From an uncultured bacterium (GTDB lineage: Bacteria > Patescibacteriota > Minisyncoccia > Phycocordibacterales > CAIZLB01): a stretch of 64,000 bases of DNA. Positions 1-64,000 of the stretch are shown piece after piece; within the stretch, counting starts at the first letter, position 1, and each line of letters opens with the position of its first letter. The stretch is taken from NCBI GenBank assembly GCA_903933735.1, contig CAIZLB010000006.1, positions 3,750-67,749 of the forward strand. Reading direction: 5' to 3'. Below the pieces are notes generated by a model. That model worked only from the letters and a program-made list of their open reading frames with translations, was not told the origin of the DNA and ran no database searches. Both the position numbers and the translations under genes were made by a program.

Positions 1-8
1 CTAAAAAA

Positions 9-725
9 GTGTTATTTATAAACGAAACTAATTCTGATGTTAGGATAGTTAAAAATACTAGAATAGATGTAGGTGGTTCAACTTATTATTTAGATAAAGA
101 TATAAATATAAAAAAAGGTGATAAGACCTCAACTTCAACAGCTTCAACTACTCCAAAATACAGAGTTATAGGTTTTAAAGGTTCTGATAAATATGAAAAG
201 TTTTATGCTGTAGATTATACTAGCGACAGTACAGAAACGATTCCTATTGCCAATGACGGTAAAAATTCTCCATCAAGTGATCTATTGTCACTTATACCAG
301 AAAATTTTATACCTCTAAAGAAAAATTATATTTTTGATAAAAAAATAAATCAAACAGCTTTAGTTGTTGTTGATAAAAGAGATTTTGAAAGAGTTTTGGC
401 AAATAATAGTAAGCTAATACAAGAGTATATCAAGGTCTTTAAACCCATATCAGATTTGGTGGGATATGAAATCAATATTGATGATTATGAATTACAACTT
501 GATGGGGAAACTGGGTTACCTATATCTTTCAAGAATCTCAATCTGGAAATAATTCCAAAGATTAAAAAAGATAAAGTTGCTTCTATTTTCAAGGGTTTTT
601 CAAAAACTACGATGAAAGAGATAAAAGTTGGTGTACAAAAATATCTAAATATGGAAGTTAAATATTCTCCATTTTGGATGAGTAAAGTATCTGATGAAAA
701 CTATATAAGTGTGGAGGTTAAATAG
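9..725 (+). CDS. hypothetical protein (possibly 5'-truncated by window edge)
   Basis: Long ORF starting near window edge; no recognisable motifs. Confidence 0.4.
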   Translation: MLFINETNSDVRIVKNTRIDVGGSTYYLDKDINIKKGDKTSTSTASTTPKYRVIGFKGSDKYEKFYAVDYTSDSTETIPIANDGKNSPSSDLLSLIPENFIPLKKNYIFDKKINQTALVVVDKRDFERVLANNSKLIQEYIKVFKPISDLVGYEINIDDYELQLDGETGLPISFKNLNLEIIPKIKKDKVASIFKGFSKTTMKEIKVGVQKYLNMEVKYSPFWMSKVSDENYISVEVK

Positions 726-746
726 GTTTTATGTTAATATCATGTC

Positions 747-2006
747 ATGAGACATACAAATATATTTACTAAGACACGTAAAGAATCTCCAAAAGATGAA
801 CTAGCTAAAAACGCCCAGATTCTTATAAAAGCAGGTTTTGTTCATAAAGAGATGGCCGGAGTCTATGCCTATATGCCTTTTGGTTTAAAGGTTTTGGAAA
901 ATATTAAAAAGATCGCTCGAGATGAGATGAGTAAAGTTTCAGGCCAGGAGATGATTATGGCCTCTCTTCAGAAAAAAGAGATATGGGAATCTACCGATAG
1001 ATGGGATGATAAAAACGTAGATATCTGGTTTAAGAGTCAACTTAAGAATGGTACAGATATCGGTTTCGCTTGGTCACATGAGGAACCTATAACAGAGATG
1101 ATGAAAAACTTTATAGTTTCTTATAAAGATTTACCTATATATACATATCAATTCCAAACAAAGATGCGTAATGAGCTTCGTGCCAAAAGTGGTATTATGC
1201 GAGGTCGTGAGTTTTTGATGAAAGACTTGTATTCTTATTCATCATCTGATGAGGAACATGAGACTTTCTATCATAACATGATAACCGCTTATTTAAGTTT
1301 CTATAAACGATGTGGTTTAGGTGATGATACTTATGTTACCGTAGCTGCCGGTGGGGTATTTACTAAAAATATCTCTCATGAGTTTCAAACTATATGTGAT
1401 GCTGGTGAAGATATAATATATATAGATAGAGAAAATAATATAGTTTACAATGAAGAGGCTATAGATGCATCTTTGGTTGATAAGAATAAATTAGAAAAAC
1501 ATAAAACAGCTGAAGTTGGAAACATTTTCTCTTTTGGTGGTGAAAAATGTGAACGCATGGGACTTCTGTTTATGGATAAAGATGGCGAAAAGAAACCTGT
1601 GATACTTGGTTCATATGGTATCGGAATCACTCGTGTTATGGGTGTCATAGTTGAAAAATATGCTGATGAAAAAGGACTTGTGTGGCCTAAGAACATCTCT
1701 CCATTTGATATAGAGATAGTCTCTTTGTTTAAAGAAGAAGGTGATAATGTACATAAAGAATCTGAGAAAATTCATAATAATCTTAAAGATAAATATGAAG
1801 TTTTATATGATGATAGGTTAATGCCTATAGTAGCTAAGATGCAAGATGCTGATCTTTATGGTGTGCCACTGCAGATTATTATTGGTGAAAAAACTTTGGA
1901 TAAAGATATGGTCCAGATTAAGAATAGACAAAATGGGGAAGTTGTGGAGGTAGGGTTGATGGATGTGGAGAAAGGGTTGGAAGAGATGGGGAGAGGGTTG
2001 TTTTAG
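747..2006 (+). CDS. proS: prolyl-tRNA synthetase (short form, no editing insertion)
   Basis: Class II aaRS motifs; strong similarity pattern to bacterial ProRS (AGFVHKEMAGVYAYMPFG; LPIYTYQFQTKMRNELRAKSGIMRGREFLMKD; C-terminal anticodon-binding GIGITRVMG). Confidence 0.9.
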   Translation: MRHTNIFTKTRKESPKDELAKNAQILIKAGFVHKEMAGVYAYMPFGLKVLENIKKIARDEMSKVSGQEMIMASLQKKEIWESTDRWDDKNVDIWFKSQLKNGTDIGFAWSHEEPITEMMKNFIVSYKDLPIYTYQFQTKMRNELRAKSGIMRGREFLMKDLYSYSSSDEEHETFYHNMITAYLSFYKRCGLGDDTYVTVAAGGVFTKNISHEFQTICDAGEDIIYIDRENNIVYNEEAIDASLVDKNKLEKHKTAEVGNIFSFGGEKCERMGLLFMDKDGEKKPVILGSYGIGITRVMGVIVEKYADEKGLVWPKNISPFDIEIVSLFKEEGDNVHKESEKIHNNLKDKYEVLYDDRLMPIVAKMQDADLYGVPLQIIIGEKTLDKDMVQIKNRQNGEVVEVGLMDVEKGLEEMGRGLF

Positions 2007-2026
2007 AAAAATGATACAAAAAGAAA

Positions 2027-2061
2027 ACCCCAGGCACATACGCTTTCGCGCGTGGCTGGGG
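2027..2061. terminator. GC-rich hairpin between convergent genes (T-run on minus strand)
   Basis: ccccaggcac...gtggctgggg inverted repeat; ttttcttt on minus strand. Confidence 0.5.
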
Positions 2062-2084
2062 TTGGAAGGTTCAAATTACATGGA

Positions 2085-2861
2085 TTACTTTACCATGATT
2101 ATTTTTTTCTCATTCGGGTTAATGTGACCGAATGCTAAGGTGTGTACTGAATTTATATGAGCTGTATTTGGGTTGAAACGATAGTCGATTATCTGAGGGT
2201 GTATCGTTTTATAAATAGGCCCAACCATACCACCAGGACCTCTTCTTCTGATTTCTGTATATGGAATTTGTATGTCACCTTCTCTTGTCATTAGCGGTGT
2301 AGGAAGGCCGATGAAGTATGACCCACACTGCTCTTTAGTGCCTAGTTCTAAAGTGGCCCTTAATCCGTTGAAAAGATCGCATGGGTATAAATCAAAATCC
2401 TCAGCGGCAAGTTCAAGGAATTGTTCATATGTGAATGTTTTACGTTGTTCTTCCGTTTTGAGAATATCGGTGATGCGAACTGTGACTACCTCGCCCTCGC
2501 CGTTTCCGCGAACTGATGGGAGGTAGGTTGATATTCGTGAATAAGAAAAAATGTCTTCAAACAATTCTATAAGTGTCCGATCAATTTCAAATCCTATTGC
2601 GATTAACTTATCGACCTCTCGTAAGAGGGCAACGTTCTTATCTTCGTCAGGAACGGTTTGATTCGTGCAGATTCGGGTAAATGAAATAAAAGGATTTTCA
2701 CCTCTATCCCATCTTCTGAGGGATTCATAGAAATGTCCTTGCCGATCTCCTGTTATCAGCTTGCTGATTACACTCCCGAGTAGTTTTGCAACTTTATCGG
2801 GTTGTAGTGTTGTGGCAGTTGCTGCTACGGTTACTTGTACTTGTGGTTTCTGAGCATTCAT
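2085..2861 (-). CDS. hypothetical protein, higher-GC islet gene
   Basis: 258-aa ORF in locally GC-richer segment; no recognised domain. Confidence 0.45.
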   Translation of the reverse strand: MNAQKPQVQVTVAATATTLQPDKVAKLLGSVISKLITGDRQGHFYESLRRWDRGENPFISFTRICTNQTVPDEDKNVALLREVDKLIAIGFEIDRTLIELFEDIFSYSRISTYLPSVRGNGEGEVVTVRITDILKTEEQRKTFTYEQFLELAAEDFDLYPCDLFNGLRATLELGTKEQCGSYFIGLPTPLMTREGDIQIPYTEIRRRGPGGMVGPIYKTIHPQIIDYRFNPNTAHINSVHTLAFGHINPNEKKIIMVK

Positions 2862-3002
2862 TTGGTCAGTTACTTTTGTTGTTATTGTGCTTTATCGGCC
2901 GGAGACCGTCGTGGCGTCAGGTCGATATATACAAGATAACAATTTTATATATTTTGTCAACATCTCCCAAAAATCAAAATAGTATGCTAATATACTTGAT
3001 AT

Positions 3003-3224
3003 ATGTCAAATCAAGATAAAGAAGATAAGATAATTCTAAACGGAATAGTGATAGAGTCATTACCTGATACTCATTTTCGTGTGCAGCTCGAAGACAATGC
3101 TGTTTTACTTGCCTATATGAGTGGAAAGATGAAATACAATCGTATACGTATATATGTTGGAGATAAAGTAGAGATAGAACTGGATAGTTACGGTGGAAAA
3201 CCAAAAATCATCAGAAGAAAATAA
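3003..3224 (+). CDS. infA: translation initiation factor IF-1
   Basis: 73 aa; S1-like IF-1 pattern GIVIESLPDTHFRVQLEDNAVLLAYMSGKMK..IRIYVGDKVEIEL. Confidence 0.9.
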   Translation: MSNQDKEDKIILNGIVIESLPDTHFRVQLEDNAVLLAYMSGKMKYNRIRIYVGDKVEIELDSYGGKPKIIRRK

Positions 3225-3248
3225 AAATTGTCTCATATATGATATAAT

Positions 3249-4541
3249 ATGATTATTATGCGTCATAGATTTTTATCTGTATTTCTAATAGTTATGTTTG
3301 TATTTGTAAATTTTCCTATATACAGTATCTACGCTGAAGATACAGCTGAACAACTACAGCAAAAGATAAACGAAAGGTCTGATCTCATAAAAAAACTAGA
3401 TCAAGAGATAAAATTATACAGTGATTTAGCTGATAAGACATCAAAGGAAGCTCAGACTCTGAATAATTATATAAAGACATTAGATAATCAGGTTAAGGCA
3501 ACTACTCTAGATATAAAAAAGAGTCAAAATTCTATAGATAAAACCAATCTCGAGATTAAGAAAATTTCAAATGAAATAGTTGGAAATGAGGAGAAAATTA
3601 TGAGACTTAGAAATGGTATAAGAGAAAGTATTGTAAATCAATATACATTGGACAATACCAGTATCGTTGAGAACTTTTTGGCTGATAAAAATATATTATC
3701 TTCAGTTAAAGAAATAGAATTTTTAGGAATAATTCAATCTAGAATAGATAGTAATATAAAAGAGATTACTCAAGTTAAAAAAGATCTAGAGGTAAATAAG
3801 ACTGATGAACAGATAAAAAAAGAAGAATTAGAAAAAGAAAAGAAAGGTCTTACAACCAAACAAACATCTTTAAACATAGTTAAAGAGGAGCAAAAAAAAG
3901 AATTAACAATCACCAAAAATCAAGAAAGTACTTATAATAAACTCTTAGCAGATAGAAAGAAACAAAAGATCGCTTTTGAGAAAGAAATGTTTGATTACGA
4001 AAATAAATTAAAGTATGTCTTAAACCCAAGCTCTTTCCCAAAATCAGGATCATCGCCACTTGTATGGCCTCTTGAATCTATACGCATAACACAACAATTT
4101 GGTGTTACAAATGCTTCAAGACGTCTATACGCATCTGGATCCCATAATGGCGTTGATTTCGGTGCCAAAGTAGGAACTCCTGTTATGGCTATGGGGGATG
4201 GTGTACTGGTAGCTCAGGGAGACACAGATCTTGTGTGTCGCGGTGTTTCTTTTGGTAAATGGATACTTATAAAATACAATAACGGTTTGGCTTCGACTTA
4301 TGGCCACCTTTCTCAGCTTAACTATAAAACAGGATCAACTGTTAAGAGTGGTGACATAGTGGCATATAGTGGTAATACTGGATACTCAACTGGACCACAT
4401 CTTCATGTTAGTCTTTATCCTGCTGATGCAGTTAACGCAATATCACGTCCAAGTGCATCTTGTCCTGGTGTTAACTTAACTATGCCTGTAGCCCCTGTCA
4501 ATGCATATCTTGACCCTTTAGCTTATATGCCTAAGTTATAA
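3249..4541 (+). CDS. M23 family peptidase with N-terminal coiled-coil (EnvC/NlpD-like murein hydrolase)
   Basis: Signal/TM N-terminus, long coiled-coil, C-terminal LytM motifs HNGVDFGA...GHLS...GNTGYSTGPHLH. Confidence 0.8.
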   Translation: MIIMRHRFLSVFLIVMFVFVNFPIYSIYAEDTAEQLQQKINERSDLIKKLDQEIKLYSDLADKTSKEAQTLNNYIKTLDNQVKATTLDIKKSQNSIDKTNLEIKKISNEIVGNEEKIMRLRNGIRESIVNQYTLDNTSIVENFLADKNILSSVKEIEFLGIIQSRIDSNIKEITQVKKDLEVNKTDEQIKKEELEKEKKGLTTKQTSLNIVKEEQKKELTITKNQESTYNKLLADRKKQKIAFEKEMFDYENKLKYVLNPSSFPKSGSSPLVWPLESIRITQQFGVTNASRRLYASGSHNGVDFGAKVGTPVMAMGDGVLVAQGDTDLVCRGVSFGKWILIKYNNGLASTYGHLSQLNYKTGSTVKSGDIVAYSGNTGYSTGPHLHVSLYPADAVNAISRPSASCPGVNLTMPVAPVNAYLDPLAYMPKL

Positions 4542-4542
4542 T

Positions 4543-4589
4543 AAAAAACAACAACATGACAACCCTTCCTGGGGATTAAGTCATGTTGT
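4543..4589. terminator. bidirectional hairpin terminator
   Basis: 10-bp stem acaacatgac/gtcatgttgt; T-run on minus strand (tgttttttat). Confidence 0.45.
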
Positions 4590-4616
4590 GTAAAGTGTCG
4601 GTGAGAATTTTTCATC

Positions 4617-4967
4617 TTAATTATAGTTCGGACTGCGCAGTTTACGCACATGATCAAGGCTATCTGCCTCGATATGTATATCGAATTCTGAGCCGTCTGT
4701 ATGGCCCAGTGTCACAATCACGTGTCTTGTTAATGTATCACTTTCTATACTCATTAGATTTGCATAACGAGTACTTCTTGTCTCATTACCTATGTAAATA
4801 TCACCTCGTTGGTCAAAAGACAAAGTCATAAAATCTAAAACATTAGGAATCCATCCCTGATGAATATCATGTTTCCTACCTAATGGTGATACTTTATGTC
4901 TGAATACGTATCGAATATCGAATCTCGCTACAAAATTCTCCTCTATTTGTTGTGGTTTGTCCGTCAT
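4617..4967 (-). CDS. hypothetical protein
   Basis: 116-aa ORF, somewhat GC-richer than surroundings; no recognised motif. Confidence 0.4.
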   Translation of the reverse strand: MTDKPQQIEENFVARFDIRYVFRHKVSPLGRKHDIHQGWIPNVLDFMTLSFDQRGDIYIGNETRSTRYANLMSIESDTLTRHVIVTLGHTDGSEFDIHIEADSLDHVRKLRSPNYN

Positions 4968-5063
4968 AGTCTTTCGGGGTTCGACTCAACAACAATATAA
5001 TATTTAACCTATAAAGTAAATATACTCCAAAAATATTGACATATATGATATGATTCTAACAAT

Positions 5064-6158
5064 ATGAGTAAAGATTATTATAAGACACTGGGGGTTGATA
5101 AAAACGCCTCACAAGATGAGATAAAGAAAGCTTTTCGTAAACTAGCCTTAGAACATCATCCTGATAAAACAGGTGGTGATGACAAACATTTTAAGGAGGT
5201 TAACGAGGCTTACAGTACTTTATCTGATCCTAAGAAAAGACAGCAATATGACACTTTCGGTTCTGCTGGACCACAAGGTGGTGGATACAACCCTGGTGCC
5301 GGTCAAGGTTTTGATGGTTTTGATTTTTCTGGTTTTGGCGGACAGGGAGGTGGTGAAGAGTTTGATCTGGGAGATATCTTTGGATCTTTCTTTGGTGGTG
5401 GTCAAAGGGGTAGAGGTAGATCTTCAGGCCAAAGGTCTGGACAGAAAAAAGGTCAAGACATCGCTGTCAACCTACAGATATCTTTTAAGGACTCACTCCT
5501 CGGTGTTGATAAAACTATAGAATACAATAGACATGTAGAGTGTCATACATGTCATGGAAAAAAGGGTACAGATTTTAAAAAATGTATTCATTGTGACGGT
5601 AAGGGTCATGTTACAAAAGTTCAGAGAACTATTTTGGGAAACATGGAACAGCAATATGTCTGTGATCATTGCGATGGATTAGGTCAAATTCCCAGTAAAA
5701 AATGTTCTACCTGTCATGGTGAAGGAATAATAAAACAAAAAGAATCATTAACAGTTCATATACCATCAGGTATAGAAAATGGTGAGCAACTTCGAGTTGC
5801 AGGAAGAGGTGAATCTGTGGCAGGAGGTGTAGCTGGTAATCTTTATATACAGATAAGTATTAAGACAGACCTTACTTTTAGAAAAGATAGAACTAGGGTT
5901 TTCATGACTTTGCATATACCTTTATCTGTTGCTATAGGCGGTGGAGATGTGAAGGTCAACTCTTATGATCAAGATTTTACATTGACAGTACCACAAGGTT
6001 CAGCTACTGGTGATATACTAAGAGCAAGAGAAAAAGGTGGATTTATGGATAATAAAAAAAGAGATGACATGCATATAACTTTAAAAGTTGATATGCCAAA
6101 AAAAGTTGGTGGTGAGGTGAAGGATATTATAGAAAAATTGAAGAAGTTAGGTTATTAG
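5064..6158 (+). CDS. dnaJ: chaperone DnaJ
   Basis: J domain with HPD (DYYKTLGV...HHPDK), Gly/Phe-rich linker, four CxxCxGxG zinc-finger repeats. Confidence 0.92.
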
Positions 6159-6264
6159 TAATTTTATTTATGGAATGAGTTTCTTCGCAGACCTTTTGTC
6201 TTAGACAAAAGGTCGAGGACTGAAACGAGTGAAATAAATAAAATTATTTGATACAATATACTAT

Positions 6265-6744
6265 ATGCAATATTTAACATTATACATAGTATTACTTGTG
6301 TTAATTTTACTTTCTTTTTTACGTGGCAAAGATCATTTATTCAAAATAATAATTATGGTTTATCCAACCATAGTTATATACAAATCAGTTGTAGAATATT
6401 TCACTTCTAAGAAAATAGATGCACTTTTTGGATCAAATGTTTTTATAAATAATCTCGTAGTATTTTTATTGATACTTATACCGGTCTATATGGTTATGAT
6501 GAGAATGATAGAGACTTTTAGGGTACATCGAAACCTTCGTGGTGTATCGGAGTCGGTATTGTTGTCTTTGGGCATAGTATTACTTACTATAGGTATATGT
6601 TTTCATATATTGCCAGATAAGGATGTTTTTAACCTAGATAAACCTTTCGAGGTCTTTTTTCAAAGCAATCTAGGTTATTTAACTTGTATGATAATACCTA
6701 TGGTTTCAGTGTTTTTGATGAGTAAGAGAAAGTTTGATATATAA
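6265..6744 (+). CDS. hypothetical membrane protein
   Basis: Multiple hydrophobic segments. Confidence 0.5.
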   Translation: MQYLTLYIVLLVLILLSFLRGKDHLFKIIIMVYPTIVIYKSVVEYFTSKKIDALFGSNVFINNLVVFLLILIPVYMVMMRMIETFRVHRNLRGVSESVLLSLGIVLLTIGICFHILPDKDVFNLDKPFEVFFQSNLGYLTCMIIPMVSVFLMSKRKFDI

Positions 6745-6784
6745 TCTTGCTTTTCCCTTAAAAATAAGCTATATTGTATGAATT

Positions 6785-7138
6785 ATGCCAACAATTAAAG
6801 AAATAAAGGAAAAAAACACAGGACCACAAGCTGTTATAAAAACAGGTGGTAAACAATACCGTGTTCAAGCTGGAGACACTCTTAAAGTTGAAAAACTAGG
6901 TGATGATTTTAAAGTAGGTGATTCTGTATCATTTGATATGGTTTTACTTAAAGATGATGGATCAACTATCACCCTAGGAACACCTACTATAAAAGGTTCT
7001 GTTGTTACAGCTACTATTACAGATATAGCTCGTCATGCAAAAGTGGTGGTAGGAAAGTTTAAACAAAAAAGTAAATATTTTGTTAAGAATGGTCACAAAC
7101 AACCTTACTTTGCAGTGAAGATAGAGGATATAAAATAG
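6785..7138 (+). CDS. rplU: 50S ribosomal protein L21
   Basis: AVIKTGGKQYRVQAGDTLKVEKL pattern typical of bL21. Confidence 0.88.
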   Translation: MPTIKEIKEKNTGPQAVIKTGGKQYRVQAGDTLKVEKLGDDFKVGDSVSFDMVLLKDDGSTITLGTPTIKGSVVTATITDIARHAKVVVGKFKQKSKYFVKNGHKQPYFAVKIEDIK

Positions 7139-7143
7139 ATATT

Positions 7144-7175
7144 AAAAAAATCACCCGAGAGGGTGTTTTTTTTGT
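7144..7175. terminator. intrinsic terminator after rplU
   Basis: caccc-gaga-gggtg hairpin followed by T8; A-run upstream makes it bidirectional. Confidence 0.7.
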
Positions 7176-7182
7176 TATAGGT

Positions 7183-7590
7183 TTAGTAGACTAATTTTCC
7201 ACCACTTTCTTTAATCCTTTTTCTCAGTTTTTCATCAAATGTTAGGATGTGATAGTTGTTCGATAAGTATAGTAATAAAACATCTACATAAGATAATCCG
7301 TCTTTATATTCTCTTATAAATAGGTTTAATATATCACGATTATTTTCATAGAAAAGTTTTATGGTTATGTTTAAACTATCTGTTGCAAATATATTAAATT
7401 CTCTTAACAGATCGGTGTTTTTTATTTTATTCTTTAATATAGTTAAAGATTCATAGAATATCAGATCTGGCATTATTTGTTCTTCCAGTAATATTTTTTC
7501 AAAAGACATGGCTTTTTTATGATTACTATCTTCGTGATTAAATAAAGAAATCCAAACACTGGAATCAACTATTATATTTTTAGATTCCAT
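7183..7590 (-). CDS. vapC: PIN-domain ribonuclease toxin (VapC-like)
   Basis: N-terminal IVDSSVWISLF with conserved acidic residues typical of PIN; overlaps the upstream small ORF by 11 nt. Confidence 0.75.
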   Translation of the reverse strand: MESKNIIVDSSVWISLFNHEDSNHKKAMSFEKILLEEQIMPDLIFYESLTILKNKIKNTDLLREFNIFATDSLNITIKLFYENNRDILNLFIREYKDGLSYVDVLLLYLSNNYHILTFDEKLRKRIKESGGKLVY

Positions 7591-7852
7591 ATACTATTTT
7601 ATCTATATTTTTACTTAAATTTTTACCACCCTTAAAGAATAATGGTTTGAAATCATCCATAGTAAACCTTCTTTTGTTTTTCTTGTCATCAGCGGGAGAT
7701 AAAACCACCTCATCATTGTCTTGGTTGGTTATAATTATCCTCTCACCTGTGAGTTTAACCTCGTTATTATATATCTTATAATTGCGAATATACTCACGTA
7801 TGGATATACGTTTTACATTGTCTTGTGTAAATGTGATAGTTTTTGTATTCAT
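7580..7852 (-). CDS. putative antitoxin of PIN toxin
   Basis: 90-aa ORF immediately upstream of and overlapping PIN gene; operon position typical of VapB/Phd antitoxins. Confidence 0.5.
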   Translation of the reverse strand: MNTKTITFTQDNVKRISIREYIRNYKIYNNEVKLTGERIIITNQDNDEVVLSPADDKKNKRRFTMDDFKPLFFKGGKNLSKNIDKIVYGI

Positions 7853-7880
7853 GTTTATATATTATAAAAAATTTAAAGAT

Positions 7881-7910
7881 ATGTCAAACATATTGTATGA
7901 CATTGACATT
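7881..7910. promoter_or_regulatory. palindromic operator-like element in toxin-antitoxin promoter region
   Basis: ATGTCA-n10-ATGACAT followed by tandem TGACAT, directly upstream of antitoxin start. Confidence 0.35.
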
Positions 7911-8013
7911 ATCTCTCATATTATTATACTTACAAACAGCTGTTCTAAAGAGGTGATTTGAATGTCATCCACCTGAGGCATCCCGTCCAGGTTCATGGAT
8001 AGCAAAACGCACA

Positions 8014-8679
8014 ATGACAACAACGACAGATAGATGTAAATCATTCGGTATGATCTCTAGGCCAAAAGTTTGGCGACGGACCATCGTACGATATCACCCA
8101 AGTGGTAATGGTATCTTGTACGACATGACAAAACTATGTTTTGGGGTGAATGATGGTGGAACTGCTAATATTTCATTACGTAAGGATATCAAAGCAGTGT
8201 CCTTACCTAGAAATATGGCGGTGATTAATCTTGAATTTACCGCTTATTGTGATTGTATAATCTCAACAATTCCATATTCTATTTTGGCTAGTATTCGAGA
8301 AATTCTCGTGAAATCTTTAAACATGAATGGGTATCTTCCTCATGATTATTATTGTATTCAAGAATGTCAGAATGGCATTTTATATAGATTTTCCATCTTC
8401 ATCAAACTCGGCAATCAAAGCTTTCTGAAAAAAGTAACCTCTATAGTTGACTATATAAAACAATCACTAGGTTGTCTGCCCGAAGGGTTCCTTAGAAGTG
8501 ATAATAATGATTTTATCATTGAAACAGCAGAACTTCACCGCCATAGGCTAATGAATGATTTGTGGGTTTATATCAGCTTCTCTGATTGGTTTAAGATCCA
8601 AGAGGGGTATTATCCTCAAGGTCATGTCGTAAAATCCTATCGACTCATGCCTCAACCAGATCGATTTAACGAATTCTGA
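8014..8679 (+). CDS. hypothetical protein, higher-GC islet gene
   Basis: 221-aa ORF, Cys-rich, no recognised domain. Confidence 0.45.
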   Translation: MTTTTDRCKSFGMISRPKVWRRTIVRYHPSGNGILYDMTKLCFGVNDGGTANISLRKDIKAVSLPRNMAVINLEFTAYCDCIISTIPYSILASIREILVKSLNMNGYLPHDYYCIQECQNGILYRFSIFIKLGNQSFLKKVTSIVDYIKQSLGCLPEGFLRSDNNDFIIETAELHRHRLMNDLWVYISFSDWFKIQEGYYPQGHVVKSYRLMPQPDRFNEF

Positions 8680-8736
8680 TTCTTCTTTTGTCTTTTTTCA
8701 TCGCTTCACTGATTCAACTCGGTGCAGCGATTTCTT

Positions 8737-9333
8737 TTATCTCCTAAACTTCAATGCTTCTCTAAGTGTCTCTTGATCCGCATATTCTATTTCTGACCCT
8801 GTAGATATTCCACGACCTAAAAGCGAGATCTTTATCTCTGGGAATTTGCGACCTAGATTATCTTTCAATATCTTGATCGTATAATCACCATCAGAAGTTG
8901 CATTCAATGCAAGTATAACTTCTTCAAGTCCCTGCATTGTCATATTTTCAATCCTTTTATATAACCTATCAAAATCAACATATTCATGAGCCTTCTCAGA
9001 AAATAGCGGAATATATTTTCCAAGAATAAAATACTGTCCATTATAGGCTAAAGTTTTTTCAAATATTTCTATATCATTGTCATAAGCTAATATCAGCAGA
9101 TTTTTATTTTCTCTAGTTTTCGAACAGATATTACATTTGTCTGTGTTTTTATAATTTATATATTTTCTATTACAAGCTACACAGGTGATAACTTTATTGT
9201 TTACGCTGTGTATTCCTTCTATTAATTCTTGTCTATAACTATTATTACTATGCATTAAAAAAGAGACAAATCTTTTTGCTTGTCTTGGACCTATGCCGGG
9301 AAATTTTTTAAATAATTCTATAAGTTCTTCCAT
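8737..9333 (-). CDS. recR: recombination protein RecR
   Basis: HhH motif FPGIGPRQAKRF, C4 zinc finger (CVACN...CNIC), Toprim domain. Confidence 0.88.
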   Translation of the reverse strand: MEELIELFKKFPGIGPRQAKRFVSFLMHSNNSYRQELIEGIHSVNNKVITCVACNRKYINYKNTDKCNICSKTRENKNLLILAYDNDIEIFEKTLAYNGQYFILGKYIPLFSEKAHEYVDFDRLYKRIENMTMQGLEEVILALNATSDGDYTIKILKDNLGRKFPEIKISLLGRGISTGSEIEYADQETLREALKFRR

Positions 9334-9356
9334 ATTGATTATATAATCTATATTTT

Positions 9357-10757
9357 TTAACCTTGATCTTCATAATCAGAATAATCACTTTTATCAAGAG
9401 ATAGAAAACATGAATGATCACCATCAAATTTAAGTTTTACGGCACCTGTTGGACCATTTCTGTGCTTCTCTATGAGTATCTCTGCAATATTGTCTCTATC
9501 CACATGATCTTTATATTTGTCTTCTCTGTGAATGAAAACAACAACATCAGCATCCTGCTCAATAGATCCTGAATCACGAAGGTCGGATAATCTTGGTTTT
9601 CCTTGTCTTTTTTCAACATCACGAGAAAGCTGCGATAGAGCGAGTACTGGCACATCAAGCTCACGAGCAAGATGTTTTAATGATCTAGATATCTCAGTTA
9701 TCTGTGATACCATGTTGTCAGAATTTCGACTTTGGGTGGGGGACATAAGTTGTAGATAATCAACCACTATGAGACCAAGTTTTTTCTCGGATTTTATTTT
9801 ACGGGCAGTACTACGCATCTTGATGATATTTGTACCAGCTTGATCATCGATGAATATCGGCGCGTCAGAAAGTTCACCTATACCATGTTGTAATCTTTCA
9901 TATTCTTCTGAATTATTTAGGTTTAATTTTCCGGTTCTAAGTTTCCAAGAGTCAACACGAGAATGAGATGAAATCATTCTATATAAAAGCTGTTGAGAAC
10001 TCATCTCAAGTGAAAATATAAGTACAGGTATCTTATGATCAACAGCCGCGTGACGCGCGATATCCAAGGCTAAAGAAGTTTTACCACAAGATGGACGAGC
10101 GGCTAGTATGATAAGATCTGATTTTTGAAGACCTGAAAGTTTATTATCAAGATCAGGAAAACCTGTCGGTACACCACGAAGCTCATCACCACTGTTATGC
10201 ATCTTGTCGATACTGTCCCATGTCTCAACCAAACCTTCTTTCATGGTTGTTATATGATTTTTGGTTTTCTTTTGAGTTATAGAGAATATTTCTTTTTCTG
10301 CACTATCCAATATCTCCTCAAGATCACCTTGTTCACCATAACCGAGATTACCTATATTTTCAGAAGCATTTATAAGATGCCTCATCATAAACTTTTTTTC
10401 AAGTATACGAGCATAATATTCTATATTACTCGATGATGGCACCATCTGTACAAGTTCAGCCAGATATGAGGCCCCACCAATATTGTCTAGATATCCCATA
10501 TTATCGAGTGTGTTTTTAAGTGATAAATAGTCAACTGGATTACCTTTATTTAATAATTCTATGATACCGGTAAAGATCTTCTTATGTTTTTCACTGTAAA
10601 AACTATCTTCTGTTATTATATCAGCGATCTCAGCATAAGCATCTGGTCTGATCATGATAGATCCAAGCACAGCCTGTTCTGCTTCCAAACTATATGGTGG
10701 TAGCTTTAGATTATGTATAGCAGTTTGTTGTTTGGTGTAATTATTGTTGTTTTTCAT
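9357..10757 (-). CDS. dnaB: replicative DNA helicase DnaB
   Basis: N-terminal PYSLEAEQAVLGSIM, Walker A GARPSCGKTSLALDIA, RecA-like C-terminal domain. Confidence 0.92.
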   Translation of the reverse strand: MKNNNNYTKQQTAIHNLKLPPYSLEAEQAVLGSIMIRPDAYAEIADIITEDSFYSEKHKKIFTGIIELLNKGNPVDYLSLKNTLDNMGYLDNIGGASYLAELVQMVPSSSNIEYYARILEKKFMMRHLINASENIGNLGYGEQGDLEEILDSAEKEIFSITQKKTKNHITTMKEGLVETWDSIDKMHNSGDELRGVPTGFPDLDNKLSGLQKSDLIILAARPSCGKTSLALDIARHAAVDHKIPVLIFSLEMSSQQLLYRMISSHSRVDSWKLRTGKLNLNNSEEYERLQHGIGELSDAPIFIDDQAGTNIIKMRSTARKIKSEKKLGLIVVDYLQLMSPTQSRNSDNMVSQITEISRSLKHLARELDVPVLALSQLSRDVEKRQGKPRLSDLRDSGSIEQDADVVVFIHREDKYKDHVDRDNIAEILIEKHRNGPTGAVKLKFDGDHSCFLSLDKSDYSDYEDQG

Positions 10758-10758
10758 A

Positions 10759-11223
10759 CTATATTAAGATGTAAGTTATGTATAAAGCGAGCCAAAGTAT
10801 AAGGGTGATAATAGATGTGCGTTTCAATTCTTTGTGATGTTTTATAAAACTATCAGATAGATGACTATGTGCCTCTTGATATCTTTCTAGTATTTTGAAT
10901 TGATAATATTTCTGAATAGCAGTGCAAAATAATAATATAGCAGATATAAAAAAAGTAATTACTGAAAATGAGTATACTTTTACACTAAATTCATTTTGAT
11001 TTAGATAAATCAAGCATATATATATTAATTGCATTAAAAAAATAAAAAGAGAGAATATGAAAGAATAAGACAGTATTCTATTCATTATACGTTTTTCTAT
11101 ACCACGTATTTGTTTAGTTTTTTCAACTATTATTATAAAAACATCTATAGTTAAAGATGAAGCTAATCCAAGACATAATACTATATGATGAACTATATAT
11201 AAGAATACGATTGACATAATCAC
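10759..11223 (-). CDS. hypothetical membrane protein
   Basis: Hydrophobic segments. Confidence 0.5.
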   Translation of the reverse strand: MIMSIVFLYIVHHIVLCLGLASSLTIDVFIIIVEKTKQIRGIEKRIMNRILSYSFIFSLFIFLMQLIYICLIYLNQNEFSVKVYSFSVITFFISAILLFCTAIQKYYQFKILERYQEAHSHLSDSFIKHHKELKRTSIITLILWLALYITYILI

Positions 11224-11253
11224 AGTATATCAAATAAGACCCCACTGGTCCTG

Positions 11254-11281
11254 TTGACAAAATCGTCTATCATGATAATAT
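11254..11281 (+). promoter_or_regulatory. sigma70-like promoter motif facing into structured element (antisense to cysS 3' end)
   Basis: TTGACA then 14-16 nt then TGaTAATAT. Confidence 0.3.
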
Positions 11282-11303
11282 ATAAGAGTCCAGCCAGTAA
11301 AAC

Positions 11304-11383
11304 CTCTTGAAGTGGGGGAACGGTGTCGGTCTGATGTTTGGTCCCGTACAAACAGGTCCTTCGATACACCCCCGCTTCAAGAG
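11304..11383. other. 80-nt structured element (15-bp stem closing about 50-nt loop): cysS terminator with unusually long loop or small RNA
   Basis: ctcttgaagtggggg...cccccgcttcaagag (G-U compatible); on minus strand followed by GGTTTTACT. Confidence 0.35.
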
Positions 11384-11390
11384 AACTTAG

Positions 11391-12755
11391 CTAGTTCGAC
11401 ACAACCTCGGAACCATCATTGCTATCTAGCACCTGATATCCGAGTTTTTTTATTGCATCTCTTAATTCATCTGATTTTTTAAAATCTTTATTCATTCGGG
11501 CGACATCTCTCTCATTTTTTAATTTTAAAATATCTTCTGGTATGTTTTTGTGTTCCAATAATTTGAGTCCGAGTATTGAGTCTATTTTTTCTACGGTATT
11601 TGTATTTATTTTTTCATCCCTAACAAGATCCCATAGATAGGCTAATAGTTTTGGTGTGTTTAAATCATCTTCAACTATGTCTTTGATTGTAGTATCTATT
11701 TCAGATGTATTTATCTCTTTACTTTTATCTAATATGTCTTTTATACGATTCTTCAATCTATGATAAGCTGTTTGTGAAGCTTCAAGATCTTCTATTTCGA
11801 AAAATATTGATTGTTTGTATCGTGTCTGAAGTAAAAAATATCTATAGGAAAGTGGGCTAATGTTTTGTTTTTCAAGGTCTGATATGGTTACAAAATCACC
11901 ATCTGATTTACTCATTTTTCTATCTTTCCAGTTTAGATGGCCACCATGCATCCATATATTTGCAAGGGGAACATGATTTGCACATTCGCTTTGTGCTATC
12001 TCGTTATTATGGTGAACCGGTATATGATCTATACCACCTGTGTGTATGTCAAAAGTTTTACCTAAATATTTTTGGCTCATGGCAGAACATTCTATATGCC
12101 AGCCTGGAAAACCTATACCCCAAGGTGAAGACCATTCTTGTTGACGTTTTTCATCTGGACTTGAGAATTTCCATAAAGCAAAGTCATAGGGTGTATGTTT
12201 TTCATCATTGAACTCAACCCTATTTCCAGCTTGTAAGCCTTTTAGGTCTATATTTCCAAGTTTTCCATAATCTTTGAATGTTGATACATCAAAATATATT
12301 CCATCAGAGGTTCTGTAAGTATGATTTTCTTCTTCAAGTTTTTTTATGATATCGATCTGTTCGGGTATATTATCAGTTGCACGAGGGAATATGGTGTCAG
12401 CTGTTATTATATTTAGCTTTTGTAAATCGTCTAAAAATATCTTTGTATAAAAATCGGTAACCTCTTTGGCTGTTTGATTATTTTCTCTAGCTGACTTTTC
12501 GACCTTGTCTTCACCCTCATTGTTGTCCGATACTAGATGTCCTACATCTGTTATGTTTATAACCTGCTTAACTTTATAGCCCTCAAACTCGAAAGTACGA
12601 CGAAGTATATCTGCAAAAAGAAAAGTTCTCATGTTGCCTATATGTTGATATTTGTAAACAGTGGGGCCACAATGATACATAGAGACCTCTTTGTCTTTGA
12701 TTGTTTTAATCTCCTCAGTATTTTGACTCATTGTGTTATGTAGTTTTATAGCCAT
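11391..12755 (-). CDS. cysS: cysteinyl-tRNA synthetase
   Basis: HIGH motif ([13 protein letters not shown]), KMSKS, class I aaRS layout. Confidence 0.92.
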
Positions 12756-12810
12756 TTTCTGATTATAACTTATTTACTATTTTTATGTAATATGTATATA
12801 ATTAGATATC

Positions 12811-13692
12811 ATGATAAATATAATAAAACTGTTAACAGATTCGTTTGAATCTTACAAAAAAAACTTTAGAAATATAATACTAATGGCCTTGCCAATATTT
12901 ATAATATCTAGTATCGGAGCTTATTACTCTGTGGCGATGAAGACTGTTCAAAAAAGTGGAGATTTTGCAAATATCAATATATATTATTTTATAATAGCTA
13001 TTGTTATTTATTTGATAGCCATGCTATTTGTTGGCCTTTTCTTTGTCCCTGCTTTTAACAGAGCTATACAGAAGAATGAAGATGATAAAAATTTTGATGT
13101 TAAGTCGGCATATAATTTTCAAAAAAGAAATATATGGAAATGGATAAAGGTTAATCTTTGGGGTTTGGTTTATGGTGCATGGAGATTATTACCGTATATG
13201 GTCGTGTCAGCATTATTGATAACTTCTGTTATTTTATTAAATGTATCAAAACCTGAGAGTGATGTTATTGTGATTATATTTGCTATAATTGCATCAATAA
13301 TAATGATTGTAGGTATGGTATTAAATATTACCCGGTTTGTATTTTATAAGAATGTTTTCTTTGCAAAAGATCACATGAAAGCCAAAAATACTGTAATCGA
13401 ATCTATGACCTTAGGTAAGACCAAAAACCTAGAGATTTGGAAAGTCATAGTTTCTATTCTGTTATTTTCTCTGATGATGTTTGTTTTGTCTATAATCCTT
13501 TCGGCGATTGCTGCATTCATTATATTTAGTTTCGGAAGTAAAAATTTCTCTATAATAGATATTATAATATCACCAATGATATCAGCTTTTATGGCAATAC
13601 CTGTAACTTTAATTATAATAGCTAAGGGATATAATAAGATTAGAGGGCATCATCATGTTGTGGAGCATGCTGAAGTTATTGTAGAAAATTAA
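12811..13692 (+). CDS. hypothetical polytopic membrane protein
   Basis: Several TM segments; His-rich C-terminus. Confidence 0.5.
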   Translation: MINIIKLLTDSFESYKKNFRNIILMALPIFIISSIGAYYSVAMKTVQKSGDFANINIYYFIIAIVIYLIAMLFVGLFFVPAFNRAIQKNEDDKNFDVKSAYNFQKRNIWKWIKVNLWGLVYGAWRLLPYMVVSALLITSVILLNVSKPESDVIVIIFAIIASIIMIVGMVLNITRFVFYKNVFFAKDHMKAKNTVIESMTLGKTKNLEIWKVIVSILLFSLMMFVLSIILSAIAAFIIFSFGSKNFSIIDIIISPMISAFMAIPVTLIIIAKGYNKIRGHHHVVEHAEVIVEN

Positions 13693-13702
13693 TTTATTAT
13701 AA

Positions 13703-13740
13703 TAAAAAACATAGATTTATTTTTACATCTATGTTTTTTT
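13703..13740. terminator. bidirectional intrinsic terminator
   Basis: aacatagat...atctatgtt hairpin flanked by A6 and T7. Confidence 0.7.
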
Positions 13741-13798
13741 GATAATTAATCAATAGGCTTTACACATAAGTATATTTTTATTATTATTAGGATTAATC

Positions 13799-16700
13799 AT
13801 GAATTATAAAATTTATTTCGCAATATTATCAATCTTCTTATTTTTCTTATCGATAAAAGCAAATGCTGCAACTGGTGAAGTCCAATTTAGCGTAGCTTCT
13901 CAATATCAATTTGGTAGTACCAATGATCTAACTAACAATTCAACGAATAGATATTATCCAAACGTTTTCGATGGTAATTTTTTTACTTTTGTTGATTCAT
14001 CAAATGCAAGTGGAGGTTATGCTGGTTTAGATCTTGGATCTGCGACTAGAGTAACCAAACTTAGAATCGTACCTAGAATCGGTGAAGCTTGGCGTGTGGC
14101 GGGTATGAAGTTACAAGGTACAAATATCAGTACATCTACTGCTACTTGGACTGATATATATACAATCCCCACACCAGTTTCTAAGCACTATACAGAACGT
14201 CAATATAATGAGTTTCCTATAGACACTGGAGGTGCAAGTTATAGATATTATAGGCTTAATTCTGCGGCAAACACTTATGAAAATATCGCAGAATATCGTC
14301 TAATAGGTAATGCCTCAACTACGACAAATTATCAACCTGTTGCCCCTATAATGAGTCCTATGGGGGGACGTTTTGATAAACCTATAAATGTCAGAATCAG
14401 TAGTTTGACGACAGATGCTACATTGTATTATACAACTGATGGGTCAATACCATCTGTTATAGCGGGGGTGCCACAGGGTACAACTTTGCAATATACGACC
14501 CCTTTTGTGATTTCGAATACTAATTCCACAACAACCATTAGATCTATAGCTGTACTTGATGGTAATAATGTGTCTGATACTTCAGATTCAGCTCAATTTA
14601 TAATCGATAAATCATTTAGACCAGGTCAAGATTGGTTCGATAATAATGGTAAACTGATAGAGTCACATGGCGGGGAAATAAAATATTTTAATGGAAAATA
14701 TTATTGGTATGGTACATCTTTTAATATTGCACCATCTGAGAACGTATCACCAAGTGCTGCTAACAGTGTTGGTGTCGTTACAACTTATTCATCACCTGAT
14801 CTAGTCAATTGGACTGATGAAGGTCAGGCTTTCTATGTAAGAGGGGTTAGGATGATTGGTACACACATATTATATAATCAAAATACATCCACTTATGTAT
14901 TATGGGGTCATAATGTGTTATCAAACCATCGTGCTGTTGTTGCTACATCTTCGTCACCTACGGGACCATTTACATTGGCGACAAGCACATTGAATCCAGA
15001 CGCAGGAGTTAATTTTGTAGATTTTAACCTATTTCAGGATACTGATGGAACAGGTTATGTGATCTATAACGTGACCTCAAATGCTATGATTATATCCAAA
15101 CTGGCACCTGATTATTTGTCTACACTTGGTGTTGGTAATTATGTTACAGCTTATACAGGATCAGCAAACAAAGTTGGTCAAGCTATGTTTAAAAAAGATA
15201 ATGTCTATTTCTTGATGAGTACAAGTCATAATACTTGGGGTACAACAACACCACAATATGCAACCTCGACTTCACCCCTTGGGACATGGTCTACGGCAGT
15301 TAATCCATTTCAACCTAGTGGATCAGCTGATTATACTACAGGTTATTTTTCTCAATCCACACATATTATTCAAATACCCGGAAGAACTAATGCTTTTATG
15401 TATATGGGTGATAGATATGACAATTCTAATTTATCAGGAAATGCCACAAACACTTCCTCTCTATATAATAGTAGACATGTACTCTTACCTATAACATTTC
15501 CAACACCTAGTTCTATGTCTATATCTTATTCTCCAACATGGACATTGGACGGTGCTTTTGTATCTACTAATCCTCCGACAGCTCCGTCTGGTCTTGCAGC
15601 GACAAAAGTTGGTCAAACCGTAAGTCTATCTTGGGCAAATAATGAAGCTAATTCATTTTCTATATTCTTAGACAGGGCTACTGACTCTTCATTTACTCAA
15701 AATGTTGTTTCTGAAGTATTGACTTCAACTACTACAAGTTTTGTTGATTCTTCAGTTGTTGATGGGACAGTATATTATTTTAGAATTAGAATATCAAACG
15801 GGTCCGGCACAACTAATTCCAGCACGGTATCATTTTCTCTAACAGCTGATACTAATCCACCTTCGGTGACTTTAATTTCACCTATAAATGATGCAACTTT
15901 ATCTGGTACAACCACTTTATCTGCAACTTCAACTGATGATATGGGAGTTGCTTCTATTAAATTTTTGATCGACGGTATTCAAACTGGAACTACAAGTACA
16001 ACTTCTCCATATTCTATAGTTTGGGATAGTTCAAGTGTTGAAAATGGTACACATACGGTTGCAGTAGTGGCTATAGATACATCTGGCAATCCGGCTACCT
16101 CAACTGTCTCTGTGACTGTTTCAAATATACAATCACCTTCGATATCTATTCCCACAATGTCTGTGCAGCCAGCATCATCTATTACTACAACAAGTGCTAC
16201 ATTGAATGGAAATATTGTATCTATAAATAATGCTTCATCGACAATGAGAGGTTTTAATTACGGCACTACCACATCTTATGGTTTATCCACCTCTACCAAT
16301 GGTACATATGATACTGGTTCATATTCACAAAGTATAAATGGTTTATTGTGTGCCACAACGTATCATTATCAATCATTTTCAATTAACTCTGCAGGTACTG
16401 GAACATCTACAGATCAGACTTTCACAACTTCAGCCTGTCCTATGTCTAGTATCTCTATCAGTCCTTCAAGTATTATGCAAAATGCAACAAGTACATCTGT
16501 TACAGTTATTGGAGTAAATACTAGCTGGACTGCAGGTACTCCTGGAACACCAACTTTTTCCTTAACTGGTGGTAATAGTGCAAGTATTGTTTCTCAAATC
16601 ATTAGCGGTAGTACTTCGGCTATATTAAATATTAATTCTGGAAGTGCGACCGGTACTTTGATAATCACTGATCCGTCATCAAATTCAACAACTTCTGTAT

Positions 16701-19700
16701 CTGTGATATCTGCTGCTTCAGCGTCTACATTGACCACTGATGTTGCCACATCGGTGACCGCTTCAAGTGTTACATTGAATGGAACAATAACCTCAACAGG
16801 AAGTGCGTCTCCAACCACAAGAGGTTTTCAATACGGCGGATCTATATATTACGGTGCAACCACCACAGAATCAGGAGTGTTTTCTACAGGTGCATTTAGT
16901 GTGTCACTTACAGGAATAGGTTGTAGTTCTACTTATCATTTTAGAGCCTATGCTTCTAGTACAGACGGTTTTACTTATGGAGCAGATAGGACTTTTACAA
17001 CTTCCGCTTGTGGAAATGCTAATGCTACAGGTGAAATACAATTCAGTGTGGGTGGATCTTATGGTTATGGTATAACAGGGGATAATGGATATTTAAATCA
17101 GGGTAATAGATATTACAAGGCTTATGACGGTGATTTTACAACTTATTGGGATTCAAATGCTACAAACCCTTGGATGGCCTTGGATTTGACTACTTTAGGT
17201 AGAGCAACTAGAATAAAGATTGCACCAGCATTGGGTTCAACTGCGAGAATTGCAGGATCGATATTGCAAGGTGCAACAGTTAATCCTCAATCTGGACCGT
17301 GGACAAATATTTACACTATTCCAACAGGATATTATCCTCAAAGACAATTTACAGAGTTACCAGTAGATACAGGTGGTGCTAGTTATCGATATTATAGAAT
17401 ATATACACCGTCAGGACTTGGTGGTAATATCTCTGAATTCAGAGTGATTGGATTGCCAGGTAATACAACTCCATATCAACCCGTAACACCTGTTATCGGA
17501 CCTATGGGTGGCCATTTTCCTACGCCAATAAAAGTTAGGATAAGCAGTCTAACAACCAGTGCTTCTGTATATTATACAACAGATGGTACAGACCCTACAT
17601 TTTCAGCAGGATCACCTCATGGAACAACCCAGCTGTATACTGCACCTATATTGGTTAATTCTACCACTACGATTAAATCAATAGCAGTTAGTGAAGGTCA
17701 ATTTGTATCCGACGTATCTGACCCCGCAAGGTTTTTTATAGGTACACAATTTGTTCCTGGTAGTGATTGGTATGATACAACAGGTCATCTTATAGAATCA
17801 CATAGTGGTGAGGTTAAGTTTTTTAATGGAAAATATTATTGGTATGGACAGATTCAGAATACTTATATGCCAGAATGGGAGAGGGTTGGTGTATCATGTT
17901 ATTCATCGACTGATTTGGTCAATTGGAAAGATGAAGGACCGGTTTTATATCTTGCAACTACGACATCGCCTATATCAAGTAATGCTATAATAGTAGAGAG
18001 ACCACATGTTATCTATAATTCAAGTACTGGTAAATATGTCCTATGGGGTCATAATTGGGTAGGGGGAACAGGTTCTGGTTCAATGGCTTTGATTGCACAA
18101 AGTAATTTACCATACGGGCCTTTTACAATTGTCACACAAGCCTATGATCCAAATGGATATGGTTTAAATGATATGAACCTATTTAAGGATGATGATGGTA
18201 CAGCTTATGTGATATATTCATCAGCGACTGACAGTAATGGACATTTCTTTATATCAAAACTCTCATCTGATTATTTGACCACACTGTCCGGTCAATATGT
18301 AAATCCTCCAACACTTATGGGTGCCAATAAACGCGAAGCACCAGCTATGGTAAAAAGAAACGGGGTATATTTCTTGTTGGGTTCAGGTGTTACAGGTTGG
18401 GGTATCAATGAAAACAAATATGCTACTTCGAGCTCACCTCTTGGAACTTGGTCATCTCTTGTAAATGAATTTCAGCCAAGTGTTTTGGAGGATTATACTT
18501 TAGCCTATCGTTCTCAAGGAACAAACGTGATTACAATTCCAGGTAGAACAGAGGGGTATATTTATATGGGTGACAGATTTGATCCAGGATTATCGGCAGG
18601 TGGAGCGGCTAATCAAAACTGGGGAGCTCTATTACTTTACGGTACTCGTCACGTGTGGCTCCCTGTAACTTTTCCAACCGACAATACAATGTCCATATCT
18701 TATTCACCTTCATGGACATTGGATGATGCCTTCGTAACAAGTCAGGGTCCTCAAGCGGCAACTGGATTTACGGCCATCAAATCTGGATTATCTAGTAGTC
18801 TGGCTTGGACAAATAATGAGATAAATGGATATACACTCTATGTTGATCGTGCTACAGATAGTAATTTTACTCAGAATATGTTTTCAGACTTAATTAATTC
18901 AAGTAATACAACTTATAATGATCCATATGTATCTTATGGTACAACATACTTTTATCGTCTGAGAACCGTTACTGCTGCAGGAACATCATTTTCAGAAACA
19001 AAGAGTATAGATTTTGGGTCGGCGCCAGATGTCACTGTACCTACAGTTTCAATACTGAGTCCAACTGTATCTGCAACTATTAGCGGTACTTCAACTGTGA
19101 TAACCGCAAGTTCATCTGATAATATTGGTATAACATCAGTACAATTTTATATAGATGCAACATCAACTGATGCTATGGGTACGACAACTCAATATTCCAT
19201 TGTTTGGGACTCTACTACCGTTGCTGATGGTGCACATATTATATCGGTTGTCGTATCTGATGCTGCTGGAAATACTGCTAGTTCAAGTGTTAACATCAAT
19301 GTGTCTAATACAGTAAATAGGCCAACCATATCTTCCGTTCATATATCATCTTCAAATAGTTATTCTGGTTATGCTAAAACAGATGATGTTATTACTTTGA
19401 CTTTCATTTCAGATCAAAATCTGATTAATAATCCTATTGTAACAATCGCAGGTCATGCTGTAACAGCGACTTCAACAGGTGTTTCAAATAATTATATAGC
19501 TAACTACACAATGCATTCTTCTGATAGCGAAGGTTCAATACCTTTCACTATAGATTTTACTGATACTTTAAGTGTGAACGGGTTTACTGTTTCTTCTACA
19601 AATGATTCTAGTTATATAGTATATGATAAAACCGGCCCTATAATAAATATTGCAGGATTACCTGTTGATAATGAATACTCATCTGTATTTTCTTATTCCT

Positions 19701-20635
19701 ATGCCTCCTCTACTGATACAAGGTCTGGCATAGCTAGTTATTTATGGTCTAAAATATCAGGTTTAGGTAATGTAACTTTTAGTAGTCCAACTTCTGCTAT
19801 AACAAATATATCAGCTGACAATAATGATAATTATGTAGTTAGATTGACTGTGACTGATAGAGTTGGCAACATCTCCACTTCAGATTTTAATTTTACATGG
19901 GTTCCAACAACAGGACTTTCTGTAGTAGATGTCGGTCCTGTTGGCTCAAATGTTTCTACTGCTGATGGTATATCAACGATTACATTTAATAAAAATATAA
20001 CGTTACTTAATTCTGGTAAGATAACTTTAGTTGATAATGTTACCGGTGTATCAAAAAAGACAAATGTATCAGTGGCTAATGGTGATGGTAATTCTGCAAT
20101 ATTGAATATCTCATATAGTGGATTAGAGAGTAATAAAGATTATCGTCTAACTATAAATCAAAATGCAATAAGAGATGATTCTGGTATTACAAACGGAACA
20201 AATATTTATTATTTCCATACAGCTTCATCCAATGCAACCGCAACTCTAGCAGTAACTGGTATAGATGCTATAAAAACATATGCTATATCTGATGGTACTT
20301 ATGCAAATGGGTGGAAATGGGTATTTCATATAACTGTACCTGATGCGGAAAACAGTTTTAGTTTGAGATTTGATAATTGGACAAATGGGTCAAATTCAAT
20401 ATCTGTTGCAAATAATATGAGATATTATTCAACTCAATCATCGAATAAGTCTAATATGAATAATCCTGTAAATATAACAAAGATAGGTTCATATGAGGCT
20501 GATATAATGAATCTTAATTCTGATCTTGATCCTACAAAATCAGGAAGACAGGTAGATGTAACAGTAGAGGTCGCTATACCAGTTGGTTCAGTCGGAGGTT
20601 CTTATTCAACAAGCTATAATATACATACTGAATAA
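13799..20635 (+). CDS. giant secreted glycoside hydrolase: two tandem supermodules of F5/8-type-C (discoidin), CHB_HEX_C-like, GH43-like beta-propeller, Fn3 and Ig-like domains
   Basis: Signal peptide; discoidin pattern (YDGDFTTYWDS..WMALDL, RYYRL..EYRLIG); GH43-like (DWFDNNGKLIESHGGEIKYFNGKYYWYG; EAPAMVKRNGVYFLL); internal duplication about 50% identical between aa 20-1070 and aa 1071-2278. Confidence 0.8.
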   Translation: MNYKIYFAILSIFLFFLSIKANAATGEVQFSVASQYQFGSTNDLTNNSTNRYYPNVFDGNFFTFVDSSNASGGYAGLDLGSATRVTKLRIVPRIGEAWRVAGMKLQGTNISTSTATWTDIYTIPTPVSKHYTERQYNEFPIDTGGASYRYYRLNSAANTYENIAEYRLIGNASTTTNYQPVAPIMSPMGGRFDKPINVRISSLTTDATLYYTTDGSIPSVIAGVPQGTTLQYTTPFVISNTNSTTTIRSIAVLDGNNVSDTSDSAQFIIDKSFRPGQDWFDNNGKLIESHGGEIKYFNGKYYWYGTSFNIAPSENVSPSAANSVGVVTTYSSPDLVNWTDEGQAFYVRGVRMIGTHILYNQNTSTYVLWGHNVLSNHRAVVATSSSPTGPFTLATSTLNPDAGVNFVDFNLFQDTDGTGYVIYNVTSNAMIISKLAPDYLSTLGVGNYVTAYTGSANKVGQAMFKKDNVYFLMSTSHNTWGTTTPQYATSTSPLGTWSTAVNPFQPSGSADYTTGYFSQSTHIIQIPGRTNAFMYMGDRYDNSNLSGNATNTSSLYNSRHVLLPITFPTPSSMSISYSPTWTLDGAFVSTNPPTAPSGLAATKVGQTVSLSWANNEANSFSIFLDRATDSSFTQNVVSEVLTSTTTSFVDSSVVDGTVYYFRIRISNGSGTTNSSTVSFSLTADTNPPSVTLISPINDATLSGTTTLSATSTDDMGVASIKFLIDGIQTGTTSTTSPYSIVWDSSSVENGTHTVAVVAIDTSGNPATSTVSVTVSNIQSPSISIPTMSVQPASSITTTSATLNGNIVSINNASSTMRGFNYGTTTSYGLSTSTNGTYDTGSYSQSINGLLCATTYHYQSFSINSAGTGTSTDQTFTTSACPMSSISISPSSIMQNATSTSVTVIGVNTSWTAGTPGTPTFSLTGGNSASIVSQIISGSTSAILNINSGSATGTLIITDPSSNSTTSVSVISAASASTLTTDVATSVTASSVTLNGTITSTGSASPTTRGFQYGGSIYYGATTTESGVFSTGAFSVSLTGIGCSSTYHFRAYASSTDGFTYGADRTFTTSACGNANATGEIQFSVGGSYGYGITGDNGYLNQGNRYYKAYDGDFTTYWDSNATNPWMALDLTTLGRATRIKIAPALGSTARIAGSILQGATVNPQSGPWTNIYTIPTGYYPQRQFTELPVDTGGASYRYYRIYTPSGLGGNISEFRVIGLPGNTTPYQPVTPVIGPMGGHFPTPIKVRISSLTTSASVYYTTDGTDPTFSAGSPHGTTQLYTAPILVNSTTTIKSIAVSEGQFVSDVSDPARFFIGTQFVPGSDWYDTTGHLIESHSGEVKFFNGKYYWYGQIQNTYMPEWERVGVSCYSSTDLVNWKDEGPVLYLATTTSPISSNAIIVERPHVIYNSSTGKYVLWGHNWVGGTGSGSMALIAQSNLPYGPFTIVTQAYDPNGYGLNDMNLFKDDDGTAYVIYSSATDSNGHFFISKLSSDYLTTLSGQYVNPPTLMGANKREAPAMVKRNGVYFLLGSGVTGWGINENKYATSSSPLGTWSSLVNEFQPSVLEDYTLAYRSQGTNVITIPGRTEGYIYMGDRFDPGLSAGGAANQNWGALLLYGTRHVWLPVTFPTDNTMSISYSPSWTLDDAFVTSQGPQAATGFTAIKSGLSSSLAWTNNEINGYTLYVDRATDSNFTQNMFSDLINSSNTTYNDPYVSYGTTYFYRLRTVTAAGTSFSETKSIDFGSAPDVTVPTVSILSPTVSATISGTSTVITASSSDNIGITSVQFYIDATSTDAMGTTTQYSIVWDSTTVADGAHIISVVVSDAAGNTASSSVNINVSNTVNRPTISSVHISSSNSYSGYAKTDDVITLTFISDQNLINNPIVTIAGHAVTATSTGVSNNYIANYTMHSSDSEGSIPFTIDFTDTLSVNGFTVSSTNDSSYIVYDKTGPIINIAGLPVDNEYSSVFSYSYASSTDTRSGIASYLWSKISGLGNVTFSSPTSAITNISADNNDNYVVRLTVTDRVGNISTSDFNFTWVPTTGLSVVDVGPVGSNVSTADGISTITFNKNITLLNSGKITLVDNVTGVSKKTNVSVANGDGNSAILNISYSGLESNKDYRLTINQNAIRDDSGITNGTNIYYFHTASSNATATLAVTGIDAIKTYAISDGTYANGWKWVFHITVPDAENSFSLRFDNWTNGSNSISVANNMRYYSTQSSNKSNMNNPVNITKIGSYEADIMNLNSDLDPTKSGRQVDVTVEVAIPVGSVGGSYSTSYNIHTE

Positions 20636-20638
20636 AAT

Positions 20639-21437
20639 TATGAATCTATACTATAAAAACAAAATATTAATTATTGTAATTTTAATATTTGTATCAATTA
20701 CAAATGTTAAGGCTTCGGATATATCTGGTACTATAAGTACTAATAATACCTTGAGTACAGGTTTGAGCGGGACAGTTGCTGACAGTGTTCCTACGTCAAG
20801 TGGTGGTTCGGGTGGTAGTAATTCCGGCAGTGCAGGTGGATTTATAGGTGTGCCAACAACAGCAACAACAACTGTTACAGTCACTCCTAATAAAATAATA
20901 GATATGAGTATACCTGTATTTTCTAAACAATTAAAAGTTGGTAGTGTTGGAATAGATGTTAAAAATTTACAAATATATTTAAATACTCATGGATATATTA
21001 TCGCTAAAAAAGGTCCCGGATCTGTAGGCAATGAGACAAATACTTTTGGTAGTTTAACTAAAGTCATGCTTACAAAATTCCAAAAAGATAAGGGGATAAA
21101 ACAGACAGGAGTTTTGGATGCTGAGACAATAAAAGTTATATCTAATACAAATGCAACAAGTACTATGGCTGTTGTTAATAATAATGTAAAAGTAAATTCA
21201 TTTACTAGAGATATGGGCACGGGAGACACAGGCTTGGATGTTAAGAGACTACAAATATATTTAAATTCTAACGGATATATTATTGCAAATTCAGGAGCTG
21301 GTTCTAAGGGAAATGAAACTGAAAAATTTGGCAGTGCGACTAAAAAAGCTGTAATAAAATTCCAGAAAGATCATGACTTACCGGCTACAGGTTTTTTTGG
21401 TCCTAAGACTAGAAAATTTATTGAAACAATGAAATAA
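20639..21437 (+). CDS. secreted protein with two PG_binding_1 (peptidoglycan-binding) domains
   Basis: Signal peptide MNLYYKNKILIIVILIFVSITNVKA; two copies of LQIYLN..GYII...G.ETxxFGSxTKxAVxKFQKD...TG. Start chosen at ATG 20639 rather than the overlapping 20583. Confidence 0.7.
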
Positions 21438-21454
21438 ATAATATAAAAAAATCG

Positions 21455-21483
21455 GTGGTCTGAACGCGTTTGCGCAGACCACC
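21455..21483. terminator. GC-rich hairpin terminator (T-run on minus strand)
   Basis: ggtggtctg...cagaccacc; minus-strand T7. Confidence 0.6.
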
Positions 21484-21508
21484 GAAGTGGAAACGGGAAT
21501 TTCACCCG

Positions 21509-22219
21509 TTAGAATTTCAGACTTGTACCCAGTCCTAGCACGAATCGCTCCTTGCGAGCATCATCGGTCCAGAGAGGGACACAGCCGGCAATAGAGAGGC
21601 TGACACTCAGACCATCGCTGACTTTGTAGTTGAGCCCTGTTGAGATGCTGGGAATGACCCCGCTATCATTACCGAACCCCCCATCGTCATAAATGAGCTT
21701 AAGCGTCACAGGAACCGACCATTTGTCCGTGACTTTGAATGTCTTGTTTGCCATTGGGCCAACGAGCCATCCGCCTTCGCTCCCGTCGATCGGGAGATAG
21801 ACGCCGATCTTTAAGCCGATGTCCCACCCGAAGAATTCGTGAGAGATGACCATCTTTGGATACCAGATGTCGGGGAAGTTTGCTTCCGGCTCGTAGAAAT
21901 AGATCAGAGCTATGTTCATCTTGAATCCGTAACCGATATCACCAGACCATCCAAGACTGGGATCGATCTCGTCGCCGAGGTCATTACCCCAGCTTGATTC
22001 CGGTGAGGTCGAGAACCATAGGGATGCATAGATCCCATTCTGGAACGTCGCCGTGATGTCACCTTGGATGACAGGTTCGTCGTGGAACAGCCCGGCATTG
22101 TCCATCAGGACGTAGGAGCTTTTCCAGTCGAGGTTGGTTGTGAAGTTTTGAGCTTGCGAGTTACCCATGAAAGCGATAAGGATCGCGACCATGGCCAATA
22201 GTTTGCTGATGATGTTCAT
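21509..22219 (-). CDS. hypothetical secreted beta-rich protein (outer-membrane beta-barrel-like, C-terminal Phe), high-GC islet gene
   Basis: Signal peptide; alternating hydrophobic pattern; ends ...GTSLKF; segment about 50% GC versus about 30% in surroundings. Confidence 0.45.
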   Translation of the reverse strand: MNIISKLLAMVAILIAFMGNSQAQNFTTNLDWKSSYVLMDNAGLFHDEPVIQGDITATFQNGIYASLWFSTSPESSWGNDLGDEIDPSLGWSGDIGYGFKMNIALIYFYEPEANFPDIWYPKMVISHEFFGWDIGLKIGVYLPIDGSEGGWLVGPMANKTFKVTDKWSVPVTLKLIYDDGGFGNDSGVIPSISTGLNYKVSDGLSVSLSIAGCVPLWTDDARKERFVLGLGTSLKF

Positions 22220-22450
22220 ACGTTGCTGTTTGTCTGCTTTGACTTGATTATTATAGCATTTTTGTGCGATAAGTCAAGCTAAGCTTTTTGTTCTTCTGTA
22301 CCCACTGTGGATACATATACAAATATAATATAAATACAATTATCTGCTTGAGATTTTTATTAAAAATACGTATATATTACAAATATCTTGATATCTAAGG
22401 ATATTTTTATGATGATTGTCTAACTGTGATTGGACAATTTATAATTTTAT

Positions 22451-23167
22451 TTAATTTTTCACCCCAGAACCAATAGCGTCCATATAATGACGATTATCTA
22501 CAATGCAATCCTTAAACTCTATATTTTGTAAATCTTTAATAAAAGCATCTTCATATAAAACTCTATTCACATCTTCATCTTCCACATAATGATCAGTCCA
22601 ATCTTTTTTCAATTCAGGACGTCCAATGTTTTCAAATGCGTCAAATTGTTTAAGCTGCCAATCTAGATTACTTTGATGTAAATCTTTGTCTGATACAGCA
22701 TATTTATCACCATTTACAAATATTCCACCAGATTTTAACACTCTATATATTTCCGAATATATCTTACTTCTAAATTCTGATTGTAGATTGTGTAATACCC
22801 AAACAGAAATAACAGCATCAAAAGTATTTGATTCTTGTTGTTTTAAATATTCTAATGCATCTATTGTATGTAAACTAAATCTCTCAGGTGAAAAAGATTG
22901 TAGTTTGGATAATGCTTTTTCTAACATCTTGGGCTCATTATCAACTCCTATTAGATTTATATTGTTAGATTGAGTCAATAACTCATGTGATGTTATGCCA
23001 GTTCCAAATCCTATTTCGAGTACATTTAATATTTTTTGATTATTAAAATGTTTAATAACTTTTTCTACGGACTTAGTCTGTATCTCATCTTGATGGGGAA
23101 GGACGAGACTAAATAAATCGTACCCTTCACCAGTTTTGTTTGAGAATCGTTGTTCATTTTGCGTCAT
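22451..23167 (-). CDS. class I SAM-dependent methyltransferase
   Basis: Motif I VLEIGFGTGITS; Rossmann-fold MTase layout. Confidence 0.7.
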   Translation of the reverse strand: MTQNEQRFSNKTGEGYDLFSLVLPHQDEIQTKSVEKVIKHFNNQKILNVLEIGFGTGITSHELLTQSNNINLIGVDNEPKMLEKALSKLQSFSPERFSLHTIDALEYLKQQESNTFDAVISVWVLHNLQSEFRSKIYSEIYRVLKSGGIFVNGDKYAVSDKDLHQSNLDWQLKQFDAFENIGRPELKKDWTDHYVEDEDVNRVLYEDAFIKDLQNIEFKDCIVDNRHYMDAIGSGVKN

Positions 23168-23222
23168 GGTTGGATTATAACATAGGGTAGGTTTGAGATA
23201 AATTTATGCTAATATTATAAAC

Positions 23223-23690
23223 ATGAATCAAGACCCCAACCCAACATTAAATACAGAATCAAATCCAAATCTTGAGCTTGTAAACTCAGCTCTTAGAAAA
23301 TTGGGTAGTAAATTAGAGTATATAAAATCACCAGATTATTTTCCTGAATACGATAAACTTAAAGGCAAAAAAATTATCATGATTGATGATGTCTTTATGG
23401 TACTTGAAAATATATTACCTGATCTTGTTGTTGCAAGTGATGGAAACGCTGAAGCTATTCACTATACGAATCAGAAATTAGAAGATTTAATTCTTGATTT
23501 GATGGATAAAAATCCTGATATATTAATATTGGATTATCATTTGTCGGATGGTTTGAAAGGGGTGGAGATAGCTATTGGATTAAAAAGACTTGGTTTCGAA
23601 GGTAAAATTGTCGGAGGGTCATCCGAATCCGATAAAGGTAAGGAGTTTATAAAAGCAGGTGCTGTAGGAAACATAGATAAAACAACATGA
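23223..23690 (+). CDS. stand-alone response-regulator receiver (CheY-like) domain protein
   Basis: KKIIMIDD acidic pocket, ILILDYHLSDG phospho-Asp region, conserved S/T and K positions. Confidence 0.55.
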   Translation: MNQDPNPTLNTESNPNLELVNSALRKLGSKLEYIKSPDYFPEYDKLKGKKIIMIDDVFMVLENILPDLVVASDGNAEAIHYTNQKLEDLILDLMDKNPDILILDYHLSDGLKGVEIAIGLKRLGFEGKIVGGSSESDKGKEFIKAGAVGNIDKTT

Positions 23691-23741
23691 CCAGTGTCGG
23701 ATGCTATTAAGCATTTGGCGGAGATGATATAATTATTTTAT

Positions 23742-24188
23742 ATGCATGAAGATTATATAAACAAAAAAACAGAAGGAAATAAATTAGAAACAATTTTGGA
23801 AGTTAATGGTGTCAAACTAGAAATAGGTCCAGATTTGGGGGATTTTCTTTGGAACGAGATATCTACAAAGCTTGCAGAGATGAATAATCAATGTAAAGAA
23901 GGTGAAGAATCATGGAGAACTATGACAGCTGATGAATTTAAAGAAATCGGCAAAGAAATAAATAAACTTTGGAAAGAGCCTGGTAGAAACAATAGAGAAG
24001 CTGTAATATCGGAGATGGTCAAAAGACTTGGTTTTAAACCAGATCATTCATATTGGGCTGGAAGTTGTTATGATGATGGGCAAGATAAGACAAATGTTTG
24101 GTCTTCAAGAACTGGTGAGATTAACTATGCGTCTAAGAAAACTAATGCTAAGGCTGGAGTTAGATTTGTGAGAGGGGTTAAGGGGTGA
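23742..24188 (+). CDS. hypothetical protein
   Basis: 148-aa ORF, no recognised domain. Confidence 0.4.
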   Translation: MHEDYINKKTEGNKLETILEVNGVKLEIGPDLGDFLWNEISTKLAEMNNQCKEGEESWRTMTADEFKEIGKEINKLWKEPGRNNREAVISEMVKRLGFKPDHSYWAGSCYDDGQDKTNVWSSRTGEINYASKKTNAKAGVRFVRGVKG

Positions 24189-24228
24189 TTGACTTTAAGT
24201 TTTATATATTTTTATAAATAAAAAAACA

Positions 24229-24260
24229 CCCGTCAACTTTCGAAGGCGGGCTTTGTTTTT
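24229..24260. terminator. hairpin with flanking A/T runs (bidirectional terminator)
   Basis: cccg...cggg stem followed by ctttgttttt. Confidence 0.4.
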
Positions 24261-24281
24261 GATAAGGAAATGATCAAGGTC

Positions 24282-24728
24282 TCATTTCCAGAGGTCTGGG
24301 AAGATGGGGTCCTTCCTCCACAGTAGAGTTAGGTATGTTCTTGAAGTAATATGAAAGAAACTTGCATATATCTCTTCTAAGGTATTGGTGATGCCACCTG
24401 TATAATGGAACGTTCTGGTCATACTCCGCATGCGAGAAGTGGCAAATGCTACTTTATCGATGGTTGGAAAAGCCCAGAATTGCTCATCTTGAATATCTGT
24501 TTGCCATCCCCGCAAGTAGATACGATTTATATCGTTTGTCATATAGCAACTAGGGAGCGACGTGTCGAGTTTTTTGACGATTCTATAACCTATCGCCATG
24601 TAGCCTGCTACAGCGACGTCATAATGCCCAGGTTCTTCTGAATTTGTGCTAACTGTAGTGTACTCGAGTGTTGCCTCTTGGGTTTTCTTAAAGACTTCTG
24701 CTAAATCAATCAGGAGTTGTGTATCCAT
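24282..24728 (-). CDS. hypothetical protein, higher-GC islet gene
   Basis: 148-aa ORF; GC-richer than flanks. Confidence 0.45.
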   Translation of the reverse strand: MDTQLLIDLAEVFKKTQEATLEYTTVSTNSEEPGHYDVAVAGYMAIGYRIVKKLDTSLPSCYMTNDINRIYLRGWQTDIQDEQFWAFPTIDKVAFATSRMRSMTRTFHYTGGITNTLEEIYASFFHITSRTYLTLLWRKDPIFPDLWK

Positions 24729-24823
24729 AGTTTTGGTTGGTGAATGTTCTGTTTAACGATGTTTACTTTAAGTTAAATATTTAATTTTGTCAAATACATC
24801 AAATCCATGCTACACTATCAAAT

Positions 24824-25930
24824 ATGAATCTCTCCATCGGCATCGTAGGCCTCCCAAACGTAGGCAAATCAACATTATTCAACGCTATAACTAAAAAGTC
24901 AGTTCCAGCTGAGAATTATCCCTTCTGTACAATAGATCCTTCTGTTGGGGTTGTTCCTGTACCTGATGAAAGATTACACCGCCTTGCAACATTTTCTAAA
25001 ACTAAAAAAACCGTACCTGCTATAGTCGAGTTTGTAGACATTGCTGGGCTTGTTAAAGGCGCTTCTGAAGGAGAAGGTCTAGGTAATCAATTCTTACAGC
25101 ATATACGCGAGGTGAACGCTATAGCTCATGTTGTGCGTATATACGAGGATACAAACCTCATACATGTCCACGGAAAAGTTAATCCTGTTGATGATATAAC
25201 TATTATAAACCTTGAACTTATATTGGCTGATAAACAAGTTGTTATAAAAAGATTATCATCCATAGATAGAGATGTTAAAAGAGGTGATAAGGAGGCTATT
25301 ATCCTAAAAGATTTACTTGAGAAAATTTTAAAGAATCTTGAAAATGATTTATTTGCCTCAAAGATAGATTTTACAGAAAATGAATTGATAGTTGTTAATA
25401 AAAATATACAACTTATAACTATGAAGCCTGTAATGTATGTTTTGAACAGAAAAAGTGGTAGTCGTAATATCATCGACGATAAAGAGGATATTAGATATAA
25501 AGAATTGATGAAATATTTTGAAGATGAAAAGGCAATATACACAACAGTTGATGCCCGTATAGAAAATGATCTTAAAGATTTTGAAGGGGAAGAAAGAGAG
25601 ATGTTTAGACAAGAACTTGGAGCAGGGCATGATGACGGTATTAATGATCTTATAAAATCAGGTTATAAGCTACTTGATGTTATAAGCTACTTTACAACCG
25701 GAGTTGAAGAGACTAGAGCTTGGACCATAAAGAGAGGTTGGACAGCGCCACTTGCGGGAACTGCTATACACACAGACTTTAAGGATAAGTTTATAAGAGC
25801 TGAAATAGTGTTTTGGAGTGATTTGATAGATGCAGGGTCATATGCTCATGCGAAGGAGAAGGGTTTGGTTCGTACTGAAGGGAAGGATTATGTGGTCCAG
25901 GATGGGGATGTTGTGGAGTTTAGGATATAA
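24824..25930 (+). CDS. ychF: ribosome-binding ATPase YchF (Obg-family)
   Basis: [18 protein letters not shown]-loop; C-terminal TGS domain ([12 protein letters not shown]). Confidence 0.92.
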
Positions 25931-25994
25931 CAACACCATCTTCTAAAGAAAAAAGGACAAAAAACCCTTAAAAAACAAGAAAAAGACCAAAAGA

Positions 25995-26019
25995 ATCGTC
26001 GACGAAAGTCGGCGATTTT
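25995..26019 (+). terminator. ychF terminator
   Basis: cgtcgac-gaaa-gtcggcg hairpin followed by T5. Confidence 0.55.
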
Positions 26020-26077
26020 TATATTGCCTACCCCGTCTAAAAAGGTCGAATTTATCAACAATTAGAAGTACATCGAA

Positions 26078-26440
26078 ATGAAAGCGAAAACCAGATTTGT
26101 CCCAGCCACTCACAGGGATACGTTCCATACGAGCTTCCACGGATATCTGCATGCGTCCTATCAGGAGCTTGTGGATAAGTTAGGAATGCCGAATGACAGA
26201 ACCAAAGAGGGCGAATGGATATCGGGTGACGGAAAAGTTCGGGTCGAATGGTCCTTCAAATCCACGCATGAAAAGCGTCCTATGGTACTTACCATCTACG
26301 ACTACAAAGACCCGCGTCCGATCAATGAAGTGAACCAGTGGCATGTCGGCATAAAAGGCGAAGCCCAACAGGTAAACGAATTATTCGCACAAAAAGGACT
26401 GTATCCAACAGCACTCGAAATTCACAAGAAGTACCGCTAA
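26078..26440 (+). CDS. hypothetical protein (island-associated, higher GC)
   Basis: 120-aa ORF; no recognised domain. Confidence 0.4.
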   Translation: MKAKTRFVPATHRDTFHTSFHGYLHASYQELVDKLGMPNDRTKEGEWISGDGKVRVEWSFKSTHEKRPMVLTIYDYKDPRPINEVNQWHVGIKGEAQQVNELFAQKGLYPTALEIHKKYR

Positions 26441-26446
26441 CTAAGA

Positions 26447-26497
26447 CATTGTCCCGAAAAGGGATCGGCCGGTGCACACGGCCTGATGCTACCAATG
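26447..26497 (+). repeat. left copy of 50-nt structured direct repeat (candidate att core or RNA element)
   Basis: CATTGTCCCGAAAAGGGATCGGCCGGTGCACACGGCCTGATGCTACCAATG; about 85% identical to 60446-60495 with compensatory changes in the central hairpin. Confidence 0.6.
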
Positions 26498-26767
26498 CCC
26501 TACATCCTAAAAAAACAAAGGGTCGTGACCTATCGGAAAAACGGCATACCGGCCGTGATCCTTGAAGGGAAATGGCTCACAAAACTATATCGCATTAACG
26601 TCGGTGACGTGATCGACATAGACCATAAATGGCCACACGAGATACGAATCACAAAGAACAAAAAGCTCAGCAAGTTAAGACAAACAAAACTGAAGGAGCG
26701 AGAAGAACTTCGTAAGCAATATCTCCAAAAGCTAAAAAATAACCATGACTACACAAGCAAAAACTAA
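26486..26767 (+). CDS. putative AbrB/MazE-like (swapped-hairpin) DNA-binding protein
   Basis: VVTYRKNGIPAVILEGKWLTKLYRINVGDVIDID resembles the looped-hinge helix fold; start ATGCTACCAATG lies inside the repeat. Confidence 0.35.
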   Translation: MLPMPYILKKQRVVTYRKNGIPAVILEGKWLTKLYRINVGDVIDIDHKWPHEIRITKNKKLSKLRQTKLKEREELRKQYLQKLKNNHDYTSKN

Positions 26768-27047
26768 AGCATTAGCTCGAGAAGCGCTAAGTCTAGTGAA
26801 AGAGAAGGCTCCGGCAATAGTCGATGAGCAGATTCTTGCGCACATGCTTGATGAGGTCGCTGAATTTACAAGCGACATCATGGGCAAGCTTACTAACTTA
26901 GACGCTGACAACGAAACTAACATCACGATGGCTCACGGAATCATCTATGACGGACTTCTCAATGAAGTCGTCACTCAAATTAGAGACACAATGCATGCCG
27001 CAGCCGGAAAGAGGTTAGACAAGTTCGAAACATTATCAAAAAAATAA
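26745..27047 (+). CDS. hypothetical protein
   Basis: 100-aa ORF in phage-like early region. Confidence 0.35.
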   Translation: MTTQAKTKALAREALSLVKEKAPAIVDEQILAHMLDEVAEFTSDIMGKLTNLDADNETNITMAHGIIYDGLLNEVVTQIRDTMHAAAGKRLDKFETLSKK

Positions 27048-27163
27048 AATCCCCCCGTGAGGAGAGACTGAACCCTAGATAAGTACATTCTCCCAAAAAT
27101 TTCACGGAAAGTCAAAAGAGAGATCGCCGCCGTAACCGGCGCTTTCTCTCTTCAACCAAAACT

Positions 27164-27703
27164 ATGGAAGAAAATAAAACACTTAATTTGATACCAAACA
27201 GCACACAGCTCCCAAACCTCATCCTCGATCTGGTGGTCCCTCTAGTACCAGAGTCTGAAGCTAGATGCCTGATTTACATATGCCGAAGAACGTTCGGATT
27301 CCACAAGGGTTCCGATCGCATCAGCTTCTCTCAATTTACAGATGGAATAAAAGATCGCAGAGGCAACGTGCTTGATTACGGAACTGGTCTATCAAAGCAG
27401 GCGGTAGCAGTCGGCTTGAAGAACCTCGCACAGGCAGAAGCCATTCGGGTGATGAAAAGCAAGAAGGGAAACGTGTACGAAATAAACCTGCATATGGATG
27501 TGGATAAGGTAGTCAATTTAATAGACCAGTCTAGAAAGTTGACCAAAATCGGTCTAAAAAATAGACAACGCTTGTCCTACAAAGTAGACACACAAAACCT
27601 AGGAAATAAAGAGAAACAAAGTATTAGGGATCCTGTTGAAAACTTATCCACAGGAATAAGAGAACTTGCTCGAAAGATGACCATTAACAAATTTAGAAAT
27701 TAA
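27164..27703 (+). CDS. putative winged-helix replication or replisome-organiser-like protein
   Basis: Weak resemblance to phage replisome-organiser N-terminal HTH; position upstream of RusA. Confidence 0.3.
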   Translation: MEENKTLNLIPNSTQLPNLILDLVVPLVPESEARCLIYICRRTFGFHKGSDRISFSQFTDGIKDRRGNVLDYGTGLSKQAVAVGLKNLAQAEAIRVMKSKKGNVYEINLHMDVDKVVNLIDQSRKLTKIGLKNRQRLSYKVDTQNLGNKEKQSIRDPVENLSTGIRELARKMTINKFRN

Positions 27704-27708
27704 AACCA

Positions 27709-28113
27709 ATGAAAAAAACAATCCAATTCACAATAAAGGGAAACCCGGAAGACCTTGAAGGTAATCCGGTCCCATACGTTCGTGTGGTAGGCCGAGCGTT
27801 GTGGTTACCACACGCAAAGAAATACCACGCATGGAAAGAATATGTCCGCAGTATCTTCTACCGAAACAATCCAGAATTCTCCTCTGAAAAGGAGCAGCCT
27901 CTCACAACAAAAATATCAGAGCGTGCACGGATGTCGATAACAATCTTCTGGGTAAACGGAGTGCATGCCGATCCTGACAATGTGTTCAAGGGTCTTGCAG
28001 ATGCTTTGTTTGCCAATGACAAGTTTCTCGATGGAGCATTCGAATCTCACTATGCGTCCGATGGTAAAGGGCGGGTCGAAGTGGAGATAACGCTCAATCA
28101 TCGAAGCCAATGA
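27709..28113 (+). CDS. rusA: RusA-family Holliday junction resolvase
   Basis: About 130 aa; HADPDNVFKGLADALFANDKFLDG matches RusA catalytic D-x-D-N region. Confidence 0.6.
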   Translation: MKKTIQFTIKGNPEDLEGNPVPYVRVVGRALWLPHAKKYHAWKEYVRSIFYRNNPEFSSEKEQPLTTKISERARMSITIFWVNGVHADPDNVFKGLADALFANDKFLDGAFESHYASDGKGRVEVEITLNHRSQ

Positions 28114-29012
28114 AGTACTTCAGTTTATTCTCCGGCATCGGAGGGTTCGAATTAGGAATAAAACAAGCATATGAAATCCTGCGCACTAAGAACAAGAAAC
28201 AGAGGGTTCAAGGAATTGGAAATAAGAAAAGATCATCTAGCGAATTCCATCACCTCGGTCCAGACGGATTCACTTGTGTTGGTTACTCGGAGATCGACAA
28301 ATATGCAATCCAAATCTATGAAAAACACTTTGACCACAAAAACTTCGGAGACATCAGAAAAATCAAACCTAGGTCTATACCTGACTTTGACCTTCTTATC
28401 GGAGGCTTTCCTTGCCAGTCTTTCTCAGTCGCAGGGAAAAGAAAAGGATTTAAAGATACACGCGGCACCCTCTTTTTTGAGATTGCTCGCATCATCGCTT
28501 CCAAGAAGCCAAAGCTACTTCTCCTTGAGAACGTTAAAGGGCTTCTCTCTCACGATGTCGGGCGCACGTTCGGAACTATCCTCTCCTCATTGGATGAACT
28601 GGGGTATGACGTGCAGTGGGAAGTGCTTAACAGTAAGAACTTCGGGGTCCCTCAAAACAGAGAGCGAGTGTTTATTGTCGGACATCTTAGAAAAGACTCC
28701 AGACCGGAAATATTTTCTCTCAGAAAGGATGACACAGGGAATAGTAAACAGCATGTTTCGAAGTCGCAAACCACTCGAGGTGTCCGGAATATGTCAGACC
28801 TTAAAAGTAGGTGGCGACACTCCATGCGTATTAGAAAACTCACACCAAAAGAATGCGAAAGGCTCCAAGGATTCCCAGATGGATGGACTGAAGGAGTAAG
28901 CGACACGCAGAGGTATAAGACCCTCGGAAACGCAGTGACGGTAAATGTAGTCGCCGAGATTGTAAAACGAATCATCGGCATTGAAAAGAATAATTATGTA
29001 CAACGCAAATAA
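28110..29012 (+). CDS. DNA (cytosine-5)-methyltransferase
   Basis: Motif I FSLFSGIGGFELG, motif IV GGFPCQSFS, ENV motif LLLENVKGL. Confidence 0.88.
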   Translation: MKYFSLFSGIGGFELGIKQAYEILRTKNKKQRVQGIGNKKRSSSEFHHLGPDGFTCVGYSEIDKYAIQIYEKHFDHKNFGDIRKIKPRSIPDFDLLIGGFPCQSFSVAGKRKGFKDTRGTLFFEIARIIASKKPKLLLLENVKGLLSHDVGRTFGTILSSLDELGYDVQWEVLNSKNFGVPQNRERVFIVGHLRKDSRPEIFSLRKDDTGNSKQHVSKSQTTRGVRNMSDLKSRWRHSMRIRKLTPKECERLQGFPDGWTEGVSDTQRYKTLGNAVTVNVVAEIVKRIIGIEKNNYVQRK

Positions 29013-29379
29013 TCCAAGACACAAATTAACTCCCGACCAAATAAAGCATCTTCAGCGTTGTTTTGAGGATGAAGGGTGGAGGATTAATTGGCTCTCGGTT
29101 TATTTTGGAATCTACAAAAAGTCGGTCCTCTTTCACATCAGGTACAACGGCTGGGTCCGACGGATGAAAGTCCAACGGCACATGCCCAAGGAAATAGCGG
29201 ACATATACCGCGAACGCAGAAAGCAAAAGTACGAAATAAAACTTAAAGGAACGTACGAATTTATCAAGATGTCGGCTGAGCAGCACAGGATGGAAGGCTG
29301 CGGGCATGTCCGATGGGTTAAACGCTGCAGTCTATGCGGCCAGATACTCGGATCGGATGCGACAGACCATAAACATTAA
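28981..29379 (+). CDS. hypothetical protein (Cys/His-containing)
   Basis: 132-aa ORF; C-terminal CGHVRWVKRCSLCGQ possible zinc-binding motif. Confidence 0.35.
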   Translation: MKRIIMYNANNPRHKLTPDQIKHLQRCFEDEGWRINWLSVYFGIYKKSVLFHIRYNGWVRRMKVQRHMPKEIADIYRERRKQKYEIKLKGTYEFIKMSAEQHRMEGCGHVRWVKRCSLCGQILGSDATDHKH

Positions 29380-29384
29380 TCATC

Positions 29385-29795
29385 ATGAAAAATATAACCA
29401 ACAAAACAAAAAAAGAATTGCATCCTAATCCACTCAACCTATCGGCAAGATTCCTTGCCGCACGTCCTGATCTTGTCGGTCCTTGGATTATCGGAGCACA
29501 TAGCCTTCTTCCAATATTTAAAACTGAGCATAAGGGCGCACTCGTTGCATACCTCGAAACTGTCCAAAGGGAATTTTTTGCTGCACTCGAACATTTTTGG
29601 AAAAAGAAGCATGCCGATCAGAAGATTACATACACATTCGGAACTATCTGCCGAAACTCCAAGGGCGAGGAGCGACTCGTGATCGGTATAACTCCAACAG
29701 AAAAAGGAAAGCCAACCTACGAGTACATGGATGACAACGGCAAAGTCGGCGCATGCAACGAGTCGAGCATGATGAGCTGGATGGAAAAAAGATAA
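29385..29795 (+). CDS. hypothetical protein
   Basis: 136-aa ORF. Confidence 0.35.
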   Translation: MKNITNKTKKELHPNPLNLSARFLAARPDLVGPWIIGAHSLLPIFKTEHKGALVAYLETVQREFFAALEHFWKKKHADQKITYTFGTICRNSKGEERLVIGITPTEKGKPTYEYMDDNGKVGACNESSMMSWMEKR

Positions 29796-29805
29796 CAACA
29801 ATCAT

Positions 29806-31134
29806 ATGCAAATCACTGACGTAAAAAAATACGAAAAAAACGCAAAGGAGCATCCGGGCTTCCAACTCGAGAAAATCGCAAGCTCGATAAAAGCATTCGG
29901 ATGCAAGCAACCAATCATCCTCGATAAGGATAACGTTATCGTTGTTGGTCATGGTCGCTTTATTGCAATGACTGAACTGCTCGGCTACACGCTCATGGAA
30001 GCAAAAGCATTCACGAGAAAGGGTGAGCCTGTTATCCCCTACATGCTCATTGATGATTTGAGCGATGAAGAAATAAAAGCATATCGAATCGCCGACAACC
30101 AACTCAATGCTCTCACAGGACAAGACATGATGCTGATCACAGAGGAACTAAAGTTGCTCGACGAGTCAGGATTCGATATCACTCTCACCGGTTTTGACCG
30201 TGACATCATTCTTGAAGATGACGAGCAAGACGATGTGGTCCCTGAAGAACCGAAAGTGCCAAAAACAAAACTAGGAGATGTGTATCAGCTCGGTCCCCAC
30301 ACTATCATTTGCGGAGACTCAACAGACAAAGATGCATACGAAAAGACGGTCCAGCAAAGAAAAGCGGACTGCATATTTACCGATCCTCCATACAACGTGA
30401 ACTATTCAGGCCGTGGAAAAAATACGAGCGAAGGAATCATGAACGATGACATGGACTCCGAAGCGTTCGATTCATTTCTTGAGAAAGCATTCGGATGTCT
30501 TAGTGATGTGGCAAAGACTGGTGCAGGTTGGTATGTCTTTCATTCAACATCAACACAGGCGCAATTCGAAAAGGCACTCAAGAAGTTTGGAATGGCAATC
30601 CGGAATCAACTCATTTGGAATAAGCCAACCGCATCGATGGGATGGGGTGACTACCGATGGAAGCATGAGCCATTCTTCTACGCATCAAAAGACGGAACCA
30701 AAACAGTCTTCTACGGTGACCGCACACATTCAACAATTGTGGACTTTCATGACAGCGAACAGAAACTCATCAACTGGGCAAAGCGACAAAAGAAATTGGA
30801 AACCGAAGGCAAACTCACGATATGGACTATGAAGCGAGACAAAGTAAATGAGTACAAACATCCAACACAGAAACCTGTGGAGCTTATTACTTACGCACTC
30901 CTCAATAGCTCGAAAGCCGAGGACTTGGTGGTCGATCCATTTCTCGGAAGCGGAAGCACACTCATCGCATGCCAGAAGACAGACCGTGTTTGTGCAGGAA
31001 TAGAGCTCGACCCGAAGTTCGTAGACGTGATTGTTCAGCGATGGGTGGATTTCACCGGCATCGAACAGGTGGTCCGAAATGGGCAGCCCGAAAACTGGCC
31101 GAAAACCATCTATGAGCATGAACACCAAGAATAA
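29806..31134 (+). CDS. ParB-like nuclease N-terminal domain fused to amino-type DNA methyltransferase (N6A/N4C)
   Basis: ParB-N motif KQPIILDKDNVIVVGHGRF; MTase catalytic motif FTDPPY; AdoMet motif DPFLGSGST. Confidence 0.8.
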   Translation: MQITDVKKYEKNAKEHPGFQLEKIASSIKAFGCKQPIILDKDNVIVVGHGRFIAMTELLGYTLMEAKAFTRKGEPVIPYMLIDDLSDEEIKAYRIADNQLNALTGQDMMLITEELKLLDESGFDITLTGFDRDIILEDDEQDDVVPEEPKVPKTKLGDVYQLGPHTIICGDSTDKDAYEKTVQQRKADCIFTDPPYNVNYSGRGKNTSEGIMNDDMDSEAFDSFLEKAFGCLSDVAKTGAGWYVFHSTSTQAQFEKALKKFGMAIRNQLIWNKPTASMGWGDYRWKHEPFFYASKDGTKTVFYGDRTHSTIVDFHDSEQKLINWAKRQKKLETEGKLTIWTMKRDKVNEYKHPTQKPVELITYALLNSSKAEDLVVDPFLGSGSTLIACQKTDRVCAGIELDPKFVDVIVQRWVDFTGIEQVVRNGQPENWPKTIYEHEHQE

Positions 31135-31720
31135 TGAAAACAATCAGCCGAAAGTGCTCCTTTTGGAAGCTCCTAAGTACGTTCCAAGGAGTGAGGAAGC
31201 TTCACGCCCCGTAGAGGCAAATAAGGGCATTTCCGAGGCTCCTTCCGACCCCTCGGATGCCCGTAAATACGGGCAAAATACGGGTAATTTAGATAGAGAC
31301 CCTGTCACAGGGCAGTTCCTCCCAGGGAACTCAGGTAAGCCATTGGGAGCCAGACATTTCAGCACAATGTTCAGAGATTACGTCCGTGAGGCTGGTGCCA
31401 TTACCAAGGATGGGCAAAAGGTTGGATTCGACAAGTTGATAGTGAAAAAGATGGTGAGTATGGCAGTGGACGGAAACCTTAAGGCGGCAGGAATGGTACT
31501 CGATCGTGTCGATGGAAAAGTCCCTCAAACATTCGAGGTAAACAAGACTGAGAGAATAGGAATCCTTGTAATGACCCAACAGGAAATCGAAGACCATGAA
31601 TCAATATTCAAACGAAAATATGCAGAACCAAATACCAAAGACAATAATACCTCCAGTGACGGAGCACGGAATGAAGACACTCCGAGAGTCACGGAAGGAA
31701 GTGCGTACGAAACACACTAA
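31112..31720 (+). CDS. putative terminase small subunit
   Basis: Position immediately upstream of large terminase; basic N-terminus; start chosen at ATG 31112 to avoid overlap with upstream gene. Confidence 0.35.
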   Translation: MSMNTKNNENNQPKVLLLEAPKYVPRSEEASRPVEANKGISEAPSDPSDARKYGQNTGNLDRDPVTGQFLPGNSGKPLGARHFSTMFRDYVREAGAITKDGQKVGFDKLIVKKMVSMAVDGNLKAAGMVLDRVDGKVPQTFEVNKTERIGILVMTQQEIEDHESIFKRKYAEPNTKDNNTSSDGARNEDTPRVTEGSAYETH

Positions 31721-33299
31721 GGAACACTTCGGGTACTTTCTCGCTTATTACCTTTCTAGGTATGTGAGGTGTGAGTACGCGGATTTTCACTACGAAATGA
31801 TGGCAGATGTGCATGACCTGTTGGATTTGAAAATAAGAGAGATTGCATGGTTCATGTTTGGAGAAAGTGCAAAGACAAGCTTTGTAAAAGGATTGATTCT
31901 GTACATGATTGCTTACGACATAGAGCCATACATCAACGCAGATGCGTTTGATAGTACAAACTCTGAACGTATCCTGTTCGACGTTGTGTGGGAGCTTCAG
32001 ACCAATAAAAGATTTATCGAAGACTTCGGAGAGAAATACAACACCACTCGAAGTAAAGATGAGGTAACCCAAAAGAGAGTAAAAGACTTCATCACCAATC
32101 CCATGAAAGATGACGATGGAAACATTATCAAGGAAGGAATACGTGTCGAAGCACACAGTACACAGGAATCAGTCCGAGGGCGTGTGCACGGAGCGATGCG
32201 TCCAGGCTTCGTGTTGCTGGATGACTTCGAAACCAAGAAGACTCTCAAAAGCGAAGCGTCAACAAACCAGATACGTACGCACATCCAAGAATTCAAGCGA
32301 GGTCTCGACTCTGCAAGACGGAGGGTTATATACCTCGGTAACATCCTGTCTGAATACGGAAACGTGCAAAGCATCATAGAACGTGGAAAGCATGATCCAG
32401 AATTGAGAGTGCGAATCGTTCCGATTTGCCAAGGAGACCTGATCACAGGAATACACACCCCAACATGGCCTGAACGATGGGTGATGACGGATGAGGAAGC
32501 CAAAGCAACAGGAAAGGTAAGCATCGAAAGTAAGAGGCGATCAATGTGGACACCAGAAGAAGGTGATATGGACTTTCAAGCAGAAATGTTGTGCCAACCA
32601 ATAGACGAATCAAAAGCAATCTTCAAGCGTGACTGGTTCATGCCAATAAGTTGGGATGACCTTTTGCAAAAGAAACTAGCGGCTTACGTGACACTTGATA
32701 CACCGAGTCGAAAAGAAGGAGAGGTTAGCAAAGACGGAGACTACGTGGGCATTTGCATCAACTGGGTAGACAGGGAAGGCAAATGGCATCTGAAAGCATG
32801 GAGAGAAAAGCTTGGTCCAACAGCGATAATCGAGAAGATGTTCGGTCTCTACGCATTCTTACTGCAGGCAGGTACACCACCGGTGAAGTTCGGATGGGAA
32901 GATACAGCGTTCACAAGAGGTCTTGAACCAATGCTAAGGCATGAGCAAAGAATGAGACAGATATTCCTACCACTCATGTGGCTCAAACATGCAGGAAGGT
33001 CGAAAGAGGATCGAATAAGAACAGGATTGCTGTACAGATACGAAACAAGAAGTGTCTATCACCTCAAGGGGGAATGCAAAGACTTGGAAAACGAGCTGAT
33101 GCGCTTTCCTGATGCAGACCATGACGATACGAGCGATGCAACAGCGTATCAAAGCGATATTGCACGTCCTGCGGGAATCGATAAGCCAAGAGATGCAAGA
33201 CCAGAGCCGATGATAGATACGGCATATGGCAAGGTAAAACCTGCATATGAAGATGAATTCTACGATGAAAGCCCTCAATACCCAGACATTGGGATATAG
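31596..33299 (+). CDS. terminase large subunit (start uncertain; possibly Met at 31671)
   Basis: Deviant Walker A FGESAKTS, Walker B-like GFVLLDDFE, C-terminal RNase-H-like nuclease acidic residues (VTLDTP...DADHDDTSDA). Confidence 0.6.
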   Translation: MNQYSNENMQNQIPKTIIPPVTEHGMKTLRESRKEVRTKHTKEHFGYFLAYYLSRYVRCEYADFHYEMMADVHDLLDLKIREIAWFMFGESAKTSFVKGLILYMIAYDIEPYINADAFDSTNSERILFDVVWELQTNKRFIEDFGEKYNTTRSKDEVTQKRVKDFITNPMKDDDGNIIKEGIRVEAHSTQESVRGRVHGAMRPGFVLLDDFETKKTLKSEASTNQIRTHIQEFKRGLDSARRRVIYLGNILSEYGNVQSIIERGKHDPELRVRIVPICQGDLITGIHTPTWPERWVMTDEEAKATGKVSIESKRRSMWTPEEGDMDFQAEMLCQPIDESKAIFKRDWFMPISWDDLLQKKLAAYVTLDTPSRKEGEVSKDGDYVGICINWVDREGKWHLKAWREKLGPTAIIEKMFGLYAFLLQAGTPPVKFGWEDTAFTRGLEPMLRHEQRMRQIFLPLMWLKHAGRSKEDRIRTGLLYRYETRSVYHLKGECKDLENELMRFPDADHDDTSDATAYQSDIARPAGIDKPRDARPEPMIDTAYGKVKPAYEDEFYDESPQYPDIGI

Positions 33300-33353
33300 A
33301 GAGAAAGTAATACACCAAAAAATGCGTTTTATTACACGCATACTGAAAACACT

Positions 33354-35369
33354 ATGGCATTAGCCCACTACAAGAAACGAGATGAACTGGCAAAGCAAGC
33401 TCTCAAGGAGATAGATTTTTCATATCGGTATAAGAAAGCTCGAATGACTTCGTGGAATAAGAACGAGGATATGATGAACCCTGACAAGTCCAGTCCATCA
33501 GTCATCTCACCTTACGGAGGATCAACCAATCAGGCAGACACGAGAGCTCAAGTGCCTTTGTACAAGATGCATGGATATGTGCACACAATCCTCTCGAAGA
33601 TCGATAGTCCACTCACATTCAAGTACACCAAAGGTGAAACTGCAGATTTGAAGAAGTCCAAGCTGATGAACTCAATCAAGGATAAAGATGCGAAGATTGG
33701 ACGTTGGAATTTCAAAGACTTAATGGGTAAACGAGACGCAGCAATTTATGGTCGTGCGATTTATCTTTACATGACTCGAAACGATAAGGGTCAGTATCGA
33801 AGCCTTCTCAACCTTATCGATCCTAAAGACTTTCTGATTGATCCAGATGTGGGAGGTTTATGCACCGAAGAAGAAGACGGAAGTGGGGTGGAGAAGGCTG
33901 CATACCTCGGATGGTGGAATACCAAACTCACACGAGCTCAGATCACAAAAGGAATTAAAGATGGAATTTACTACAAGAAAGTTGCTGAAGAATTGATTGC
34001 TGGTGGTACGAATACGAAAGCAACAACCAATCAAGATAACGATAAGGACAACAGAAAGCCTTCAGGTGCTCCCCGTGAGCGATACAAGAACGAGAACCAA
34101 TTTATTTTTTATACATGGATAACCACAGACGAGAATGATGACCGATACTATCTCGTGCTGACACCTTCAGGAGACTGTATCAGGTGTGAGCCTTGGAAGG
34201 ATATTCGAAGAAGTGGAAAGTATCCGATATGGACATGGGCAGCGTTTCCAGACCCTCGAGAGTTCTGGACTCCATCGTATTGCGACTTTGCACGAGGAAT
34301 ATTCCAAGCTCAGGAAAAGAGTATCAATCAGTCTCTCGATAACTCAGAACAGATCAACAGACCTCAGACAGCAGTCAACGTTGACTATGTCCGCAACTTA
34401 GCGCAGGTTCGTTATAGAAAAGACGGTTACATTGAAATTGAAGGAAACGTAGACGTGAACCGAGTGCTCCAGACACGACAGACTCCACCGATTGAAGGTC
34501 CATTCAAGGTGTACGACAAACTCGAGTCCATCGTCGAATCAGAAAGCGGAGTAACAGCTGACGTGAAAGGTACGAGCGATGAAGACACTCTCGGGATTTA
34601 CGAAGGTAACCTCATGCAGGCAGGAGATCGATTCGGACTCCTAAACAAAAGCTATGCTGAAGGCTACTACCGATTTGCAGTACTTCACAAAGAAGGTGTG
34701 ATGCAAGATTTGAAAAAGAAGATGGCAGTCCAGATACTTGGTCCGATGGGACTTGAGATAGAGATGGTAAGTGCTCGAGACCTGAAACCTTATCAGAATG
34801 ACTACGACATCCTCGTAGAATCAAGTCTGGCTGAAGCTCAAAGTAATCTTGCAGACAGCAAGAACAAACTCACGTTCCTTGGAGCTTACAAAGGCGATCA
34901 GACAATCAACCAAAAAGTATTGTTCGAAACCCAAGCAACGATTGCGGGAGTAGATGACGACACAATCAAGAGACTCCTTGATACAAGTGATTACAACGCA
35001 ATCGAAGTCGTAGCTCAAGCAGACGAAGCATTCCAGATAATTCTAGGTGGCGAGACTCCTCCACTTTACAAGGATGCAAACACAGCGTTCCTACAGAGAC
35101 TCCATGACCTGTCTGACAAATACGATCACGAATTGAGTTCTGAACAACATGCGGCAGTATTCTCCTACATCGACAACATAACACCGATTGTAGAGAGGAA
35201 CGCTGCTCGCTCGGTAGTTGCCGAGTCTGCAAAGGCAGGACTTATCAGCGGAGGGGGTCGGATGGTCGATGGAGCCGAACTTAAAGATGCTGAACTTGCT
35301 GCAGGAGAATCAATCCCACCAGGTGACCCAGGTGCGGAGGCAGCTGCAACCGCAGCATTATCAAAATAA
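33354..35369 (+). CDS. putative portal protein
   Basis: 671 aa, directly downstream of terminase; size and position typical. Confidence 0.4.
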   Translation: MALAHYKKRDELAKQALKEIDFSYRYKKARMTSWNKNEDMMNPDKSSPSVISPYGGSTNQADTRAQVPLYKMHGYVHTILSKIDSPLTFKYTKGETADLKKSKLMNSIKDKDAKIGRWNFKDLMGKRDAAIYGRAIYLYMTRNDKGQYRSLLNLIDPKDFLIDPDVGGLCTEEEDGSGVEKAAYLGWWNTKLTRAQITKGIKDGIYYKKVAEELIAGGTNTKATTNQDNDKDNRKPSGAPRERYKNENQFIFYTWITTDENDDRYYLVLTPSGDCIRCEPWKDIRRSGKYPIWTWAAFPDPREFWTPSYCDFARGIFQAQEKSINQSLDNSEQINRPQTAVNVDYVRNLAQVRYRKDGYIEIEGNVDVNRVLQTRQTPPIEGPFKVYDKLESIVESESGVTADVKGTSDEDTLGIYEGNLMQAGDRFGLLNKSYAEGYYRFAVLHKEGVMQDLKKKMAVQILGPMGLEIEMVSARDLKPYQNDYDILVESSLAEAQSNLADSKNKLTFLGAYKGDQTINQKVLFETQATIAGVDDDTIKRLLDTSDYNAIEVVAQADEAFQIILGGETPPLYKDANTAFLQRLHDLSDKYDHELSSEQHAAVFSYIDNITPIVERNAARSVVAESAKAGLISGGGRMVDGAELKDAELAAGESIPPGDPGAEAAATAALSK

Positions 35370-35390
35370 TAATTAAACTAAATCAAATTT

Positions 35391-35732
35391 ATGACTGAAT
35401 CAAACAATGTAAAATTCGTAGAAGCTGAAGGCAAATGGCTATGGAAGCGATACGACGAAAACGGATCGGTAATTTACCGAAGCCCATTATTTAATACCGA
35501 GCGTGAAGCTCGAGAGGACTACGATATCAACGGACGCAAGCAGAATGATGCGGATGAGACTAACCAGGAAGCAAAAGATATTCAGGTCGAGAATACTGCC
35601 CCTGACCGTGGTATCACTGGAGATACTACGATAAATCATCCTGAAGACGAAAACACAGCAGGAACTGCGACACTCGACGAAGGTCAGGAGCGTCAAAACG
35701 AAGATAACGGCGTAGGCCAAGCAACAATCTAA
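35391..35732 (+). CDS. hypothetical acidic protein
   Basis: 113-aa ORF. Confidence 0.3.
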   Translation: MTESNNVKFVEAEGKWLWKRYDENGSVIYRSPLFNTEREAREDYDINGRKQNDADETNQEAKDIQVENTAPDRGITGDTTINHPEDENTAGTATLDEGQERQNEDNGVGQATI

Positions 35733-36106
35733 TGCTGAAATTTAATTATCAGATCAAGAAGAAGGCGAAGGATAAGGGAGACTACCGAATCACCAAGCAT
35801 GGCCAGATGGCAGAGTTTTCATTGCGTGAGCTGAACCGGAACATCGAACAGATCCGAAAGCAGGCAAAAGAAATGGAAGCGAATGCAAAGCTCCAAGAAG
35901 CACTCGCAGATAATATCCGTAGAGCCAATCCTGACCTCATGGCATACATGAAGAAGCTGACACCCAAGAAGCGTCATGCACTCATCATGCTCGCAATCCA
36001 AGAAAACAAAGCGAGACAGTTCAAGGATCAGGAGAAAGAAGCCAAGAGCATCCTTCGCACGATTACTAATGAGGACAAAGAAGTCCGTAAACAACTAAAG
36101 CTATGA
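35732..36106 (+). CDS. hypothetical coiled-coil protein
   Basis: 124-aa ORF, charged/helical. Confidence 0.3.
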   Translation: MLKFNYQIKKKAKDKGDYRITKHGQMAEFSLRELNRNIEQIRKQAKEMEANAKLQEALADNIRRANPDLMAYMKKLTPKKRHALIMLAIQENKARQFKDQEKEAKSILRTITNEDKEVRKQLKL

Positions 36107-36498
36107 GCGAAACACCAGAAGAAAAACCAGCAGTGCTAACTGGTCCGCATAATGCACAAGTTGAAGCAATCGCCGAACAGAAGGAAGTGGATGAGGCAGA
36201 GGTAAAGGAACTCAATCAAGCTATCGATGTGGCGAGTGACATTCTGTCATGGTCCAAAACTCCTGCAGGGAAGGATACAATCGAAAGACTCCAAAACGAA
36301 TCACGGAAAGCGATGAATGAGCTGTTCGCTGTTCTACATGACAGCCCCGAGCTCGGGAAGCTCATCTCCGTGGTCGCAAGGTTTGAAGCGTCAGTGCAGA
36401 TGTTGAGACGATTTATAGGTGCCAATGAAGACCTCGACACACTTCTCAATGAGCTTGCAAGGAAGCGACCAAGCGCAGCGTCTGAAACAGTAAAGTAA
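36103..36498 (+). CDS. hypothetical protein
   Basis: 131-aa ORF. Confidence 0.3.
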   Translation: MSETPEEKPAVLTGPHNAQVEAIAEQKEVDEAEVKELNQAIDVASDILSWSKTPAGKDTIERLQNESRKAMNELFAVLHDSPELGKLISVVARFEASVQMLRRFIGANEDLDTLLNELARKRPSAASETVK

Positions 36499-36662
36499 AG
36501 AATTTATCAAGAAAAGATAAAGAAATTATAAAGATAAAACCACTGGTAAGCCGGTGGTTTTTCTTGTTCAAAAGTAATGCACCATTTTTTGCTTTCTGAT
36601 GCCATCAAACTAATAAGCATAGAGGGGCCAACCTCTTATTAATAAAAAGGTTAATTGCGCTA

Positions 36663-37574
36663 GTGCTCAGCGTTTCAAAGAGGAGCATCGATGGGGCGAA
36701 ACCATCGAAATATAAAACGTATATGCCAAAACCACACAACACGGAAGCAGCTCCCGAGGATGAAAAGTCCAAAGCTGCAGGGGAATCACAGCCAGCCGAT
36801 AAGGGTGGCAAGAAAGATTCAGACAACCCTTCAAATGGTCAATCGATTGCACAAGTTGCAGGAGCAGAAAACGGTTCAAAGGGAAGCAAGCCTGCAGAAG
36901 GCGATGAGAAAGAAAGTCTCATAGTCGACCTGAAGAAAGAGAATCGTGAAATGAAAAAGATGATACGTGACGAGGTCATCCCTACCATTCGTGATTTGCA
37001 ACAGCAGATCAAGAAAGGTGGTACAACCGCCGATGACGCCTTAGACGAACTCGACGAACTCGCCAAAGAGTGGGAATTGCAGCCGAAGTTTGTACAGAAG
37101 CTTGCAAACATTCTCCTCACAAAGTCCAAGAAGCAATTCGAAGACGAGTACCTTTCAGATATCAAAGACATTAAGAAAAAGACTGAAGATCAATCAAAGG
37201 AGATCTCTAACGCTCAGATTACCGGAGCAATCTCGAAAGAGTTTGACCGAGTCATTGCTGATAACCCAGATCTTGCCAAGGTTGCCAAAAAAGAAGCCGT
37301 GAAGAAATACATCATGTCGAGCGAGGAAAACCTCAGTCGAACGATGGAAGACATTCTCGAGGAACTCTATGGCAATTCTGAAAAGCCAGAACCAGGCATG
37401 GAAGGCTACAGCTCTCAGGGGAACAACCATCAGAAGGAGCCAGACTACAAGACTCCAAGCGAAGATGATCACAAGCGTATCGCTCAGTCTCGTGAAAAAG
37501 GGGGTCAGGAATTCGAAAAGTACCAGGAAGGTCTTATCGATCGATTGACTCACCGATCACGACATCGAAAGTAA
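36663..37574 (+). CDS. putative scaffolding protein
   Basis: K/E-rich coiled-coil protein immediately upstream of capsid candidate. Confidence 0.35.
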   Translation: MLSVSKRSIDGAKPSKYKTYMPKPHNTEAAPEDEKSKAAGESQPADKGGKKDSDNPSNGQSIAQVAGAENGSKGSKPAEGDEKESLIVDLKKENREMKKMIRDEVIPTIRDLQQQIKKGGTTADDALDELDELAKEWELQPKFVQKLANILLTKSKKQFEDEYLSDIKDIKKKTEDQSKEISNAQITGAISKEFDRVIADNPDLAKVAKKEAVKKYIMSSEENLSRTMEDILEELYGNSEKPEPGMEGYSSQGNNHQKEPDYKTPSEDDHKRIAQSREKGGQEFEKYQEGLIDRLTHRSRHRK

Positions 37575-37618
37575 TTGATTCTGGAAGGGTAAATTTATTC
37601 ATCTAATTTTATCCAACC

Positions 37619-38821
37619 ATGTTAGTACAATTCAAAGAACAGTTCGATAACGCATATCAAGCGGTATTCGACAAAGTGCTCGTGGCTATGGAGATCGCCA
37701 ACACACGTCTCGAGAAGAAACTCGAGTATGGAGCCTCAGTAAAACGTGTGAAGTATTCTCTCGCACCAATCCGCGTGCGTAACATCACAATCGGTGTAAA
37801 CCGAACCATTGACCAGCTCAATGACTCTGGTGAGACCTTGCTCGTTAACAAGAACAAGGGTGCGGACTTCCGTGTCTCAAAGAAAGAAATGATTCAGGCT
37901 GGCCCACTGAATCCGGCAGAGACAATCGGTGCCGAGGTAGCCAAGAAGCTGTCTCGTTACATCGATGCCGATGTGTTCGCTCAGGTAAAGAATGCTCTTC
38001 AGACATTCGATACAGGAGACTTGACCACAATGAGCTCGAATGGAACGGCGATCGCTCTTTCCACTACAAACATTCCTCAGCTTTTGGCTCAGGGACGTGC
38101 GAAACTTCGAAAGGCAAACCAAGACCTCACCAGTCTTGCACTTGTCCTCGACAGTTATGGTGGATCAATCATTGAACAGTACGTCATGTCTAAAAACATT
38201 GACCTTGCTGCTGCAGCCTTCAAGAACGGTTATGCCGGTCCTGTCGGTGGTGCGGAGCTTTACCTCTCCGAGAACCTTCTCGCAGAAGCTGTCATCACAA
38301 TGTCAGCAAACCCAACAGCCGGTCAGACATTCTCAATCAATGGATTCGTGTACACCTTCGTGGCAGCCATTGGTTCTACACCAGGTAACGTGCTCCTTGA
38401 AGCGGGTGTTGATGCGACTCGAGACAACCTCATCGATGCGATTCACCAGACAACTGGTACTGCAGGAGTGAAGTATGTCGCATGGACTGATGTTGATCCT
38501 GGTTATGACCAGTCAAACTGGGTCGACTTGCAGCTTGCTGCAGTCGATAACGATGGTGCAGATACCATCACTATTACCGGAACTGGTTCAGGTCGACTTG
38601 TATTCGGCGGAAACGCTACATATACGGTAACCAAGAACCTCGTCCACGCTTACTACGGTAAGAAAGGTGCAATCGACGTGGTCATCCAAGACCTTGCCGA
38701 AATGGAAATGGTGGACGATCCATATCAGCGAGCAAAGATCATCCGAGCAGATGCAATCTACGGAATCTTTACATTCGCAGACGGAAAGCCACAGTTCCTC
38801 GACGTTCTTCTTCAGTCTTAA
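37619..38821 (+). CDS. putative major capsid protein
   Basis: 400 aa, follows scaffold candidate; synteny only. Confidence 0.4.
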   Translation: MLVQFKEQFDNAYQAVFDKVLVAMEIANTRLEKKLEYGASVKRVKYSLAPIRVRNITIGVNRTIDQLNDSGETLLVNKNKGADFRVSKKEMIQAGPLNPAETIGAEVAKKLSRYIDADVFAQVKNALQTFDTGDLTTMSSNGTAIALSTTNIPQLLAQGRAKLRKANQDLTSLALVLDSYGGSIIEQYVMSKNIDLAAAAFKNGYAGPVGGAELYLSENLLAEAVITMSANPTAGQTFSINGFVYTFVAAIGSTPGNVLLEAGVDATRDNLIDAIHQTTGTAGVKYVAWTDVDPGYDQSNWVDLQLAAVDNDGADTITITGTGSGRLVFGGNATYTVTKNLVHAYYGKKGAIDVVIQDLAEMEMVDDPYQRAKIIRADAIYGIFTFADGKPQFLDVLLQS

Positions 38822-38906
38822 CAGACTCACTGACCCGAGTTCGCTCGGGCTCAGTGCCAGGGTCAAGCTTAGCCTTGTCTCTGGCACTGAGAAATAAAAA
38901 ACAATT

Positions 38907-39536
38907 ATGGCAACACCACTTACAGGACAACAAATCATAGACCGATTCGAACTCTACACAGACGATACAACCGATCTGTCGAGTGATGAGGAACTTATAC
39001 TCGCAAACGACAAGTTGCGACTCGTTTACATGGAACAGCCGTGGGAGTTTCTACGCAGAAAGAAAGCAGGAGTGATTGAGAGTGATGGGAAGATAACTCT
39101 TCCATCCGACTTCGATGAATTTCTTGAGAACTTCAGCGATGATGCTGCATATGGGGAACCAGTAATGAAGGTTGTGTACATGGGCAGTCAAAAGGCGCCG
39201 TACTTGGTAGTTCCAATGGGGCAGAGAAATGCAAATAGCTTCAGCAATGTGTGCTGGATTGATCCATCAGATGGAAAGATTAACTTTGCACAAAGCCCAG
39301 GTGTAGGTGCGTCTTACGAATACGACTACAAGACAAGTCCTGATGACATCACAGTATCAACATCTCCAAAGCTCCCAGCCGAATATCATCCAATGATTGT
39401 TTTTTCAATGCTTATCGATGAAGACATTATCAAGAAGTCCGAAAAGGCGAGAAGTAACATGCAGGATAACGCTGTGCAATACCAACGCTATCTCAAAAAC
39501 CTTAAGTTGCGTGATGCACGCTTTAAACTCGCATAA
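38907..39536 (+). CDS. hypothetical virion protein
   Basis: Synteny in morphogenesis module. Confidence 0.3.
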   Translation: MATPLTGQQIIDRFELYTDDTTDLSSDEELILANDKLRLVYMEQPWEFLRRKKAGVIESDGKITLPSDFDEFLENFSDDAAYGEPVMKVVYMGSQKAPYLVVPMGQRNANSFSNVCWIDPSDGKINFAQSPGVGASYEYDYKTSPDDITVSTSPKLPAEYHPMIVFSMLIDEDIIKKSEKARSNMQDNAVQYQRYLKNLKLRDARFKLA

Positions 39537-39539
39537 ATT

Positions 39540-41441
39540 ATGGCTGACCATGAAATCAAAAAATTTGCAGCAGGGGTCCATAACCGAGAGGACAACGAGG
39601 ATACGCCCAAAGACAGCGCAAAAGATTCTTTGAATTGGATTACTATTGATGGACGAATAGAACTAGCTCGAGGAAAAGTAACGGTGGGAGATGAAGGATC
39701 AGCAGGAACGTGTCCTGCAATCCATATTGGATACAAAGCAAACGGTTCAGCAATTCTCTGGAGAAAAGTAGCAACAGCAATCCAGTATTTCAATGGACTG
39801 ACATGGGTAAGTGTTGTCACAGGGCTCAATCCAAACGACTTATATGTCTTCACGAATTACAGCTCTCTCACAGGTGCGTGGACATTTGCAGGCGGCCCCG
39901 GTGGACTTTTCAAGTTTGCGAACGCAAATCCTAACGATTACATCCAACTATATACGACTACAGACTTTTTCTGTGGTTTCCCACTGATCGACAAAGCGAG
40001 GATGTATCTCTGGGGAATTATAAAAGATACAACGGCTCTTTATCGAAGTTATATCGACGTTCAGCGTGATGGAGTGAGCTTCACTCAAATATCCAATGAA
40101 AATATTGCAAGTGGAAACGGATCACAGATCACATTCTCCGGAGTTTTGGCATTTAAACCTGGACAACCAAAAAGAAATTGCGCACTAGTTACCATAAGAT
40201 GCATAGATGGGGGCGGTGAGCTATTTACAGACGATAAGAATGGAAACCTAAAAGGAAATGCAGGAGGTGTCGGAACCATTAATTACATCACAGGTGCATG
40301 GATGGTGACTTTTGTGACAGTACCTTCAGCATCGGCAAACAACATCCAAGCTACATACATCTGGGAAAACAGCACAAGCAAAGGAGTTGCTGATTTTACA
40401 TACAGTGCGTCTCGTCTTGCAGGTGAAGGTGATGTGATTCGACAGGATGAAGGAGGTGATGCAATCCAACAACTCGTGATTGGTATCGACGGAAACTACT
40501 ACTCGCTTAAAAAACAGAGCGCATATCAGCACAAATATACGGATGACGATAAAACATTTAATAACCAAGTAGTCCGAAGAAACATCGGAGTTCTTACACG
40601 AAAAAGTGTAGTCACCACAGGGCGTGGTGTGGTATTCATCAACACGGCAAATCCTGACCGTCCACAACTCACTGTTCTCGAAAAGAATCCACTCGGCGAT
40701 GATATTCTTGCAACAGAACTCATTCCACATTTTGCATGGGAAAAGTTTGATTACTCAGATGCAGTCATGGAAACATACGGACAATTTATCGTCCTTTCTT
40801 GCCGAGCCCTAAACAGTATCGTAAACGATCGTACTCTCATCATCGACATCGTAAAGAATACTGTAGACATTTCCAATTACGGAATGAAAGCACTCGCAAA
40901 AGACTCGGGTGTGCTCTATGGAGGAAGTCCTCACACTCAAACAGTTTATAAGATCCTGAATGGCTTTGATGATGACAGCTATGTCATTCAAAACAACTGG
41001 GATAGCAAATACGAAACCTACGGCGTCAGAAGGCTAAAGAAATATCGTCGCTTGCGATATCGAGGTGAAATAGACCCTGCTCAGTATGTGGAAGTGTACG
41101 CCGATTTTGATGGAGCAGGATATTCACTGGTTGGAACTATTCGTGGAGATGCGACATATGTTAACCGAACCAGTCCATCAAGTGTCGGTACAACAATGGT
41201 TGGAGAGGCGGCAATTGGTGGGGATGGAGAGACAAAAGTCTACCCTTTTGAAATGCAGATAAAAGCCATGAAGATACCGAAGTTCAGGCGCAGAAGTATC
41301 AGGTTCGTGGCAAAGGGTATCGGATACGTGAGCATTATGGAATCAGTAGACTGGGACATTTTGACCTACGAAGACAAGCTACCGAAGGTTTATAGGCAAA
41401 AACAGCACGTCAGTCTTGATGGCGAACATGTGAACCAGTAA
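39540..41441 (+). CDS. hypothetical large structural protein
   Basis: 633 aa, beta-rich. Confidence 0.3.
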   Translation: MADHEIKKFAAGVHNREDNEDTPKDSAKDSLNWITIDGRIELARGKVTVGDEGSAGTCPAIHIGYKANGSAILWRKVATAIQYFNGLTWVSVVTGLNPNDLYVFTNYSSLTGAWTFAGGPGGLFKFANANPNDYIQLYTTTDFFCGFPLIDKARMYLWGIIKDTTALYRSYIDVQRDGVSFTQISNENIASGNGSQITFSGVLAFKPGQPKRNCALVTIRCIDGGGELFTDDKNGNLKGNAGGVGTINYITGAWMVTFVTVPSASANNIQATYIWENSTSKGVADFTYSASRLAGEGDVIRQDEGGDAIQQLVIGIDGNYYSLKKQSAYQHKYTDDDKTFNNQVVRRNIGVLTRKSVVTTGRGVVFINTANPDRPQLTVLEKNPLGDDILATELIPHFAWEKFDYSDAVMETYGQFIVLSCRALNSIVNDRTLIIDIVKNTVDISNYGMKALAKDSGVLYGGSPHTQTVYKILNGFDDDSYVIQNNWDSKYETYGVRRLKKYRRLRYRGEIDPAQYVEVYADFDGAGYSLVGTIRGDATYVNRTSPSSVGTTMVGEAAIGGDGETKVYPFEMQIKAMKIPKFRRRSIRFVAKGIGYVSIMESVDWDILTYEDKLPKVYRQKQHVSLDGEHVNQ

Positions 41442-41481
41442 TGCACCATGTTTTGCACTTTTTTGAATACATACTTTCAAC

Positions 41482-42258
41482 ATGGCATCAAAACTCACAA
41501 AAGTCGTCGCAAACTTCGAGACATCACTCGCAACTAAACTCGGAAACGGTGCCGTTTCAGGTGCTTTGACTAGCGTAATTGATAAGAACGGCGTAGCACT
41601 TCCCGATGCAAAGTACTGCATGATCGTTGATCGAGGAACCGGAGATGAAGAACATCTACTCTTCGACCTTACCGGGAATGCGATAGCAAATATTATCAGC
41701 ATTTCACGACAAGGAGCTCAGACACCAGGAGTGCAAAATCTAAATGGGCATCGTGCGGGAGCAAAGTGTTATCTTACCGACTTCGTTAATTTGAAAATTA
41801 TCGTCGATATGTTGAACGGTGATGAGCCGTTCAACGGATCAAAACCTCTTAAATACGATTCAGCGCCCGCACTTAGTGATCCTCGTCATATTCCCGATAA
41901 GGAATATACGGATTCGGCACTCGCAGGAAAAGCCGAGCTTGATGGCAATAATGTCTTCACTGGAGAAAACTCCTTTACTCAATCACCGAGTATTCCAAAT
42001 GCTGCGACATCAAATCAGCCGGTCACATTGTCACAACTTATGGTCGCGGCACTCGTGGGAATTCCTGCAGGTTTTGAAAACGTGGACATTGTCAGGAATC
42101 AAGACGGATGCGTTCGATCCATTCATGACAACGTGAACGGAAAAACATATGTCATGGAGTACGACCCAAATGGATATGTACAAGCCATTTATGACGGATC
42201 GACAAAGACAAAAATAACCAGTGTCGACGGCCGACTTATTAGCAAAGTAACAAATTAA
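41482..42258 (+). CDS. hypothetical structural protein
   Basis: 258-aa ORF. Confidence 0.3.
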   Translation: MASKLTKVVANFETSLATKLGNGAVSGALTSVIDKNGVALPDAKYCMIVDRGTGDEEHLLFDLTGNAIANIISISRQGAQTPGVQNLNGHRAGAKCYLTDFVNLKIIVDMLNGDEPFNGSKPLKYDSAPALSDPRHIPDKEYTDSALAGKAELDGNNVFTGENSFTQSPSIPNAATSNQPVTLSQLMVAALVGIPAGFENVDIVRNQDGCVRSIHDNVNGKTYVMEYDPNGYVQAIYDGSTKTKITSVDGRLISKVTN

Positions 42259-42268
42259 AAATAAATTT

Positions 42269-44365
42269 ATGAGCGTAACACTATTTACAGACAAAAAACC
42301 ACAAGCTGTTTCTCCAAAAGGTGAATGGCTTTTCCCTCAAGTGATGATGATGGAAGTAAACCGCCTCGGGCAGGTGAGGTATCCAGCAGTAAAGGCCAGG
42401 GGAACTCTTACTCTTGCCCTTAATGTATCAAACGGCGAAACAGTACTCATTGGTTCAAAGACATATGTCTTCGTGAATACGCTCACGGGTGTAGACGGGC
42501 AAGTGAAGATCGGAGCCTCGAAAGAGGAATCAATTGCGAACCTTATCGCAGCAATTAATCTTGATGGAACTCCAAACTCCCAGTACACAACACAAACAAC
42601 TCTGCATCCTGCTGTGTATGCAAAGGTAGGTCCGACCACGGCAAAATTACTTGCTGTCGCTAAAGTGGGCGGTGTTTCCGGCAACTCAATCGCTCTTGGC
42701 GAGACTCTTGTTGGTGCTGGAAACCAATGGGATGCTGCAACCCTTGGAACGACTGTGGCCGGTGCAGACGAATCTGATGCTGACTCGCTCATTCACCCTC
42801 ACTACTACGGAGGCGTGAACAACAACTCTGGTCAGCAGTACAACGTTCGTGAACTTTATTATCACGGAAGTGGAGAAGAAGATGCATCTGACGATAGGTT
42901 GTGGCAGCACAGACACGCTGTAATGAATTTCCCAATGAAGGAATACAAGCTTCTTGCTGGCGCAACCAGAAAATTGTTCCTGCCGAACCACTTAGATCGA
43001 CTTGTAAAACGAATCGACGTTCTGAATGTTAAGTCATTCATCAAGAGACCAGAATGGCAATCAACAATCTCATCACCTTTTGCGGAAAGCACAAGCAACA
43101 TCACATTTCATACAGTAGAAATGGGTGATGACAGATTTGCACTTTTCTACCGACAACAGGCGGGAACATCAGGAATCTACGTCATCATTGGACAACTTGC
43201 ATCAAACGGAATTATTACATGGGGAACTCCCACAATTATCACGACACTCGACCAGTTCGATTCAAACTTTGATGCTGTCCTCGTAAGTACAAATAAAATA
43301 CTCTGCACGTTTGGACATGGGGCAAGTACGTTTACTCATACAGCCTCAATTACTGTATCGGGAACTGTGGCATCGGTGAACACTCCGGTCCAAGTTGTTG
43401 CCACAAACTTCACTTGGAAAAAGCTCTGCAAGCTAGATAATGACAAAGCACTTCTTGCTGTATTTACAGGAACAACATTATCGATTTATGTTGTCACTCT
43501 CTCGGGTACTGTACCTTCGTACGGATCAGTAGTGAACCAAGCAACATCACAATATCCGCATATCGTTCAAAATGGAACCGATAAGGCACAACTGGTCTTC
43601 TGGGACAGCACAGCATCCCGTGTGAAATCCTCTGTGATTACTGTGACAGGTACGACTCCAACAATTCAAGCATCTATTGTAATTGGATATGAAGGCAGCT
43701 TTTCTTACAAAGCAAATAATCTTGTTCAAGTAGCAACCGATAAGTTCGTCTACTACCACTACAACGGAAATCTTCACCCATACCGCGGTCGTGATCGAGC
43801 AAAATTTGTCATGCTCAATATCACAGCAAACACGACAGCCATTTCACATACACTCGAGATGAGAAATGGTGTATATGACGGAAACCTTAACTACTTCAAA
43901 AAGTTAGATGCAAATAACTGGATGATTTGGAACAAACCACAGGGTCGTGTAGGAAAGATGACACTTGATCTCACAAATAACCAGATGACAATCAATGATA
44001 TTCCTTATCAACATAGTATCTGGGATAACGGTACCTATCAGACAAACTTCATGCAAAAAAGCGCGGAAACAAATAATATCCAGCGCTCTCCAGAACCAGC
44101 AATTACAACAAATGGATGGGTGTTCGTTGCTACTGACAACAACATAAATGGAGGAATCGTGGCGTGGACTGACAAAACATTCAGCTTTGAAGTTTATCTC
44201 GATGATGAACTTGTCGGTACATACAACAAGACAGTTCCAGGTGCTATCGAAGGTGTAATTGTTCGAATCCCACTCAACCGATTTGAAGTGGCACTAAAAA
44301 TCAAGAATCCAGGAGCGGTCGACCTGTTCTTCATGATGCCTAACCTCGTAACTTCAATCGAATAA
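42269..44365 (+). CDS. hypothetical large structural protein (tail-fibre or receptor-binding candidate)
   Basis: 698 aa, S/T/G-rich beta protein. Confidence 0.3.
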   Translation: MSVTLFTDKKPQAVSPKGEWLFPQVMMMEVNRLGQVRYPAVKARGTLTLALNVSNGETVLIGSKTYVFVNTLTGVDGQVKIGASKEESIANLIAAINLDGTPNSQYTTQTTLHPAVYAKVGPTTAKLLAVAKVGGVSGNSIALGETLVGAGNQWDAATLGTTVAGADESDADSLIHPHYYGGVNNNSGQQYNVRELYYHGSGEEDASDDRLWQHRHAVMNFPMKEYKLLAGATRKLFLPNHLDRLVKRIDVLNVKSFIKRPEWQSTISSPFAESTSNITFHTVEMGDDRFALFYRQQAGTSGIYVIIGQLASNGIITWGTPTIITTLDQFDSNFDAVLVSTNKILCTFGHGASTFTHTASITVSGTVASVNTPVQVVATNFTWKKLCKLDNDKALLAVFTGTTLSIYVVTLSGTVPSYGSVVNQATSQYPHIVQNGTDKAQLVFWDSTASRVKSSVITVTGTTPTIQASIVIGYEGSFSYKANNLVQVATDKFVYYHYNGNLHPYRGRDRAKFVMLNITANTTAISHTLEMRNGVYDGNLNYFKKLDANNWMIWNKPQGRVGKMTLDLTNNQMTINDIPYQHSIWDNGTYQTNFMQKSAETNNIQRSPEPAITTNGWVFVATDNNINGGIVAWTDKTFSFEVYLDDELVGTYNKTVPGAIEGVIVRIPLNRFEVALKIKNPGAVDLFFMMPNLVTSIE

Positions 44366-44369
44366 AACA

Positions 44370-45938
44370 ATGAATTCCTACACGATACAGTACGGCGATA
44401 CCTTAAGTGGAATCGCATCAAAGACGGGTAAGAGCGTTCAGGAACTGATGCGTCTCAATCCGTCTATTACTGATCCCAACAAAATATATGCTGGGCGCTC
44501 TTTGTCGTTGGGAAATTCAACACCCGCACCCGCATCTACACCTGCTCCTGCATCAAATAATTCAAAGCAGACTATTGCTCAGGTGGCAAAAGTAACGGTC
44601 CCGACTTATGTTGAAGATCCAACAACGACACAAATAGGAAAAAGCTACAAGTCCCAAGCTACTGACACCGTAAACGAAGAAGCTGTCAGATCAGCTACAA
44701 GAGCACGTATTCAGGGGCAAATTGACGCCATAAATGCCGCTGTGAGCGATCAAATAGCAAACTTCAGGAATACCACAGGGAAGAATCGCCAAGGCCAATC
44801 GTACGCCCTCGCAGCAGCTGGTGGCCGAATTGGAAGTGCAACTGGAGAGGCGGAATTTAGGACAACAGAAGACTATAACAATCAAGAGGAGCAGACATAC
44901 CGAAGTGAGGCGAATGTGAAGATCTCACAATTACTAGGTGCTTCAATGCGGGATGCTCAGGCAGAAATTGAAGCGAAGCGTACTGCAATCAAAGAAGGTG
45001 CTGAAAAGTACTTCCAGTTCCTCGAGACACAAGGTCAACGAAAGAAAGATCAGATCACATCATTCCTCAAAAACATGCTCGCACTTGGAGTTGATCCAAA
45101 AGAAATTAGTGATGCTGACTTTGAAAACATTCAAGATCAGTATGGATTCAGTAAAGATCAGCTTGTCTCGTTGTTTGGTGATCTGAAAGCGCAAAAAGTA
45201 GCTGCTGATCAGGAAGCACAAATGGATGCAGCTGATCTTGATCAAAAGAAAGCAACTACAGAAAAAACACGAGCTGAAATAAATCAATTTGATCTTAGTG
45301 AGGGTCAGGCTCGATATGTTTATGATCCTGAAACCCGGAAGACGACAGTCATTGCTTCAAAAGCAAAAACGTATGCACCAACAGGTGGTGGTACTTCATC
45401 TGACCCTGTTATTGATTCATGGGTAAGTCAGATTAATGGCGGAAAGGCTACGATCGCAAACGTACCGGCGAACCTTAAGAACGCTGTCATCACCGCACTC
45501 AATAACTCGACACCACAAGATTCAGGCTATCAGATAAGCAATCTCAAAGGCGCACTCGATAATGTACAAAAGCTCAAAGGTGCGGCAGGTCCTAGTGCAA
45601 TAAGCAGAAAGCTCGGTGACGTTTTTGTTGGTGATTCTTCATTTAGACAACTTGAGGCGTACGTAGATACTGTTAAATCAAATCTTCTTACTCTGGTAAC
45701 AGATCCAAATATTAAAAAGTTCTTCGGTCCGCAGATGTCTAACCGTGACGTTGAGCTCATGACTTCAACTGCGTCATCTCTTGATGCGCAACGCTTAAGT
45801 CCTGAACAGATTCAGGCAGAAGTAGATAAGGTCAATGCCTTCTTGGTGAAATACGAAGCTGCCCGCAATAGCAGTGGTCTTGTCGATACCACAGCTACAC
45901 CAGAACAAAATGCATTAAGGACTAAATATCAATACTAA
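44370..45938 (+). CDS. LysM-domain protein with PAPAS linker and coiled-coil
   Basis: N-terminal LysM (YTIQYGDTLSGIASKTG...IYAGRSL). Confidence 0.6.
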   Translation: MNSYTIQYGDTLSGIASKTGKSVQELMRLNPSITDPNKIYAGRSLSLGNSTPAPASTPAPASNNSKQTIAQVAKVTVPTYVEDPTTTQIGKSYKSQATDTVNEEAVRSATRARIQGQIDAINAAVSDQIANFRNTTGKNRQGQSYALAAAGGRIGSATGEAEFRTTEDYNNQEEQTYRSEANVKISQLLGASMRDAQAEIEAKRTAIKEGAEKYFQFLETQGQRKKDQITSFLKNMLALGVDPKEISDADFENIQDQYGFSKDQLVSLFGDLKAQKVAADQEAQMDAADLDQKKATTEKTRAEINQFDLSEGQARYVYDPETRKTTVIASKAKTYAPTGGGTSSDPVIDSWVSQINGGKATIANVPANLKNAVITALNNSTPQDSGYQISNLKGALDNVQKLKGAAGPSAISRKLGDVFVGDSSFRQLEAYVDTVKSNLLTLVTDPNIKKFFGPQMSNRDVELMTSTASSLDAQRLSPEQIQAEVDKVNAFLVKYEAARNSSGLVDTTATPEQNALRTKYQY

Positions 45939-45939
45939 A

Positions 45940-48282
45940 ATGCTTACAGAATCCAGAAGACAACAACTTGATAAGATCGTTCAGCAAATGGTCGCTAACA
46001 AAGAAAGCGATGCGAATATTCAATTTGTCGTAAATGACTTCAAACAGAAATATGGAAATGAAGTTCAAGCTCCAACAACTCAAGAGCCAGAGAAAAAAAG
46101 TCTTGGCTCAAAGATTTGGAGTGGAACGAAAGCTGTAGGCAATGCGCTCATCTCAAGTGAGAAAAAATTCGGGAAGAGCATTGCAGATGCTTTGCCCTCG
46201 TTTGTGCCTGGGAGTGCAGCATGGACAAATAAACAGAATGAGGAACTCATGGCACAAAGTCAGGAAATTACTGACAATCTTTTGAAAACCATCAAGCAGA
46301 AAAAAGAAAGAGGCGAAGACACATCTCGTCTCGAAGTGGCACTTCAGCAGCACCTAAAAGATACAAGCCAGCCCCCGATTGATATCAATGAGACAAATGC
46401 GAGTGTAAATAAAACAGCGAAGCAAATATTCGGAGAAGGTCTTGGTGTGGCTGTAGATATTCTTTCAGCAGGATCATACGGTAAAGCAGCTCAAGGTGCT
46501 CAAAGCGGAAAACTTCTTATTGCAGGAAAAACATCTGGGAAAGTTGCAACTGTTCTCGGTAAAGCAGGGATAGGAAGCACAGTCTCACCTGCAGCCGGAG
46601 CATTACCAAGCATTATCGGTGGAGGCACAAAAGCTCAAGCTTTTCTTAAGGGTGCATGGCAAGGTGCAAAACAAGGTCTGACGTCCGGTTCTGTATGGGG
46701 AACAGCCCAAGGAGCAACCCGAGCAATGCAAGACAACAAAAGTAATTCGGAGATCGTCGAAGATGCTCTTACTGGCGGTGTGATTGGGGGTGCAGCTGGT
46801 GGAACTGTCGGAGCGATTGTTGGCGGTACAAGCGGATATTTAAATCGTCGAAGGGAAATCAACAACATGCTTAAACCTTCAATGACTCCCGATGAGACTA
46901 TCAATTCGCTTCATGACGAAATTGCTAAGCATGCTGATGAAGATTCATTCAAAGCTGCAATCAAAAACGGCGATTTGAGCATTGATCAGGTTTATCAAAA
47001 AGATGGTGCTCTTAATCCCGAACTTGCTAAGGGGCGCATTGATGATATTGCAACAAATTTGGATATGAATGTTCCAGGTGCAGGAGAAAAATACCGAACA
47101 CTCATTGATCCTAATAAAACAACCTTTGACGAATTGATCTCAAAGGCAGATGACGTGATTGATGAAAGTAGAAAGATTCCAGCTGATGTAATTAACTATT
47201 CTGTAGGTGCGGACGGTAAAAAAGTTGTTGATGCAAAAGCAACAGAAGCTCTAAAGTCAGGTATTGCAGACCAAGATGTTGCCTTTATTAAGAACGCCTC
47301 TCCTGAAGATAAAAAAATATTTGATAAAGCTATGAAAGTTGCGGAGCAGGCATCAAAAGATAAGACATACTCACGTCAGCCAATCGAACAGGCTGGAAAA
47401 ATACTCATTGAACAGGCTGATACAGTCGAAAGCGCACGTCAAAAAGTTGGTCAAGATCTTGGTGTTTTGAGATCGAAACTTGGCAACACCCCTGTCACAA
47501 TCACCGATACAGCTGATATTTTCTATAAAGACCTTGATGATGCCGGAATAAAAATAACTAACGATGGTCTCGATTTCTCAAACTCTAAGTACGCAAATGT
47601 TCCTAAGGTCCAGAAGATAATCGAAAGCGTTCACCAGAGAATCTCCAATCTTGGAGAACAATCAAACGTAAAGACTGTGGACATGATCAGACAGCAACTC
47701 GGAACTGAAGTTGATCTCGGAACTCTTGAAGGAAACCTCGATAAAAGTGCAAAGCGAATCCTTCAAAAAGTATATGGAGGACTGGGAGACAATATCGCAT
47801 ACATCGATACCGATTATGCGGAGCTTTCAAATGAGTATTCAAAGCTTACTAGTGCGATGGATTATTTCCAGCGTGCTCTCGGAAAAGACTTTGAAGCAAC
47901 AAAGATCGATTCATCACTTAGAGCCGGAGAGGTTGGCCGAAGAATTCTCGGTAACGCTTCATCACGCCCTCTATCGATTGTGCAGAATATCCAGGATCTC
48001 GCAAGGCAGTATGGATATAACAAGAATATCGATGCAAGAAGTCAGTTCTTATTTGCAAATTTTCTTGAAGACTTGTTCGGTACGACTCAGTCACAAAGTC
48101 TCCAGCAGCAAATCACAAAAGGTGTGAATACCGCAGAGGAAGCAACCGGAGCACTTACCGATGTCGCCACAGGAAATGCCTCAGGATTGCTTTCAAAGGC
48201 TGTAAGGAAAGGAATAAACTTAGTACGAAACATTACACCTGAAAGACAAATCGAAGCTGTGCGAGCTCTAATCTCTCAATAA
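45940..48282 (+). CDS. large virion protein with Gly-rich hydrophobic segment (tape-measure-like or internal protein)
   Basis: 780 aa; GGVIGGAAGGTVGAIVGGTSG segment; helical. Confidence 0.3.
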   Translation: MLTESRRQQLDKIVQQMVANKESDANIQFVVNDFKQKYGNEVQAPTTQEPEKKSLGSKIWSGTKAVGNALISSEKKFGKSIADALPSFVPGSAAWTNKQNEELMAQSQEITDNLLKTIKQKKERGEDTSRLEVALQQHLKDTSQPPIDINETNASVNKTAKQIFGEGLGVAVDILSAGSYGKAAQGAQSGKLLIAGKTSGKVATVLGKAGIGSTVSPAAGALPSIIGGGTKAQAFLKGAWQGAKQGLTSGSVWGTAQGATRAMQDNKSNSEIVEDALTGGVIGGAAGGTVGAIVGGTSGYLNRRREINNMLKPSMTPDETINSLHDEIAKHADEDSFKAAIKNGDLSIDQVYQKDGALNPELAKGRIDDIATNLDMNVPGAGEKYRTLIDPNKTTFDELISKADDVIDESRKIPADVINYSVGADGKKVVDAKATEALKSGIADQDVAFIKNASPEDKKIFDKAMKVAEQASKDKTYSRQPIEQAGKILIEQADTVESARQKVGQDLGVLRSKLGNTPVTITDTADIFYKDLDDAGIKITNDGLDFSNSKYANVPKVQKIIESVHQRISNLGEQSNVKTVDMIRQQLGTEVDLGTLEGNLDKSAKRILQKVYGGLGDNIAYIDTDYAELSNEYSKLTSAMDYFQRALGKDFEATKIDSSLRAGEVGRRILGNASSRPLSIVQNIQDLARQYGYNKNIDARSQFLFANFLEDLFGTTQSQSLQQQITKGVNTAEEATGALTDVATGNASGLLSKAVRKGINLVRNITPERQIEAVRALISQ

Positions 48283-48327
48283 AGTAATACACCCTTTTTT
48301 GTCGCAAGGGACATCTATGCTTTAGGT

Positions 48328-48609
48328 ATGGAAAAACAAGAGACGTTCAAGAAATTTTTATATAACCAGGTCTCTCTGGTAATTGGAATCGTCGGCGTGT
48401 CATTCGGAATCTTTAACATGCTCCAAGCACCAAAGAGTGATATTCAGGTTATCGAAGCTCTCAATAATATTCGAGATAACCACATTCATACAATCGAAGA
48501 AAACGTAAAACGACTAGACCAAGCGAACACCGAACGCTATCGGGATACAAGCGAGCGATTGATAAAAATTGAAACAATCCTCGATGAACGATTACCAGCT
48601 AAAAAATAA
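48328..48609 (+). CDS. putative holin-like single-TM protein
   Basis: One TM (VSLVIGIVGVSFGIF), directly upstream of endolysin. Confidence 0.35.
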   Translation: MEKQETFKKFLYNQVSLVIGIVGVSFGIFNMLQAPKSDIQVIEALNNIRDNHIHTIEENVKRLDQANTERYRDTSERLIKIETILDERLPAKK

Positions 48610-48612
48610 TTT

Positions 48613-49218
48613 ATGAATATATCATTTCAACAAACACCAAATTACTCAGTTGGTCCTACAAAGAAAGCCATTGTGGTTTTGCATTTTACGCTTGGTTCAT
48701 ATGGCGGCGCAGTGAGCTGGCTCTCAAATGCGAATAGACCAAACCGATCCTCTTCACATTTTGTGATTGGTAGAAAGCCTGGTGAAATAGTCCAGCTAGT
48801 AAAAATTACTGACATAGCATGGCATGCAGGAGTAATAAGTAACCCAAACGATAGAGCAAAAAAAGTAATGCTCAAGAATCTGGATGGCTCATGGGTCAAT
48901 CCAAATCAATACACTATAGGAATTGAACTCGCGGCAGGATATGACGTGGATCAGGATGGTGTTGTTGAATCAAACGAAAATGACATAACCGAATGGCAAT
49001 ATGACCAACTTATAGAACTTATAAAATCATTTTCAAACAATCCGGAGACGGCATTCGTACTTGATCCAAAAAATATCATCATCCATGGAGATATAACCGA
49101 CTATAAAGAAAAACCAGAAAATGTACGAAATGAAGTAATAAAAAAACTATTCACTCAGTCGGTCCCAAACAGGGAAGTGATAAAGGCACAAATTATTAAT
49201 CTATTAAACCAATTATAG
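48613..49218 (+). CDS. N-acetylmuramoyl-L-alanine amidase (Amidase_2/PGRP) endolysin
   Basis: SSHFVIGRKPGEIVQLVKITDIAWHAG pattern of Amidase_2. Confidence 0.8.
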   Translation: MNISFQQTPNYSVGPTKKAIVVLHFTLGSYGGAVSWLSNANRPNRSSSHFVIGRKPGEIVQLVKITDIAWHAGVISNPNDRAKKVMLKNLDGSWVNPNQYTIGIELAAGYDVDQDGVVESNENDITEWQYDQLIELIKSFSNNPETAFVLDPKNIIIHGDITDYKEKPENVRNEVIKKLFTQSVPNREVIKAQIINLLNQL

Positions 49219-49220
49219 CT

Positions 49221-49397
49221 ATGGAAATATTAAAATCAGCATCAAAAGTAGTTTTTATTCTGATGGCAGTGGCGACCATTGCTGGGATGTTTGTGGGTAG
49301 AATTGATCCTAAAGATTTTATGATCCTAGCATCAATGGCATTCTCATTTTACTTTGCAAATAAAGGGGAAACGAATGTCCCGTTTGCCGGTAAATAA
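49221..49397 (+). CDS. small membrane protein (58 aa, not in the provided ORF track)
   Basis: ATG 49221; MEILKSASKVVFILMAVATIAGMFVG... one TM; last gene before GC drop. Confidence 0.35.
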   Translation: MEILKSASKVVFILMAVATIAGMFVGRIDPKDFMILASMAFSFYFANKGETNVPFAGK

Positions 49398-49445
49398 ATT
49401 CTCTGTTCAAAACACTAAAAAAAGTGTAGAATTATAGAGTAATTT

Positions 49446-51089
49446 ATGGCTGAAAATAACACTATAATTCCTGAGGAAGCGTATCTACTCGGTCTCATAA
49501 CAGGCCGAGGTCATTTCTTCATGGATAGCTTTTCAATCGCAATTGAATTCTCACACACAAATGAATTTATTGCTGGGATTGCTCATTGCCCAAAATGTGG
49601 GTGGTTAGCAACTGACAATAAAAATGGCGGACTAAAATGTAAAAATCCAGAATGCGGTCACATTCTAGACTCGTCAGTAAAAAAGACATACAATCAACCA
49701 CTTTCTACAGTCGAATCTTTAAAAAATGTGATTATACCTTTTCTAAAGACCGGTATTAATGCTGAATTTGATATTACAGGAAATAAGTCCATGACAATTC
49801 TAGTTATTGATTTAAAAAATGACAAAGACAAATTCAAGGATATAACAAGATTTTTTTCACCGGACACAAGTTTCGATAGATTTCATATTCCGAAAGAATT
49901 AGAGACTGCAACAAAAGAAGCAAAAATAGAATTTGTGAATGGATTACTTGATACATCTGGTTTTGCAAATGCGGGTGGTTGGTTAAATCGTGATGGAAAA
50001 AATGGACACGGAAGAATGAGAGTTTACTATCAAATAGTTAGAAACTGGCATCTCCCCGTAGAAATCGATAACTTCATGCGTTCGCAATTTAATCTCCCAA
50101 TACATACGATAGACTGGGGTCATCCAAATATTCGAGATGGTAATTTAAATGACTTTTATGAGACAAACCCAACGAGTTGGGGTCGTGAACATCAAATAAA
50201 ATTCTTTCCAGAATATTATGGAGATTTTAAATTCCGTATAAGTTCTAAACAGTCAATGTTTGATGAATTAAAAGCTCATAATCTAGGAGTTAAATTTGAT
50301 AATATTGACGACTGGTTTCCACCTTCAAAAATTACCAAAGGGAAACTCAAGGCATACCATCCGGGAGAAAATGATTTAAGAATTCCAGAATCGGCTCGAA
50401 GACATTTTGATGCTTTCTGGCAGATCAATCTTGCAATGGGGTGCAAATATCTTCAAGGATTGCAAAGTAAATCAAAAAATCCTGATCTTTTTGCTATCAC
50501 CGGTGATATAGAGCTAGATGAGGATTTTTCTAAGATTCAGGCTGAATTTGATATTATTAGAAATGAGCTAACGGAAAATGCAACTAATAAAAAAAGGCCA
50601 GAGAAAGCTCCATCTACAAAGAGAAAAACTGAGAAGGAGATGGCTGAGCAGGCAATGTACGAACCATTAACTGTATTTTTTACAGACTATTTGTCAAAAA
50701 AATATAGTGAACCAGCAGATGCTTTTGATACATCAGCGGGAAATCTAAATCTATTTTTGAAAAATAGAAATCGAGAATTACTTGATGTTTTTGATTATTG
50801 TGATAAGTATCGAATTAAACCAGATGTTGTAGGTTTTCTTGAAAAACAAAAAGCTCTAGCCTTCATTGAAGCAAAAATTACACCACTTGATTTGAAAAGT
50901 CTGGGTCAGCTTATGGGTTATTGCTTCGTTGCACAGCCAATAGAAGCTATTCTCATTTCAACAAAAGAACCGTCACTATCCCTTATTAAAGTACTCAAAG
51001 CACGTCCAGATTTACTACAATATGCTGAAGGTCGAATGATTCAGCTTGCTACACTTCAAAATGGAAAAGTTAACTTCATCAATATTTAA
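49446..51089 (+). CDS. candidate restriction endonuclease: LAGLIDADG-like motifs (x2), C4 zinc ribbon, C-terminal PD-(D/E)XK domain
   Basis: YLLGLITGRGHF and EFVNGLLDTSGF; HCPKCGW...CKNPECGH; KPDVVGF...AFIEAKI; convergent with tandem MTases. Confidence 0.45.
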   Translation: MAENNTIIPEEAYLLGLITGRGHFFMDSFSIAIEFSHTNEFIAGIAHCPKCGWLATDNKNGGLKCKNPECGHILDSSVKKTYNQPLSTVESLKNVIIPFLKTGINAEFDITGNKSMTILVIDLKNDKDKFKDITRFFSPDTSFDRFHIPKELETATKEAKIEFVNGLLDTSGFANAGGWLNRDGKNGHGRMRVYYQIVRNWHLPVEIDNFMRSQFNLPIHTIDWGHPNIRDGNLNDFYETNPTSWGREHQIKFFPEYYGDFKFRISSKQSMFDELKAHNLGVKFDNIDDWFPPSKITKGKLKAYHPGENDLRIPESARRHFDAFWQINLAMGCKYLQGLQSKSKNPDLFAITGDIELDEDFSKIQAEFDIIRNELTENATNKKRPEKAPSTKRKTEKEMAEQAMYEPLTVFFTDYLSKKYSEPADAFDTSAGNLNLFLKNRNRELLDVFDYCDKYRIKPDVVGFLEKQKALAFIEAKITPLDLKSLGQLMGYCFVAQPIEAILISTKEPSLSLIKVLKARPDLLQYAEGRMIQLATLQNGKVNFINI

Positions 51090-51597
51090 TTATATGGACA
51101 AAAATATTTTTACAAACAAATTAAAGAATTGGCTAAATAATTTTTTGAATATAAAATTTTCTGAAACACATGAAGTTGTATCTGTTTTAATACCAGAGAC
51201 GAGTCTGGCGAAAATGAATAATGATGCTATTAAACAAATAGCAAATTATTCTACATGGGAATTTAAACCAGATGTACTCGGTATTTTAAAAAATAAGAAA
51301 AATTCTCGTTTAGAATTGGTACTACTCAACAGATCAACATCCGCACTCAGTCTTAAAGAATTGGGTGAGATGAATTGTTACGCCAAACTCACTGGCGCTC
51401 TTTTGGCATTTGTCGCTTCTACAAATGGAGTATCCAATGAAGTAAACATCCTTCTACTTGAGGATAAAATAAGACAGAGAGTCCTTAGCTATGGGGAAGG
51501 ACAAGATATTATTGTCGTTGGTTGGGATGAAAAAAATGACCAAATCAGCGAAGATTCAGTCATTCCTTTCTCAAAAAAAGATTTTATTGTTAACTAA
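51046..51597 (+). CDS. degenerate paralog of the C-terminal PD-(D/E)XK domain of upstream ORF (catalytic E-x-K lost)
   Basis: FKPDVLGILKNKKNSRLELVLLNRS...LKELGEMNCYAKL aligns with IKPDVVGFLEKQKALAFIEAKIT...LKSLGQLMGYCFVA; overlaps upstream ORF by 44 nt. Confidence 0.4.
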   Translation: MLHFKMEKLTSSIFNYMDKNIFTNKLKNWLNNFLNIKFSETHEVVSVLIPETSLAKMNNDAIKQIANYSTWEFKPDVLGILKNKKNSRLELVLLNRSTSALSLKELGEMNCYAKLTGALLAFVASTNGVSNEVNILLLEDKIRQRVLSYGEGQDIIVVGWDEKNDQISEDSVIPFSKKDFIVN

Positions 51598-52403
51598 GCT
51601 CTTTTCCAGTAGACACAAATAAATTCGTGTACCTTATTGAATCTGAATACCCAAGGGTAACCAAGCGTTTTCATATTGTTATATTCTTTCTGTCGGTCCC
51701 ATATAACATACTCTTCAAGTTCAAAACCTATTTCTCGCATTATGCGACTTTGATCTTCGTGCAATGGATAGAATTTATCCTTTTTACGAATATCCATAAC
51801 GACGCAGATACATCGCTTGTTGGGTTTTAGTGTTTTGTAGACCTCAGTATAAACAGTTTTTAGATCTTGGAGAAAAGCCTCGTAGTCGTGAATATTACCA
51901 ATATCATCGTCTGAATCGGAATACTTACGTCCATCTTTCATGTCAGCAGTTCTCTTCATGGTTAAAATATCCCAATATGGCGGTGATGTAACCACTAGGT
52001 CTACTGAATTTGGTTTGACGTGCTTTAAAATGTTTCTTGAATCCTCGCAATAGATCTTGGGTTCAAATCTTTTTACTTTTTTATCAAAATTTTCATCAGC
52101 TTCATGTTTTGTAACTCTACCTTTGGCAATCTCGCAGTAGTCCCTATTTAAATCAAAGCCGATTCCTTTCTTTCCAAGGTTGTGAGCTGCTTTTAATGTT
52201 GAACCAATACCCAGAAAAGGATCGAGAATGACCTCACCAGAATCTTTTGTGTAGATTTTAATGAGTTTCTCGACCAATTGCTGTGGAAACATTGCGGGGT
52301 GCTTCAACTTCCTCTCCTCGGATGTTTTACCAACGTCTCTCCAAATACTAAAGGAGTTTTGTAGCCACTCTTTGCCATTTAAGTTGTTCATTTTTTCAGC
52401 CAT
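51594..52403 (-). CDS. beta-class amino (N6A/N4C) DNA methyltransferase
   Basis: AdoMet motif DPFLGIGST before catalytic SPPY (beta-class order), as in DpnA-like MTases. Confidence 0.8.
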   Translation of the reverse strand: MAEKMNNLNGKEWLQNSFSIWRDVGKTSEERKLKHPAMFPQQLVEKLIKIYTKDSGEVILDPFLGIGSTLKAAHNLGKKGIGFDLNRDYCEIAKGRVTKHEADENFDKKVKRFEPKIYCEDSRNILKHVKPNSVDLVVTSPPYWDILTMKRTADMKDGRKYSDSDDDIGNIHDYEAFLQDLKTVYTEVYKTLKPNKRCICVVMDIRKKDKFYPLHEDQSRIMREIGFELEEYVIWDRQKEYNNMKTLGYPWVFRFNKVHEFICVYWKRA

Positions 52404-52404
52404 A

Positions 52405-53424
52405 TTATTTTTTTACAGTTAGTAGGAACAAATGCTCCTTAGTTATAATTTTCGACCCATCTTGATTAATTGCGCGGTATCGTTTGTGTTCTTTTGTGTA
52501 TTCCTTAACTTCACCGCGAGTTGAAAGAATTTTTTTGAGCACAGGAATCGGTATTATTCCTTCGTCGTTGTAACTCAATAAAATATATTTTGCTTTTGCT
52601 TTTGTTACTAAATCTAGAAGCGCGTCAGCAGCCTTTCGAGAAATTGAATAATCCGATTTTTGATCCTCATAAGGCCTCATTCCCGCGTTTCCATATATCT
52701 CAGGAATTTTCCTAAACCAACCTTCCGCCACCAATTCTAGAAAAAAATAATTTGATGCAAATTGCCTAGCGTTATATGGGGGATCTAGGTATAGAATATC
52801 TACTTTGTGCATCCCAACGAGATCATTTGCATCGGCTCGAAAGGCCCTGTTTTCTTTTTTGTTATCAAACACTTCTCCATGTTCTAAAGTGATATTTTTT
52901 AAAGCCCGTCTGTCCCAGCTTTTCAAAAATGCAGCGTAGGTACCTGTTACATTTGCAACAAGACTGATTGCGTTTATGAGACTTGCAATAAGATAATAAT
53001 ATTCTGTTTCGGAAATTAATTTACTATTCTTCCAGTTCTCGATATTTTCTCTAATCACATCAACCTTTTTAGCATTTTCAACTGAAAGATACTGACGTTT
53101 GTTTCCGTTAAATGGTGAGTAATTTTTTGTAATGAATCCAGCCTTACCCTTAAGTTTATTTAGATGATCAATAATATCATCCGACAATCCTAACTTTTTA
53201 AATTTAGGGATTTTAGCCGTTTCAATATTTGTTCGAGCCAGCGAGTATGCGAACTCTAAAAAATCGTTCGAATAAACTGTATAGCCAAGTTTTTTAAAAT
53301 GTTGACCAACTGCAGTTGTCCCACTAAATATATCGAAAAAAATTGCCCCTTTTTTTACGGGTAAAGTTGTAACGACATCCTCAATGTAATCAAGCAGTTT
53401 GGTTTTGCAACCGTAATATCTCAT
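52405..53424 (-). CDS. D12-class (Dam-like) N6-adenine DNA methyltransferase
   Basis: N-terminal MRYYGCKTKLL (RYxGxK), FFDIFSGT, catalytic DPPY. Confidence 0.85.
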   Translation of the reverse strand: MRYYGCKTKLLDYIEDVVTTLPVKKGAIFFDIFSGTTAVGQHFKKLGYTVYSNDFLEFAYSLARTNIETAKIPKFKKLGLSDDIIDHLNKLKGKAGFITKNYSPFNGNKRQYLSVENAKKVDVIRENIENWKNSKLISETEYYYLIASLINAISLVANVTGTYAAFLKSWDRRALKNITLEHGEVFDNKKENRAFRADANDLVGMHKVDILYLDPPYNARQFASNYFFLELVAEGWFRKIPEIYGNAGMRPYEDQKSDYSISRKAADALLDLVTKAKAKYILLSYNDEGIIPIPVLKKILSTRGEVKEYTKEHKRYRAINQDGSKIITKEHLFLLTVKK

Positions 53425-53540
53425 GTCTCCTTATTTTAGCTTACTTTTTGCAAAATACATAGTCATTTGCATACCAAGCGCTCTTTATAAGGGTACTATT
53501 TTATGGTAATATTTTTTTATCTTGAAAACCCCAAAAACAC

Positions 53541-55817
53541 ATGCCTATTACCAAATTAAAAGACATAACAAATATTGATGCTTTCGACACCTTTCAATGG
53601 GGTGGGAGTGATCTAAAAAAATACAACTTAATTTATGGGTGGAATGGATGTGGTAAAACAACCATGTCGCGCGTGTTAAGTTTTGTTGAGAAGAAGGAAA
53701 TTGATATGCCGGAGTTTTCTTCAATGCAATTTCAGGTTCAGACTAATACCGGCGTAACCAAGGAATCAGACCTGCTCACTAGTAATATAAGTATTAAAGT
53801 TTTTAATGAGGATTTTATCCGAGAAAATCTTGAGTTCCACGAGTCAAAAGCAAAGAAAATTCTCATTGTCGGAAAAGATAATATAGATGCACAAGCTGAA
53901 ATAACTTCTCTAGAGGCGAAAGTTACCACGGCAAGAGAAGAGCATGATCGGCTAGAAGTAGATAGAGGAAAAATTAGCTCTATAGAAAATATTTTTACTG
54001 AAGCTGCCCGTGAAGTAATCAAGCAATTTACTAATACCCCCCTCGGTAGTGGAACATACTATGGTCGAAGCTACAACCGTACAAAAATAGAACCTTTTGT
54101 TACTGACGGCAAGATCACTCCTGAGAATCTAGACTCATTGATTATAGAAAAGGTAGAAGATATAGATAGCAAGAGGGACATAATTAAAAATCAAAAACAA
54201 AAAATTGGTTCTGAATTAAAAGGGGTTAATGATTTTTCTGTATTATTTGAAAATGCGAATAATCTCTTGGATACATTTGTAGATATCGAAATAATCGAAG
54301 GGCTCGACTCTGACAAAGAGCTCAGAGATTGGACTGAACAAGGATATCACATACATAAAAACCGAGATCTCGAATCGTGTCAATTTTGTAAAAAAACTCT
54401 CGATAAAGGATTCCTAGAAAACCTTGGTAAATTTTTTACTGAGGAGCTCGAAAAAGCAAAAAAGGGAATTGATGACATTATTACAAAAATAGACGTAGCA
54501 GAAAACAAAGCTGAGGCAGTATTTATTGAACCAAGTCGACTATTTCCTGATTTGGCAAACGAATATCTTGCGACAAAATCAAGCGTTGAAGATAAAGGCA
54601 GAGAGCTACGTGGTTCAATTACAGCACTGATCGTTGCCCTCAATGAAAAGCGTGAGAATCTACATGATCGAAAAAAAACTATTTCAAAAATTCCATATCC
54701 TGAGAATGTTATTAGAGAGTTCGGTGCACTTATTGAAAAGCTTAATGCTATAGTCAATAAACATGATGAGAGGATGGATAAAATAGATGAAGCGGCAAAA
54801 GCAATTGAGATCCATACCATTGCGTCGGTTTTGAAGTCAAAAGAGTATTTCAAAAAGAAAAAAGACCTCGCCGATCTTGATGCAAAGCTTGGTCCATTAA
54901 AAACAGAAATATACACACTAAATGGTGAAATAAAAAAGAAACGTGGCGGTATCCTAAATGCTTCTATCGCAATCGATGCAATAAATGACGTTCTCAAAGA
55001 TTTCTTCGGTGAATCACAAATATATCTAGAGCTTACAGATCCAAATGCTCCAGAGGTGGGTTATATTGTGAAGCGCCGTGGTAAGAATGCAAAGCACCTA
55101 AGCGAGGGTGAGAAAAGTGTCATAGCATTGATTTATTTTCTTGCAAAACTCGAAGAAGACGGCTTTAAAAAGGAGAGCGGAATAATTGTGGTAGATGATC
55201 CTGTAGACAGTCAAGATGAAATATTTTTGTTCCGCACTTTCGGCCTCATAAAAAGACAGCTTATAAAAGCCGAGCAATTGATAGTACTTACACACAACTT
55301 CGCCTTTTTTAATCTGGTCCGAGATTGGATGAACGACACCGACGATGCCGAACTTTATCTTATGACCTGCAATCGCACAGGGACGACACATGAAGCAAAA
55401 ATTGAGCCCCTGCCAGATATTATCCGCAAATACAAAACCGAGTATCAATTCCTATTTTTTCAACTCTATAACTTCAATAAAAATGGTGCAGGAATAGATG
55501 CTCCACTTATACCAAATGTCGCAAGAAAAGCACTTGAATATTTCGCAGGTTTTAAGTGGTCGTGTGGTACAGATCGAGCTTTTGCTCAAATGGTACACGA
55601 TAAATATATCACTGATCCTAACCTCAAAAACAAAGGAGTGGCAGACTTCATCGTAAAGTTTCTGCACGAATACTCACACGGACTAGACTTCACTCGGCCG
55701 ATCACCGCTGCAACACTTGAAGCAAAAGATGTGGCAAAAAACGTCATAGAATTCATACATATGTCCGATGACGATCATTACAAAAAATTAAAGGTTCTAT
55801 GTGACCCTTCGGCCTAA
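53541..55817 (+). CDS. AAA_13-like ABC-type ATPase with long coiled-coil insert
   Basis: N-terminal YNLIYGWNGCGKTT Walker A; signature LSEGEKSVIAL; Walker B IIVVDDPVDSQDE; H-loop LTHN; about 450-aa coiled-coil between. Confidence 0.7.
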   Translation: MPITKLKDITNIDAFDTFQWGGSDLKKYNLIYGWNGCGKTTMSRVLSFVEKKEIDMPEFSSMQFQVQTNTGVTKESDLLTSNISIKVFNEDFIRENLEFHESKAKKILIVGKDNIDAQAEITSLEAKVTTAREEHDRLEVDRGKISSIENIFTEAAREVIKQFTNTPLGSGTYYGRSYNRTKIEPFVTDGKITPENLDSLIIEKVEDIDSKRDIIKNQKQKIGSELKGVNDFSVLFENANNLLDTFVDIEIIEGLDSDKELRDWTEQGYHIHKNRDLESCQFCKKTLDKGFLENLGKFFTEELEKAKKGIDDIITKIDVAENKAEAVFIEPSRLFPDLANEYLATKSSVEDKGRELRGSITALIVALNEKRENLHDRKKTISKIPYPENVIREFGALIEKLNAIVNKHDERMDKIDEAAKAIEIHTIASVLKSKEYFKKKKDLADLDAKLGPLKTEIYTLNGEIKKKRGGILNASIAIDAINDVLKDFFGESQIYLELTDPNAPEVGYIVKRRGKNAKHLSEGEKSVIALIYFLAKLEEDGFKKESGIIVVDDPVDSQDEIFLFRTFGLIKRQLIKAEQLIVLTHNFAFFNLVRDWMNDTDDAELYLMTCNRTGTTHEAKIEPLPDIIRKYKTEYQFLFFQLYNFNKNGAGIDAPLIPNVARKALEYFAGFKWSCGTDRAFAQMVHDKYITDPNLKNKGVADFIVKFLHEYSHGLDFTRPITAATLEAKDVAKNVIEFIHMSDDDHYKKLKVLCDPSA

Positions 55818-57306
55818 CCATATGACGCTATCAAAAACTGATTACATACTTTATAGAGAATGTCCAAAGAATGCTTGGATGAAAATTCACAAGCCGGATA
55901 TTTACTATGCAACTGAACTTTCCGAATTCGAAAAGCATATCATTGAAACCGGTAACGAGGTTGAGCTTGTGGCCCGTCAGCTCTTTCCAAGCGGTGTGCT
56001 TATAGAAGGCAGAGATGAGAAAGCTCGACTTGATACTCTCGATCTTGTCGCTAAGAAGGGTCAAACTATTTTCCAGCCCATCTTCGTTAAAGATGGATTT
56101 CTCGCAGCGGTCGATGTGCTCAAATACGATCCAGAAAATGACGGTTATCAAATATATGAGATCAAGGCTACGAATGAAGTGGATGAGAAAGTTCATCTTT
56201 ATGACCTCGCATTTCAAGTAGCTTTACTACACAAGTGCGGGGTAAGAGTGACAGGTATCAACCTTCTACATCTCAATAAGGAGTACGTGAGGAATGGGGA
56301 ACTAGATATCATAAAGCTTTTTTCAATAGACGAAGTGAGCGAGGTAATAGCAGACATGATCTCTGTAGTGTGGGATGAAATGAATATCGCTTTAAAATAT
56401 CTGTCTTCTGAGAATGAGCCCAATGGTCCTTGCTGTTGCGTTTACAAAGGAAGAAGTGGTCATTGCTCTACATTCAAACATAACAACCCTCATATTCCAG
56501 AGTATTCGGTACACGACTTAAACCGAATAGGTAGCAGCAAAAAGAAACTGATGGAACTTATCGATAGTAACGTCTTTCATATTCATGAGGCGGATGGAAG
56601 GATTGTTTTTAGTGAGTCACAACAAAACCAAATTGATGCTCATGTAAATGATAGAGTGCTGATAAAGAAAGATATGATCGCAGAGGAATTTAGTAAGTTG
56701 GAGTATCCGCTTTATTTTTTAGATTACGAAACATTTCCATCTGCTGTACCATTGTTCGACGGCTACTCTTCGTATAATCAAATCCCATTTCAATATTCAC
56801 TTCAAGTGGTTCAAACGCCGAATGCAGAGCCACAGAGTTTTGATTTTATTTATACAGAATCAGATGATCCCTGCCCGGCATTAGCAAAATCTCTACAATC
56901 TCATATTGGTCCTAAAGGGAGTGTAATTGTTTGGTATAAACCTTTTGAAAAATCAAGAAATACAGAAATGGGAATAAGACTTCCAGAGTATAAGATCTTC
57001 TTTGAAGGAATAAATGAGAGAATCTTTGATCTCATGGAAATATTTTCAAAGCAATACTACGTTCACAAGGAGTTCAAGGGTAGCAGCTCGATTAAAAAAG
57101 TTCTCCCCGTTCTTGTACCTGAGCTTTCATATAAAGAGCTTTTGATCAAAGAGGGTGGCACAGCATCTCAGGCATGGAAAAAAATAGTAGACGGAAAATA
57201 TTCAAAAGATGAAGCGACTGAGCTCATCAATGCCCTTAAGATTTACTGTAATCTAGACACTTATGCTATGTATGCAATCTTCAAGCGTTTGGTGGATATA
57301 ATATAA
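55801..57306 (+). CDS. Cas4/RecB-like PD-(D/E)XK nuclease with Cys4 Fe-S cluster and C-terminal extension domain
   Basis: YRECPKNAWMK N-terminal Cys; ...YEIKAT E-x-K motif; CCCVYKGRSGHC cluster; 17-nt overlap with upstream ATPase gene. Confidence 0.6.
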   Translation: MTLRPNHMTLSKTDYILYRECPKNAWMKIHKPDIYYATELSEFEKHIIETGNEVELVARQLFPSGVLIEGRDEKARLDTLDLVAKKGQTIFQPIFVKDGFLAAVDVLKYDPENDGYQIYEIKATNEVDEKVHLYDLAFQVALLHKCGVRVTGINLLHLNKEYVRNGELDIIKLFSIDEVSEVIADMISVVWDEMNIALKYLSSENEPNGPCCCVYKGRSGHCSTFKHNNPHIPEYSVHDLNRIGSSKKKLMELIDSNVFHIHEADGRIVFSESQQNQIDAHVNDRVLIKKDMIAEEFSKLEYPLYFLDYETFPSAVPLFDGYSSYNQIPFQYSLQVVQTPNAEPQSFDFIYTESDDPCPALAKSLQSHIGPKGSVIVWYKPFEKSRNTEMGIRLPEYKIFFEGINERIFDLMEIFSKQYYVHKEFKGSSSIKKVLPVLVPELSYKELLIKEGGTASQAWKKIVDGKYSKDEATELINALKIYCNLDTYAMYAIFKRLVDII

Positions 57307-57321
57307 GTAATTACTAAATTT

Positions 57322-57477
57322 ATGTTTGAAGACAAAGACCCAGAAGAAGTGAAAGAGATTACAGAAATTGCTGAAAATCAGGGAGTGGATATTGAGAGTG
57401 CTGAAAAAATAAAAGAAATCATGGATGAGGAAGGTCTTGATGAGGATGAGGCTGCTGAAATAGCGGAAGTAGTCTAA
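57322..57477 (+). CDS. small hyper-acidic protein (51 aa, not in ORF track)
   Basis: MFEDKDPEEVKEITEIAENQGVDIESAEKIKEIMDEEGLDEDEAAEIAEVV; about 40% D/E. Confidence 0.3.
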   Translation: MFEDKDPEEVKEITEIAENQGVDIESAEKIKEIMDEEGLDEDEAAEIAEVV

Positions 57478-57497
57478 AAGTGATAAAGTATTAAAAC

Positions 57498-58367
57498 ATG
57501 AATCATTCAGAGAAAAAATCCCTCGAATTTGTACACAAACACCGACGTAAGTTTTATGCCGTCGGTATTTTGATACTCTTTTTTGTAATGAGTATTACTA
57601 GCGAGGCTGTCTACGATTCCTTCAAGCCCGATACAGTGGCATCCGAATATTCAGAAAGCGAGGATACTTCCTCATGCAATGTTTTAGGAATCAATCTCCA
57701 TGGCGACCTTTATACTTATGTACCAGAAAGCAATGACGATGAGTTAATGAGCAACAAAGATGTTGTGGGAAGCGAAGAAATAATGGGCTCGCTTGAAACA
57801 GCCGAAAATGACGAGAATATCAAAGCTGTTATCGTGGAAGTGGATTCCCTGGGAGGTTATCCTGTCGCGGGCGAAGAAGTGGCCAATGCAATAAAAGCAT
57901 CTACCAAGCCTGTCGTGGCCTTTATCCGCCAGAGCGGAACGTCGGCAGCATATTGGGCAATCACCACGGCCGATCAGATATTCGCATCAAAGAATTCTGA
58001 TGTTGGCAGCATTGGAGTCACAACATCCTATCTCGAAAATGTTTCCAAAAATGAAAAAGAGGGCCTTAAATACGTTCAACTCAGTGCAGGAAAATACAAG
58101 GATGCCGGAAGTCCGGACAAGTCACTGACTGATGAAGAAAAAGCACTCATCATCCGAGATCTGAAAATCGTCCATGAAAACTTTATTCAGGATGTCTCAA
58201 CCAATAGAAATATTCCGATTGAGAAAATTCGAGCAATCGCTGACGGTTCTTCAATCCTCGGAGCGCGCGCGAAAGAACTCGGCTTAATCGATAGTATCGG
58301 TGGATACGCTGAAGTGAAGAACTACATCGAAGAAAAGATCGGAGAGAAACCTGAGGTTTGCTGGTAG
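57498..58367 (+). CDS. sppA: signal peptide peptidase SppA (S49 family)
   Basis: TM anchor; ClpP/crotonase-fold motifs VDSLGGYPVAGEEV...SGTSAAYWAI...DVGSIGV. Confidence 0.8.
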   Translation: MNHSEKKSLEFVHKHRRKFYAVGILILFFVMSITSEAVYDSFKPDTVASEYSESEDTSSCNVLGINLHGDLYTYVPESNDDELMSNKDVVGSEEIMGSLETAENDENIKAVIVEVDSLGGYPVAGEEVANAIKASTKPVVAFIRQSGTSAAYWAITTADQIFASKNSDVGSIGVTTSYLENVSKNEKEGLKYVQLSAGKYKDAGSPDKSLTDEEKALIIRDLKIVHENFIQDVSTNRNIPIEKIRAIADGSSILGARAKELGLIDSIGGYAEVKNYIEEKIGEKPEVCW

Positions 58368-58410
58368 AGTCCCTCTAGACTTAAAAATCTATTCTCGGTA
58401 TCTTTGTACT

Positions 58411-58722
58411 ATGGAAGAAAATGACATGGATGCAGTCCGTAAGGCTGCCGAACACATTCAAATACCTTTCAACCGGTATGAAATATTCAACCGGCTTTCT
58501 CAACTTTCCCAGCCCAAGGCTAAAATGAAACAGGCTCTGAAAGAGAGGATGAAATTACTTGCCGCCGCCTATGTATCACTGGCAACTTTTATAGATGATG
58601 ATGACGTGGAGTTTATCTTTGAAAACAAAAACAGCCAGAGAGCAAAGGATGTAGCTGCAAAGGTTTGTGAAGATTTAGATATAGCACAAGAAGAAATGAG
58701 GAATTTCAAGCTAATGGACTAG
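58411..58722 (+). CDS. hypothetical protein
   Basis: 103-aa ORF. Confidence 0.4.
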   Translation: MEENDMDAVRKAAEHIQIPFNRYEIFNRLSQLSQPKAKMKQALKERMKLLAAAYVSLATFIDDDDVEFIFENKNSQRAKDVAAKVCEDLDIAQEEMRNFKLMD

Positions 58723-58743
58723 TCAATTTTTAATTAATACTTA

Positions 58744-58802
58744 TTAAAGTTTTAATAAAGAAAAAGTAAAAACTCCCTAGATTCACTCAAAAGTGGTATA
58801 AT
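58744..58802 (+). promoter_or_regulatory. promoter with extended -10 TGGTATAAT; near-leaderless transcript for yerC-like gene; contains 25-nt repeat
   Basis: TGGTATAAT at 58794-58802, ATG at 58812; repeat TTAAAGTTTTAATAAAGAAAAAGTA. Confidence 0.4.
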
Positions 58803-58811
58803 GAGATTAAT

Positions 58812-59135
58812 ATGGACGATCAAGAAAAAAATAACATTTGGAAAGAGATAGAACAAAAATCACCTGACTTAATCCAGGCGTTCTTGTCATTGAAAAACGA
58901 GGATGAACTGAAAGCATTCTTCCGCGACCTTATGAGTGAGCGTGACTTGCGAGAATTCGCAATGCGATGGGAGGTAGCAAAAATGCTTGATTCGGGTATG
59001 TCATTCACTCAGATCCAAGAAAAGTGGGCTGGTGATGAGATGGTTTCTCCAAACACGATCGCAAAAATTAATCGATGGTTGAAAGAGGGTTGTGGAGGAT
59101 ACAAAATGTTGATTGATCGTATGAAGAATAATTAA
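58812..59135 (+). CDS. YerC/YecD-family TrpR-like DNA-binding protein
   Basis: About 100 aa, pattern ...LSLKNEDELKAFFRDLMSERDLREFAMRWEVAKML... typical of YerC/YecD. Confidence 0.65.
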   Translation: MDDQEKNNIWKEIEQKSPDLIQAFLSLKNEDELKAFFRDLMSERDLREFAMRWEVAKMLDSGMSFTQIQEKWAGDEMVSPNTIAKINRWLKEGCGGYKMLIDRMKNN

Positions 59136-59198
59136 AGAAAAGTTAAAGTTTTTATAAAGAAAAAAGTAGCAAGTTGAATACATAAAAGATAAAATAAA

Positions 59199-59223
59199 AG
59201 CGGGCTAGTGCCCGTTCTTTTTC
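59199..59223 (+). terminator. intrinsic terminator
   Basis: agcgggc-tagt-gcccgtt hairpin followed by CTTTTT. Confidence 0.55.
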
Positions 59224-59249
59224 ATAAACAAAAAAAACAAGGAGGTCTC

Positions 59250-60251
59250 ATGAATTCAACAGAATCAGATCGTCATGGGACCTACGTGGTTACCTATGAC
59301 GTGGCAAGTCGTCTTCAGGCGTTTCGTCCGAAGACTATCACAATCCCGCGTCCGAATGACCAATTGTTCGAACGCTTTCACATGAGCCTGTTTCAAAAGA
59401 TACAGCAGGCTCTTCCAGGCATCACGATCGATACGATCGAGATGAGTGAACTCAGGCGAAAAATCTGGGAGCAAGTTGATTCCCGCATAACTGACCTAGC
59501 TCAGCAAGCGGTCCTCAGTACATGCCCAGAGATTGCCGACTCGAATCCGAAAAGCGAAGGCTTACTCCTCAATATCAACCGTCTGTTCAATGTGGATGGT
59601 CAGTTGATAGGACACGGTCCTCGCCCAGGCTTCAAGCCACTCGCAAAGCAGTATGATGATTTGGCAAAGAAGTTCGCAGGCCGTTCCGTCGTCCTCATCG
59701 AAGATGGAGCATTCAGCGGCGGCACACTTCGGTCCGTGCTTCATGAGCTCAATAGTCGAGGCATAACAGTCACGGCAATTGTCATCGGCTTCTGTTGCAC
59801 GAGGGCGAAGTTTGTCCTCGGTCAGTTCTTCAGGGGTGAGCTCGTCATAGTGCATCCAATCGAGAGTCTTCTTGATTGGATTCCTGACCACGATCTTATT
59901 CCGTTCATCCCCAACTGCGGACGTGTCCTAGGCGAAGCATCTGGTGATAGCTTCATGCCGGTCCGAAGCGCAGAAGGCTTCAGTTCTGCCTACCCCTACA
60001 TATTGCCGTTCGGCAAGATCGAGGAGTGGGCAAGCTTGCCGATCGAGGGAGCTAGAGAATTGTCGAGGCTTTGCCTGGATACCAGTATTGAGCTGTTTGG
60101 CCGTGTAGGGCAAAAAATGACGATAGGGGAGCTTCTAAGGGCTAACCCAAGGGTTTCATTACCTATCGAAATTGGAGCCAAATCTGGGCAAATTGATCAA
60201 AACATGGAGATCAGGGTGTTCTTGGAGAAAGTAAGGAAAAGACTAGGATAG
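59250..60251 (+). CDS. phosphoribosyltransferase (type I PRTase fold) domain protein, higher-GC islet
   Basis: PRPP-binding motif VVLIEDGAFSGGTL; strong RBS AAGGAGG 8 nt upstream of ATG 59250. Confidence 0.6.
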   Translation: MNSTESDRHGTYVVTYDVASRLQAFRPKTITIPRPNDQLFERFHMSLFQKIQQALPGITIDTIEMSELRRKIWEQVDSRITDLAQQAVLSTCPEIADSNPKSEGLLLNINRLFNVDGQLIGHGPRPGFKPLAKQYDDLAKKFAGRSVVLIEDGAFSGGTLRSVLHELNSRGITVTAIVIGFCCTRAKFVLGQFFRGELVIVHPIESLLDWIPDHDLIPFIPNCGRVLGEASGDSFMPVRSAEGFSSAYPYILPFGKIEEWASLPIEGARELSRLCLDTSIELFGRVGQKMTIGELLRANPRVSLPIEIGAKSGQIDQNMEIRVFLEKVRKRLG

Positions 60252-60274
60252 CCTGTGCTCTTTATTTAAAACTC

Positions 60275-60314
60275 AGTCGCATCGCCCCATTGGGTGGTGC
60301 GACTTTCTTTTTTT
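60275..60314 (+). terminator. intrinsic terminator after PRTase gene
   Basis: gtcgca...tgcgac hairpin followed by T-run of about 12. Confidence 0.7.
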
Positions 60315-60445
60315 TAGTTTCTTAAATACCCTTATTTTAATTGACTTATTTGTTCATATGCTCCCTAACTCTTTAGACCATACATTAAGGGTATTGACAA
60401 TAGACAGCCACTATAATAGATTATAGTGACAACCGAATATGAATC

Positions 60446-60495
60446 CATTGTCCCGAAAGGGATCTGGGCCGGCAACGGTCCCGATGCTACCAATG
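60446..60495 (+). repeat. right copy of 50-nt structured direct repeat
   Basis: CATTGTCCCGAAAGGGATCTGGGCCGGCAACGGTCCCGATGCTACCAATG; preceded by TTGACA promoter-like motif at about 60400. Confidence 0.6.
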
Positions 60496-60625
60496 GACTT
60501 TGTCCCCAGCTAGGGATAGAATGTATATGGCATCTCCGCAAGGAAATGTCTCCCTAGCTAGGGAACGGCCAACTGTCCGTCAAAGGATAGAACCGCCACT
60601 GAAAAGTCCACTAGAGTAGCATCGA

Positions 60626-61570
60626 GTGGGCTTTTTGGTTGGAAAAAACCCTATGCTATTCAAAGACGCTATTGATGAATTTACAAACTGGCGCACGTTT
60701 AAGATAAACGGCACTACTACCAGAGGTAATGACAAAGACCTCCGGCTCTTTAGTGTGTTTCTACGTAACCCTCACATTGAAGACATCACGCTCAACGACG
60801 TGATGGAATATTTGAATTTAATGAAAGAAATGGGATGGGCTCACAACAGCTTCGTCTCAAAATGCATGGCATACAAAAAGTTTTTTGAATTTTGTAATTT
60901 AAGAGGGTGGAGAGTGCTGAATGAAAATTTGATACCAATTCCGCAAAAGGAATACAAGATTCCACGTGTTGCAACAAAAGAAGAATTTAAAAAATTGATT
61001 GATGTTATTCCTAAAAACACAGACCCAAGAAATGTACGAAATACAGCAATAATCAGACTGCTCTGGGATACTGGCGCACGAAATGGAGAAATCTTAAATC
61101 TCGACATGGATGACCTAGATCTAGTCAACAATAAAGCTTTGATTAAAACTGAGAAGGCAAAAACTCGACGACCTCTTAGAGAAATATTTTGGACAAAAGA
61201 AACCAGTGAAGCGATCAGTAAATGGATTGAGAGGCGAGAGCGATTCAAGCAAGGAAACGCACTGCGTGATCCAAACGCACTCTTTATTTCTATACACAAC
61301 TCAGGAACAAACAAGACTCGTGGTTTACGATTCAAACCAAGTGGGGTATGTGAGATGCTTCGTGGATACTCAAACAAGGCAGGTCTTCAGCGACCACTGA
61401 ATGCTCACTCAATGAGACATTACATGGGGCGAAACATTATCGAAAAGGGTGGCTCAAACTCAGATGTGACAAACATCCTAGGTCACTCTTGCATTGAAAG
61501 CTCGATGATTTATACCATGATGTATGGAAAGCAGGCTGAAAAACGATATCGAAAATTTAGAGGACAATAA
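60626..61570 (+). CDS. tyrosine recombinase/integrase (Xer-like); likely start ATG 60653
   Basis: N-terminal SAM-like core-binding domain; catalytic R (DTGARNGE), HxxR (AHSMRHYMG), Tyr (IYTMMY). Confidence 0.85.
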   Translation: MGFLVGKNPMLFKDAIDEFTNWRTFKINGTTTRGNDKDLRLFSVFLRNPHIEDITLNDVMEYLNLMKEMGWAHNSFVSKCMAYKKFFEFCNLRGWRVLNENLIPIPQKEYKIPRVATKEEFKKLIDVIPKNTDPRNVRNTAIIRLLWDTGARNGEILNLDMDDLDLVNNKALIKTEKAKTRRPLREIFWTKETSEAISKWIERRERFKQGNALRDPNALFISIHNSGTNKTRGLRFKPSGVCEMLRGYSNKAGLQRPLNAHSMRHYMGRNIIEKGGSNSDVTNILGHSCIESSMIYTMMYGKQAEKRYRKFRGQ

Positions 61571-61585
61571 CCTATTTCAAAAATA

Positions 61586-61750
61586 ATGAGCGCTTGGTAT
61601 AATATCCAAGTGAAGAATAAAGCAGCACAAGAACTAGGTAAAAAGGGTGGCACTACTACCAAAAAGAAGTACGGTAAAAAGCACTTCAAAGAAATTGGTA
61701 AAAAGGCAGCCAAAGTACGGTGGGGAAAGACCAAGCCCGCTGGCACTTGA
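61586..61750 (+). CDS. KGG-repeat stress-induced small basic protein (54 aa, not in ORF track)
   Basis: ELGKKGG...KYGKKHFKEIGKKAAK KGG-motif repeats. Confidence 0.5.
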   Translation: MSAWYNIQVKNKAAQELGKKGGTTTKKKYGKKHFKEIGKKAAKVRWGKTKPAGT

Positions 61751-61754
61751 TATT

Positions 61755-61783
61755 TATACCAAGCGCTTGGTATACTGTTTTTA
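61755..61783 (+). terminator. perfect 20-bp palindrome plus T-run
   Basis: TATACCAAGCGCTTGGTATA followed by CTGTTTTTA. Confidence 0.5.
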
Positions 61784-61968
61784 GGTACATTGAAAACTAA
61801 CAAAAAGGTTGCTCGCCTACTAAGGTCGGAAAATAACATTTGTGGGCTTAGTAGACGGGCAAATCGACGATTCTCAAGGTTTCTAGGGCTATTTTCAACA
61901 AATAGCCCACTTGTTGAGAAGATGGTGGTCTTATAGAGTTTAAGATTTAGTGTGTTAATATAACCCTC

Positions 61969-62781
61969 ATGAAAAAAACAACCATAGGCATACTCGGTCC
62001 GAAAGGGTCATATTCTGATCAGGTGGGATCTGAATACTCCAAAGATAATAATAAAGTATTTTTTGATAGTATCAATGAAGTTATACTAGCCTTATCTTCA
62101 AAAAAGATAGAGGGAGCTGTATTACCTTTAGAAAATTCAATACATGGTACTATTTTAGAAACCCTAGATGGTCTATATAATCATGATTTAAAAATAAATA
62201 AAGAAATAATATTAAAAATAGATCATGTTTTAGCAGGTGTAAATAAAAAAATATCTGCAAGTAAGATTAAATACATATACTCTCATCCTCAGGCTCTTGG
62301 TCAATGTAAAGTCTATTTACAAAAGAGATATCCAAAAGCAAAGCTTATACTAACTCCAAGCACATCTTTTGCAGTCAAAAAGGTGAAGGATGAAGATAGG
62401 AATGATTCATTGGCTATAGGCTCTAAATTTGCTGTCGATACTTACGGTCTATATATTGTTGATGAAGGTATTCAAGATATTAAAAATAATCAAACATTGT
62501 TTGTACACATATCAAGAAATACTGATAATAAAAATATATTACCGTTTACTTTTTTTGTGATAGATCCGAAAGTCGATAAAGTAGGAACACTACACGGAAT
62601 ACTTTCTATATTCAAAGAAAATAATATCAATCTACTTAAGATTGAATCTCGTCCGTCAACTAAAAAGCTAGGTAAATATATTTTCTATATTAAAGCTGAG
62701 ATATCATCAAAAGATAGAAATAGGGGTTTGATATTAAAAGAATTGAGAAAAAGTGGTAAAGTGACTCTGATAACAAAATAA
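61969..62781 (+). CDS. pheA: prephenate dehydratase with C-terminal ACT domain
   Basis: PDT domain (IGILGPKGSYSDQ...), ACT domain TLHGILSIFKENNINLLKIESRP. Confidence 0.85.
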   Translation: MKKTTIGILGPKGSYSDQVGSEYSKDNNKVFFDSINEVILALSSKKIEGAVLPLENSIHGTILETLDGLYNHDLKINKEIILKIDHVLAGVNKKISASKIKYIYSHPQALGQCKVYLQKRYPKAKLILTPSTSFAVKKVKDEDRNDSLAIGSKFAVDTYGLYIVDEGIQDIKNNQTLFVHISRNTDNKNILPFTFFVIDPKVDKVGTLHGILSIFKENNINLLKIESRPSTKKLGKYIFYIKAEISSKDRNRGLILKELRKSGKVTLITK

Positions 62782-62837
62782 AAAGACTGTGACACCTTTC
62801 GGGGGTTATCACAGCTCAAACGTTATGAAAATATTTC

Positions 62838-63032
62838 TCAGGTGTGCCACTTACAGCCACACTGGAGACACTCATGATGGTATTCGGTGGGTTCCATTGC
62901 ATATGTTCTGGACTGGGTATGGATTTTATGACCTCTGCAATTTATGCACTCTCGACGATTGCTAAAGATAACTCTCATGGCGATATACAATAATAGAATT
63001 ATAACTCCAATGTACGGAAGATAGTCTTTCAT
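62838..63032 (-). CDS. small membrane-anchored zinc-ribbon protein
   Basis: One TM then CINCRGH...CLQCGC. Confidence 0.35.
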   Translation of the reverse strand: MKDYLPYIGVIILLLYIAMRVIFSNRRECINCRGHKIHTQSRTYAMEPTEYHHECLQCGCKWHT

Positions 63033-63142
63033 GTTTTCGGTTCTTTCGTTCTAAACAATACTATATTTAATAAATTCTGCAAGTAAAAAACCAGGAGGAA
63101 TGGGTACCCCCTGGTCTGATAATGTGCCGGACCGGAGCCTAC

Positions 63143-63394
63143 TTAGGCCTCCTGCAGTTCGCGAGCAGGAGCTTTCGCGAAAGTGAATTTGTATCGGCCC
63201 GACAGTGCACGAAGGGCACCTTCGTACACATGCGGTGTGTTGCAGTGGAACTCCGCGGTGACTTTATGTACCCCTCCGGAAGCCCCTTGGTCAAAGGTGA
63301 GGTTGAAGTCTTTGCCTTCTTTGAGACGGTGATCCGTTTCGAGGCAGTGATAGACGATACCTTGCAGACGGCTTAGTGTGATTTTCTTTGCCAT
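63143..63394 (-). CDS. hypothetical protein, high-GC islet gene
   Basis: 83-aa ORF in about 55% GC segment. Confidence 0.4.
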   Translation of the reverse strand: MAKKITLSRLQGIVYHCLETDHRLKEGKDFNLTFDQGASGGVHKVTAEFHCNTPHVYEGALRALSGRYKFTFAKAPARELQEA

Positions 63395-63548
63395 GACAGT
63401 ATTTCGGTTTGTTTGTTTGGTATGGATTGGTGAAATCAGTCTACTCTGGACCCACCTGGGTTTTGATTACTCCGATTTCAGTTCTTAAATATATACCCAA
63501 AATAAATAATAGTCAAATCAAAAAAACTGTGCTAATATATCTTCCATT

Positions 63549-64000
63549 ATGGTAAACCAAGATCAAAAAGAATATTTATCAAAAGAGAGACAAGCAGAGC
63601 TTGTATCTGAGCTAGAGCTTCTAAAAACCGTTAGAAGAAAAGAGATAGCTGAGGATCTGGAGTATGCTAGAAGTCTCGGAGACTTAGCTGAAAACGCTGA
63701 GTTCAACAAAGCTCGTGAAGATCAAGCTATTGTCGAAGATCGTATCAGTCAGATACAGAGCGTCTTAGCAAATGCTGAGATCGTTAAAGTACATCACTCT
63801 TCAACAGCTGAGGTAGGGACTACAGTGTGTTTAGTTAAGAAAGGTTCAACTAAAGAGATAGTTTATATGTTAGTCGGATCTGAAGAGATTGATTTTACAC
63901 AGAACAAGATATCATTAAAATCACCTATAGGTGTAGCTATATCAGGAAAAACCAAGGGAGACTCTATAAAAGTAAAACTACCAAATGGTACAGAAGAGTT
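63549..64000 (+). CDS. greA: transcription elongation factor GreA (3' end beyond window)
   Basis: N-terminal coiled-coil plus FKBP-like C-terminal domain pattern matching GreA (AENAEFNKAREDQ...; SPIGVAISGK). Confidence 0.85.
   Translation, partial: MVNQDQKEYLSKERQAELVSELELLKTVRRKEIAEDLEYARSLGDLAENAEFNKAREDQAIVEDRISQIQSVLANAEIVKVHHSSTAEVGTTVCLVKKGSTKEIVYMLVGSEEIDFTQNKISLKSPIGVAISGKTKGDSIKVKLPNGTEE

Follow-up and report, generated by a model that had tools for sequence, protein, structure and literature searches.

A giant, predicted secreted GH43_24-like protein of a patescibacterium with one degenerate and one intact propeller and a putative cell-wall docking partner

The window, by which we mean the whole 64,000-nucleotide stretch of DNA analyzed here, contains on its forward strand a single ORF of 2278 aa at positions 13799–20635, which occupies 10.7% of the window. 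Judged by its sequence, the product is a giant, secreted, multi-domain GH43 protein, with a leader that was identified by eye; a hydrophobic leader is present in all homologues and ends right before (A)TGEVQFS. The reading that we favor, with a probability of about 0.6, is that of a Sec-exported GH43_24-like enzyme that has been doubled, in which the first copy would be dead and the second working, and which would be docked to a small PG_binding_1 protein. Its housekeeping CysRS assigns the organism to the Patescibacteria. The GC content is 0.29–0.39 per 2-kb window up to 26 kb, consistent with the AT-rich character given in the preliminary description, and the ORF size (more than 10% of the window) and both motifs quoted there were likewise confirmed in the protein. 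A prophage-like insert starts at 26 kb of the window.

Table 1. Layout of the 2278-aa protein and its downstream neighbor, in window coordinates.
Feature	Residues (aa)	Position	Strand	Evidence
Signal peptide, MNYKIYFAILSIFLFFLSIKANA then ATGEV...	1–23	13799..13867	+	by eye from sequence
Supermodule 1 CBM62-like beta-sandwich	24–181	13868..14341	+	phmmer PDB 2yb7 (CtCBM62), E 3.9e-8
Supermodule 1 CHB_HEX_C_1/Fn3_assoc	182–268	14342..14602	+	Pfam PF13290/PF13287
Supermodule 1 GH43_24-like five-bladed propeller, predicted catalytically degenerate	269–592	14603..15574	+	PDB matches, MSA, AF2
Supermodule 1 Fn3-like	593–684	15575..15850	+	Pfam fn3 E 0.017, sub-threshold
Supermodule 1 Big_7 bacterial Ig	685–782	15851..16144	+	Pfam PF17957, best stretch 688–756
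Inter-module linker: Fn3/Pur_ac_phosph_N-like repeat, Ig-like domain, repeat again	783–1075	16145..17023	+	
Supermodule 2 CBM62-like beta-sandwich	1076–1229	17024..17485	+	phmmer PDB 2yb7, E 1.7e-14
Supermodule 2 CHB_HEX_C_1/Fn3_assoc	1230–1313	17486..17737	+	Pfam best stretches 1235–1306, 1246–1307
Supermodule 2 GH43_24-like propeller, catalytic set intact	1314–1650	17738..18748	+	PDB matches, MSA
Supermodule 2 Fn3-like	1651–1744	18749..19030	+	Pfam fn3 E 0.0067, sub-threshold
Supermodule 2 Big_7 Ig	1745–1844	19031..19330	+	second Big_7 stretch; weak Big_13 at 1783–1835
Ig-like tail	1845–2140	19331..20218	+	K319L-like PKD aa 1970–2031, Pfam PF22352 E 6.6e-11 (segment)
C-terminal conserved beta-sandwich, no database model; proposed docking module	2141–2278	20219..20632	+	
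Downstream gene, 265-aa secreted protein, proposed cell-wall anchor/adaptor		20640..21437	+	Pfam PG_binding_1 6.3e-29

The protein is built on an internal doubling. Residues 24–782 and 1076–1844 align by BLASTP with 47.5% identity over 786 columns, and a global alignment of the supermodules gave 50% identity with a score of 1823, compared with −38 ± 25 for shuffled sequences. Both copies follow the order CBM62-like, CHB_HEX_C, GH43, Fn3-like, and Big_7 (Table 1), and the paired accessory domains are 49% (CBM62-like), 61% (CHB_HEX_C_1/Fn3_assoc), 42% (Fn3-like), and 45% (Big_7) identical, which bears out the tandem duplication of a five-domain supermodule with GH43-type propellers. The collinearity originally drawn between residues 20–1070 and 1071–2278 stands for this part but does not extend to the linker (783–1075) and the tail (1845–2278), which are unrelated to each other (local score of 88 versus 82 ± 12 for shuffled sequences). 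The linker carries a repeat of its own (approximately residues 785–882 versus 973–1075, local score 234) with a weak Pfam match to Pur_ac_phosph_N (E 0.094), and the tail segments beside the K319L-like PKD domain have no Pfam match. An artefact, whether from wrong assembly, wrong ORF calling, or the recent expansion of a repeat, would be suggested by the general risk of metagenome assembly alone, and we consider its probability negligible: the identical 2278-aa product was found on at least 11 metagenome contigs from several samples, which excludes an assembly artefact, the halves are just about 50% identical, which excludes repeat collapse or expansion, and all 13 homologues share the two-supermodule architecture.

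Over the whole protein, Pfam detects two stretches each of GH43 (113.7 bits), Big_7, and CHB_HEX_C_1/Fn3_assoc, the last in agreement with the CHB_HEX_C-like domain described for each half, whereas the Fn3 domains of that description were found in Pfam at sub-threshold level. What had been called a discoidin domain is better described as CBM62-like, as both N-terminal modules resemble, over their whole length and at the sequence level, CtCBM62 of Clostridium thermocellum CtXyl5A (2YB7, 5G56), and Pfam gave no F5_F8_type_C match in the protein. F5_F8_type_C is recorded for homologues of the 2278-aa protein. CtCBM62 is likewise accessory to an enzyme that acts on plant polysaccharides, but here the module precedes the catalytic domain and occurs twice. 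CBM62 is associated with D-galactose-bearing glycans (PMC5063996), and the two modules would target the protein to such glycans, with the Ig and Fn3 domains acting as spacers.

By sequence comparison, both propellers are nearest to the exo-beta-1,3-galactanases of GH43 subfamily 24 and not to arabinan or xylan enzymes. Copy 1 matches the PDB entries 6eug (3e-32) and 3vsf (1.5e-20), and copy 2 matches 6eug (1.5e-50), 3vsf (2.3e-45), and 7bys (2.4e-41). In sequence as well as in fold, both copies are best matched by the five-bladed beta-1,3-galactan GH43 propellers of BT3683 and BT0265 from Bacteroides thetaiotaomicron (6EUG–6EUJ), Ct1,3Gal43A (3VSF), and Pc1,3Gal43A (7BYS), to which the propellers are 31–41% identical; a putative B. 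bifidum beta-1,3-galactan GH43 enzyme is also among the closest solved relatives. The AF2 model of copy 1 has a pLDDT of 78.5, and its top Foldseek matches are GH43 beta-1,3-galactosidases (TMq 0.71–0.77). Known GH43_24 enzymes are proteins of approximately 300–530 residues with a single catalytic domain, in contrast to the two propellers, one of them acid-less, within 2278 residues here. A galactan- or galactose-type CBM partner is common to both, which is CBM13 or CBM35 in the known enzymes and CBM62-like in this protein.

We assigned residue equivalents in an MSA with numbered references, using the numbering of Pc1,3Gal43A and the residue roles from PMC7939473; HMMER alignments reproduced E57, E102, R103, Y126, D158, E208, W229, and Q263 exactly. 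In copy 2, E1400, R1401, D1458, N1480, E1513 (acid), G1533, W1534, and Q1573 (base) are retained, so that it shares with the GH43_24 enzymes the Glu acid, the Gln base, the Glu/Arg pair recognizing the C4-OH, and the Asp158 and Trp229 equivalents. It departs from the characterized enzymes at two of eight subsite −1 positions. Gln (Q1351) takes the place of Glu57, a change found in 13 of the 14 proteins of the family. Tyr is also missing at the Tyr126 position, which is occupied by Gly or Ser in the window protein and in a relative with 75% identity, and by S or N in three further homologues. Because of these two changes, the specificity of copy 2 may not be beta-1,3-galactan. We propose that the C-terminal propeller is the working enzyme, with E1513 as the general acid, Q1573 as the unusual Gln base, and E1400/R1401 recognizing the sugar. 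It would most likely be an inverting exo-glycosidase on galactose-containing polymers, for which the beta-1,3-galactan backbone of type II arabinogalactan is our best guess.

The N-terminal propeller appears to have kept the fold while losing the acid and most of subsite −1. T306, I353, G354, and V459 stand in place of Glu57, Glu102, Arg103, and Glu208, the Tyr126 loop is deleted, and D408, W480, and Q519 are retained; the loop at the acid position has a Val and no acidic residue. The same pattern runs through the family. The equivalents of E102, R103, D158, N180, E208, W229, and Q263 are kept in copy 2 of all 14 proteins, indicating that hydrolysis itself is selected, and E208 is missing from copy 1 of all 14, where S, D, N, V, or A is found instead. 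In an NJ tree, the copy-1 domains form one clade and the copy-2 domains its sister, with the references outside. Since the doubling, the acid-less copy 1, and the intact copy 2 recur in all 13 homologues, the duplication must be old, and copy 1 is presumably a pseudoenzyme that has been maintained; an ancestral mature protein of the same five-domain order would have been duplicated head to tail before the family radiated.

That both propellers are active and have subfunctionalized toward distinct substrates, for example arabinan and xylan, is thus quite improbable. Both copies pass Pfam GH43 and keep the Gln263 and Asp158 equivalents in the window protein, copy 1 is under constraint (between-orthologue conservation of 0.47, compared with 0.32–0.56 for the other accessory domains), and the Asp at the acid position of some homologues (P0004–6, P0008–9, and P0014) could in principle act as the acid. 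However, copy 1 of the window protein has Val there and Ile-Gly for Glu102-Arg103, and in Pc1,3Gal43A mutation of Glu102, Glu208 (E208A/Q), or Gln263 abolishes detectable activity (PMC7939473). The preliminary description had claimed two catalytic domains, proposed a check of the catalytic residues in both copies, and named their absence from one copy as a refutation; the check found the acid and the Glu/Arg pair lost from copy 1. The arabinan or xylan substrate fits neither the GH43_24 beta-1,3-galactan relatives nor the flanking galactose-associated CBM62-like modules, while the functional divergence of the copies holds up.

Copy 1 might serve as a scaffold or a remodeled binding domain. GH18 chi-lectins keep a glycoside-hydrolase fold without the catalytic acid and bind their sugar. 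Copy 1 is likewise acid-less, conserved among orthologues, and confidently modeled with a GH43_24-like fold; unlike in the chi-lectins, the presumably dead domain sits in the same polypeptide as its live paralogue. Retained sugar binding is doubtful because subsite −1 is mostly replaced (T306, I353, G354, and the deleted Tyr126 loop).

A rather doubtful alternative is that the protein mainly serves an episymbiotic CPR cell for adhesion to, or interaction with, its host. The Ig array, together with the dead propeller and the CBM62-like modules, would then bind a host-envelope glycan, and the live propeller would trim or breach this glycan instead of feeding on plant or algal arabinogalactan. 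The patescibacterial CysRS and the origin of one of the 13 homologues from a Saccharibacteria MAG are in line with this, as are the long Ig/Fn3 stalk with lectin-type modules, the retained pseudoenzyme, and the E57Q and Y126 changes, which hint at a non-canonical ligand. The strict conservation of the copy 2 catalytic residues argues against it, and beta-1,3-galactopyranan is a plant-type structure. PMC11623550 describes the cultivated members of the group as obligate episymbionts, which fits this reading, and credits host binding in cultured Saccharibacteria to type IV pili, which speaks against it.

Returning to the docked enzyme, we consider it probable, on the basis of gene adjacency and fusions, that the neighboring small protein ties its C-terminal domain to the cell wall. 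The C-terminal 138 residues make up a conserved beta-sandwich that has 686 cluster representatives and is covered by no Pfam model. In the structural model of this domain the sandwich is complete and no strand is obviously lacking, which counts against docking. In the 265-aa protein, a signal peptide is followed by the conserved mature N-terminus SDISGTIST..., a Ser/Gly/Thr linker, and two PG_binding_1 domains. Its gene starts 5 nt after the stop of the giant gene (20635 to 20640), and this gap contains no terminator-like site. An orthologue with 38% identity follows homologue P0010 in the same gene pair, and the 265-aa protein is 57% identical to the PG_binding_1 part fused at the end of P0004.

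In eight of eight informative loci, the next gene after the one with the terminal domain encodes a small secreted protein that bears the shared N-terminal motif (motif alignment). Given the nearby YchF, the loci of the window, L002, and L005/L006 perhaps represent a single orthologous locus and would then be non-independent. The adaptor invariably ends in a module for anchoring. This module is PG_binding_1 or, in some loci, Dockerin_1, in which case the gene that follows encodes a membrane-anchored cohesin. The pair recurs in unrelated genomic contexts with different heads, and family members without the sandwich carry a fused PG_binding_1, which is found in P0003–P0008, P0011–P0014, and L003. 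Free release of the enzyme, with an unrelated PG_binding_1 neighbor and the sandwich as a carbohydrate-binding or spacer domain, is unlikely in view of these patterns, and the recurrent anchor-bearing neighbor and the fusions suggest non-covalent cell-wall anchoring. In the docking model, the 2278-aa protein, which has no covalent anchor of its own, would dock with its sandwich onto the co-transcribed 265-aa protein, and the latter would keep the complex attached to peptidoglycan through its two PG_binding_1 domains.

The logic of cargo, small adaptor, and anchor is common to cohesin–dockerin cellulosomes, but the adaptor here ends in PG_binding_1 and the cargo has neither dockerin nor cohesin. 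The proposed contact, between the unannotated sandwich and the short conserved N-terminal motif SE[VI][TS]GT..., matches no described pair. A 'simple two-subunit cellulosome' has been noted in a rhizosphere Saccharibacterium (PMC6031116).

The giant gene encodes a secreted protein of 2278 aa and takes up 10.7% of the window, in keeping with the preliminary description, which had put this single gene at more than 10%. Gene calling recovers an identical product from at least 11 metagenome contigs of several samples, so the gene is not an assembly artefact. Pfam resolved Glyco_hydro_43, Big_7 and CHB_HEX_C_1/Fn3_assoc in two stretches each and one K319L-like PKD domain, together with a sub-threshold call for Fn3, and an NCBIfam search returned only a weak OmpL47 match. 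Because self-BLAST of the whole protein gave the identity match only, we compared the two halves with each other, which yielded one long collinear match between aa 24-782 and aa 1076-1844 with 47.5% identity over 786 columns. The global alignment of these two blocks scored 1823, as against -38 ± 25 for shuffled sequence, and the copies resemble each other in the CBM62-like (49% identity), CHB_HEX_C (61%), GH43 (52%), Fn3-like (42%) and Big_7 (45%) domains. Collinearity, which had been claimed for the entire halves, thus holds for the two blocks but not for the linker (aa 783-1075) and the tail (aa 1845-2278), which show no kinship (score 88 vs 82 ± 12 for shuffles). Both blocks open with the motif ATGE(V/I)QFS, in block 1 directly after the signal peptide, indicating that the whole mature ancestral protein was duplicated. 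The linker has an internal repeat of its own; it carries two Fn3/Pur_ac_phosph_N-like domains on either side of an Ig-like domain, both ending in ...TFTTSAC and each with a second conserved Cys.

The N-terminal domain of each block is predicted to be CBM62-like. CtCBM62 (2YB7), a module associated with D-galactose-bearing glycans (PMC5063996), was matched across the module in both cases, with an E-value of 3.9e-8 for block 1 (query 22-150 of 158 aa, corresponding to aa ~45-173) and 1.7e-14 for block 2 (query 21-147 of 154 aa, aa 1096-1222).

The GH43 profile PF04616 matched the giant protein in two stretches with 113.7 bits (cut-off 32.2), and the family HMM placed the two domains at aa 271-585 (copy 1) and 1316-1648 (copy 2). 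The closest solved relatives of both propellers are BT3683 (6EUG/H/I), BT0265 (6EUF), Ct1,3Gal43A (3VSF) and Pc1,3Gal43A (7BYS), together with 5FLW from B. bifidum, for which the beta-1,3-galactan activity is putative. Copy 2 has the stronger sequence matches to GH43 structures, with E-values to the beta-1,3-galactan enzymes of 1e-50 to 1e-30 vs 3e-32 to 5e-16 for copy 1, and other GH43 entries in the PDB are far worse (E≥1e-13 by sequence, E≥2.5e-15 by fold). The AF2 model of copy 1 (pLDDT 78.5, pTM 0.83) is an all-beta, five-bladed propeller; in Foldseek it matched GH43 structures with an E-value of 1e-23 and TMq of 0.71-0.77, and its nine best PDB matches are all beta-1,3-galactan GH43 enzymes. 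The propellers are therefore best regarded as putative members of, or nearest neighbors to, subfamily 24 rather than other GH43 subfamilies. The beta-1,3-galactan relatives belong to this subfamily (PMC7939473), and a member of it would be expected to act as an exo-beta-1,3-galactanase and to pass over beta-1,6 side chains. Arabinan or xylan, on which assays of the expressed domains had been proposed, is not the expected substrate, because the best solved relatives, including all top PDB matches, act on beta-1,3-galactan.

The Asp that usually serves as base is missing from GH43_24 enzymes; Pc1,3Gal43A uses Glu208 as acid and Gln263 as base, the C4-OH is recognised by Glu102, and activity was undetectable in mutants of each of the three (PMC7939473). 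These residues, together with Glu57, Arg103, Tyr126, Asp158 and Trp229, make up the subsite -1 set, and a comparison of three solved GH43_24 enzymes showed all eight to be kept (PMC7939473). The references were aligned with copies 1 and 2 from the window protein and from 13 homologues. The reference sequences were rebuilt from HMMER alignments in a numbering that reproduces all eight subsite -1 residues, and the motifs flanking the catalytic columns align unambiguously. Copy 2 keeps six of the eight positions, among them the acid, the base, Glu102 and Arg103, as well as N1480 and G1533. It does not keep the full set, since Glu57 is replaced by Gln and the Tyr126 column falls on G1425 or the adjoining Ser of the loop. 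Only three positions are kept in copy 1, and from the acid, the base and the Glu102/Arg103 set it retains the Gln of the base alone. With Val, Ile and Gly in place of Glu208, Glu102 and Arg103 and with the Tyr126 loop deleted, copy 1 cannot use the known mechanism. The preliminary description had proposed two catalytic GH43 domains; the catalytic residues agree with this for copy 2 and contradict it for copy 1. It had itself named the absence of catalytic residues from one copy as a refutation, and copy 1 shows just this. Overall, its observation is confirmed in part and its interpretation supported in part.

Residues of the two propellers at the subsite -1 positions of Pc1,3Gal43A
Pc1,3Gal43A	Copy 2	Copy 1
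Glu57	Q1351	T306
Glu102	E1400	I353
Arg103	R1401	G354
Tyr126	not Tyr (loop GGTGSGS)	loop deleted
Asp158	D1458	D408
Glu208 (acid)	E1513	V459
Trp229	W1534	W480
Gln263 (base)	Q1573	Q519

The changes at Glu57 and Tyr126 hint that the specificity of copy 2 may be shifted from canonical beta-1,3-galactan. The backbone of type II arabinogalactan would be a reasoned guess for the substrate, and a weaker one because two subsite residues are changed. Gln occupies the Glu57 position of the presumably live propeller (aa 1351) in 13 of the 14 family members, and the Tyr126 position (about aa 1425) is not Tyr in the window protein, in the 75%-identical protein of contig L003 and in the homologues P0002, P0003 and P0010.

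The 13 homologues, found by database search, are 1840-3794 aa long and have the same two-block architecture. In copy 2, Glu102, Arg103, Asp158, Asn180, Glu208, Trp229 and Gln263 are kept in all 14 proteins (window and homologues). In copy 1, the acid Glu is absent from all 14, with S, D, N, V or A instead; the Tyr126 loop is missing from every homologue, and most are also without Glu102 and Gln263. A neighbour-joining tree groups the copy-1 domains in one clade and the copy-2 domains in its sister clade, with the references outside, indicating a single duplication older than the family. Conservation between orthologues is 0.47 for copy 1, 0.53 for copy 2 and 0.32-0.56 for the other accessory domains; being as conserved as the latter and only slightly below copy 2, copy 1 is not decaying. 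Judged from alignment and model, copy 1 is a putative maintained pseudoenzyme. Retained galactose binding is not assumed for it, because most of the sugar-contact residues are replaced, and we infer a role as a scaffold or a new binding surface.

Taken together, the giant protein is predicted to be a tandemly doubled glycosidase of the GH43_24-like type that carries CBM62-like modules and has a live and a dead propeller. Its architecture is new for an otherwise known kind of enzyme, and the protein is kept throughout a Patescibacteria-associated family. The literature that we searched held no earlier description of a Saccharibacteria GH43, of an inactive tandem GH43 or of giant surface proteins in Patescibacteria. 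Patescibacteria have tiny genomes, and to our knowledge little is known of how they feed and hold on to surfaces or hosts. The expense of 6.8 kb on one secreted enzyme, with the dead copy kept family-wide, suggests strong selection on the giant protein. The propeller pair illustrates cleanly, in nature, how an enzyme doubled in tandem can maintain a copy that has lost its catalytic residues, and it makes an assayable prediction: a galactan-type substrate, with E1513 essential and copy 1 inactive. A genome scan returned two related loci only, one of which is L003, labelled Desulfobacteraceae. L003 (CAIMCT010000120.1, 6.4 kb) encodes the nearest relative (75% identity over supermodule 2), whose tail differs from the window's and terminates in a fused PG_binding_1; the contig's label 'uncultured Desulfobacteraceae' is probably a binning error on a short contig.

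Although it carries a signal peptide, the giant protein lacks a transmembrane, LPXTG or lipoprotein anchor. No terminator-like site lies between its stop and the next gene. The product of that gene, 265 aa long, also has a signal peptide and, besides a Ser/Gly/Thr linker, two copies of PG_binding_1 (PF01471, 100.4 bits in two stretches, cut-off 23). P0010, the only homologue with the tail of the window protein, is also followed by a separate PG_binding_1 gene. In P0003-P0008, P0011-P0014 and the L003 protein, PG_binding_1 is fused at the C-terminus, and the fused domain is 57% identical to the downstream protein of the window. This pattern of fusion and fission across the family argues that the giant and downstream proteins act together on peptidoglycan, and a plausible, possibly novel two-gene anchoring system is predicted. 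The downstream frame might also be read as the C-terminus of the giant gene, split off by a frameshift; we rejected this reading because P0010 ends alike with a separate gene and because the downstream gene has a signal peptide of its own. Pfam found neither Dockerin_1 nor Cohesin in the giant and downstream proteins; both occur only in other loci that carry the terminal domain of the giant protein.

This terminal domain comprises the last 138 residues (aa 2141-2278) and matches no Pfam or NCBIfam model. Its AF2 model is an all-beta sandwich with a pLDDT of 95.2, for which a fold search in BFVD gave no significant match. An exhaustive HMMER search with the domain returned 686 cluster representatives at E≤1e-3, including 595 at E≤1e-10; in the best 155 of the 686, it lies at the extreme C-terminus in 86 and at the N-terminus just after the leader in 50. 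Seven carriers scanned against Pfam are otherwise rich in Ig, HYR, PKD and fn3 domains, except for one without any Pfam match. A small secreted protein, here called the adaptor, is the next gene in eight of eight informative loci (a ninth, cut by the contig end, is outside this count), at a distance of 5-26 nt except at locus P0254, where it overlaps the end of the carrier gene by about 20 nt. In all seven of these loci whose DNA was analysed, the mature N-terminus of the adaptor reads A↓SE(V/I)(T/S)GT(L/I)xTG...G(T/I)V(I/V)xxP(T/S)A(S/T)P, and this motif is the sole element of the window adaptor that is common to all the others. It is followed by an optional CHB_HEX_C domain and an anchoring module, which is PG_binding_1 in the window, L002, L005/6 and L007, and Dockerin_1 in L008 and L010; three downstream proteins are truncated or have a different end. 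The gene after the L008 and L010 adaptors encodes a product with a C-terminal transmembrane helix, with a Pfam match to Cohesin in L008 and none in its similar-looking L010 counterpart.

From these sequences we infer that the terminal domain may dock onto the N-terminal motif of the adaptor. Diverse large cargos, such as the GH43 enzyme of the window or the Ig/HYR/PKD-rich proteins of other loci, would carry the beta-sandwich at one terminus, and the cognate adaptor would tie them to peptidoglycan through PG_binding_1 or, through dockerin, to a membrane-anchored cohesin. The heads, i.e. the carrier parts ahead of the terminal domain, could be swapped on a constant cassette of tail and adaptor: in L005, which is syntenic and also beside YchF, a different upstream gene precedes the same tail domain and adaptor, which suggests that heads are exchangeable. 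We tentatively give a probability of roughly 0.4 to the reading that the terminal domain and the adaptor motif SE[VI][TS]GT..TG..G.V constitute a widespread system of non-covalent surface display that has not been described before. The literature search found neither this domain-motif pair nor a cohesin/dockerin precedent of it in Patescibacteria; for a Saccharibacterium, a 'simple two-subunit cellulosome' is on record (PMC6031116). If the docking is true, the module would be the more general pay-off, explaining how many large surface proteins in metagenomes attach to the cell wall and giving a handle for finding them. In L005 (GCA_964417855.1) and L006, both syntenic with the window, the giant GH43 gene is absent, and a 769-aa DUF5907-like gene is followed by a 390-nt gap, a 167-aa ORF and the PG_binding_1 adaptor. 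The 167-aa ORF is the terminal domain alone (61% identical, no signal peptide), and the arrangement looks like a head replacement or a broken gene.

Coordinates of features in the window and of the corresponding regions in loci from other assemblies
Feature	Sequence	Coordinates	Strand
PIN-domain gene	window	7183-7590	-
Promoter-like site	window	13759-13787	
Giant gene	window	13799-20635	+
Linker region	window	16145-17023	
Propeller of copy 2	window	17738-18748	
Terminal domain	window	20219-20632	
Adaptor gene	window	20640-21437	+
Prophage-like insertion	window	~26000-61900	
Terminase large subunit (insertion)	window	31596-33299	
Portal (insertion)	window	33354-35369	
Transglycosylase-like gene (insertion)	window	44370-45938	
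Terminal domain and adaptor	L002	9056-9868	
Terminal domain and adaptor	L005	6001-7366	
Syntenic region without giant GH43 gene	L005	3302-7366	
Terminal domain and adaptor	L007	3001-8902	
Terminal domain and adaptor	L008	302-6516	
Terminal domain and adaptor	L009	1935-8445	
Terminal domain and adaptor	L010	2501-8381	
Terminal domain and adaptor	L011	3001-5830	

The giant gene is flanked by housekeeping genes (DnaB, CysRS, YchF, DnaJ and L21). The best named relatives of the CysRS are from Patescibacteria/Parcubacteria MAGs at 57-58% identity, and the homologue P0002 (contig L004) belongs to a MAG that bears the label Candidatus Saccharibacteria. Neither Rfam nor a tRNA scan gave matches in the window, and a promoter/terminator scan, with a single promoter-like site, did no better than on shuffles. 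The window also holds a prophage-like insertion with a Rep_O-like gene and two DNA methyltransferases in addition to the genes in the table; the GC content is 0.43-0.46 across ~26-48 kb, vs 0.29-0.39 up to 26 kb. On another contig with an identical giant gene, YchF is followed directly by a PDT/ACT gene and GreA, indicating that the prophage-like element is polymorphic in the population. Amid the housekeeping genes, the PIN-domain gene and a 90-aa ORF upstream of it look like a toxin-antitoxin pair.

Follow-up and report, generated by a model that had tools for sequence, protein, structure and literature searches.

The window (the whole 64,000-nucleotide stretch of uncultured bacterial DNA analysed here) carries a block of elevated GC content with phage-like genes, which raises the question of where the element begins and ends and what kind of phage it represents. 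An initial annotation had confined it to a module at 26040-49400. The comparisons described below indicate that this higher-GC block makes up just the left two-thirds of an entire short-tailed prophage of 36 kb. The region 25916-61946 very probably corresponds to a single integrated temperate podovirus of about 36.0 kb, including its att sites, cargo and right arm (Table 1), in a Paceibacteria-like (Patescibacteria) chromosome. The element would be of an ordinary type, and its host is one that has been little studied.

Table 1. Features of the element and of its junctions (positions counted from the first letter of the window)
Feature	Position	Strand	Basis and remarks
attL crossover core GAGTTTAGGAT	25916..25926	+	within final ychF codons; ychF stop 25928-25930
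Phage-supplied ychF end, intrinsic terminator (~25994-26021), conserved left-end sequence CTAAAAAGGTCGAATTTATCAAC (26037-26059)	25927..26059	+	
g28, 120 aa	26078..26440	+	accessory gene, present in only some relatives
Structured motif, copy 1	26447..26497	+	start of early operon
g29 (93 aa) and g30 (100 aa), small early proteins	26486..27047	+	kept at 47-70% aa in relatives
Replication initiator, phage O-like	27164..27703	+	PHROG 18020 7e-12, PHROG 678 2e-11
RusA-like Holliday junction resolvase	27709..28113	+	PHROG 6537 4e-13
C5 cytosine DNA methyltransferase	28110..29012	+	Pfam DNA_methylase 3.9e-89; PHROG 116 7e-103
g34 and g35	28981..29795	+	family-conserved, 49-78% aa in c513 and L131
ParB-like N-terminal domain fused to N6/N4 DNA methyltransferase	29806..31134	+	PHROG 498 2e-130
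Small terminase candidate	31079..31720	+	position only; ORF overlaps TerL start
Large terminase (TerL)	31596..33299	+	PHROG 38 1e-39
Portal protein, SU10 type	33354..35369	+	Pfam SU10_portal 3.6e-13, 49 bits vs cutoff 30
Three small ORFs (g41-g43) and scaffold candidate (36663-37574)	35391..37574	+	scaffold by position only; conserved in relatives
Major capsid protein, predicted HK97 fold	37619..38821	+	AlphaFold2 model pLDDT 81, pTM 0.78
Head-to-tail adaptor, SU10 type	38907..39536	+	Pfam SU10_adaptor 3.6e-7, 31.3 bits vs cutoff 27
Tail nozzle, predicted beta-propeller	39540..41441	+	AlphaFold2 model pLDDT 87, pTM 0.83
Four more virion ORFs: g49 (258 aa), g50 (698 aa), g51 (522 aa), g52 (780 aa)	41482..48282	+	
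g51, LysM protein	44370-45938	+	N-terminal LysM domain, Pfam 3.6e-12
Lysis cassette	48328..49397	+	synteny conserved across all relatives stops here
Holin-like protein	48328-48609	+	one TM segment, hydropathy only
Amidase_2 endolysin	48613-49218	+	Pfam Amidase_2 9e-18
Small membrane protein	49221-49397	+	hydropathy only
Variable defence cargo	49446..57477	mixed	GC 0.362
Two cargo ORFs	49446-51597	+	
Cargo N6_N4 MTase	51594-52403	-	Pfam and PADLOC
Cargo Dam-class MTase	52405-53424	-	Pfam and PADLOC
PDC-S06 AAA_13 ATPase	53541-55817	+	PADLOC PDLC04894 1.7e-140, full length; Pfam AAA_13 3e-110
DUF2779 Cas4-like protein	55801-57306	+	cargo; Pfam
51-aa ORF	within 49446..57477		
Conserved right arm: S49/SppA-like peptidase, g64, YerC/TrpR-like HTH protein (g65), g66 (347 aa)	57498..60251	+	
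Integrase leader	60394..60652	+	sigma-70-like promoter 60394-60422, motif copy 2 60446-60495, more hairpins
Tyrosine integrase, XerC/D-like	60653..61570	+	Pfam Phage_integrase 7e-26; PHROG 1 integrase 1.4e-32
Small lysine-rich ORF, 54 aa	61586..61750	+	between integrase and attR; 75% homologue at the same place in L131
attR: phage left arm, core GAGTTTAAGAT (61936-61946), displaced original ychF end	61919..61950	+	

Extent, integration site and host

The left compositional edge is sharp: at ~26.0 kb, where the initial annotation had located it, GC content jumps from 0.346 in the left flank (1-25930) to 0.443 in 26041-49400. The fall at 49.4 kb, also annotated initially, is real. However, it is not the end of the element, which runs to ~61.95 kb; the right boundary first proposed left out both the defence cargo and a lysogeny module with the integrase. 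GC rises a second time (0.425 in 57481-61950, against 0.362 in 61951-64000) and 49.4 kb is therefore an internal module border. The insertion can thus be divided by GC into three parts: a 44% module with the early, virion and lysis genes (to 49.4 kb), 8 kb of defence cargo with host-like GC and a 42.5% right arm. Since relatives have a similar GC content (0.40-0.47), the higher GC looks like a family trait. The mismatch with the host may still reflect the recent acquisition or the broader host range suggested initially.

The 36.0-kb insertion (about 25916-61946) separates ychF from pheA. These genes are 36 kb apart in the window and only 16 nt apart in metagenome contig L114 (83% and 65% aa identity, respectively), an empty-site contig which, with 83% YchF identity, represents a related organism and not the same strain. 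A four-way comparison of attL, attR, the attP of relatives and the attB-like empty site identifies a common core, GAGTTTARGAT, in the last ychF codons. It starts at 25916 in attL and at 61936 in attR; the two copies differ at one base (G/A), leaving an identical run of just 7 nt. To the left of the attL core, 25 of 34 positions match ychF of L114; on its right side the similarity is to attP of L131, L133 and L097. The left arm of attR is identical at 28 of 34 positions to attP of L131, whose integrase is 91% identical. The same attR position was found independently as the sole above-shuffle match of L097 attP in the 49-64 kb scanned (26/31, score 37 versus a maximum of 35 in 200 shuffles). The displaced ychF tail at attR encodes …EFKI and ends with a stop at 61948-61950, 18 nt upstream of the pheA start (61969). 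The arrangement mimic-terminator-AAAGGTCGAAWTTA at the left end also occurs in L085, L096, L097, L131, L133 and at the A/B junction of IMG/VR contig 3300025323_000513 (c513).

These sequence comparisons suggest that the XerC/D-like tyrosine integrase of the element would recombine phage attP, carrying a copy of the last ychF codons and then a terminator, with the 3' end of host ychF. After integration, ychF would be completed by phage sequence and its original tail shifted 36 kb rightward, beside pheA. An IMEX, which uses host XerCD at dif without a recombinase of its own, was also considered and is ruled out: the recombinase lies within the insertion and travels with the phage, and the target is the ychF 3' end.

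The host flanks encode CysRS, DnaB, RecR, YchF and PheA. The best YchF matches (63-64%) are from Paceibacterota/Taylorbacteria-type Patescibacteria MAGs, and capsid homologues of 92-93% identity occur on 378-700-kb Parcubacteria/Paceibacterota contigs. Both agree with the CPR-type host guessed initially and, judged by these similarities, the flank is that of a Paceibacteria-like, ultra-small Patescibacteria bacterium. The phage family is common in Paceibacteria-like MAGs and metagenomes. Homologues of the portal protein (78-93%) are present on 16 IMG/VR contigs, and many of the contigs with homologues are 34-37 kb long.

Gene modules and virion type

From left to right, the element would comprise an early operon (structured RNA-like motif, small proteins, O-like initiator, RusA, C5 MTase, ParB-N6/N4 MTase), a packaging and head module (small terminase candidate, TerL, portal, scaffold candidate, HK97-fold capsid), a short-tail module (adaptor, nozzle and four large, partly hypervariable ORFs), a lysis cassette, a swappable defence cargo slot and a right arm (S49 protease, TrpR-like HTH protein, 347-aa protein and the integrase, preceded by a leader with promoter, motif and terminator). 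It combines the features of a Caudoviricetes prophage: an HK97-fold major capsid protein, a portal and a large terminase (recognised by profiles and predicted fold), a site-specific recombinase inside the element, and att repeats at both ends whose hybrid arms fit attP x attB, with cores one base apart. Profile and fold searches matched the structural ORFs to phage families and folds rather than to non-phage families and, together with the integrase and att sites, bears out the prophage nature proposed initially. The gene calls first given hold for the Rep-O-like, RusA, MTase, TerL, portal, capsid, LysM and Amidase_2 genes, whereas the small terminase, scaffold, holin and small TM protein are assigned by position or hydropathy and the left-end "regulator" has no family match.

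Among the early genes, g28 has homologues in L097/L098 (69%) and L083 (98%), is missing from L085 and L096 and has no match in Pfam or PHROG; g29 and g30 match no family in Pfam, PHROG or NCBIfam. The O-like and RusA-like genes also align with Pfam Phage_rep_O (27 bits, below the cutoff of 28.7) and RusA (20 bits, below cutoff). The C5 MTase, ParB-MTase fusion and RusA recognised in the initial annotation all have Pfam or PHROG matches. Both domains of the fusion lie in one ORF, the N-terminus matching PHROGs 620, 930 and 8071 (1e-24 to 8e-37) over about residues 1-190 to 1-205 and the C-terminal part matching Pfam N6_N4_Mtase (9e-35, residues 188-410); Pfam ParBc was not detected at E 0.01. 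The two phage methylases may shield phage DNA from restriction during infection, and such a predicted anti-restriction role is plausible.

The small terminase candidate may start at 31079, 31112 or 31118. Its + strand ORF is conserved over its full length in relatives (65-79% aa), better than antisense ORFs, and its sole family match is a PHROG of unknown function. The nearest deposited phages to TerL, unrelated phages of Bacillus, Rhizobium and Clostridium, are just 22-26% identical. Neither g41-g43 nor the scaffold candidate has an informative Pfam or PHROG match.

The initial annotation had left the virion type unclear. The SU10-type portal and adaptor, the HK97-fold capsid and the nozzle recognised by its predicted fold indicate that it is a podovirus. 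The best Foldseek matches of the capsid model are the capsids of podoviruses A4, Sf6, CUS-3 and T7 (E 9e-12 to 4e-10). Podovirus nozzle or tail-hub chains make up all of the top 18 matches of the nozzle model (E 3e-17 to 3e-8), from Pa223, A4, SU10 (7z4b), VP1, PhiM1, P22 (gp10) and T7 (gp12). An adaptor gene adjoining the capsid and portal genes and a beta-propeller nozzle are characteristic of a podovirus tail, and T7 has a parallel succession of portal, scaffold, capsid, adaptor and nozzle genes. As initially observed, Pfam and PHROG recognised neither a tail tube nor a sheath or tape measure on any ORF, which the adaptor and nozzle genes at 38907-41441 would explain. The four large ORFs at 41482-48282 received no assignment and have no sequence match in the PDB; g49-g52 may be tail fibres, tail spikes or ejection proteins. 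The g50 protein is just 32-40% identical in relatives with an 88-91% identical nozzle. Only ~220 residues of g52 align in L101/L102 (59-62% identity), compared with 83% identity over 733 residues in L105. Such divergence of g50 and g52 is the pattern expected of receptor-binding proteins.

Defence cargo, right arm and a repeated leader motif

The cargo MTases match PADLOC MTase_II (1e-49 and 3e-94). The neighbouring ORFs (49446-51597) have no endonuclease match in Pfam, PADLOC, NCBIfam or PHROGs. The AAA_13 ATPase is predicted, at the level of the PADLOC model, to belong to the candidate defence system PDC-S06. In relatives this slot is filled with other sets of R-M or defence genes, and no counterpart with the same genes was found among those compared; this and the host-like GC of the cargo count against the single-element reading. 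The cargo R-M and PDC-S06 genes may guard the lysogen against other phages.

In the right arm, the S49 protein matches PHROG 53 "head maturation protease" (3.9e-44) and resembles cellular SppA just as closely (NCBIfam 147.8 bits, slightly below the cutoff of 155); it is probably the prohead protease. The HTH protein matches NCBIfam YerC/YecD (57.8 bits versus cutoff 42.2), and profile searches gave no family assignment for g66. In contig c513, phage module, 8-kb cargo, S49, g64, g65, g66, motif and integrase follow each other in the same order, but the host site is the 3' end of a GAPDH gene instead of ychF. The right-arm homologues (68-92% aa) follow its phage A and, after the integrase, a mimic of the GAPDH 3' end precedes a second phage of the family. 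On L131-L133, attP and then early genes of the family come after the integrase, an arrangement like that of a circular or tandem form; the 91% identical L131 integrase lies directly upstream of attP. In the window, the integrase probably starts at the ATG at 60653 (mechanical ORF start 60626), and it scores under every NCBIfam cutoff for Xer equivalogs. The adjacent 54-aa lysine-rich ORF has no family match.

The integrase leader ends with a terminator-like hairpin and U run directly before the start codon, and folding of 60440-60585 gives z = -4.4. This layout is also found in c513, L132 and L133. The leader includes the second copy of a motif present at the start of the early operon. Copy 1 consists of a closing stem CAUUG/CAAUG, a hairpin UCCC-GAAAA-GGGA, a variable second hairpin and a single-stranded stretch GAUGCUAC. 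Covariation was observed for 7 of its 14 pairs and Rfam returned no match; this covarying motif shared by two operons may be new. Neither a promoter nor a downstream terminator was identified for the left copy, while the promoter, structured motif and terminator of the integrase leader succeed each other as in nut/put. The motif resembles lambda nut (boxB) and HK022 put in occurring twice per phage, in the integrase leader downstream of a promoter and upstream of a terminator, and in forming small stem-loops, of which one carries a GAAA/GAAAA loop on a stem rich in C/G. However, there is no sequence relationship, the motif has no Rfam family, its three-way junction with a closing stem differs from the layout of nut and put, and no N-like protein was identified in the element. 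The shared motif might tie integrase expression to that of the early operon through terminator read-through.

Alternative readings and known systems

Restricting the mobile element to the higher-GC block (26.04-49.4 kb, ~23 kb, no integrase) and taking the rest to the right as host DNA would fit the GC drop from 0.44 to 0.36 at 49.4 kb and the end of conserved synteny at 49397. However, GC climbs back to 0.425 over 57.5-61.95 kb, and the block from S49 to the integrase accompanies the phage at another host locus. The empty site has ychF next to pheA, a search for an att-like repeat at 49.4 kb found none, and the integrase adjoins attP and early genes in L131-L133. The c513 synteny, the empty site and the att comparison largely refute this reading, which is highly improbable. 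In another reading, two tandem elements would occupy one att site, the first a phage lacking an integrase (26-49.4 kb), the second a separate integrative defence island (49.4-61.95 kb) lending its integrase to the phage. Such a tandem is very unlikely: no internal att copy was found between the phage module and the right part, this right arm also comes after a related phage at another locus, the L131 integrase, attP, early and TerL genes of the same family are contiguous, and the sole prohead-protease candidate sits in the right arm. In its favour are the position of the sole integrase in the right part, the different GC of the cargo and the tandem arrays known in the family.

An assembly chimera joining a phage contig to a Patescibacteria contig might explain the abrupt composition change at 26.0 kb, and no other record of the exact TerL protein was found. 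However, the junctions are where att logic predicts, with ychF completed by the phage mimic and the displaced tail beside pheA, so that a chimeric mis-join is unlikely; the 92-93% capsid homologues embedded in long Parcubacteria/Paceibacterota contigs also argue against it and make it extremely improbable. It is unlikely, too, that a prophage of the same anatomy is defective or domesticated and no longer excises or forms particles. All ORFs conserved in the family have their full length when set beside relatives (78-99% aa), the integrase, the lysis genes and the two att arms are intact, and attP-bearing and phage-length contigs of close relatives are common. The one-base difference between the att cores would be consistent with such decay, as would one relative contig without scaffold, capsid and adaptor genes, which reflects either existing defective variants or mis-assembly.

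The preferred reading, a single integrated podovirus, has parallels in P22-like and other lysogenic podoviruses, which share the HK97-fold capsid, portal, adaptor and nozzle tail (no tube or tape measure being recognised in the element), the tyrosine integrase beside attP, the replacement of a host gene 3' end by a phage-borne copy and an accessory or defence slot. In contrast to this group, the element targets protein-coding ychF (GAPDH in relatives), its integrase is nearest the XerC/D clade and its host is a Patescibacterium; its proteins have no detectable sequence similarity to those of the P22 group, the likeness of nozzle and capsid being at the fold level only. Escherichia phage SU10 (Kuravirus), the source of the Pfam SU10_portal and SU10_adaptor profiles, is lytic, with a ~77 kb genome and a prolate head. 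The portal and adaptor of the element score above these Pfam cutoffs and its nozzle model matches the SU10 nozzle chains 7z4b and 7z47. However, the element is 36 kb and temperate, its nozzle has 633 aa versus about 910 aa, and phmmer of its portal, adaptor and nozzle against the SU10 chains in the PDB gave no match. Genome-wide relatedness to Kuravirus/SU10 is rejected: none of the best deposited-phage matches of TerL (22-26%) is SU10-like.

P2/P4 prophage hotspots occupy a fixed backbone position with differing R-M or defence systems. The cargo slot resembles them in holding different systems in relatives, but belongs to another phage lineage and host and contains two type II MTases, partner ORFs without identification and PDC-S06. 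Reports on Paceibacteria prophages from groundwater MAGs (PMC12455944) and bulk surveys of Patescibacteriota phages (PMC12911398) give an average length of 43.7 kb and C5 cytosine methylase genes on the prophage, and lysogeny is proposed to be common in the phylum. In the portions available, their gene maps are automated and neither att sites nor virion type nor a comparison of cargo slots is given. The prophages described there share with the element the host group, a similar length and the C5 cytosine methylase genes.

Extent, integration site and host of the prophage

The region 25916-61946 very probably represents a 36-kb podovirus integrated at ychF. The initial annotation had proposed a higher-GC, prophage-like module ending at about 49.4 kb. 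It was right in kind, and the block itself is borne out by composition (GC 0.443 in 26041-49400 against 0.346 in 1-25930 and 0.362 in 61951-64000), but it misplaced the right boundary and was incomplete on virion type and integration. GC is 0.362 in 49401-57480 and climbs anew to 0.425 in 57481-61950, so the anomaly extends beyond the fall at 49.4 kb. Nor does a boundary there fit the arm running from the S49 peptidase gene to the integrase, which moves with the phage, or an empty site in which ychF and pheA adjoin. The + strand carries every sizeable ORF between 26078 and 51597.

Portals 78-93% identical to that of the window occur on 16 IMG/VR contigs syntenic with 26.1-49.4 kb, and in all 16 the conserved order ends past the small membrane protein (49397). 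A longer unit is seen in c513 (IMG/VR contig 3300025323_000513), of which 45.5 kb were rebuilt from three loci. This contig starts with a GAPDH gene 3' end, the phage module and 8 kb of different genes. Homologues of the window S49 peptidase (92% aa), g64, g65 and g66 (83%) come next, then a structured motif also present in the window and a tyrosine recombinase (44% identical to the window's), and finally a GAPDH 3'-end mimic, a terminator, the conserved left-end sequence and a second phage of the family. The mobile unit therefore includes the S49-to-integrase arm. At its start, each such unit repeats the 3' end of the host gene. The two phages of c513 are different members of the family, in tandem at the GAPDH 3' end, with the mimic at their junction.

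With pheA as query, an empty site was identified on metagenome contig L114, where ychF (83% aa identity) and pheA (65%) lie 16 nt apart; their distance in the window is 36 kb. The same test in species-representative genomes revealed no shared synteny around YchF relatives at ≤64% identity. No second copy of the ychF 3' end, exact or near-exact, was detected at up to 3 mismatches, and attR surfaced only via the attP of a relative. Locus L097 carries a 46-nt stretch with 3 differences from the window ychF end, assigned as attP because a stop codon and unrelated sequence stand before it. Used as a probe against 49-64 kb of the window, it has its best match (26/31) between the integrase and pheA, with a score of 37 compared to a maximum of 35 in 200 shuffles. 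The order in a second relative, L131, is an integrase 91% identical to the window's, a small lysine-rich ORF shared with the window, attP, a terminator, the left-end sequence and the family early genes. When the att arms were anchored on the core GAGTTTARGAT, the left arms of the window attR and the L131 attP were identical at 28 of 34 positions, while the right arm of attL followed that of attP and its left arm followed the empty-site ychF (25/34). The prophage therefore spans 36.0 kb, in agreement with many homologue-bearing contigs of 34-37 kb. The displaced ychF tail at attR is in frame, still ends in …EFKI-stop and lies 18 nt ahead of pheA; the predicted sequence of the unoccupied ychF-pheA site is …GATGTTGTGGAGTTTAAGATTTAGTGTGTTAATATAACCCTCATG. 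Integrases at least 68% identical (L132, L133) also adjoin ychF mimics, and the c513 integrase pairs with its GAPDH target. An inverted match of ychF-downstream sequence at 61864-61927, which overlaps the direct attR match in part, was judged to be due to chance. The lysine-rich ORF (54 aa) between integrase and attR is without family match. L131 has a 75% counterpart in the corresponding position, one in which an excisionase or accessory factor could be looked for.

The left flank encodes RecR, DnaB, CysRS, a 2278-aa GH43/Ig-domain protein and YchF, and the right end of the window prephenate dehydratase, PheA. The suspected CPR host is supported by the closest YchF proteins among one-genome-per-species contigs (63-64% identical; Candidatus Taylorbacteria, Paceibacterota and other Patescibacteria MAGs) and by capsid homologues (92-93%) on 378-kb to 700-kb contigs named Parcubacteria bacterium C7867-008 and Candidatus Paceibacterota. 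A tRNA or tmRNA was rejected as integration target, none being found in the window, where Rfam gave nothing at gathering thresholds and chance-level matches only at E up to 10. The 2278-aa protein carries GH43, Big_7, Fn3_assoc, CHB_HEX_C and PKD-like domains and is very large for an ultra-small genome; the next protein has two PG_binding_1 domains. A 236-aa ORF with a GC of 0.51 lies within the 0.35-GC host flank, its sole match being a weak one to Gcw_chp.

Virion type and gene content

Most of the genes initially listed are confirmed by Pfam and PHROGs (see table), with the exception of the "regulator", which has no family support. Genes for a tail tube, sheath or tape measure could indeed not be recognised, as first reported, but the virion type then left unclear can be assigned: these genes are not found because the phage is short-tailed. 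The portal matches SU10_portal (49 bits, cutoff 30) and the 209-aa protein following the capsid gene matches SU10_adaptor (31 bits, cutoff 27). Structures were predicted for two proteins, using alignments assembled from database homologues. The 400-aa protein adopts an HK97 fold (pLDDT 81), with capsids of podoviruses A4, Sf6, CUS-3 and T7 as best fold matches. The 633-aa protein following the adaptor is a beta-propeller (pLDDT 87) whose first 18 fold matches are all podovirus nozzle/tail-hub chains (E 3e-17 to 3e-8), including Pa223, A4, SU10, VP1, PhiM1, P22 gp10 and T7 gp12. T7-like structural modules share with the element the order portal, scaffold, capsid, adaptor, nozzle. Single-sequence PDB searches with the portal, adaptor, nozzle, capsid, g50, g51 and g52 gave no match save for a LysM domain.

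Among the four virion ORFs downstream (g49-g52, 41482-48282), g50 is only 32-40% identical in relatives with a ~90% identical nozzle. For g52, ~220 residues are alignable in two of three relatives (L101, L102; 59-62% identity), the third (L105) being 83% identical over 733 residues. This divergence pattern suggests that g50 and g52 may encode receptor-binding proteins. The scaffold call is a candidate, by position. Conservation of the small terminase candidate exceeds that of the antisense ORFs preferred by a greedy gene call. Its ORF runs 125 nt past the annotated TerL start (31596-31720) in a different frame, and one of the two start sites was therefore probably set wrongly. An exact-protein look-up of TerL returned no record. 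Hydropathy gives one or two hydrophobic segments for each of the holin-like and final small proteins.

A 20-nt element, AGTAATRCACC-N5-TTTTRC, precedes the scaffold candidate, g49 and the holin-like gene by 45-90 nt. Equivalent intergenic places in L081, L082, L089, L094 and L105 carry it too, which makes it a candidate late promoter or regulator site. L081 and L105 belong to one 22.4-kb contig (3300035698_035397) without equivalent of 36095-39787, that is g43, the scaffold candidate, capsid, adaptor and first ~80 nozzle codons; this gap reflects either a true deletion or an error of assembly.

Features of the window and of related loci (L-numbers, metagenome or IMG/VR loci)
Feature	Coordinates	Strand	Basis or remark
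2278-aa host protein	13799-20635
236-aa ORF in host flank	21509-22219	-	weak Gcw_chp
Structured motif	26447-26497; 60446-60495
O-like replication initiator	27164-27703	+	Pfam/PHROGs
RusA	27709-28113	+	Pfam/PHROGs
C5 DNA methyltransferase	28110-29012	+	Pfam 3.9e-89
ParB-like domain fused to N6/N4 methyltransferase	29806-31134	+	Pfam/PHROGs
Small terminase candidate	ORF ending 31720	+	position only; conserved
Large terminase (TerL)	31596-33299	+	PHROG 38 1e-39
Portal	33354-35369	+	Pfam SU10_portal
20-nt element	36573-36592; 41437-41456; 48283-48302
LysM protein	44370-45938	+	Pfam/PHROGs
Amidase_2 endolysin	48613-49218	+	Pfam/PHROGs
Cargo slot	49446-57477		lysis genes to S49 gene
Two cargo ORFs without known function	49446-51089; 51046-51597	+
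N6_N4 MTase; Dam-class MTase	within 49.4-57.5 kb		PADLOC type II MTases, 1e-49 and 3e-94
AAA_13 ATPase	within 49.4-57.5 kb		PDC-S06 candidate defence system, 1.7e-140
DUF2779 protein	within 49.4-57.5 kb		weak Cas4 match
S49/SppA-like peptidase	57498-58367
54-aa lysine-rich ORF	61586-61750
Match to L097 attP (attR)	61919-61949		26/31
Cargo slot in relatives	L101:11194-18818; L102:11587-17772; L103:11918-16487
Structured motif in relatives	L081:8-57; L083:284-334; L085:321-367; L096:228-274; L097:634-682; L113:11236-11281 and 13616-13665; L133:652-701

Defence slot, right arm and place among known phages

The segment separating the lysis genes from the S49 gene has host-like GC and is a swappable defence slot whose contents differ in each relative. 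No restriction endonuclease was recognised in the window's copy. Three other sets are found in relatives. One comprises a ResIII helicase, a NOV_C protein, a DUF3644 protein and two MTases; the other two each hold a type III Mod and Res pair, in one case accompanied by a SIR2-like protein.

Among the products of the right arm, the S49 protein has a match to PHROG 53 "head maturation protease" (3.9e-44) and is about as similar to cellular SppA. We infer a putative prohead protease, as the ORFs of the element gave no other protease candidate. For such a protease the position of its gene, in the arm on the lysogeny side and 19 kb away from that of the capsid, is unusual. The YerC/YecD TrpR-like HTH protein g65 is a candidate regulator. 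The integrase is XerC/D-like, yet falls under all equivalog cutoffs. Its homologues at 52-60% are found in many Patescibacteria lineages, on chromosomal as well as phage-sized contigs, and those at 46-50% on other IMG/VR contigs of unrelated gene content.

Patescibacteria (CPR) have very small genomes and mostly lack CRISPR; to our knowledge, almost no experimentally tractable phages exist for them. The element is a temperate podovirus equipped with a tyrosine integrase and defence cargo, ordinary in kind rather than a new type of system. Deposited phages are only distantly related (TerL ≤26% identical). Groundwater MAGs have yielded Paceibacteria prophages of ~44 kb that carry C5 methylase genes (PMC12455944), and lysogeny has been proposed as common in the phylum (PMC12911398). 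As far as the accounts consulted show, these reports present automated gene maps. The present locus is fully delimited, with exact att sites, an integration target, a virion type, a cargo slot swapping R-M genes and a candidate RNA before the integrase. The family is abundant, its capsid and nozzle homologues numbering in the hundreds and lying on 34-37-kb contigs as well as MAG chromosomes. It could therefore serve as a reference when assigning hosts, calling prophage boundaries and following defence-gene traffic in Patescibacteria. Only the candidate regulatory RNA may be new.

A structured motif ahead of the early genes and the integrase

A 50-nt motif is present twice in the window (0 copies expected by chance), once where the early operon begins and once in the integrase leader, between a promoter and a terminator, and occupies both equivalent places in relatives. 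In the integrase leader it lies ~25 nt past a TTGACA-17-TAGATT promoter and ahead of a terminator-like hairpin, a layout also found in c513, L132 and L133. It folds as a three-way junction with a CAUUG/CAAUG closing stem, a GAAA-loop hairpin, a freely covarying second hairpin, whose pairing is kept while its sequence changes, and an invariant GAUGCUA stretch. A covariance model retrieved 11 instances in 492 kb of loci. In their alignment 90% of cells pair and both partners vary in 7 of 14 pairs; none of 500 shuffles reaches the observed score and slid registers are only 24-48% paired. As the sample is small and the alignment was fitted to the model, this covariation is supportive rather than conclusive. 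The motif has no match in Rfam, and a search of viral contigs with the exact pattern recovered none beyond those already in the comparison.

The paired copies might recall an att/dif-like site, as in an IMEX-type element using host Xer. This was rejected: the repeats would leave the integrase outside, single phage genomes contain both copies, covariation is seen in the hairpins, and the actual att sites were located elsewhere. A hammerhead or another known small ribozyme was also discarded, the conserved core being, on inspection, in the wrong order and without Rfam counterpart. The motif would most likely be a leader element controlling read-through into int and the early genes. Its location at the early operon start and between promoter and terminator before the integrase makes a nut/put-like antitermination element or a riboregulator possible. 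That it constitutes a previously undescribed cis-regulatory RNA of Patescibacteria phages of this sort, tying integrase expression to early transcription, is a tentative proposal that we hold to be rather doubtful. If true, the motif would link integrase expression to the lysis-lysogeny decision. L110 has a distant variant upstream of its integrase, with CGCUG/CAGCG as closing stem.

What the first reader, a model, noticed from the sequence alone, without database searches (positions are those of the whole stretch)
26447..60495. Imperfect 50-nt direct repeats with compensatory hairpin changes bracket the island, each beginning a reading frame with ATGCTACCAATG
The copies at 26447-26497 and 60446-60495 share CATTGTCCCGAAA(A)GGGATC...GATGCTACCAATG. 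The central hairpin differs (GGCCG-GTGCACA-CGGCC versus GGGCCG-GCAA-CGGTCC) while preserving pairing, and the outer CATTG/CAATG and GTCCC-GAAA-GGGAT stems are kept. The left copy contains the start of an intact 93-aa AbrB-like ORF (MLPMPYIL...). The right copy starts a 9-codon remnant (MLPMDFVPS*) and sits just downstream of a TTGACA/-10-like promoter and 130 nt upstream of the tyrosine recombinase. This fits attL/attR created by integration into the 5' end of a gene. It also fits a conserved structured RNA or leader that is transcribed at both ends of the island. The recombinase lying outside the repeat-bounded interval is atypical and unexplained.
Basis: seen in the sequence. Interest (0 to 1): 0.6.

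Follow-up and report, generated by a model that had tools for sequence, protein, structure and literature searches.

The report
Paired regulatory RNA junctions inside prophage
The two 50-nt repeats are not the ends of the island but two copies of a folded RNA element carried inside a 36-kb prophage of a Paceibacteria-like bacterium, one in front of the integrase and one at the start of the first early gene, apparently wired together by a covarying RNA-RNA pairing.

Summary
The window holds exactly two copies (26447-26497, 60446-60495) of a 50-nt three-way junction: P1 CAUUG/CAAUG, P2 UCCC-GAAA-GGGA, a variable P3 and a 9-nt single strand, J3/1.

The attL/attR reading is refuted. Metagenome contigs with identical ychF and pheA genes 18 nt apart give the empty site. 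The insert is 25931-61950 (36,020 bp), crossed over at the ychF stop codon. The empty site holds no motif copy and no recombinase.

About 90 related phage and prophage loci carry the junction in two contexts.
- R-type: promoter, junction, central hairpins, intrinsic terminator, integrase ATG.
- L-type: the junction holds the start codon of a conserved small protein (motif ILEGKWL).

In R-type leaders J3/1 is exactly complementary to the terminator loop, and the pair covaries through more than 12 sequence variants. The leader is predicted to be bistable (terminator versus long-range helix). Within one phage the L and R copies share the same J3/1.

My best reading is an integrase attenuator whose terminator loop probably also acts as an antisense regulator of the early gene, like P4 CI or P1 c4. 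No Rfam family matches.

The parts
25931..61950 (+). Whole integrated prophage (36,020 bp): early and replication genes, structural and lysis genes to 49218, defence and methyltransferase cargo 49446-57306, and a lysogeny module (TrpR-like gene, phosphoribosyltransferase, R RNA, integrase).
   Evidence: Empty-site contigs L153, L156 and L157 join window 25930 directly to 61951. The identity profile against Paceibacteria JTS-AC154 jumps from about 60% to 98-100% at 25931 and drops at 61950. GC is 0.45 against 0.33 in the flanks.
25915..25930 (+). attL core GGAGTTTAGGATATAA, the last codons and stop codon of ychF. The stop is TAG in the empty site and TAA in the lysogen.
26039..26055 (+). Conserved box AAAAAGGTCGAATTTAT upstream of the early operon; candidate promoter or operator.
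   Evidence: The same box lies upstream of the early operon or the L-type junction in L018, L062, L067, L074 and L054. Its function was not tested.
26078..26440 (+). 120-aa phage gene that precedes the L copy. It is optional: some relatives lack it.
   Evidence: It is contiguous with phage DNA in viral contig L001. Homologues occur in L054 and L074. No family match.
26447..26497 (+). L copy of the three-way-junction RNA. P1 26447-26451/26493-26497, P2 GUCCC-GAAAA-GGGAU, P3 26467-26483.
26484..26492 (+). J3/1 single strand of the L copy (UGAUGCUAC), immediately 5' of the start codon. It can pair 9 bp (one G-U) with the R terminator loop.
26495..26767 (+). First conserved early ORF (90 aa, ILEGKWL motif). 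Its AUG lies in the 3' strand of P1.
   Evidence: at least 299 homologues, all unnamed. The fold is unconfirmed.
60394..60422 (+). Sigma-70-like promoter of the R RNA (TTGACA, 17 nt, TAGATT). It sits just after the strong terminator of the upstream gene (60275-60304).
   Evidence: TTGAC(A) boxes are conserved at the same place in related leaders.
60446..60495 (+). R copy of the three-way-junction RNA; P3 is 60466-60481.
60482..60490 (+). J3/1 single strand of the R copy (CGAUGCUAC).
60495..60601 (+). Central domain of the R RNA. GGACUUU (60495-60501) can pair with AAAGUCC (60603-60609). It also contains the hairpins 60529-60550 and 60551-60564.
60602..60637 (+). Intrinsic terminator of the R RNA. 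Stem AAAAGUCCACU/AGUGGGCUUUU with a 12-nt loop 60613-60624. The loop contains GUAGCAUCG (60616-60624), the exact complement of J3/1. The U-tract ends 16 nt before the integrase ATG.
60653..61570 (+). Phage tyrosine integrase (305 aa).
   Evidence: Pfam PF00589, E 6.5e-26. Absent from the empty site. At least 573 homologues.
61935..61950 (+). attR core AGAGTTTAAGATTTAG, preceded by a phage-borne imitation of the ychF 3' end (reads DGGLIEFKI*). The inverted repeat AGAAGATGGTG (61917-61927) matches CACCATCTTCT (25934-25944).

Best explanation
The two repeats are paralogous copies of an RNA three-way junction that belongs to a 36-kb temperate phage. The phage is integrated at the stop codon of ychF in a Paceibacteria-like (CPR) bacterium.

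Shown:
- Both copies lie inside the prophage.
- The junction (P1, P2, P3) is kept by covariation on the + strand in about 90 related phage loci.
- The R copy is the 5' domain of an RNA of about 205 nt. That RNA runs from its own promoter to an intrinsic terminator ending 16 nt before the integrase ATG, so integrase transcription has to read through this terminator.
- The single strand J3/1 of the junction is exactly complementary to the terminator loop. The pair covaries through more than 12 different sequences.
- The terminator's 5' half can instead pair with J3/1 plus the GGACUUU that follows P1. The two folds have nearly equal predicted energy.
- The L copy holds the start codon of the first conserved early gene in its P1 helix.
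- L and R copies of one phage carry the same J3/1, although their P3 hairpins belong to separate, old L and R lineages.

Inferred:
- The R leader is a bistable attenuator that gates integrase expression.
- The terminated R RNA presents its loop (YUNR-like UUGA/CUAG followed by the antisense stretch) to J3/1 strands. These are the J3/1 of nascent R leaders, where pairing would force termination, and the J3/1 next to the start codon of the early gene, where pairing would block or modulate translation.
- This would couple integrase and early-gene expression and could define immunity types, as the P4 CI and P1/P7 c4 RNAs do.
For: Prophage limits and empty site.

Junction family and covariation. 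90% of cells are paired, 8 pairs show double changes, and 0 of 500 shuffles reach the observed values. G-C, G-U and A-U series occur in P3.

J3/1-loop pairing:
- Cognate pairs give 8.5 contiguous Watson-Crick bp against 4.5 for non-cognate pairs.
- Every R-type metagenome leader whose J3/1 was parsed correctly and whose terminator was present (33 leaders) has a complement of 7-9 nt. The variants are GAUGCUAA/G/C, GAUGCAAA/C, GAUGCGAA/C, GAUGGAAA, GAAACGAC, GAUACGAC and AACGCUAA.
- The pseudoknot helix is 100% paired, with 4 of 8 pairs changed on both sides.

Structure: the RNAalifold consensus is junction, two hairpins and terminator. The whole leader folds with z = -6.65. The two conformations differ by 2.5 kcal/mol, and homologues flip between them. 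Promoter and upstream terminator.

L/R match:
- Six of six same-contig pairs agree, where a random pair would agree with probability 0.26.
- Each copy's P3 is closest to the same class in other phages (distance 1-5) and not to its partner (distance 7-8).
- In a phage that lacks the L junction, the exact 10-mer GGAUGCGACA of its R J3/1 recurs after a hairpin at the start of the early ORF; the chance expectation is my own estimate of roughly 0.005.
- Tandem prophages in one contig differ in J3/1.

The only complement of the L J3/1 in the 64-kb window is the R terminator loop.
Against: - There is no expression data. The promoter, terminator, RNA ends and stability are all predictions.
- The trans step rests on few and mostly small differences. 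Five of the six pairs vary only at one J3/1 position. Short-tract gene conversion between the identical 13-nt blocks could also keep L and R alike.
- In a terminated R RNA the loop could be occupied by its own J3/1.
- The strong sequence conservation of P1 and P2 in both copies suggests an additional common factor, possibly a protein, that I could not identify.
- One relative (L076) has the R architecture but no second J3/1 copy within 5 kb after the integrase. Other R-type subgroups show no L junction.
- A TrpR-like DNA-binding protein is always encoded nearby and could be the real repressor.
Confidence: 0.6

Rival explanations
1. Cis-only leader plus a shared protein. The R leader is an integrase attenuator in which J3/1-loop pairing is purely intramolecular. 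The L copy is an independent translational operator. Both junctions are bound by one phage or host protein, and there is no RNA-RNA contact in trans.
For: P1 and P2, including the GAAA loop and the GGGAUC sequence, are conserved in sequence in both classes, beyond what an antisense target needs. The cis architecture is much more widespread than the L copy. The bistable fold works without any trans partner.
Against: It does not explain why the J3/1 of L tracks the J3/1 and loop of R within each phage while P3 does not. It also does not explain why a phage without the L junction still places the exact R J3/1 10-mer at the early ORF start. No candidate RNA-binding protein was identified.
Confidence: 0.27
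2. attL/attR: the repeats are the recombination junctions of the island, made by integration into the 5' end of a gene.
For: Two direct, imperfect copies about 34 kb apart lie near a tyrosine recombinase.
Against: The empty site joins 25930 to 61951 and has no motif copy and no recombinase. Phage DNA continues on the outer side of both copies. Free or tandem phage contigs carry both copies. The real att core is GAGTTTA(G/A)GAT at the ychF stop codon.
Confidence: 0.01
3. A small-molecule riboswitch. The junction is an aptamer, and ligand binding stabilises P1. That would give termination before the integrase and sequestration of the early-gene start codon.
For: The leader has a compact three-way junction with conserved junction nucleotides, placed before an expression platform with a terminator and an alternative pairing.
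Against: J3/1, which would line a binding pocket, varies freely between phages and is constrained only by complementarity to the loop. No Rfam aptamer matches. The regulated genes, an integrase and a small early protein, have no metabolic logic.
Confidence: 0.05
4. DNA-level sites: operators for a repressor, arm-type integrase binding sites, or folded single-stranded DNA.
For: The copies are palindromic, lie near both prophage ends, and sit next to an integrase and a TrpR-like DNA-binding protein.
Against: Helices are maintained through G-U intermediates that pair only on the + strand. The minus strands fold no better than shuffled sequence. The long-range partner lies in a terminator loop 125 nt away and covaries. 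The orientation is always that of a transcript running from promoter to terminator.
Confidence: 0.04
5. A guide or bridge-type RNA that programmes the neighbouring recombinase's choice of att site.
For: A structured RNA of about 200 nt with its own promoter lies directly upstream of a recombinase gene, as with IS110 bridge RNAs (from my own knowledge).
Against: Matches between the R RNA and attL or attR on either strand are no better than chance. The variable segment pairs with the RNA's own terminator loop instead. Phages with different J3/1 sequences use the same ychF site (window, L075, L076). The recombinase is an ordinary PF00589 tyrosine integrase with an attP that imitates the ychF end.
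Confidence: 0.03

Closest known systems
Phage P4 CI RNA immunity (seqB pairing with seqA and seqC; described in PMC4825925, citing Ghisotti 1992, Sabbattini 1995, Briani 2000)
   Same: The RNA is encoded in the untranslated leader of the operon it controls. One short antisense segment is complementary to two target sites, one upstream in the same leader and one further away. The outcome is premature transcription termination. The specificity segments differ between related phages.
   Different: There is no sequence or structure homology. The targets here are displayed in a conserved three-way junction. The antisense segment is the loop of the terminator itself. The controlled gene next to it is the integrase. 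Processing, stability and immunity are untested. The host is a CPR bacterium.
P1/P7 c4 antisense RNA (Rfam RF01695; Citron and Schuster 1990, as cited in PMC2864571)
   Same: A loop-displayed antisense sequence is complementary to sites upstream and downstream. The downstream site overlaps a translation start. Covarying loop-target pairs define heteroimmune types.
   Different: Rfam's c4 model does not match. Here there is one loop instead of two. The second target is about 2 kb away across attP in the circular phage and 34 kb away in the prophage, so it would have to be reached in trans.
Terminator/antiterminator attenuators and riboswitch expression platforms
   Same: A promoter-proximal structured domain, an intrinsic terminator directly before the regulated ORF, and a mutually exclusive alternative helix of similar energy.
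   Different: The strand that switches is not conserved in sequence but covaries with the terminator loop. No ligand, leader peptide or tRNA logic is evident. The short ORF after P1 is not conserved.
Integrase-associated RNA motifs of Weinberg et al. 2010 (STAXI, Lacto-int; PMC2864571)
   Same: Conserved structured motifs found next to phage or Xer-type integrase genes, with unknown function.
   Different: No Rfam family, including those curated from that study, matches at gathering score in the window or in 11 related loci, or at E up to 10 around either copy in the window. The architecture is also different, a junction plus a terminator-loop pairing.

Membership tests
Prophage attL/attR direct repeats | The copies lie exactly at the junctions between inserted and flanking DNA. 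| tested here: not met
   The junctions are at 25930|25931 and 61950|61951. The copies lie 516 nt and 1455 nt inside them.
Prophage attL/attR direct repeats | The empty site carries one copy (attB). | tested here: not met
   Empty-site contigs L153, L156 and L157 have no copy, with the covariance model run with filters off at E up to 10.
Integrative elements that exploit host Xer at dif (IMEX) | The recombinase is host-encoded and stays behind at the empty site. | tested here: not met
   The recombinase is absent from the empty site and lies inside the insert.
Any Rfam 15 family (hammerhead, twister, c4 RF01695, STAXI, riboswitches and others) | A covariance-model match at gathering score (window and related loci), or at E up to 10 on the two motif regions of the window. 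| tested here: not met
   No relevant hit in the window, around either copy, or in 11 related loci. Only sub-threshold microRNA chance hits appeared.
Transcription attenuator (terminator/antiterminator leader) | A promoter upstream, an intrinsic terminator immediately 5' of the regulated ORF, and no room for another promoter. | tested here: met
   Promoter TTGACA-17-TAGATT at 60394-60422. The terminator's U-tract ends at 60637 and the ATG is at 60653. The arrangement is the same in relatives.
Transcription attenuator (terminator/antiterminator leader) | A mutually exclusive alternative pairing that involves the terminator and is supported by covariation. | tested here: met
   J3/1-loop covariation. 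The two folds differ by 2.5 kcal/mol and the MFE flips among homologues.
Transcription attenuator (terminator/antiterminator leader) | Measured, regulated read-through and an identified effector. | not testable with these tools
   Needs transcript mapping or in vitro transcription.
P4 CI / P1 c4-type antisense immunity RNA | One antisense segment complementary to two or more target sites, with all partners covarying within each phage. | tested here: met
   Loop = complement of J3/1(R) = complement of J3/1(L) in the window and in 5 further same-contig pairs, plus the L022/L029 10-mer. The variation among these pairs is small.
P4 CI / P1 c4-type antisense immunity RNA | A stable small RNA accumulates in lysogens and confers superinfection immunity. 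| not testable with these tools
   No expression or phage-infection data are available.
P4 CI / P1 c4-type antisense immunity RNA | Sequence or structure homology to the known RNAs. | tested here: not met
   No Rfam c4 hit. The element is therefore an analogue at most, not a family member.
SpoVT/AbrB (or SymE/MazE) swapped-hairpin proteins (the left ORF) | A match to a family HMM or to the solved fold. | tested here: inconclusive
   No Pfam, PHROG or PDB-sequence hit. The AlphaFold model has pLDDT 66. AbrB (1yfb) and SpoVT (2w1t) appear only at E 4.7 and 9.5. The motif resemblance (PAVILEGKWL...GD.VDI) is a recollection from memory only.
Tyrosine recombinase / phage integrase | A PF00589 catalytic domain. 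| tested here: met
   E 6.5e-26, 91.6 bits against a cut-off of 27.1.

The most novel reading that the evidence does not exclude
The R RNA of about 205 nt is the immunity factor of a large group of CPR (Patescibacteria) temperate phages. It would be an RNA repressor whose terminator loop recognises an 8-10-nt 'address' displayed on a conserved three-way junction. The address occurs both in the RNA's own nascent leader, where pairing shuts off the integrase by forced termination, and at the start codon of the first early gene. The many loop/address variants would be heteroimmunity types that allow tandem polylysogeny at ychF.
Probability: 0.3. Interest if true: 0.75.

Novelty: new variant of a known kind. 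Interest (0 to 1): 0.6.

Why it matters
Phages of the Candidate Phyla Radiation are almost unstudied experimentally, and nothing is known about how they control lysogeny.

This element gives a concrete and widespread RNA handle: about 90 loci here, and hundreds of homologues of the associated integrase and early protein. It has an unusually clean computational signature, namely a long-range pairing that covaries through a dozen sequence types and a matching second site in the same genome.

It makes a specific hypothesis directly testable with compensatory mutations in vitro or in a surrogate host. The hypothesis is RNA-gated integrase expression coupled to early-gene control, possibly RNA-based immunity.

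It also adds an uncatalogued family to the short list of phage riboregulators of the P4 CI and P1 c4 type. In addition, the work fixes the prophage's exact boundaries and its attB at the ychF stop codon.

Tried and rejected
(1) I first concatenated loci L009 and L014 of Paceibacteria JTS-AC154 as if they were adjacent, and inferred a 4.7-kb 'mini-element' carrying both copies. The locus list showed they are 32 kb apart, so that inference was withdrawn. The identity breakpoints remained valid and were later confirmed by the true empty site.

(2) A hammerhead or other small ribozyme, suggested by UGAUGAG/GAAA-like strings. The order of elements does not fit, and Rfam finds nothing.

(3) A dif/Xer IMEX model, with the recombinase outside the repeats. 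Rejected, because the recombinase is phage-borne.

(4) A guide or bridge RNA for the recombinase. The R RNA shows no complementarity to the att sites.

(5) Leader-peptide attenuation through the short ORF that starts in P1. The ORF is not conserved.

(6) The first loose pattern scan of genomes returned mostly chance hits, as expected for 20 specified bases with a wide gap. Only the JTS-AC154 sites were real.

(8) Matching contig lengths between integrase and ILEGKWL homologue lists, to find more L/R pairs, gave no match.

(9) Structure prediction of the ILEGKWL protein was of too low confidence to classify it.

(10) L076, an integrase followed directly by att and early genes, has the R architecture but no second J3/1 copy.

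Full report
**1. The observation**

- Left, 26447-26497: CATTG TCCC GAAAA GGGA TC GGCCG GTGCACA CGGCC TGATGCTAC CAATG.
- Right, 60446-60495: CATTG TCCC GAAA GGGA TC(T) GGGCCG GCAA CGGTCC CGATGCTAC CAATG.

The 19-mer of the 5' block has a single exact site against 0.01 expected. The pair is direct-repeat family D8. A covariance model built later finds exactly these two sites in the window, at 70.4 and 58.8 bits. On the + strand both fold into two hairpins enclosed by the CAUUG/CAAUG helix. The minus strands fold no better than shuffled sequence.

**2. Where the island really ends**

The window is low-GC DNA (about 0.33) with a block of GC about 0.45 from roughly 26.0 to 49.2 kb. The genes of 26078-49218 are those of a small tailed phage: replication O-like protein, RusA, methylases, large terminase, portal, capsid, tail and amidase. 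After them come methyltransferases with a PDC-S06 defence candidate, an S49 peptidase, a TrpR-like protein, a phosphoribosyltransferase and a PF00589 tyrosine integrase.

A related genome, Ca. Paceibacteria JTS-AC154, has a ychF gene only about 60% identical at the DNA level. It becomes 98-100% identical exactly after the ychF stop codon (window 25931). On the right it is 77-100% identical (mostly above 85%) up to 61950 and unrelated beyond.

The two ends carry a short direct repeat. GGAGTTTAGGATATAA is the end of ychF, and AGAGTTTAAGATTTAG lies at the right end. The right-hand copy sits in a phage-borne imitation of the ychF C-terminus.

The decisive result is the empty site. Contigs L153, L156 and L157 encode the identical YchF and the identical prephenate dehydratase 18 nt apart. 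Their flanks are 99.9-100% identical to the window.
- attB: ...GTGGAGTTTAGGAT TTAG|TGTGTT...
- attL: ...GTGGAGTTTAGGAT ATAA|CAACACC...
- attR: ...ATAGAGTTTAAGAT TTAG|TGTGTT...

The crossover therefore lies in GAT(A/T)TA(A/G) at the ychF stop codon, and the insert is 25931-61950 (36,020 bp).

The empty-site contigs contain no copy of the 50-nt motif, even with the filters off and E up to 10. Lysogen end-contigs contain one copy each. Other prophages of the family also sit at ychF or carry its att core (L075, L076).

Hence the repeats are internal to the prophage, 516 nt and 1455 nt from its ends. The integrase is inside the element next to attR, as usual.

One error of mine should be recorded. 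I first treated two loci of JTS-AC154 as adjacent and inferred a mini-element. The locus table showed that they are 32 kb apart, and I withdrew that claim.

**3. The motif is a conserved RNA three-way junction with two contexts**

Pattern and protein-anchored searches brought in viral and metagenome loci.

- L-type copies sit immediately 5' of a small conserved protein with the motif ILEGKWL. It has at least 299 homologues, all unnamed, from Patescibacteria and Paceibacterota. The AUG in the 3' strand of P1 is the universal start codon. The upstream ATG inside GATGCTAC is lost in several relatives.
- R-type copies follow a TTGAC(A) promoter and lie 140-225 nt upstream of homologues of the integrase.

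On the model-based alignment of 22 distinct sequences, 90% of cells pair. Eight pairs show changes on both sides. P1 and P2 are 100% paired, for example CAUUG/CAAUG, CGUUG/CAACG and CAUCG/CGAUG. None of 500 shuffles reaches the observed values, and slid registers collapse to 24-45% paired.

P3 varies through G-C, G-U and A-U series. This argues for RNA on the + strand. No Rfam family matches the window, either copy, or 11 related loci.

**4. A long-range pairing that covaries**

In every R-type leader the single strand between P3 and P1 (J3/1) is the exact complement of the loop of the GC-rich hairpin with U-tract that ends just before the integrase ATG.

| Locus | J3/1 | Terminator loop |
|---|---|---|
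| window | CGAUGCUAC | GUAGCAUCG (60616-60624) |
| L027 | GAUGAGAG | CUCUCAUC |
| L039 | GAGACAA | UUGUCUC |
| L028 | GAGGCAAA | UUUGCCUC |
| L029, L031 | GGAUGCGAC | GUCGCAUCC |
| L041 | CGAGGCUAA | UUAGCCUCG |
| L034 | CUUGGCGG | CCGCCAAG |
| L035 | GUACGACC | GGUCGUAC |
| L040 | UCAGUGGUGC | GCACCACUGA |
| L037 | CCACGACCAAG | CUUGGUCGUGG |
| L076 | GCUCUAC | GUAGAGC |

Cognate J3/1-terminator pairs give on average 8.5 contiguous Watson-Crick pairs (94% of J3/1). Non-cognate pairs give 4.5.

Among the metagenome loci, every R-type leader whose J3/1 was parsed correctly and whose terminator was present (33 leaders) shows the arrangement (G)UCCACU - UUGA - [anti-J3/1] - (G)AGUGGAC - UUUUU. 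Eleven different J3/1 variants are each matched exactly.

On an alignment of 12 full R RNAs the RNAalifold consensus is junction, two central hairpins and terminator. Adding the J3/1-loop helix as a pseudoknot gives 100% paired cells, with 4 of 8 pairs changed on both sides.

**5. A bistable leader in front of the integrase**

The RNA has its own promoter, TTGACA-17-TAGATT at 60394-60422, placed after the strong terminator of the upstream gene. The U-tract of its terminator ends 16 nt before the integrase ATG. Integrase transcription therefore has to read through it.

The 5' half of the terminator (AAAGUCC ... loop) is complementary to J3/1 and also to the GGACUUU that follows P1. A long-range helix can thus replace junction-P1 plus terminator.

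The full leader folds far better than shuffles (-96 kcal/mol, z = -6.65), and its minimum-energy fold is this long-range form. For the RNA ending at the U-tract the two forms differ by only 2.5 kcal/mol (-87.2 versus -84.7). Among homologues the minimum-energy fold flips between them.

This is the anatomy of an attenuator. What sets the switch is not shown.

**6. L and R copies share the same 'address'**

The only complement of the left copy's J3/1 anywhere in the window is the R terminator loop.

In six contigs that hold both copies, the 8-nt J3/1 of L and R is identical. These are the window, Ga0209542_10001085, JACCDR011083238, Ga0364860_10170, JACCDG010315038 and Ga0265338_10000298. The variable last base is C/C, A/A, A/A, G/G, A/A and A/A. 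A random L and a random R would agree with probability 0.26.

At the same time each copy's P3 is closest to the same class in other phages (edit distance 1-5) and far from its own partner (7-8). R copies have GNRA-like loops and L copies have GUACA or GACG-type loops. L and R are therefore old, separately evolving paralogues whose J3/1 nevertheless changes in step.

In IMG/VR contig 3300025012_001675 the early protein lacks the junction. Yet the exact 10-mer GGAUGCGACA of that phage's R J3/1 recurs on the same strand, after a hairpin, at the start of the early ORF. By my own estimate the chance expectation is about 0.005.

Two tandem prophages in one contig carry different addresses...UAA and ...UAC.

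This pattern is what a trans-acting antisense loop with two targets would produce. It recalls two known systems:
- P4 CI RNA, in which seqB pairs with seqA and seqC and causes premature termination (PMC4825925).
- P1/P7 c4 RNA (RF01695; PMC2864571).

The loop's 5' UUGA or CUAG fits the YUNR U-turn of antisense RNAs (my own knowledge, not tested).

Several caveats apply.
- The differences among pairs are small.
- Gene conversion over the identical 13-nt block is not excluded.
- The terminated RNA could pair with itself.
- P1 and P2 are conserved beyond what a target needs, which hints at a protein partner.
- L076 shows no second site.

**7. Other readings**

- A guide RNA for the recombinase is not supported. 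The RNA shows no complementarity to the att sites, and phages with different addresses use the same ychF site.
- A metabolite riboswitch is unlikely, because the would-be pocket strand is free to vary.
- A leader peptide is excluded by the unconserved short ORF.
- DNA-level operators do not explain G-U series or the covarying loop.

The 'AbrB-like' label of the left ORF remains unverified. Literature searches found no description of this element.

**8. Verdict**

The repeat is real and the att interpretation is wrong. The structured-RNA alternative is right and considerably richer than proposed. It is an uncatalogued RNA family of CPR temperate phages that gates the integrase. It is very probably linked through a shared, covarying address to the first early gene. 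The kind of mechanism is known (attenuator, antisense immunity RNA), but this family and its architecture are new.

Noticed in passing
window 36573-36592, 41437-41456, 48283-48302: The 20-mer AGTAATGCACCATTTTTTGC (85-100% identical) occurs three times. Each copy lies in an intergenic gap of the phage structural region, just after a stop codon or terminator. It is a candidate late promoter or regulatory box.
   Followed up: partly
window 49446-57306: Cargo between the lysis and lysogeny modules of the prophage. It holds two type II methyltransferases on the minus strand (51594-53424), a 758-aa PDC-S06 / PrrC-like ATPase (53541-55817), and a Cas4-like 501-aa protein with a weak match. GC here is lower than in the phage core.
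   Followed up: partly
window 26039-26055; also L018, L062, L067, L074, L054: The conserved box AAAAAGGTCGAAWTTAT lies about 20-40 nt upstream of the early operon or of the L junction in several phages. No sigma-70 consensus was found there.
   Followed up: no
window 25934-25944 and 61917-61927; L075 9380-9460: The inverted repeat CACCATCTTCT / AGAAGATGGTG flanks the crossover and would form the core-type arms of attP. In L075 the host ychF end is followed by about 270 nt and then an attP-like junction, so a remnant or tandem integration is likely.
   Followed up: partly
window 58812-60251; L079-L081, L154-L155: A TrpR-family protein and a phosphoribosyltransferase-like protein always precede the R RNA and the integrase. 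The TrpR-like protein is a candidate phage repressor.
   Followed up: no
window 61610-61750: A small lysine- and glycine-rich ORF (KGG-like) lies between the integrase and attR. It is bracketed by the palindromes GCGCTTGGTATAATATCCAAG and ACCAAGCGCTTGGTATAC, each carrying a promoter-like -10.
   Followed up: no
window 13799-20635: A 2278-aa host ORF contains internal repeats about 3.16 kb apart (families D4, D5 and D9).
   Followed up: no
L063, L064, L070, L071 (viral contigs): In some relatives the ILEGKWL gene is preceded by a single hairpin (UUGCUUUUCCGAGAGAGCAA) instead of the three-way junction. This may be a reduced form of the L element.
   Followed up: no
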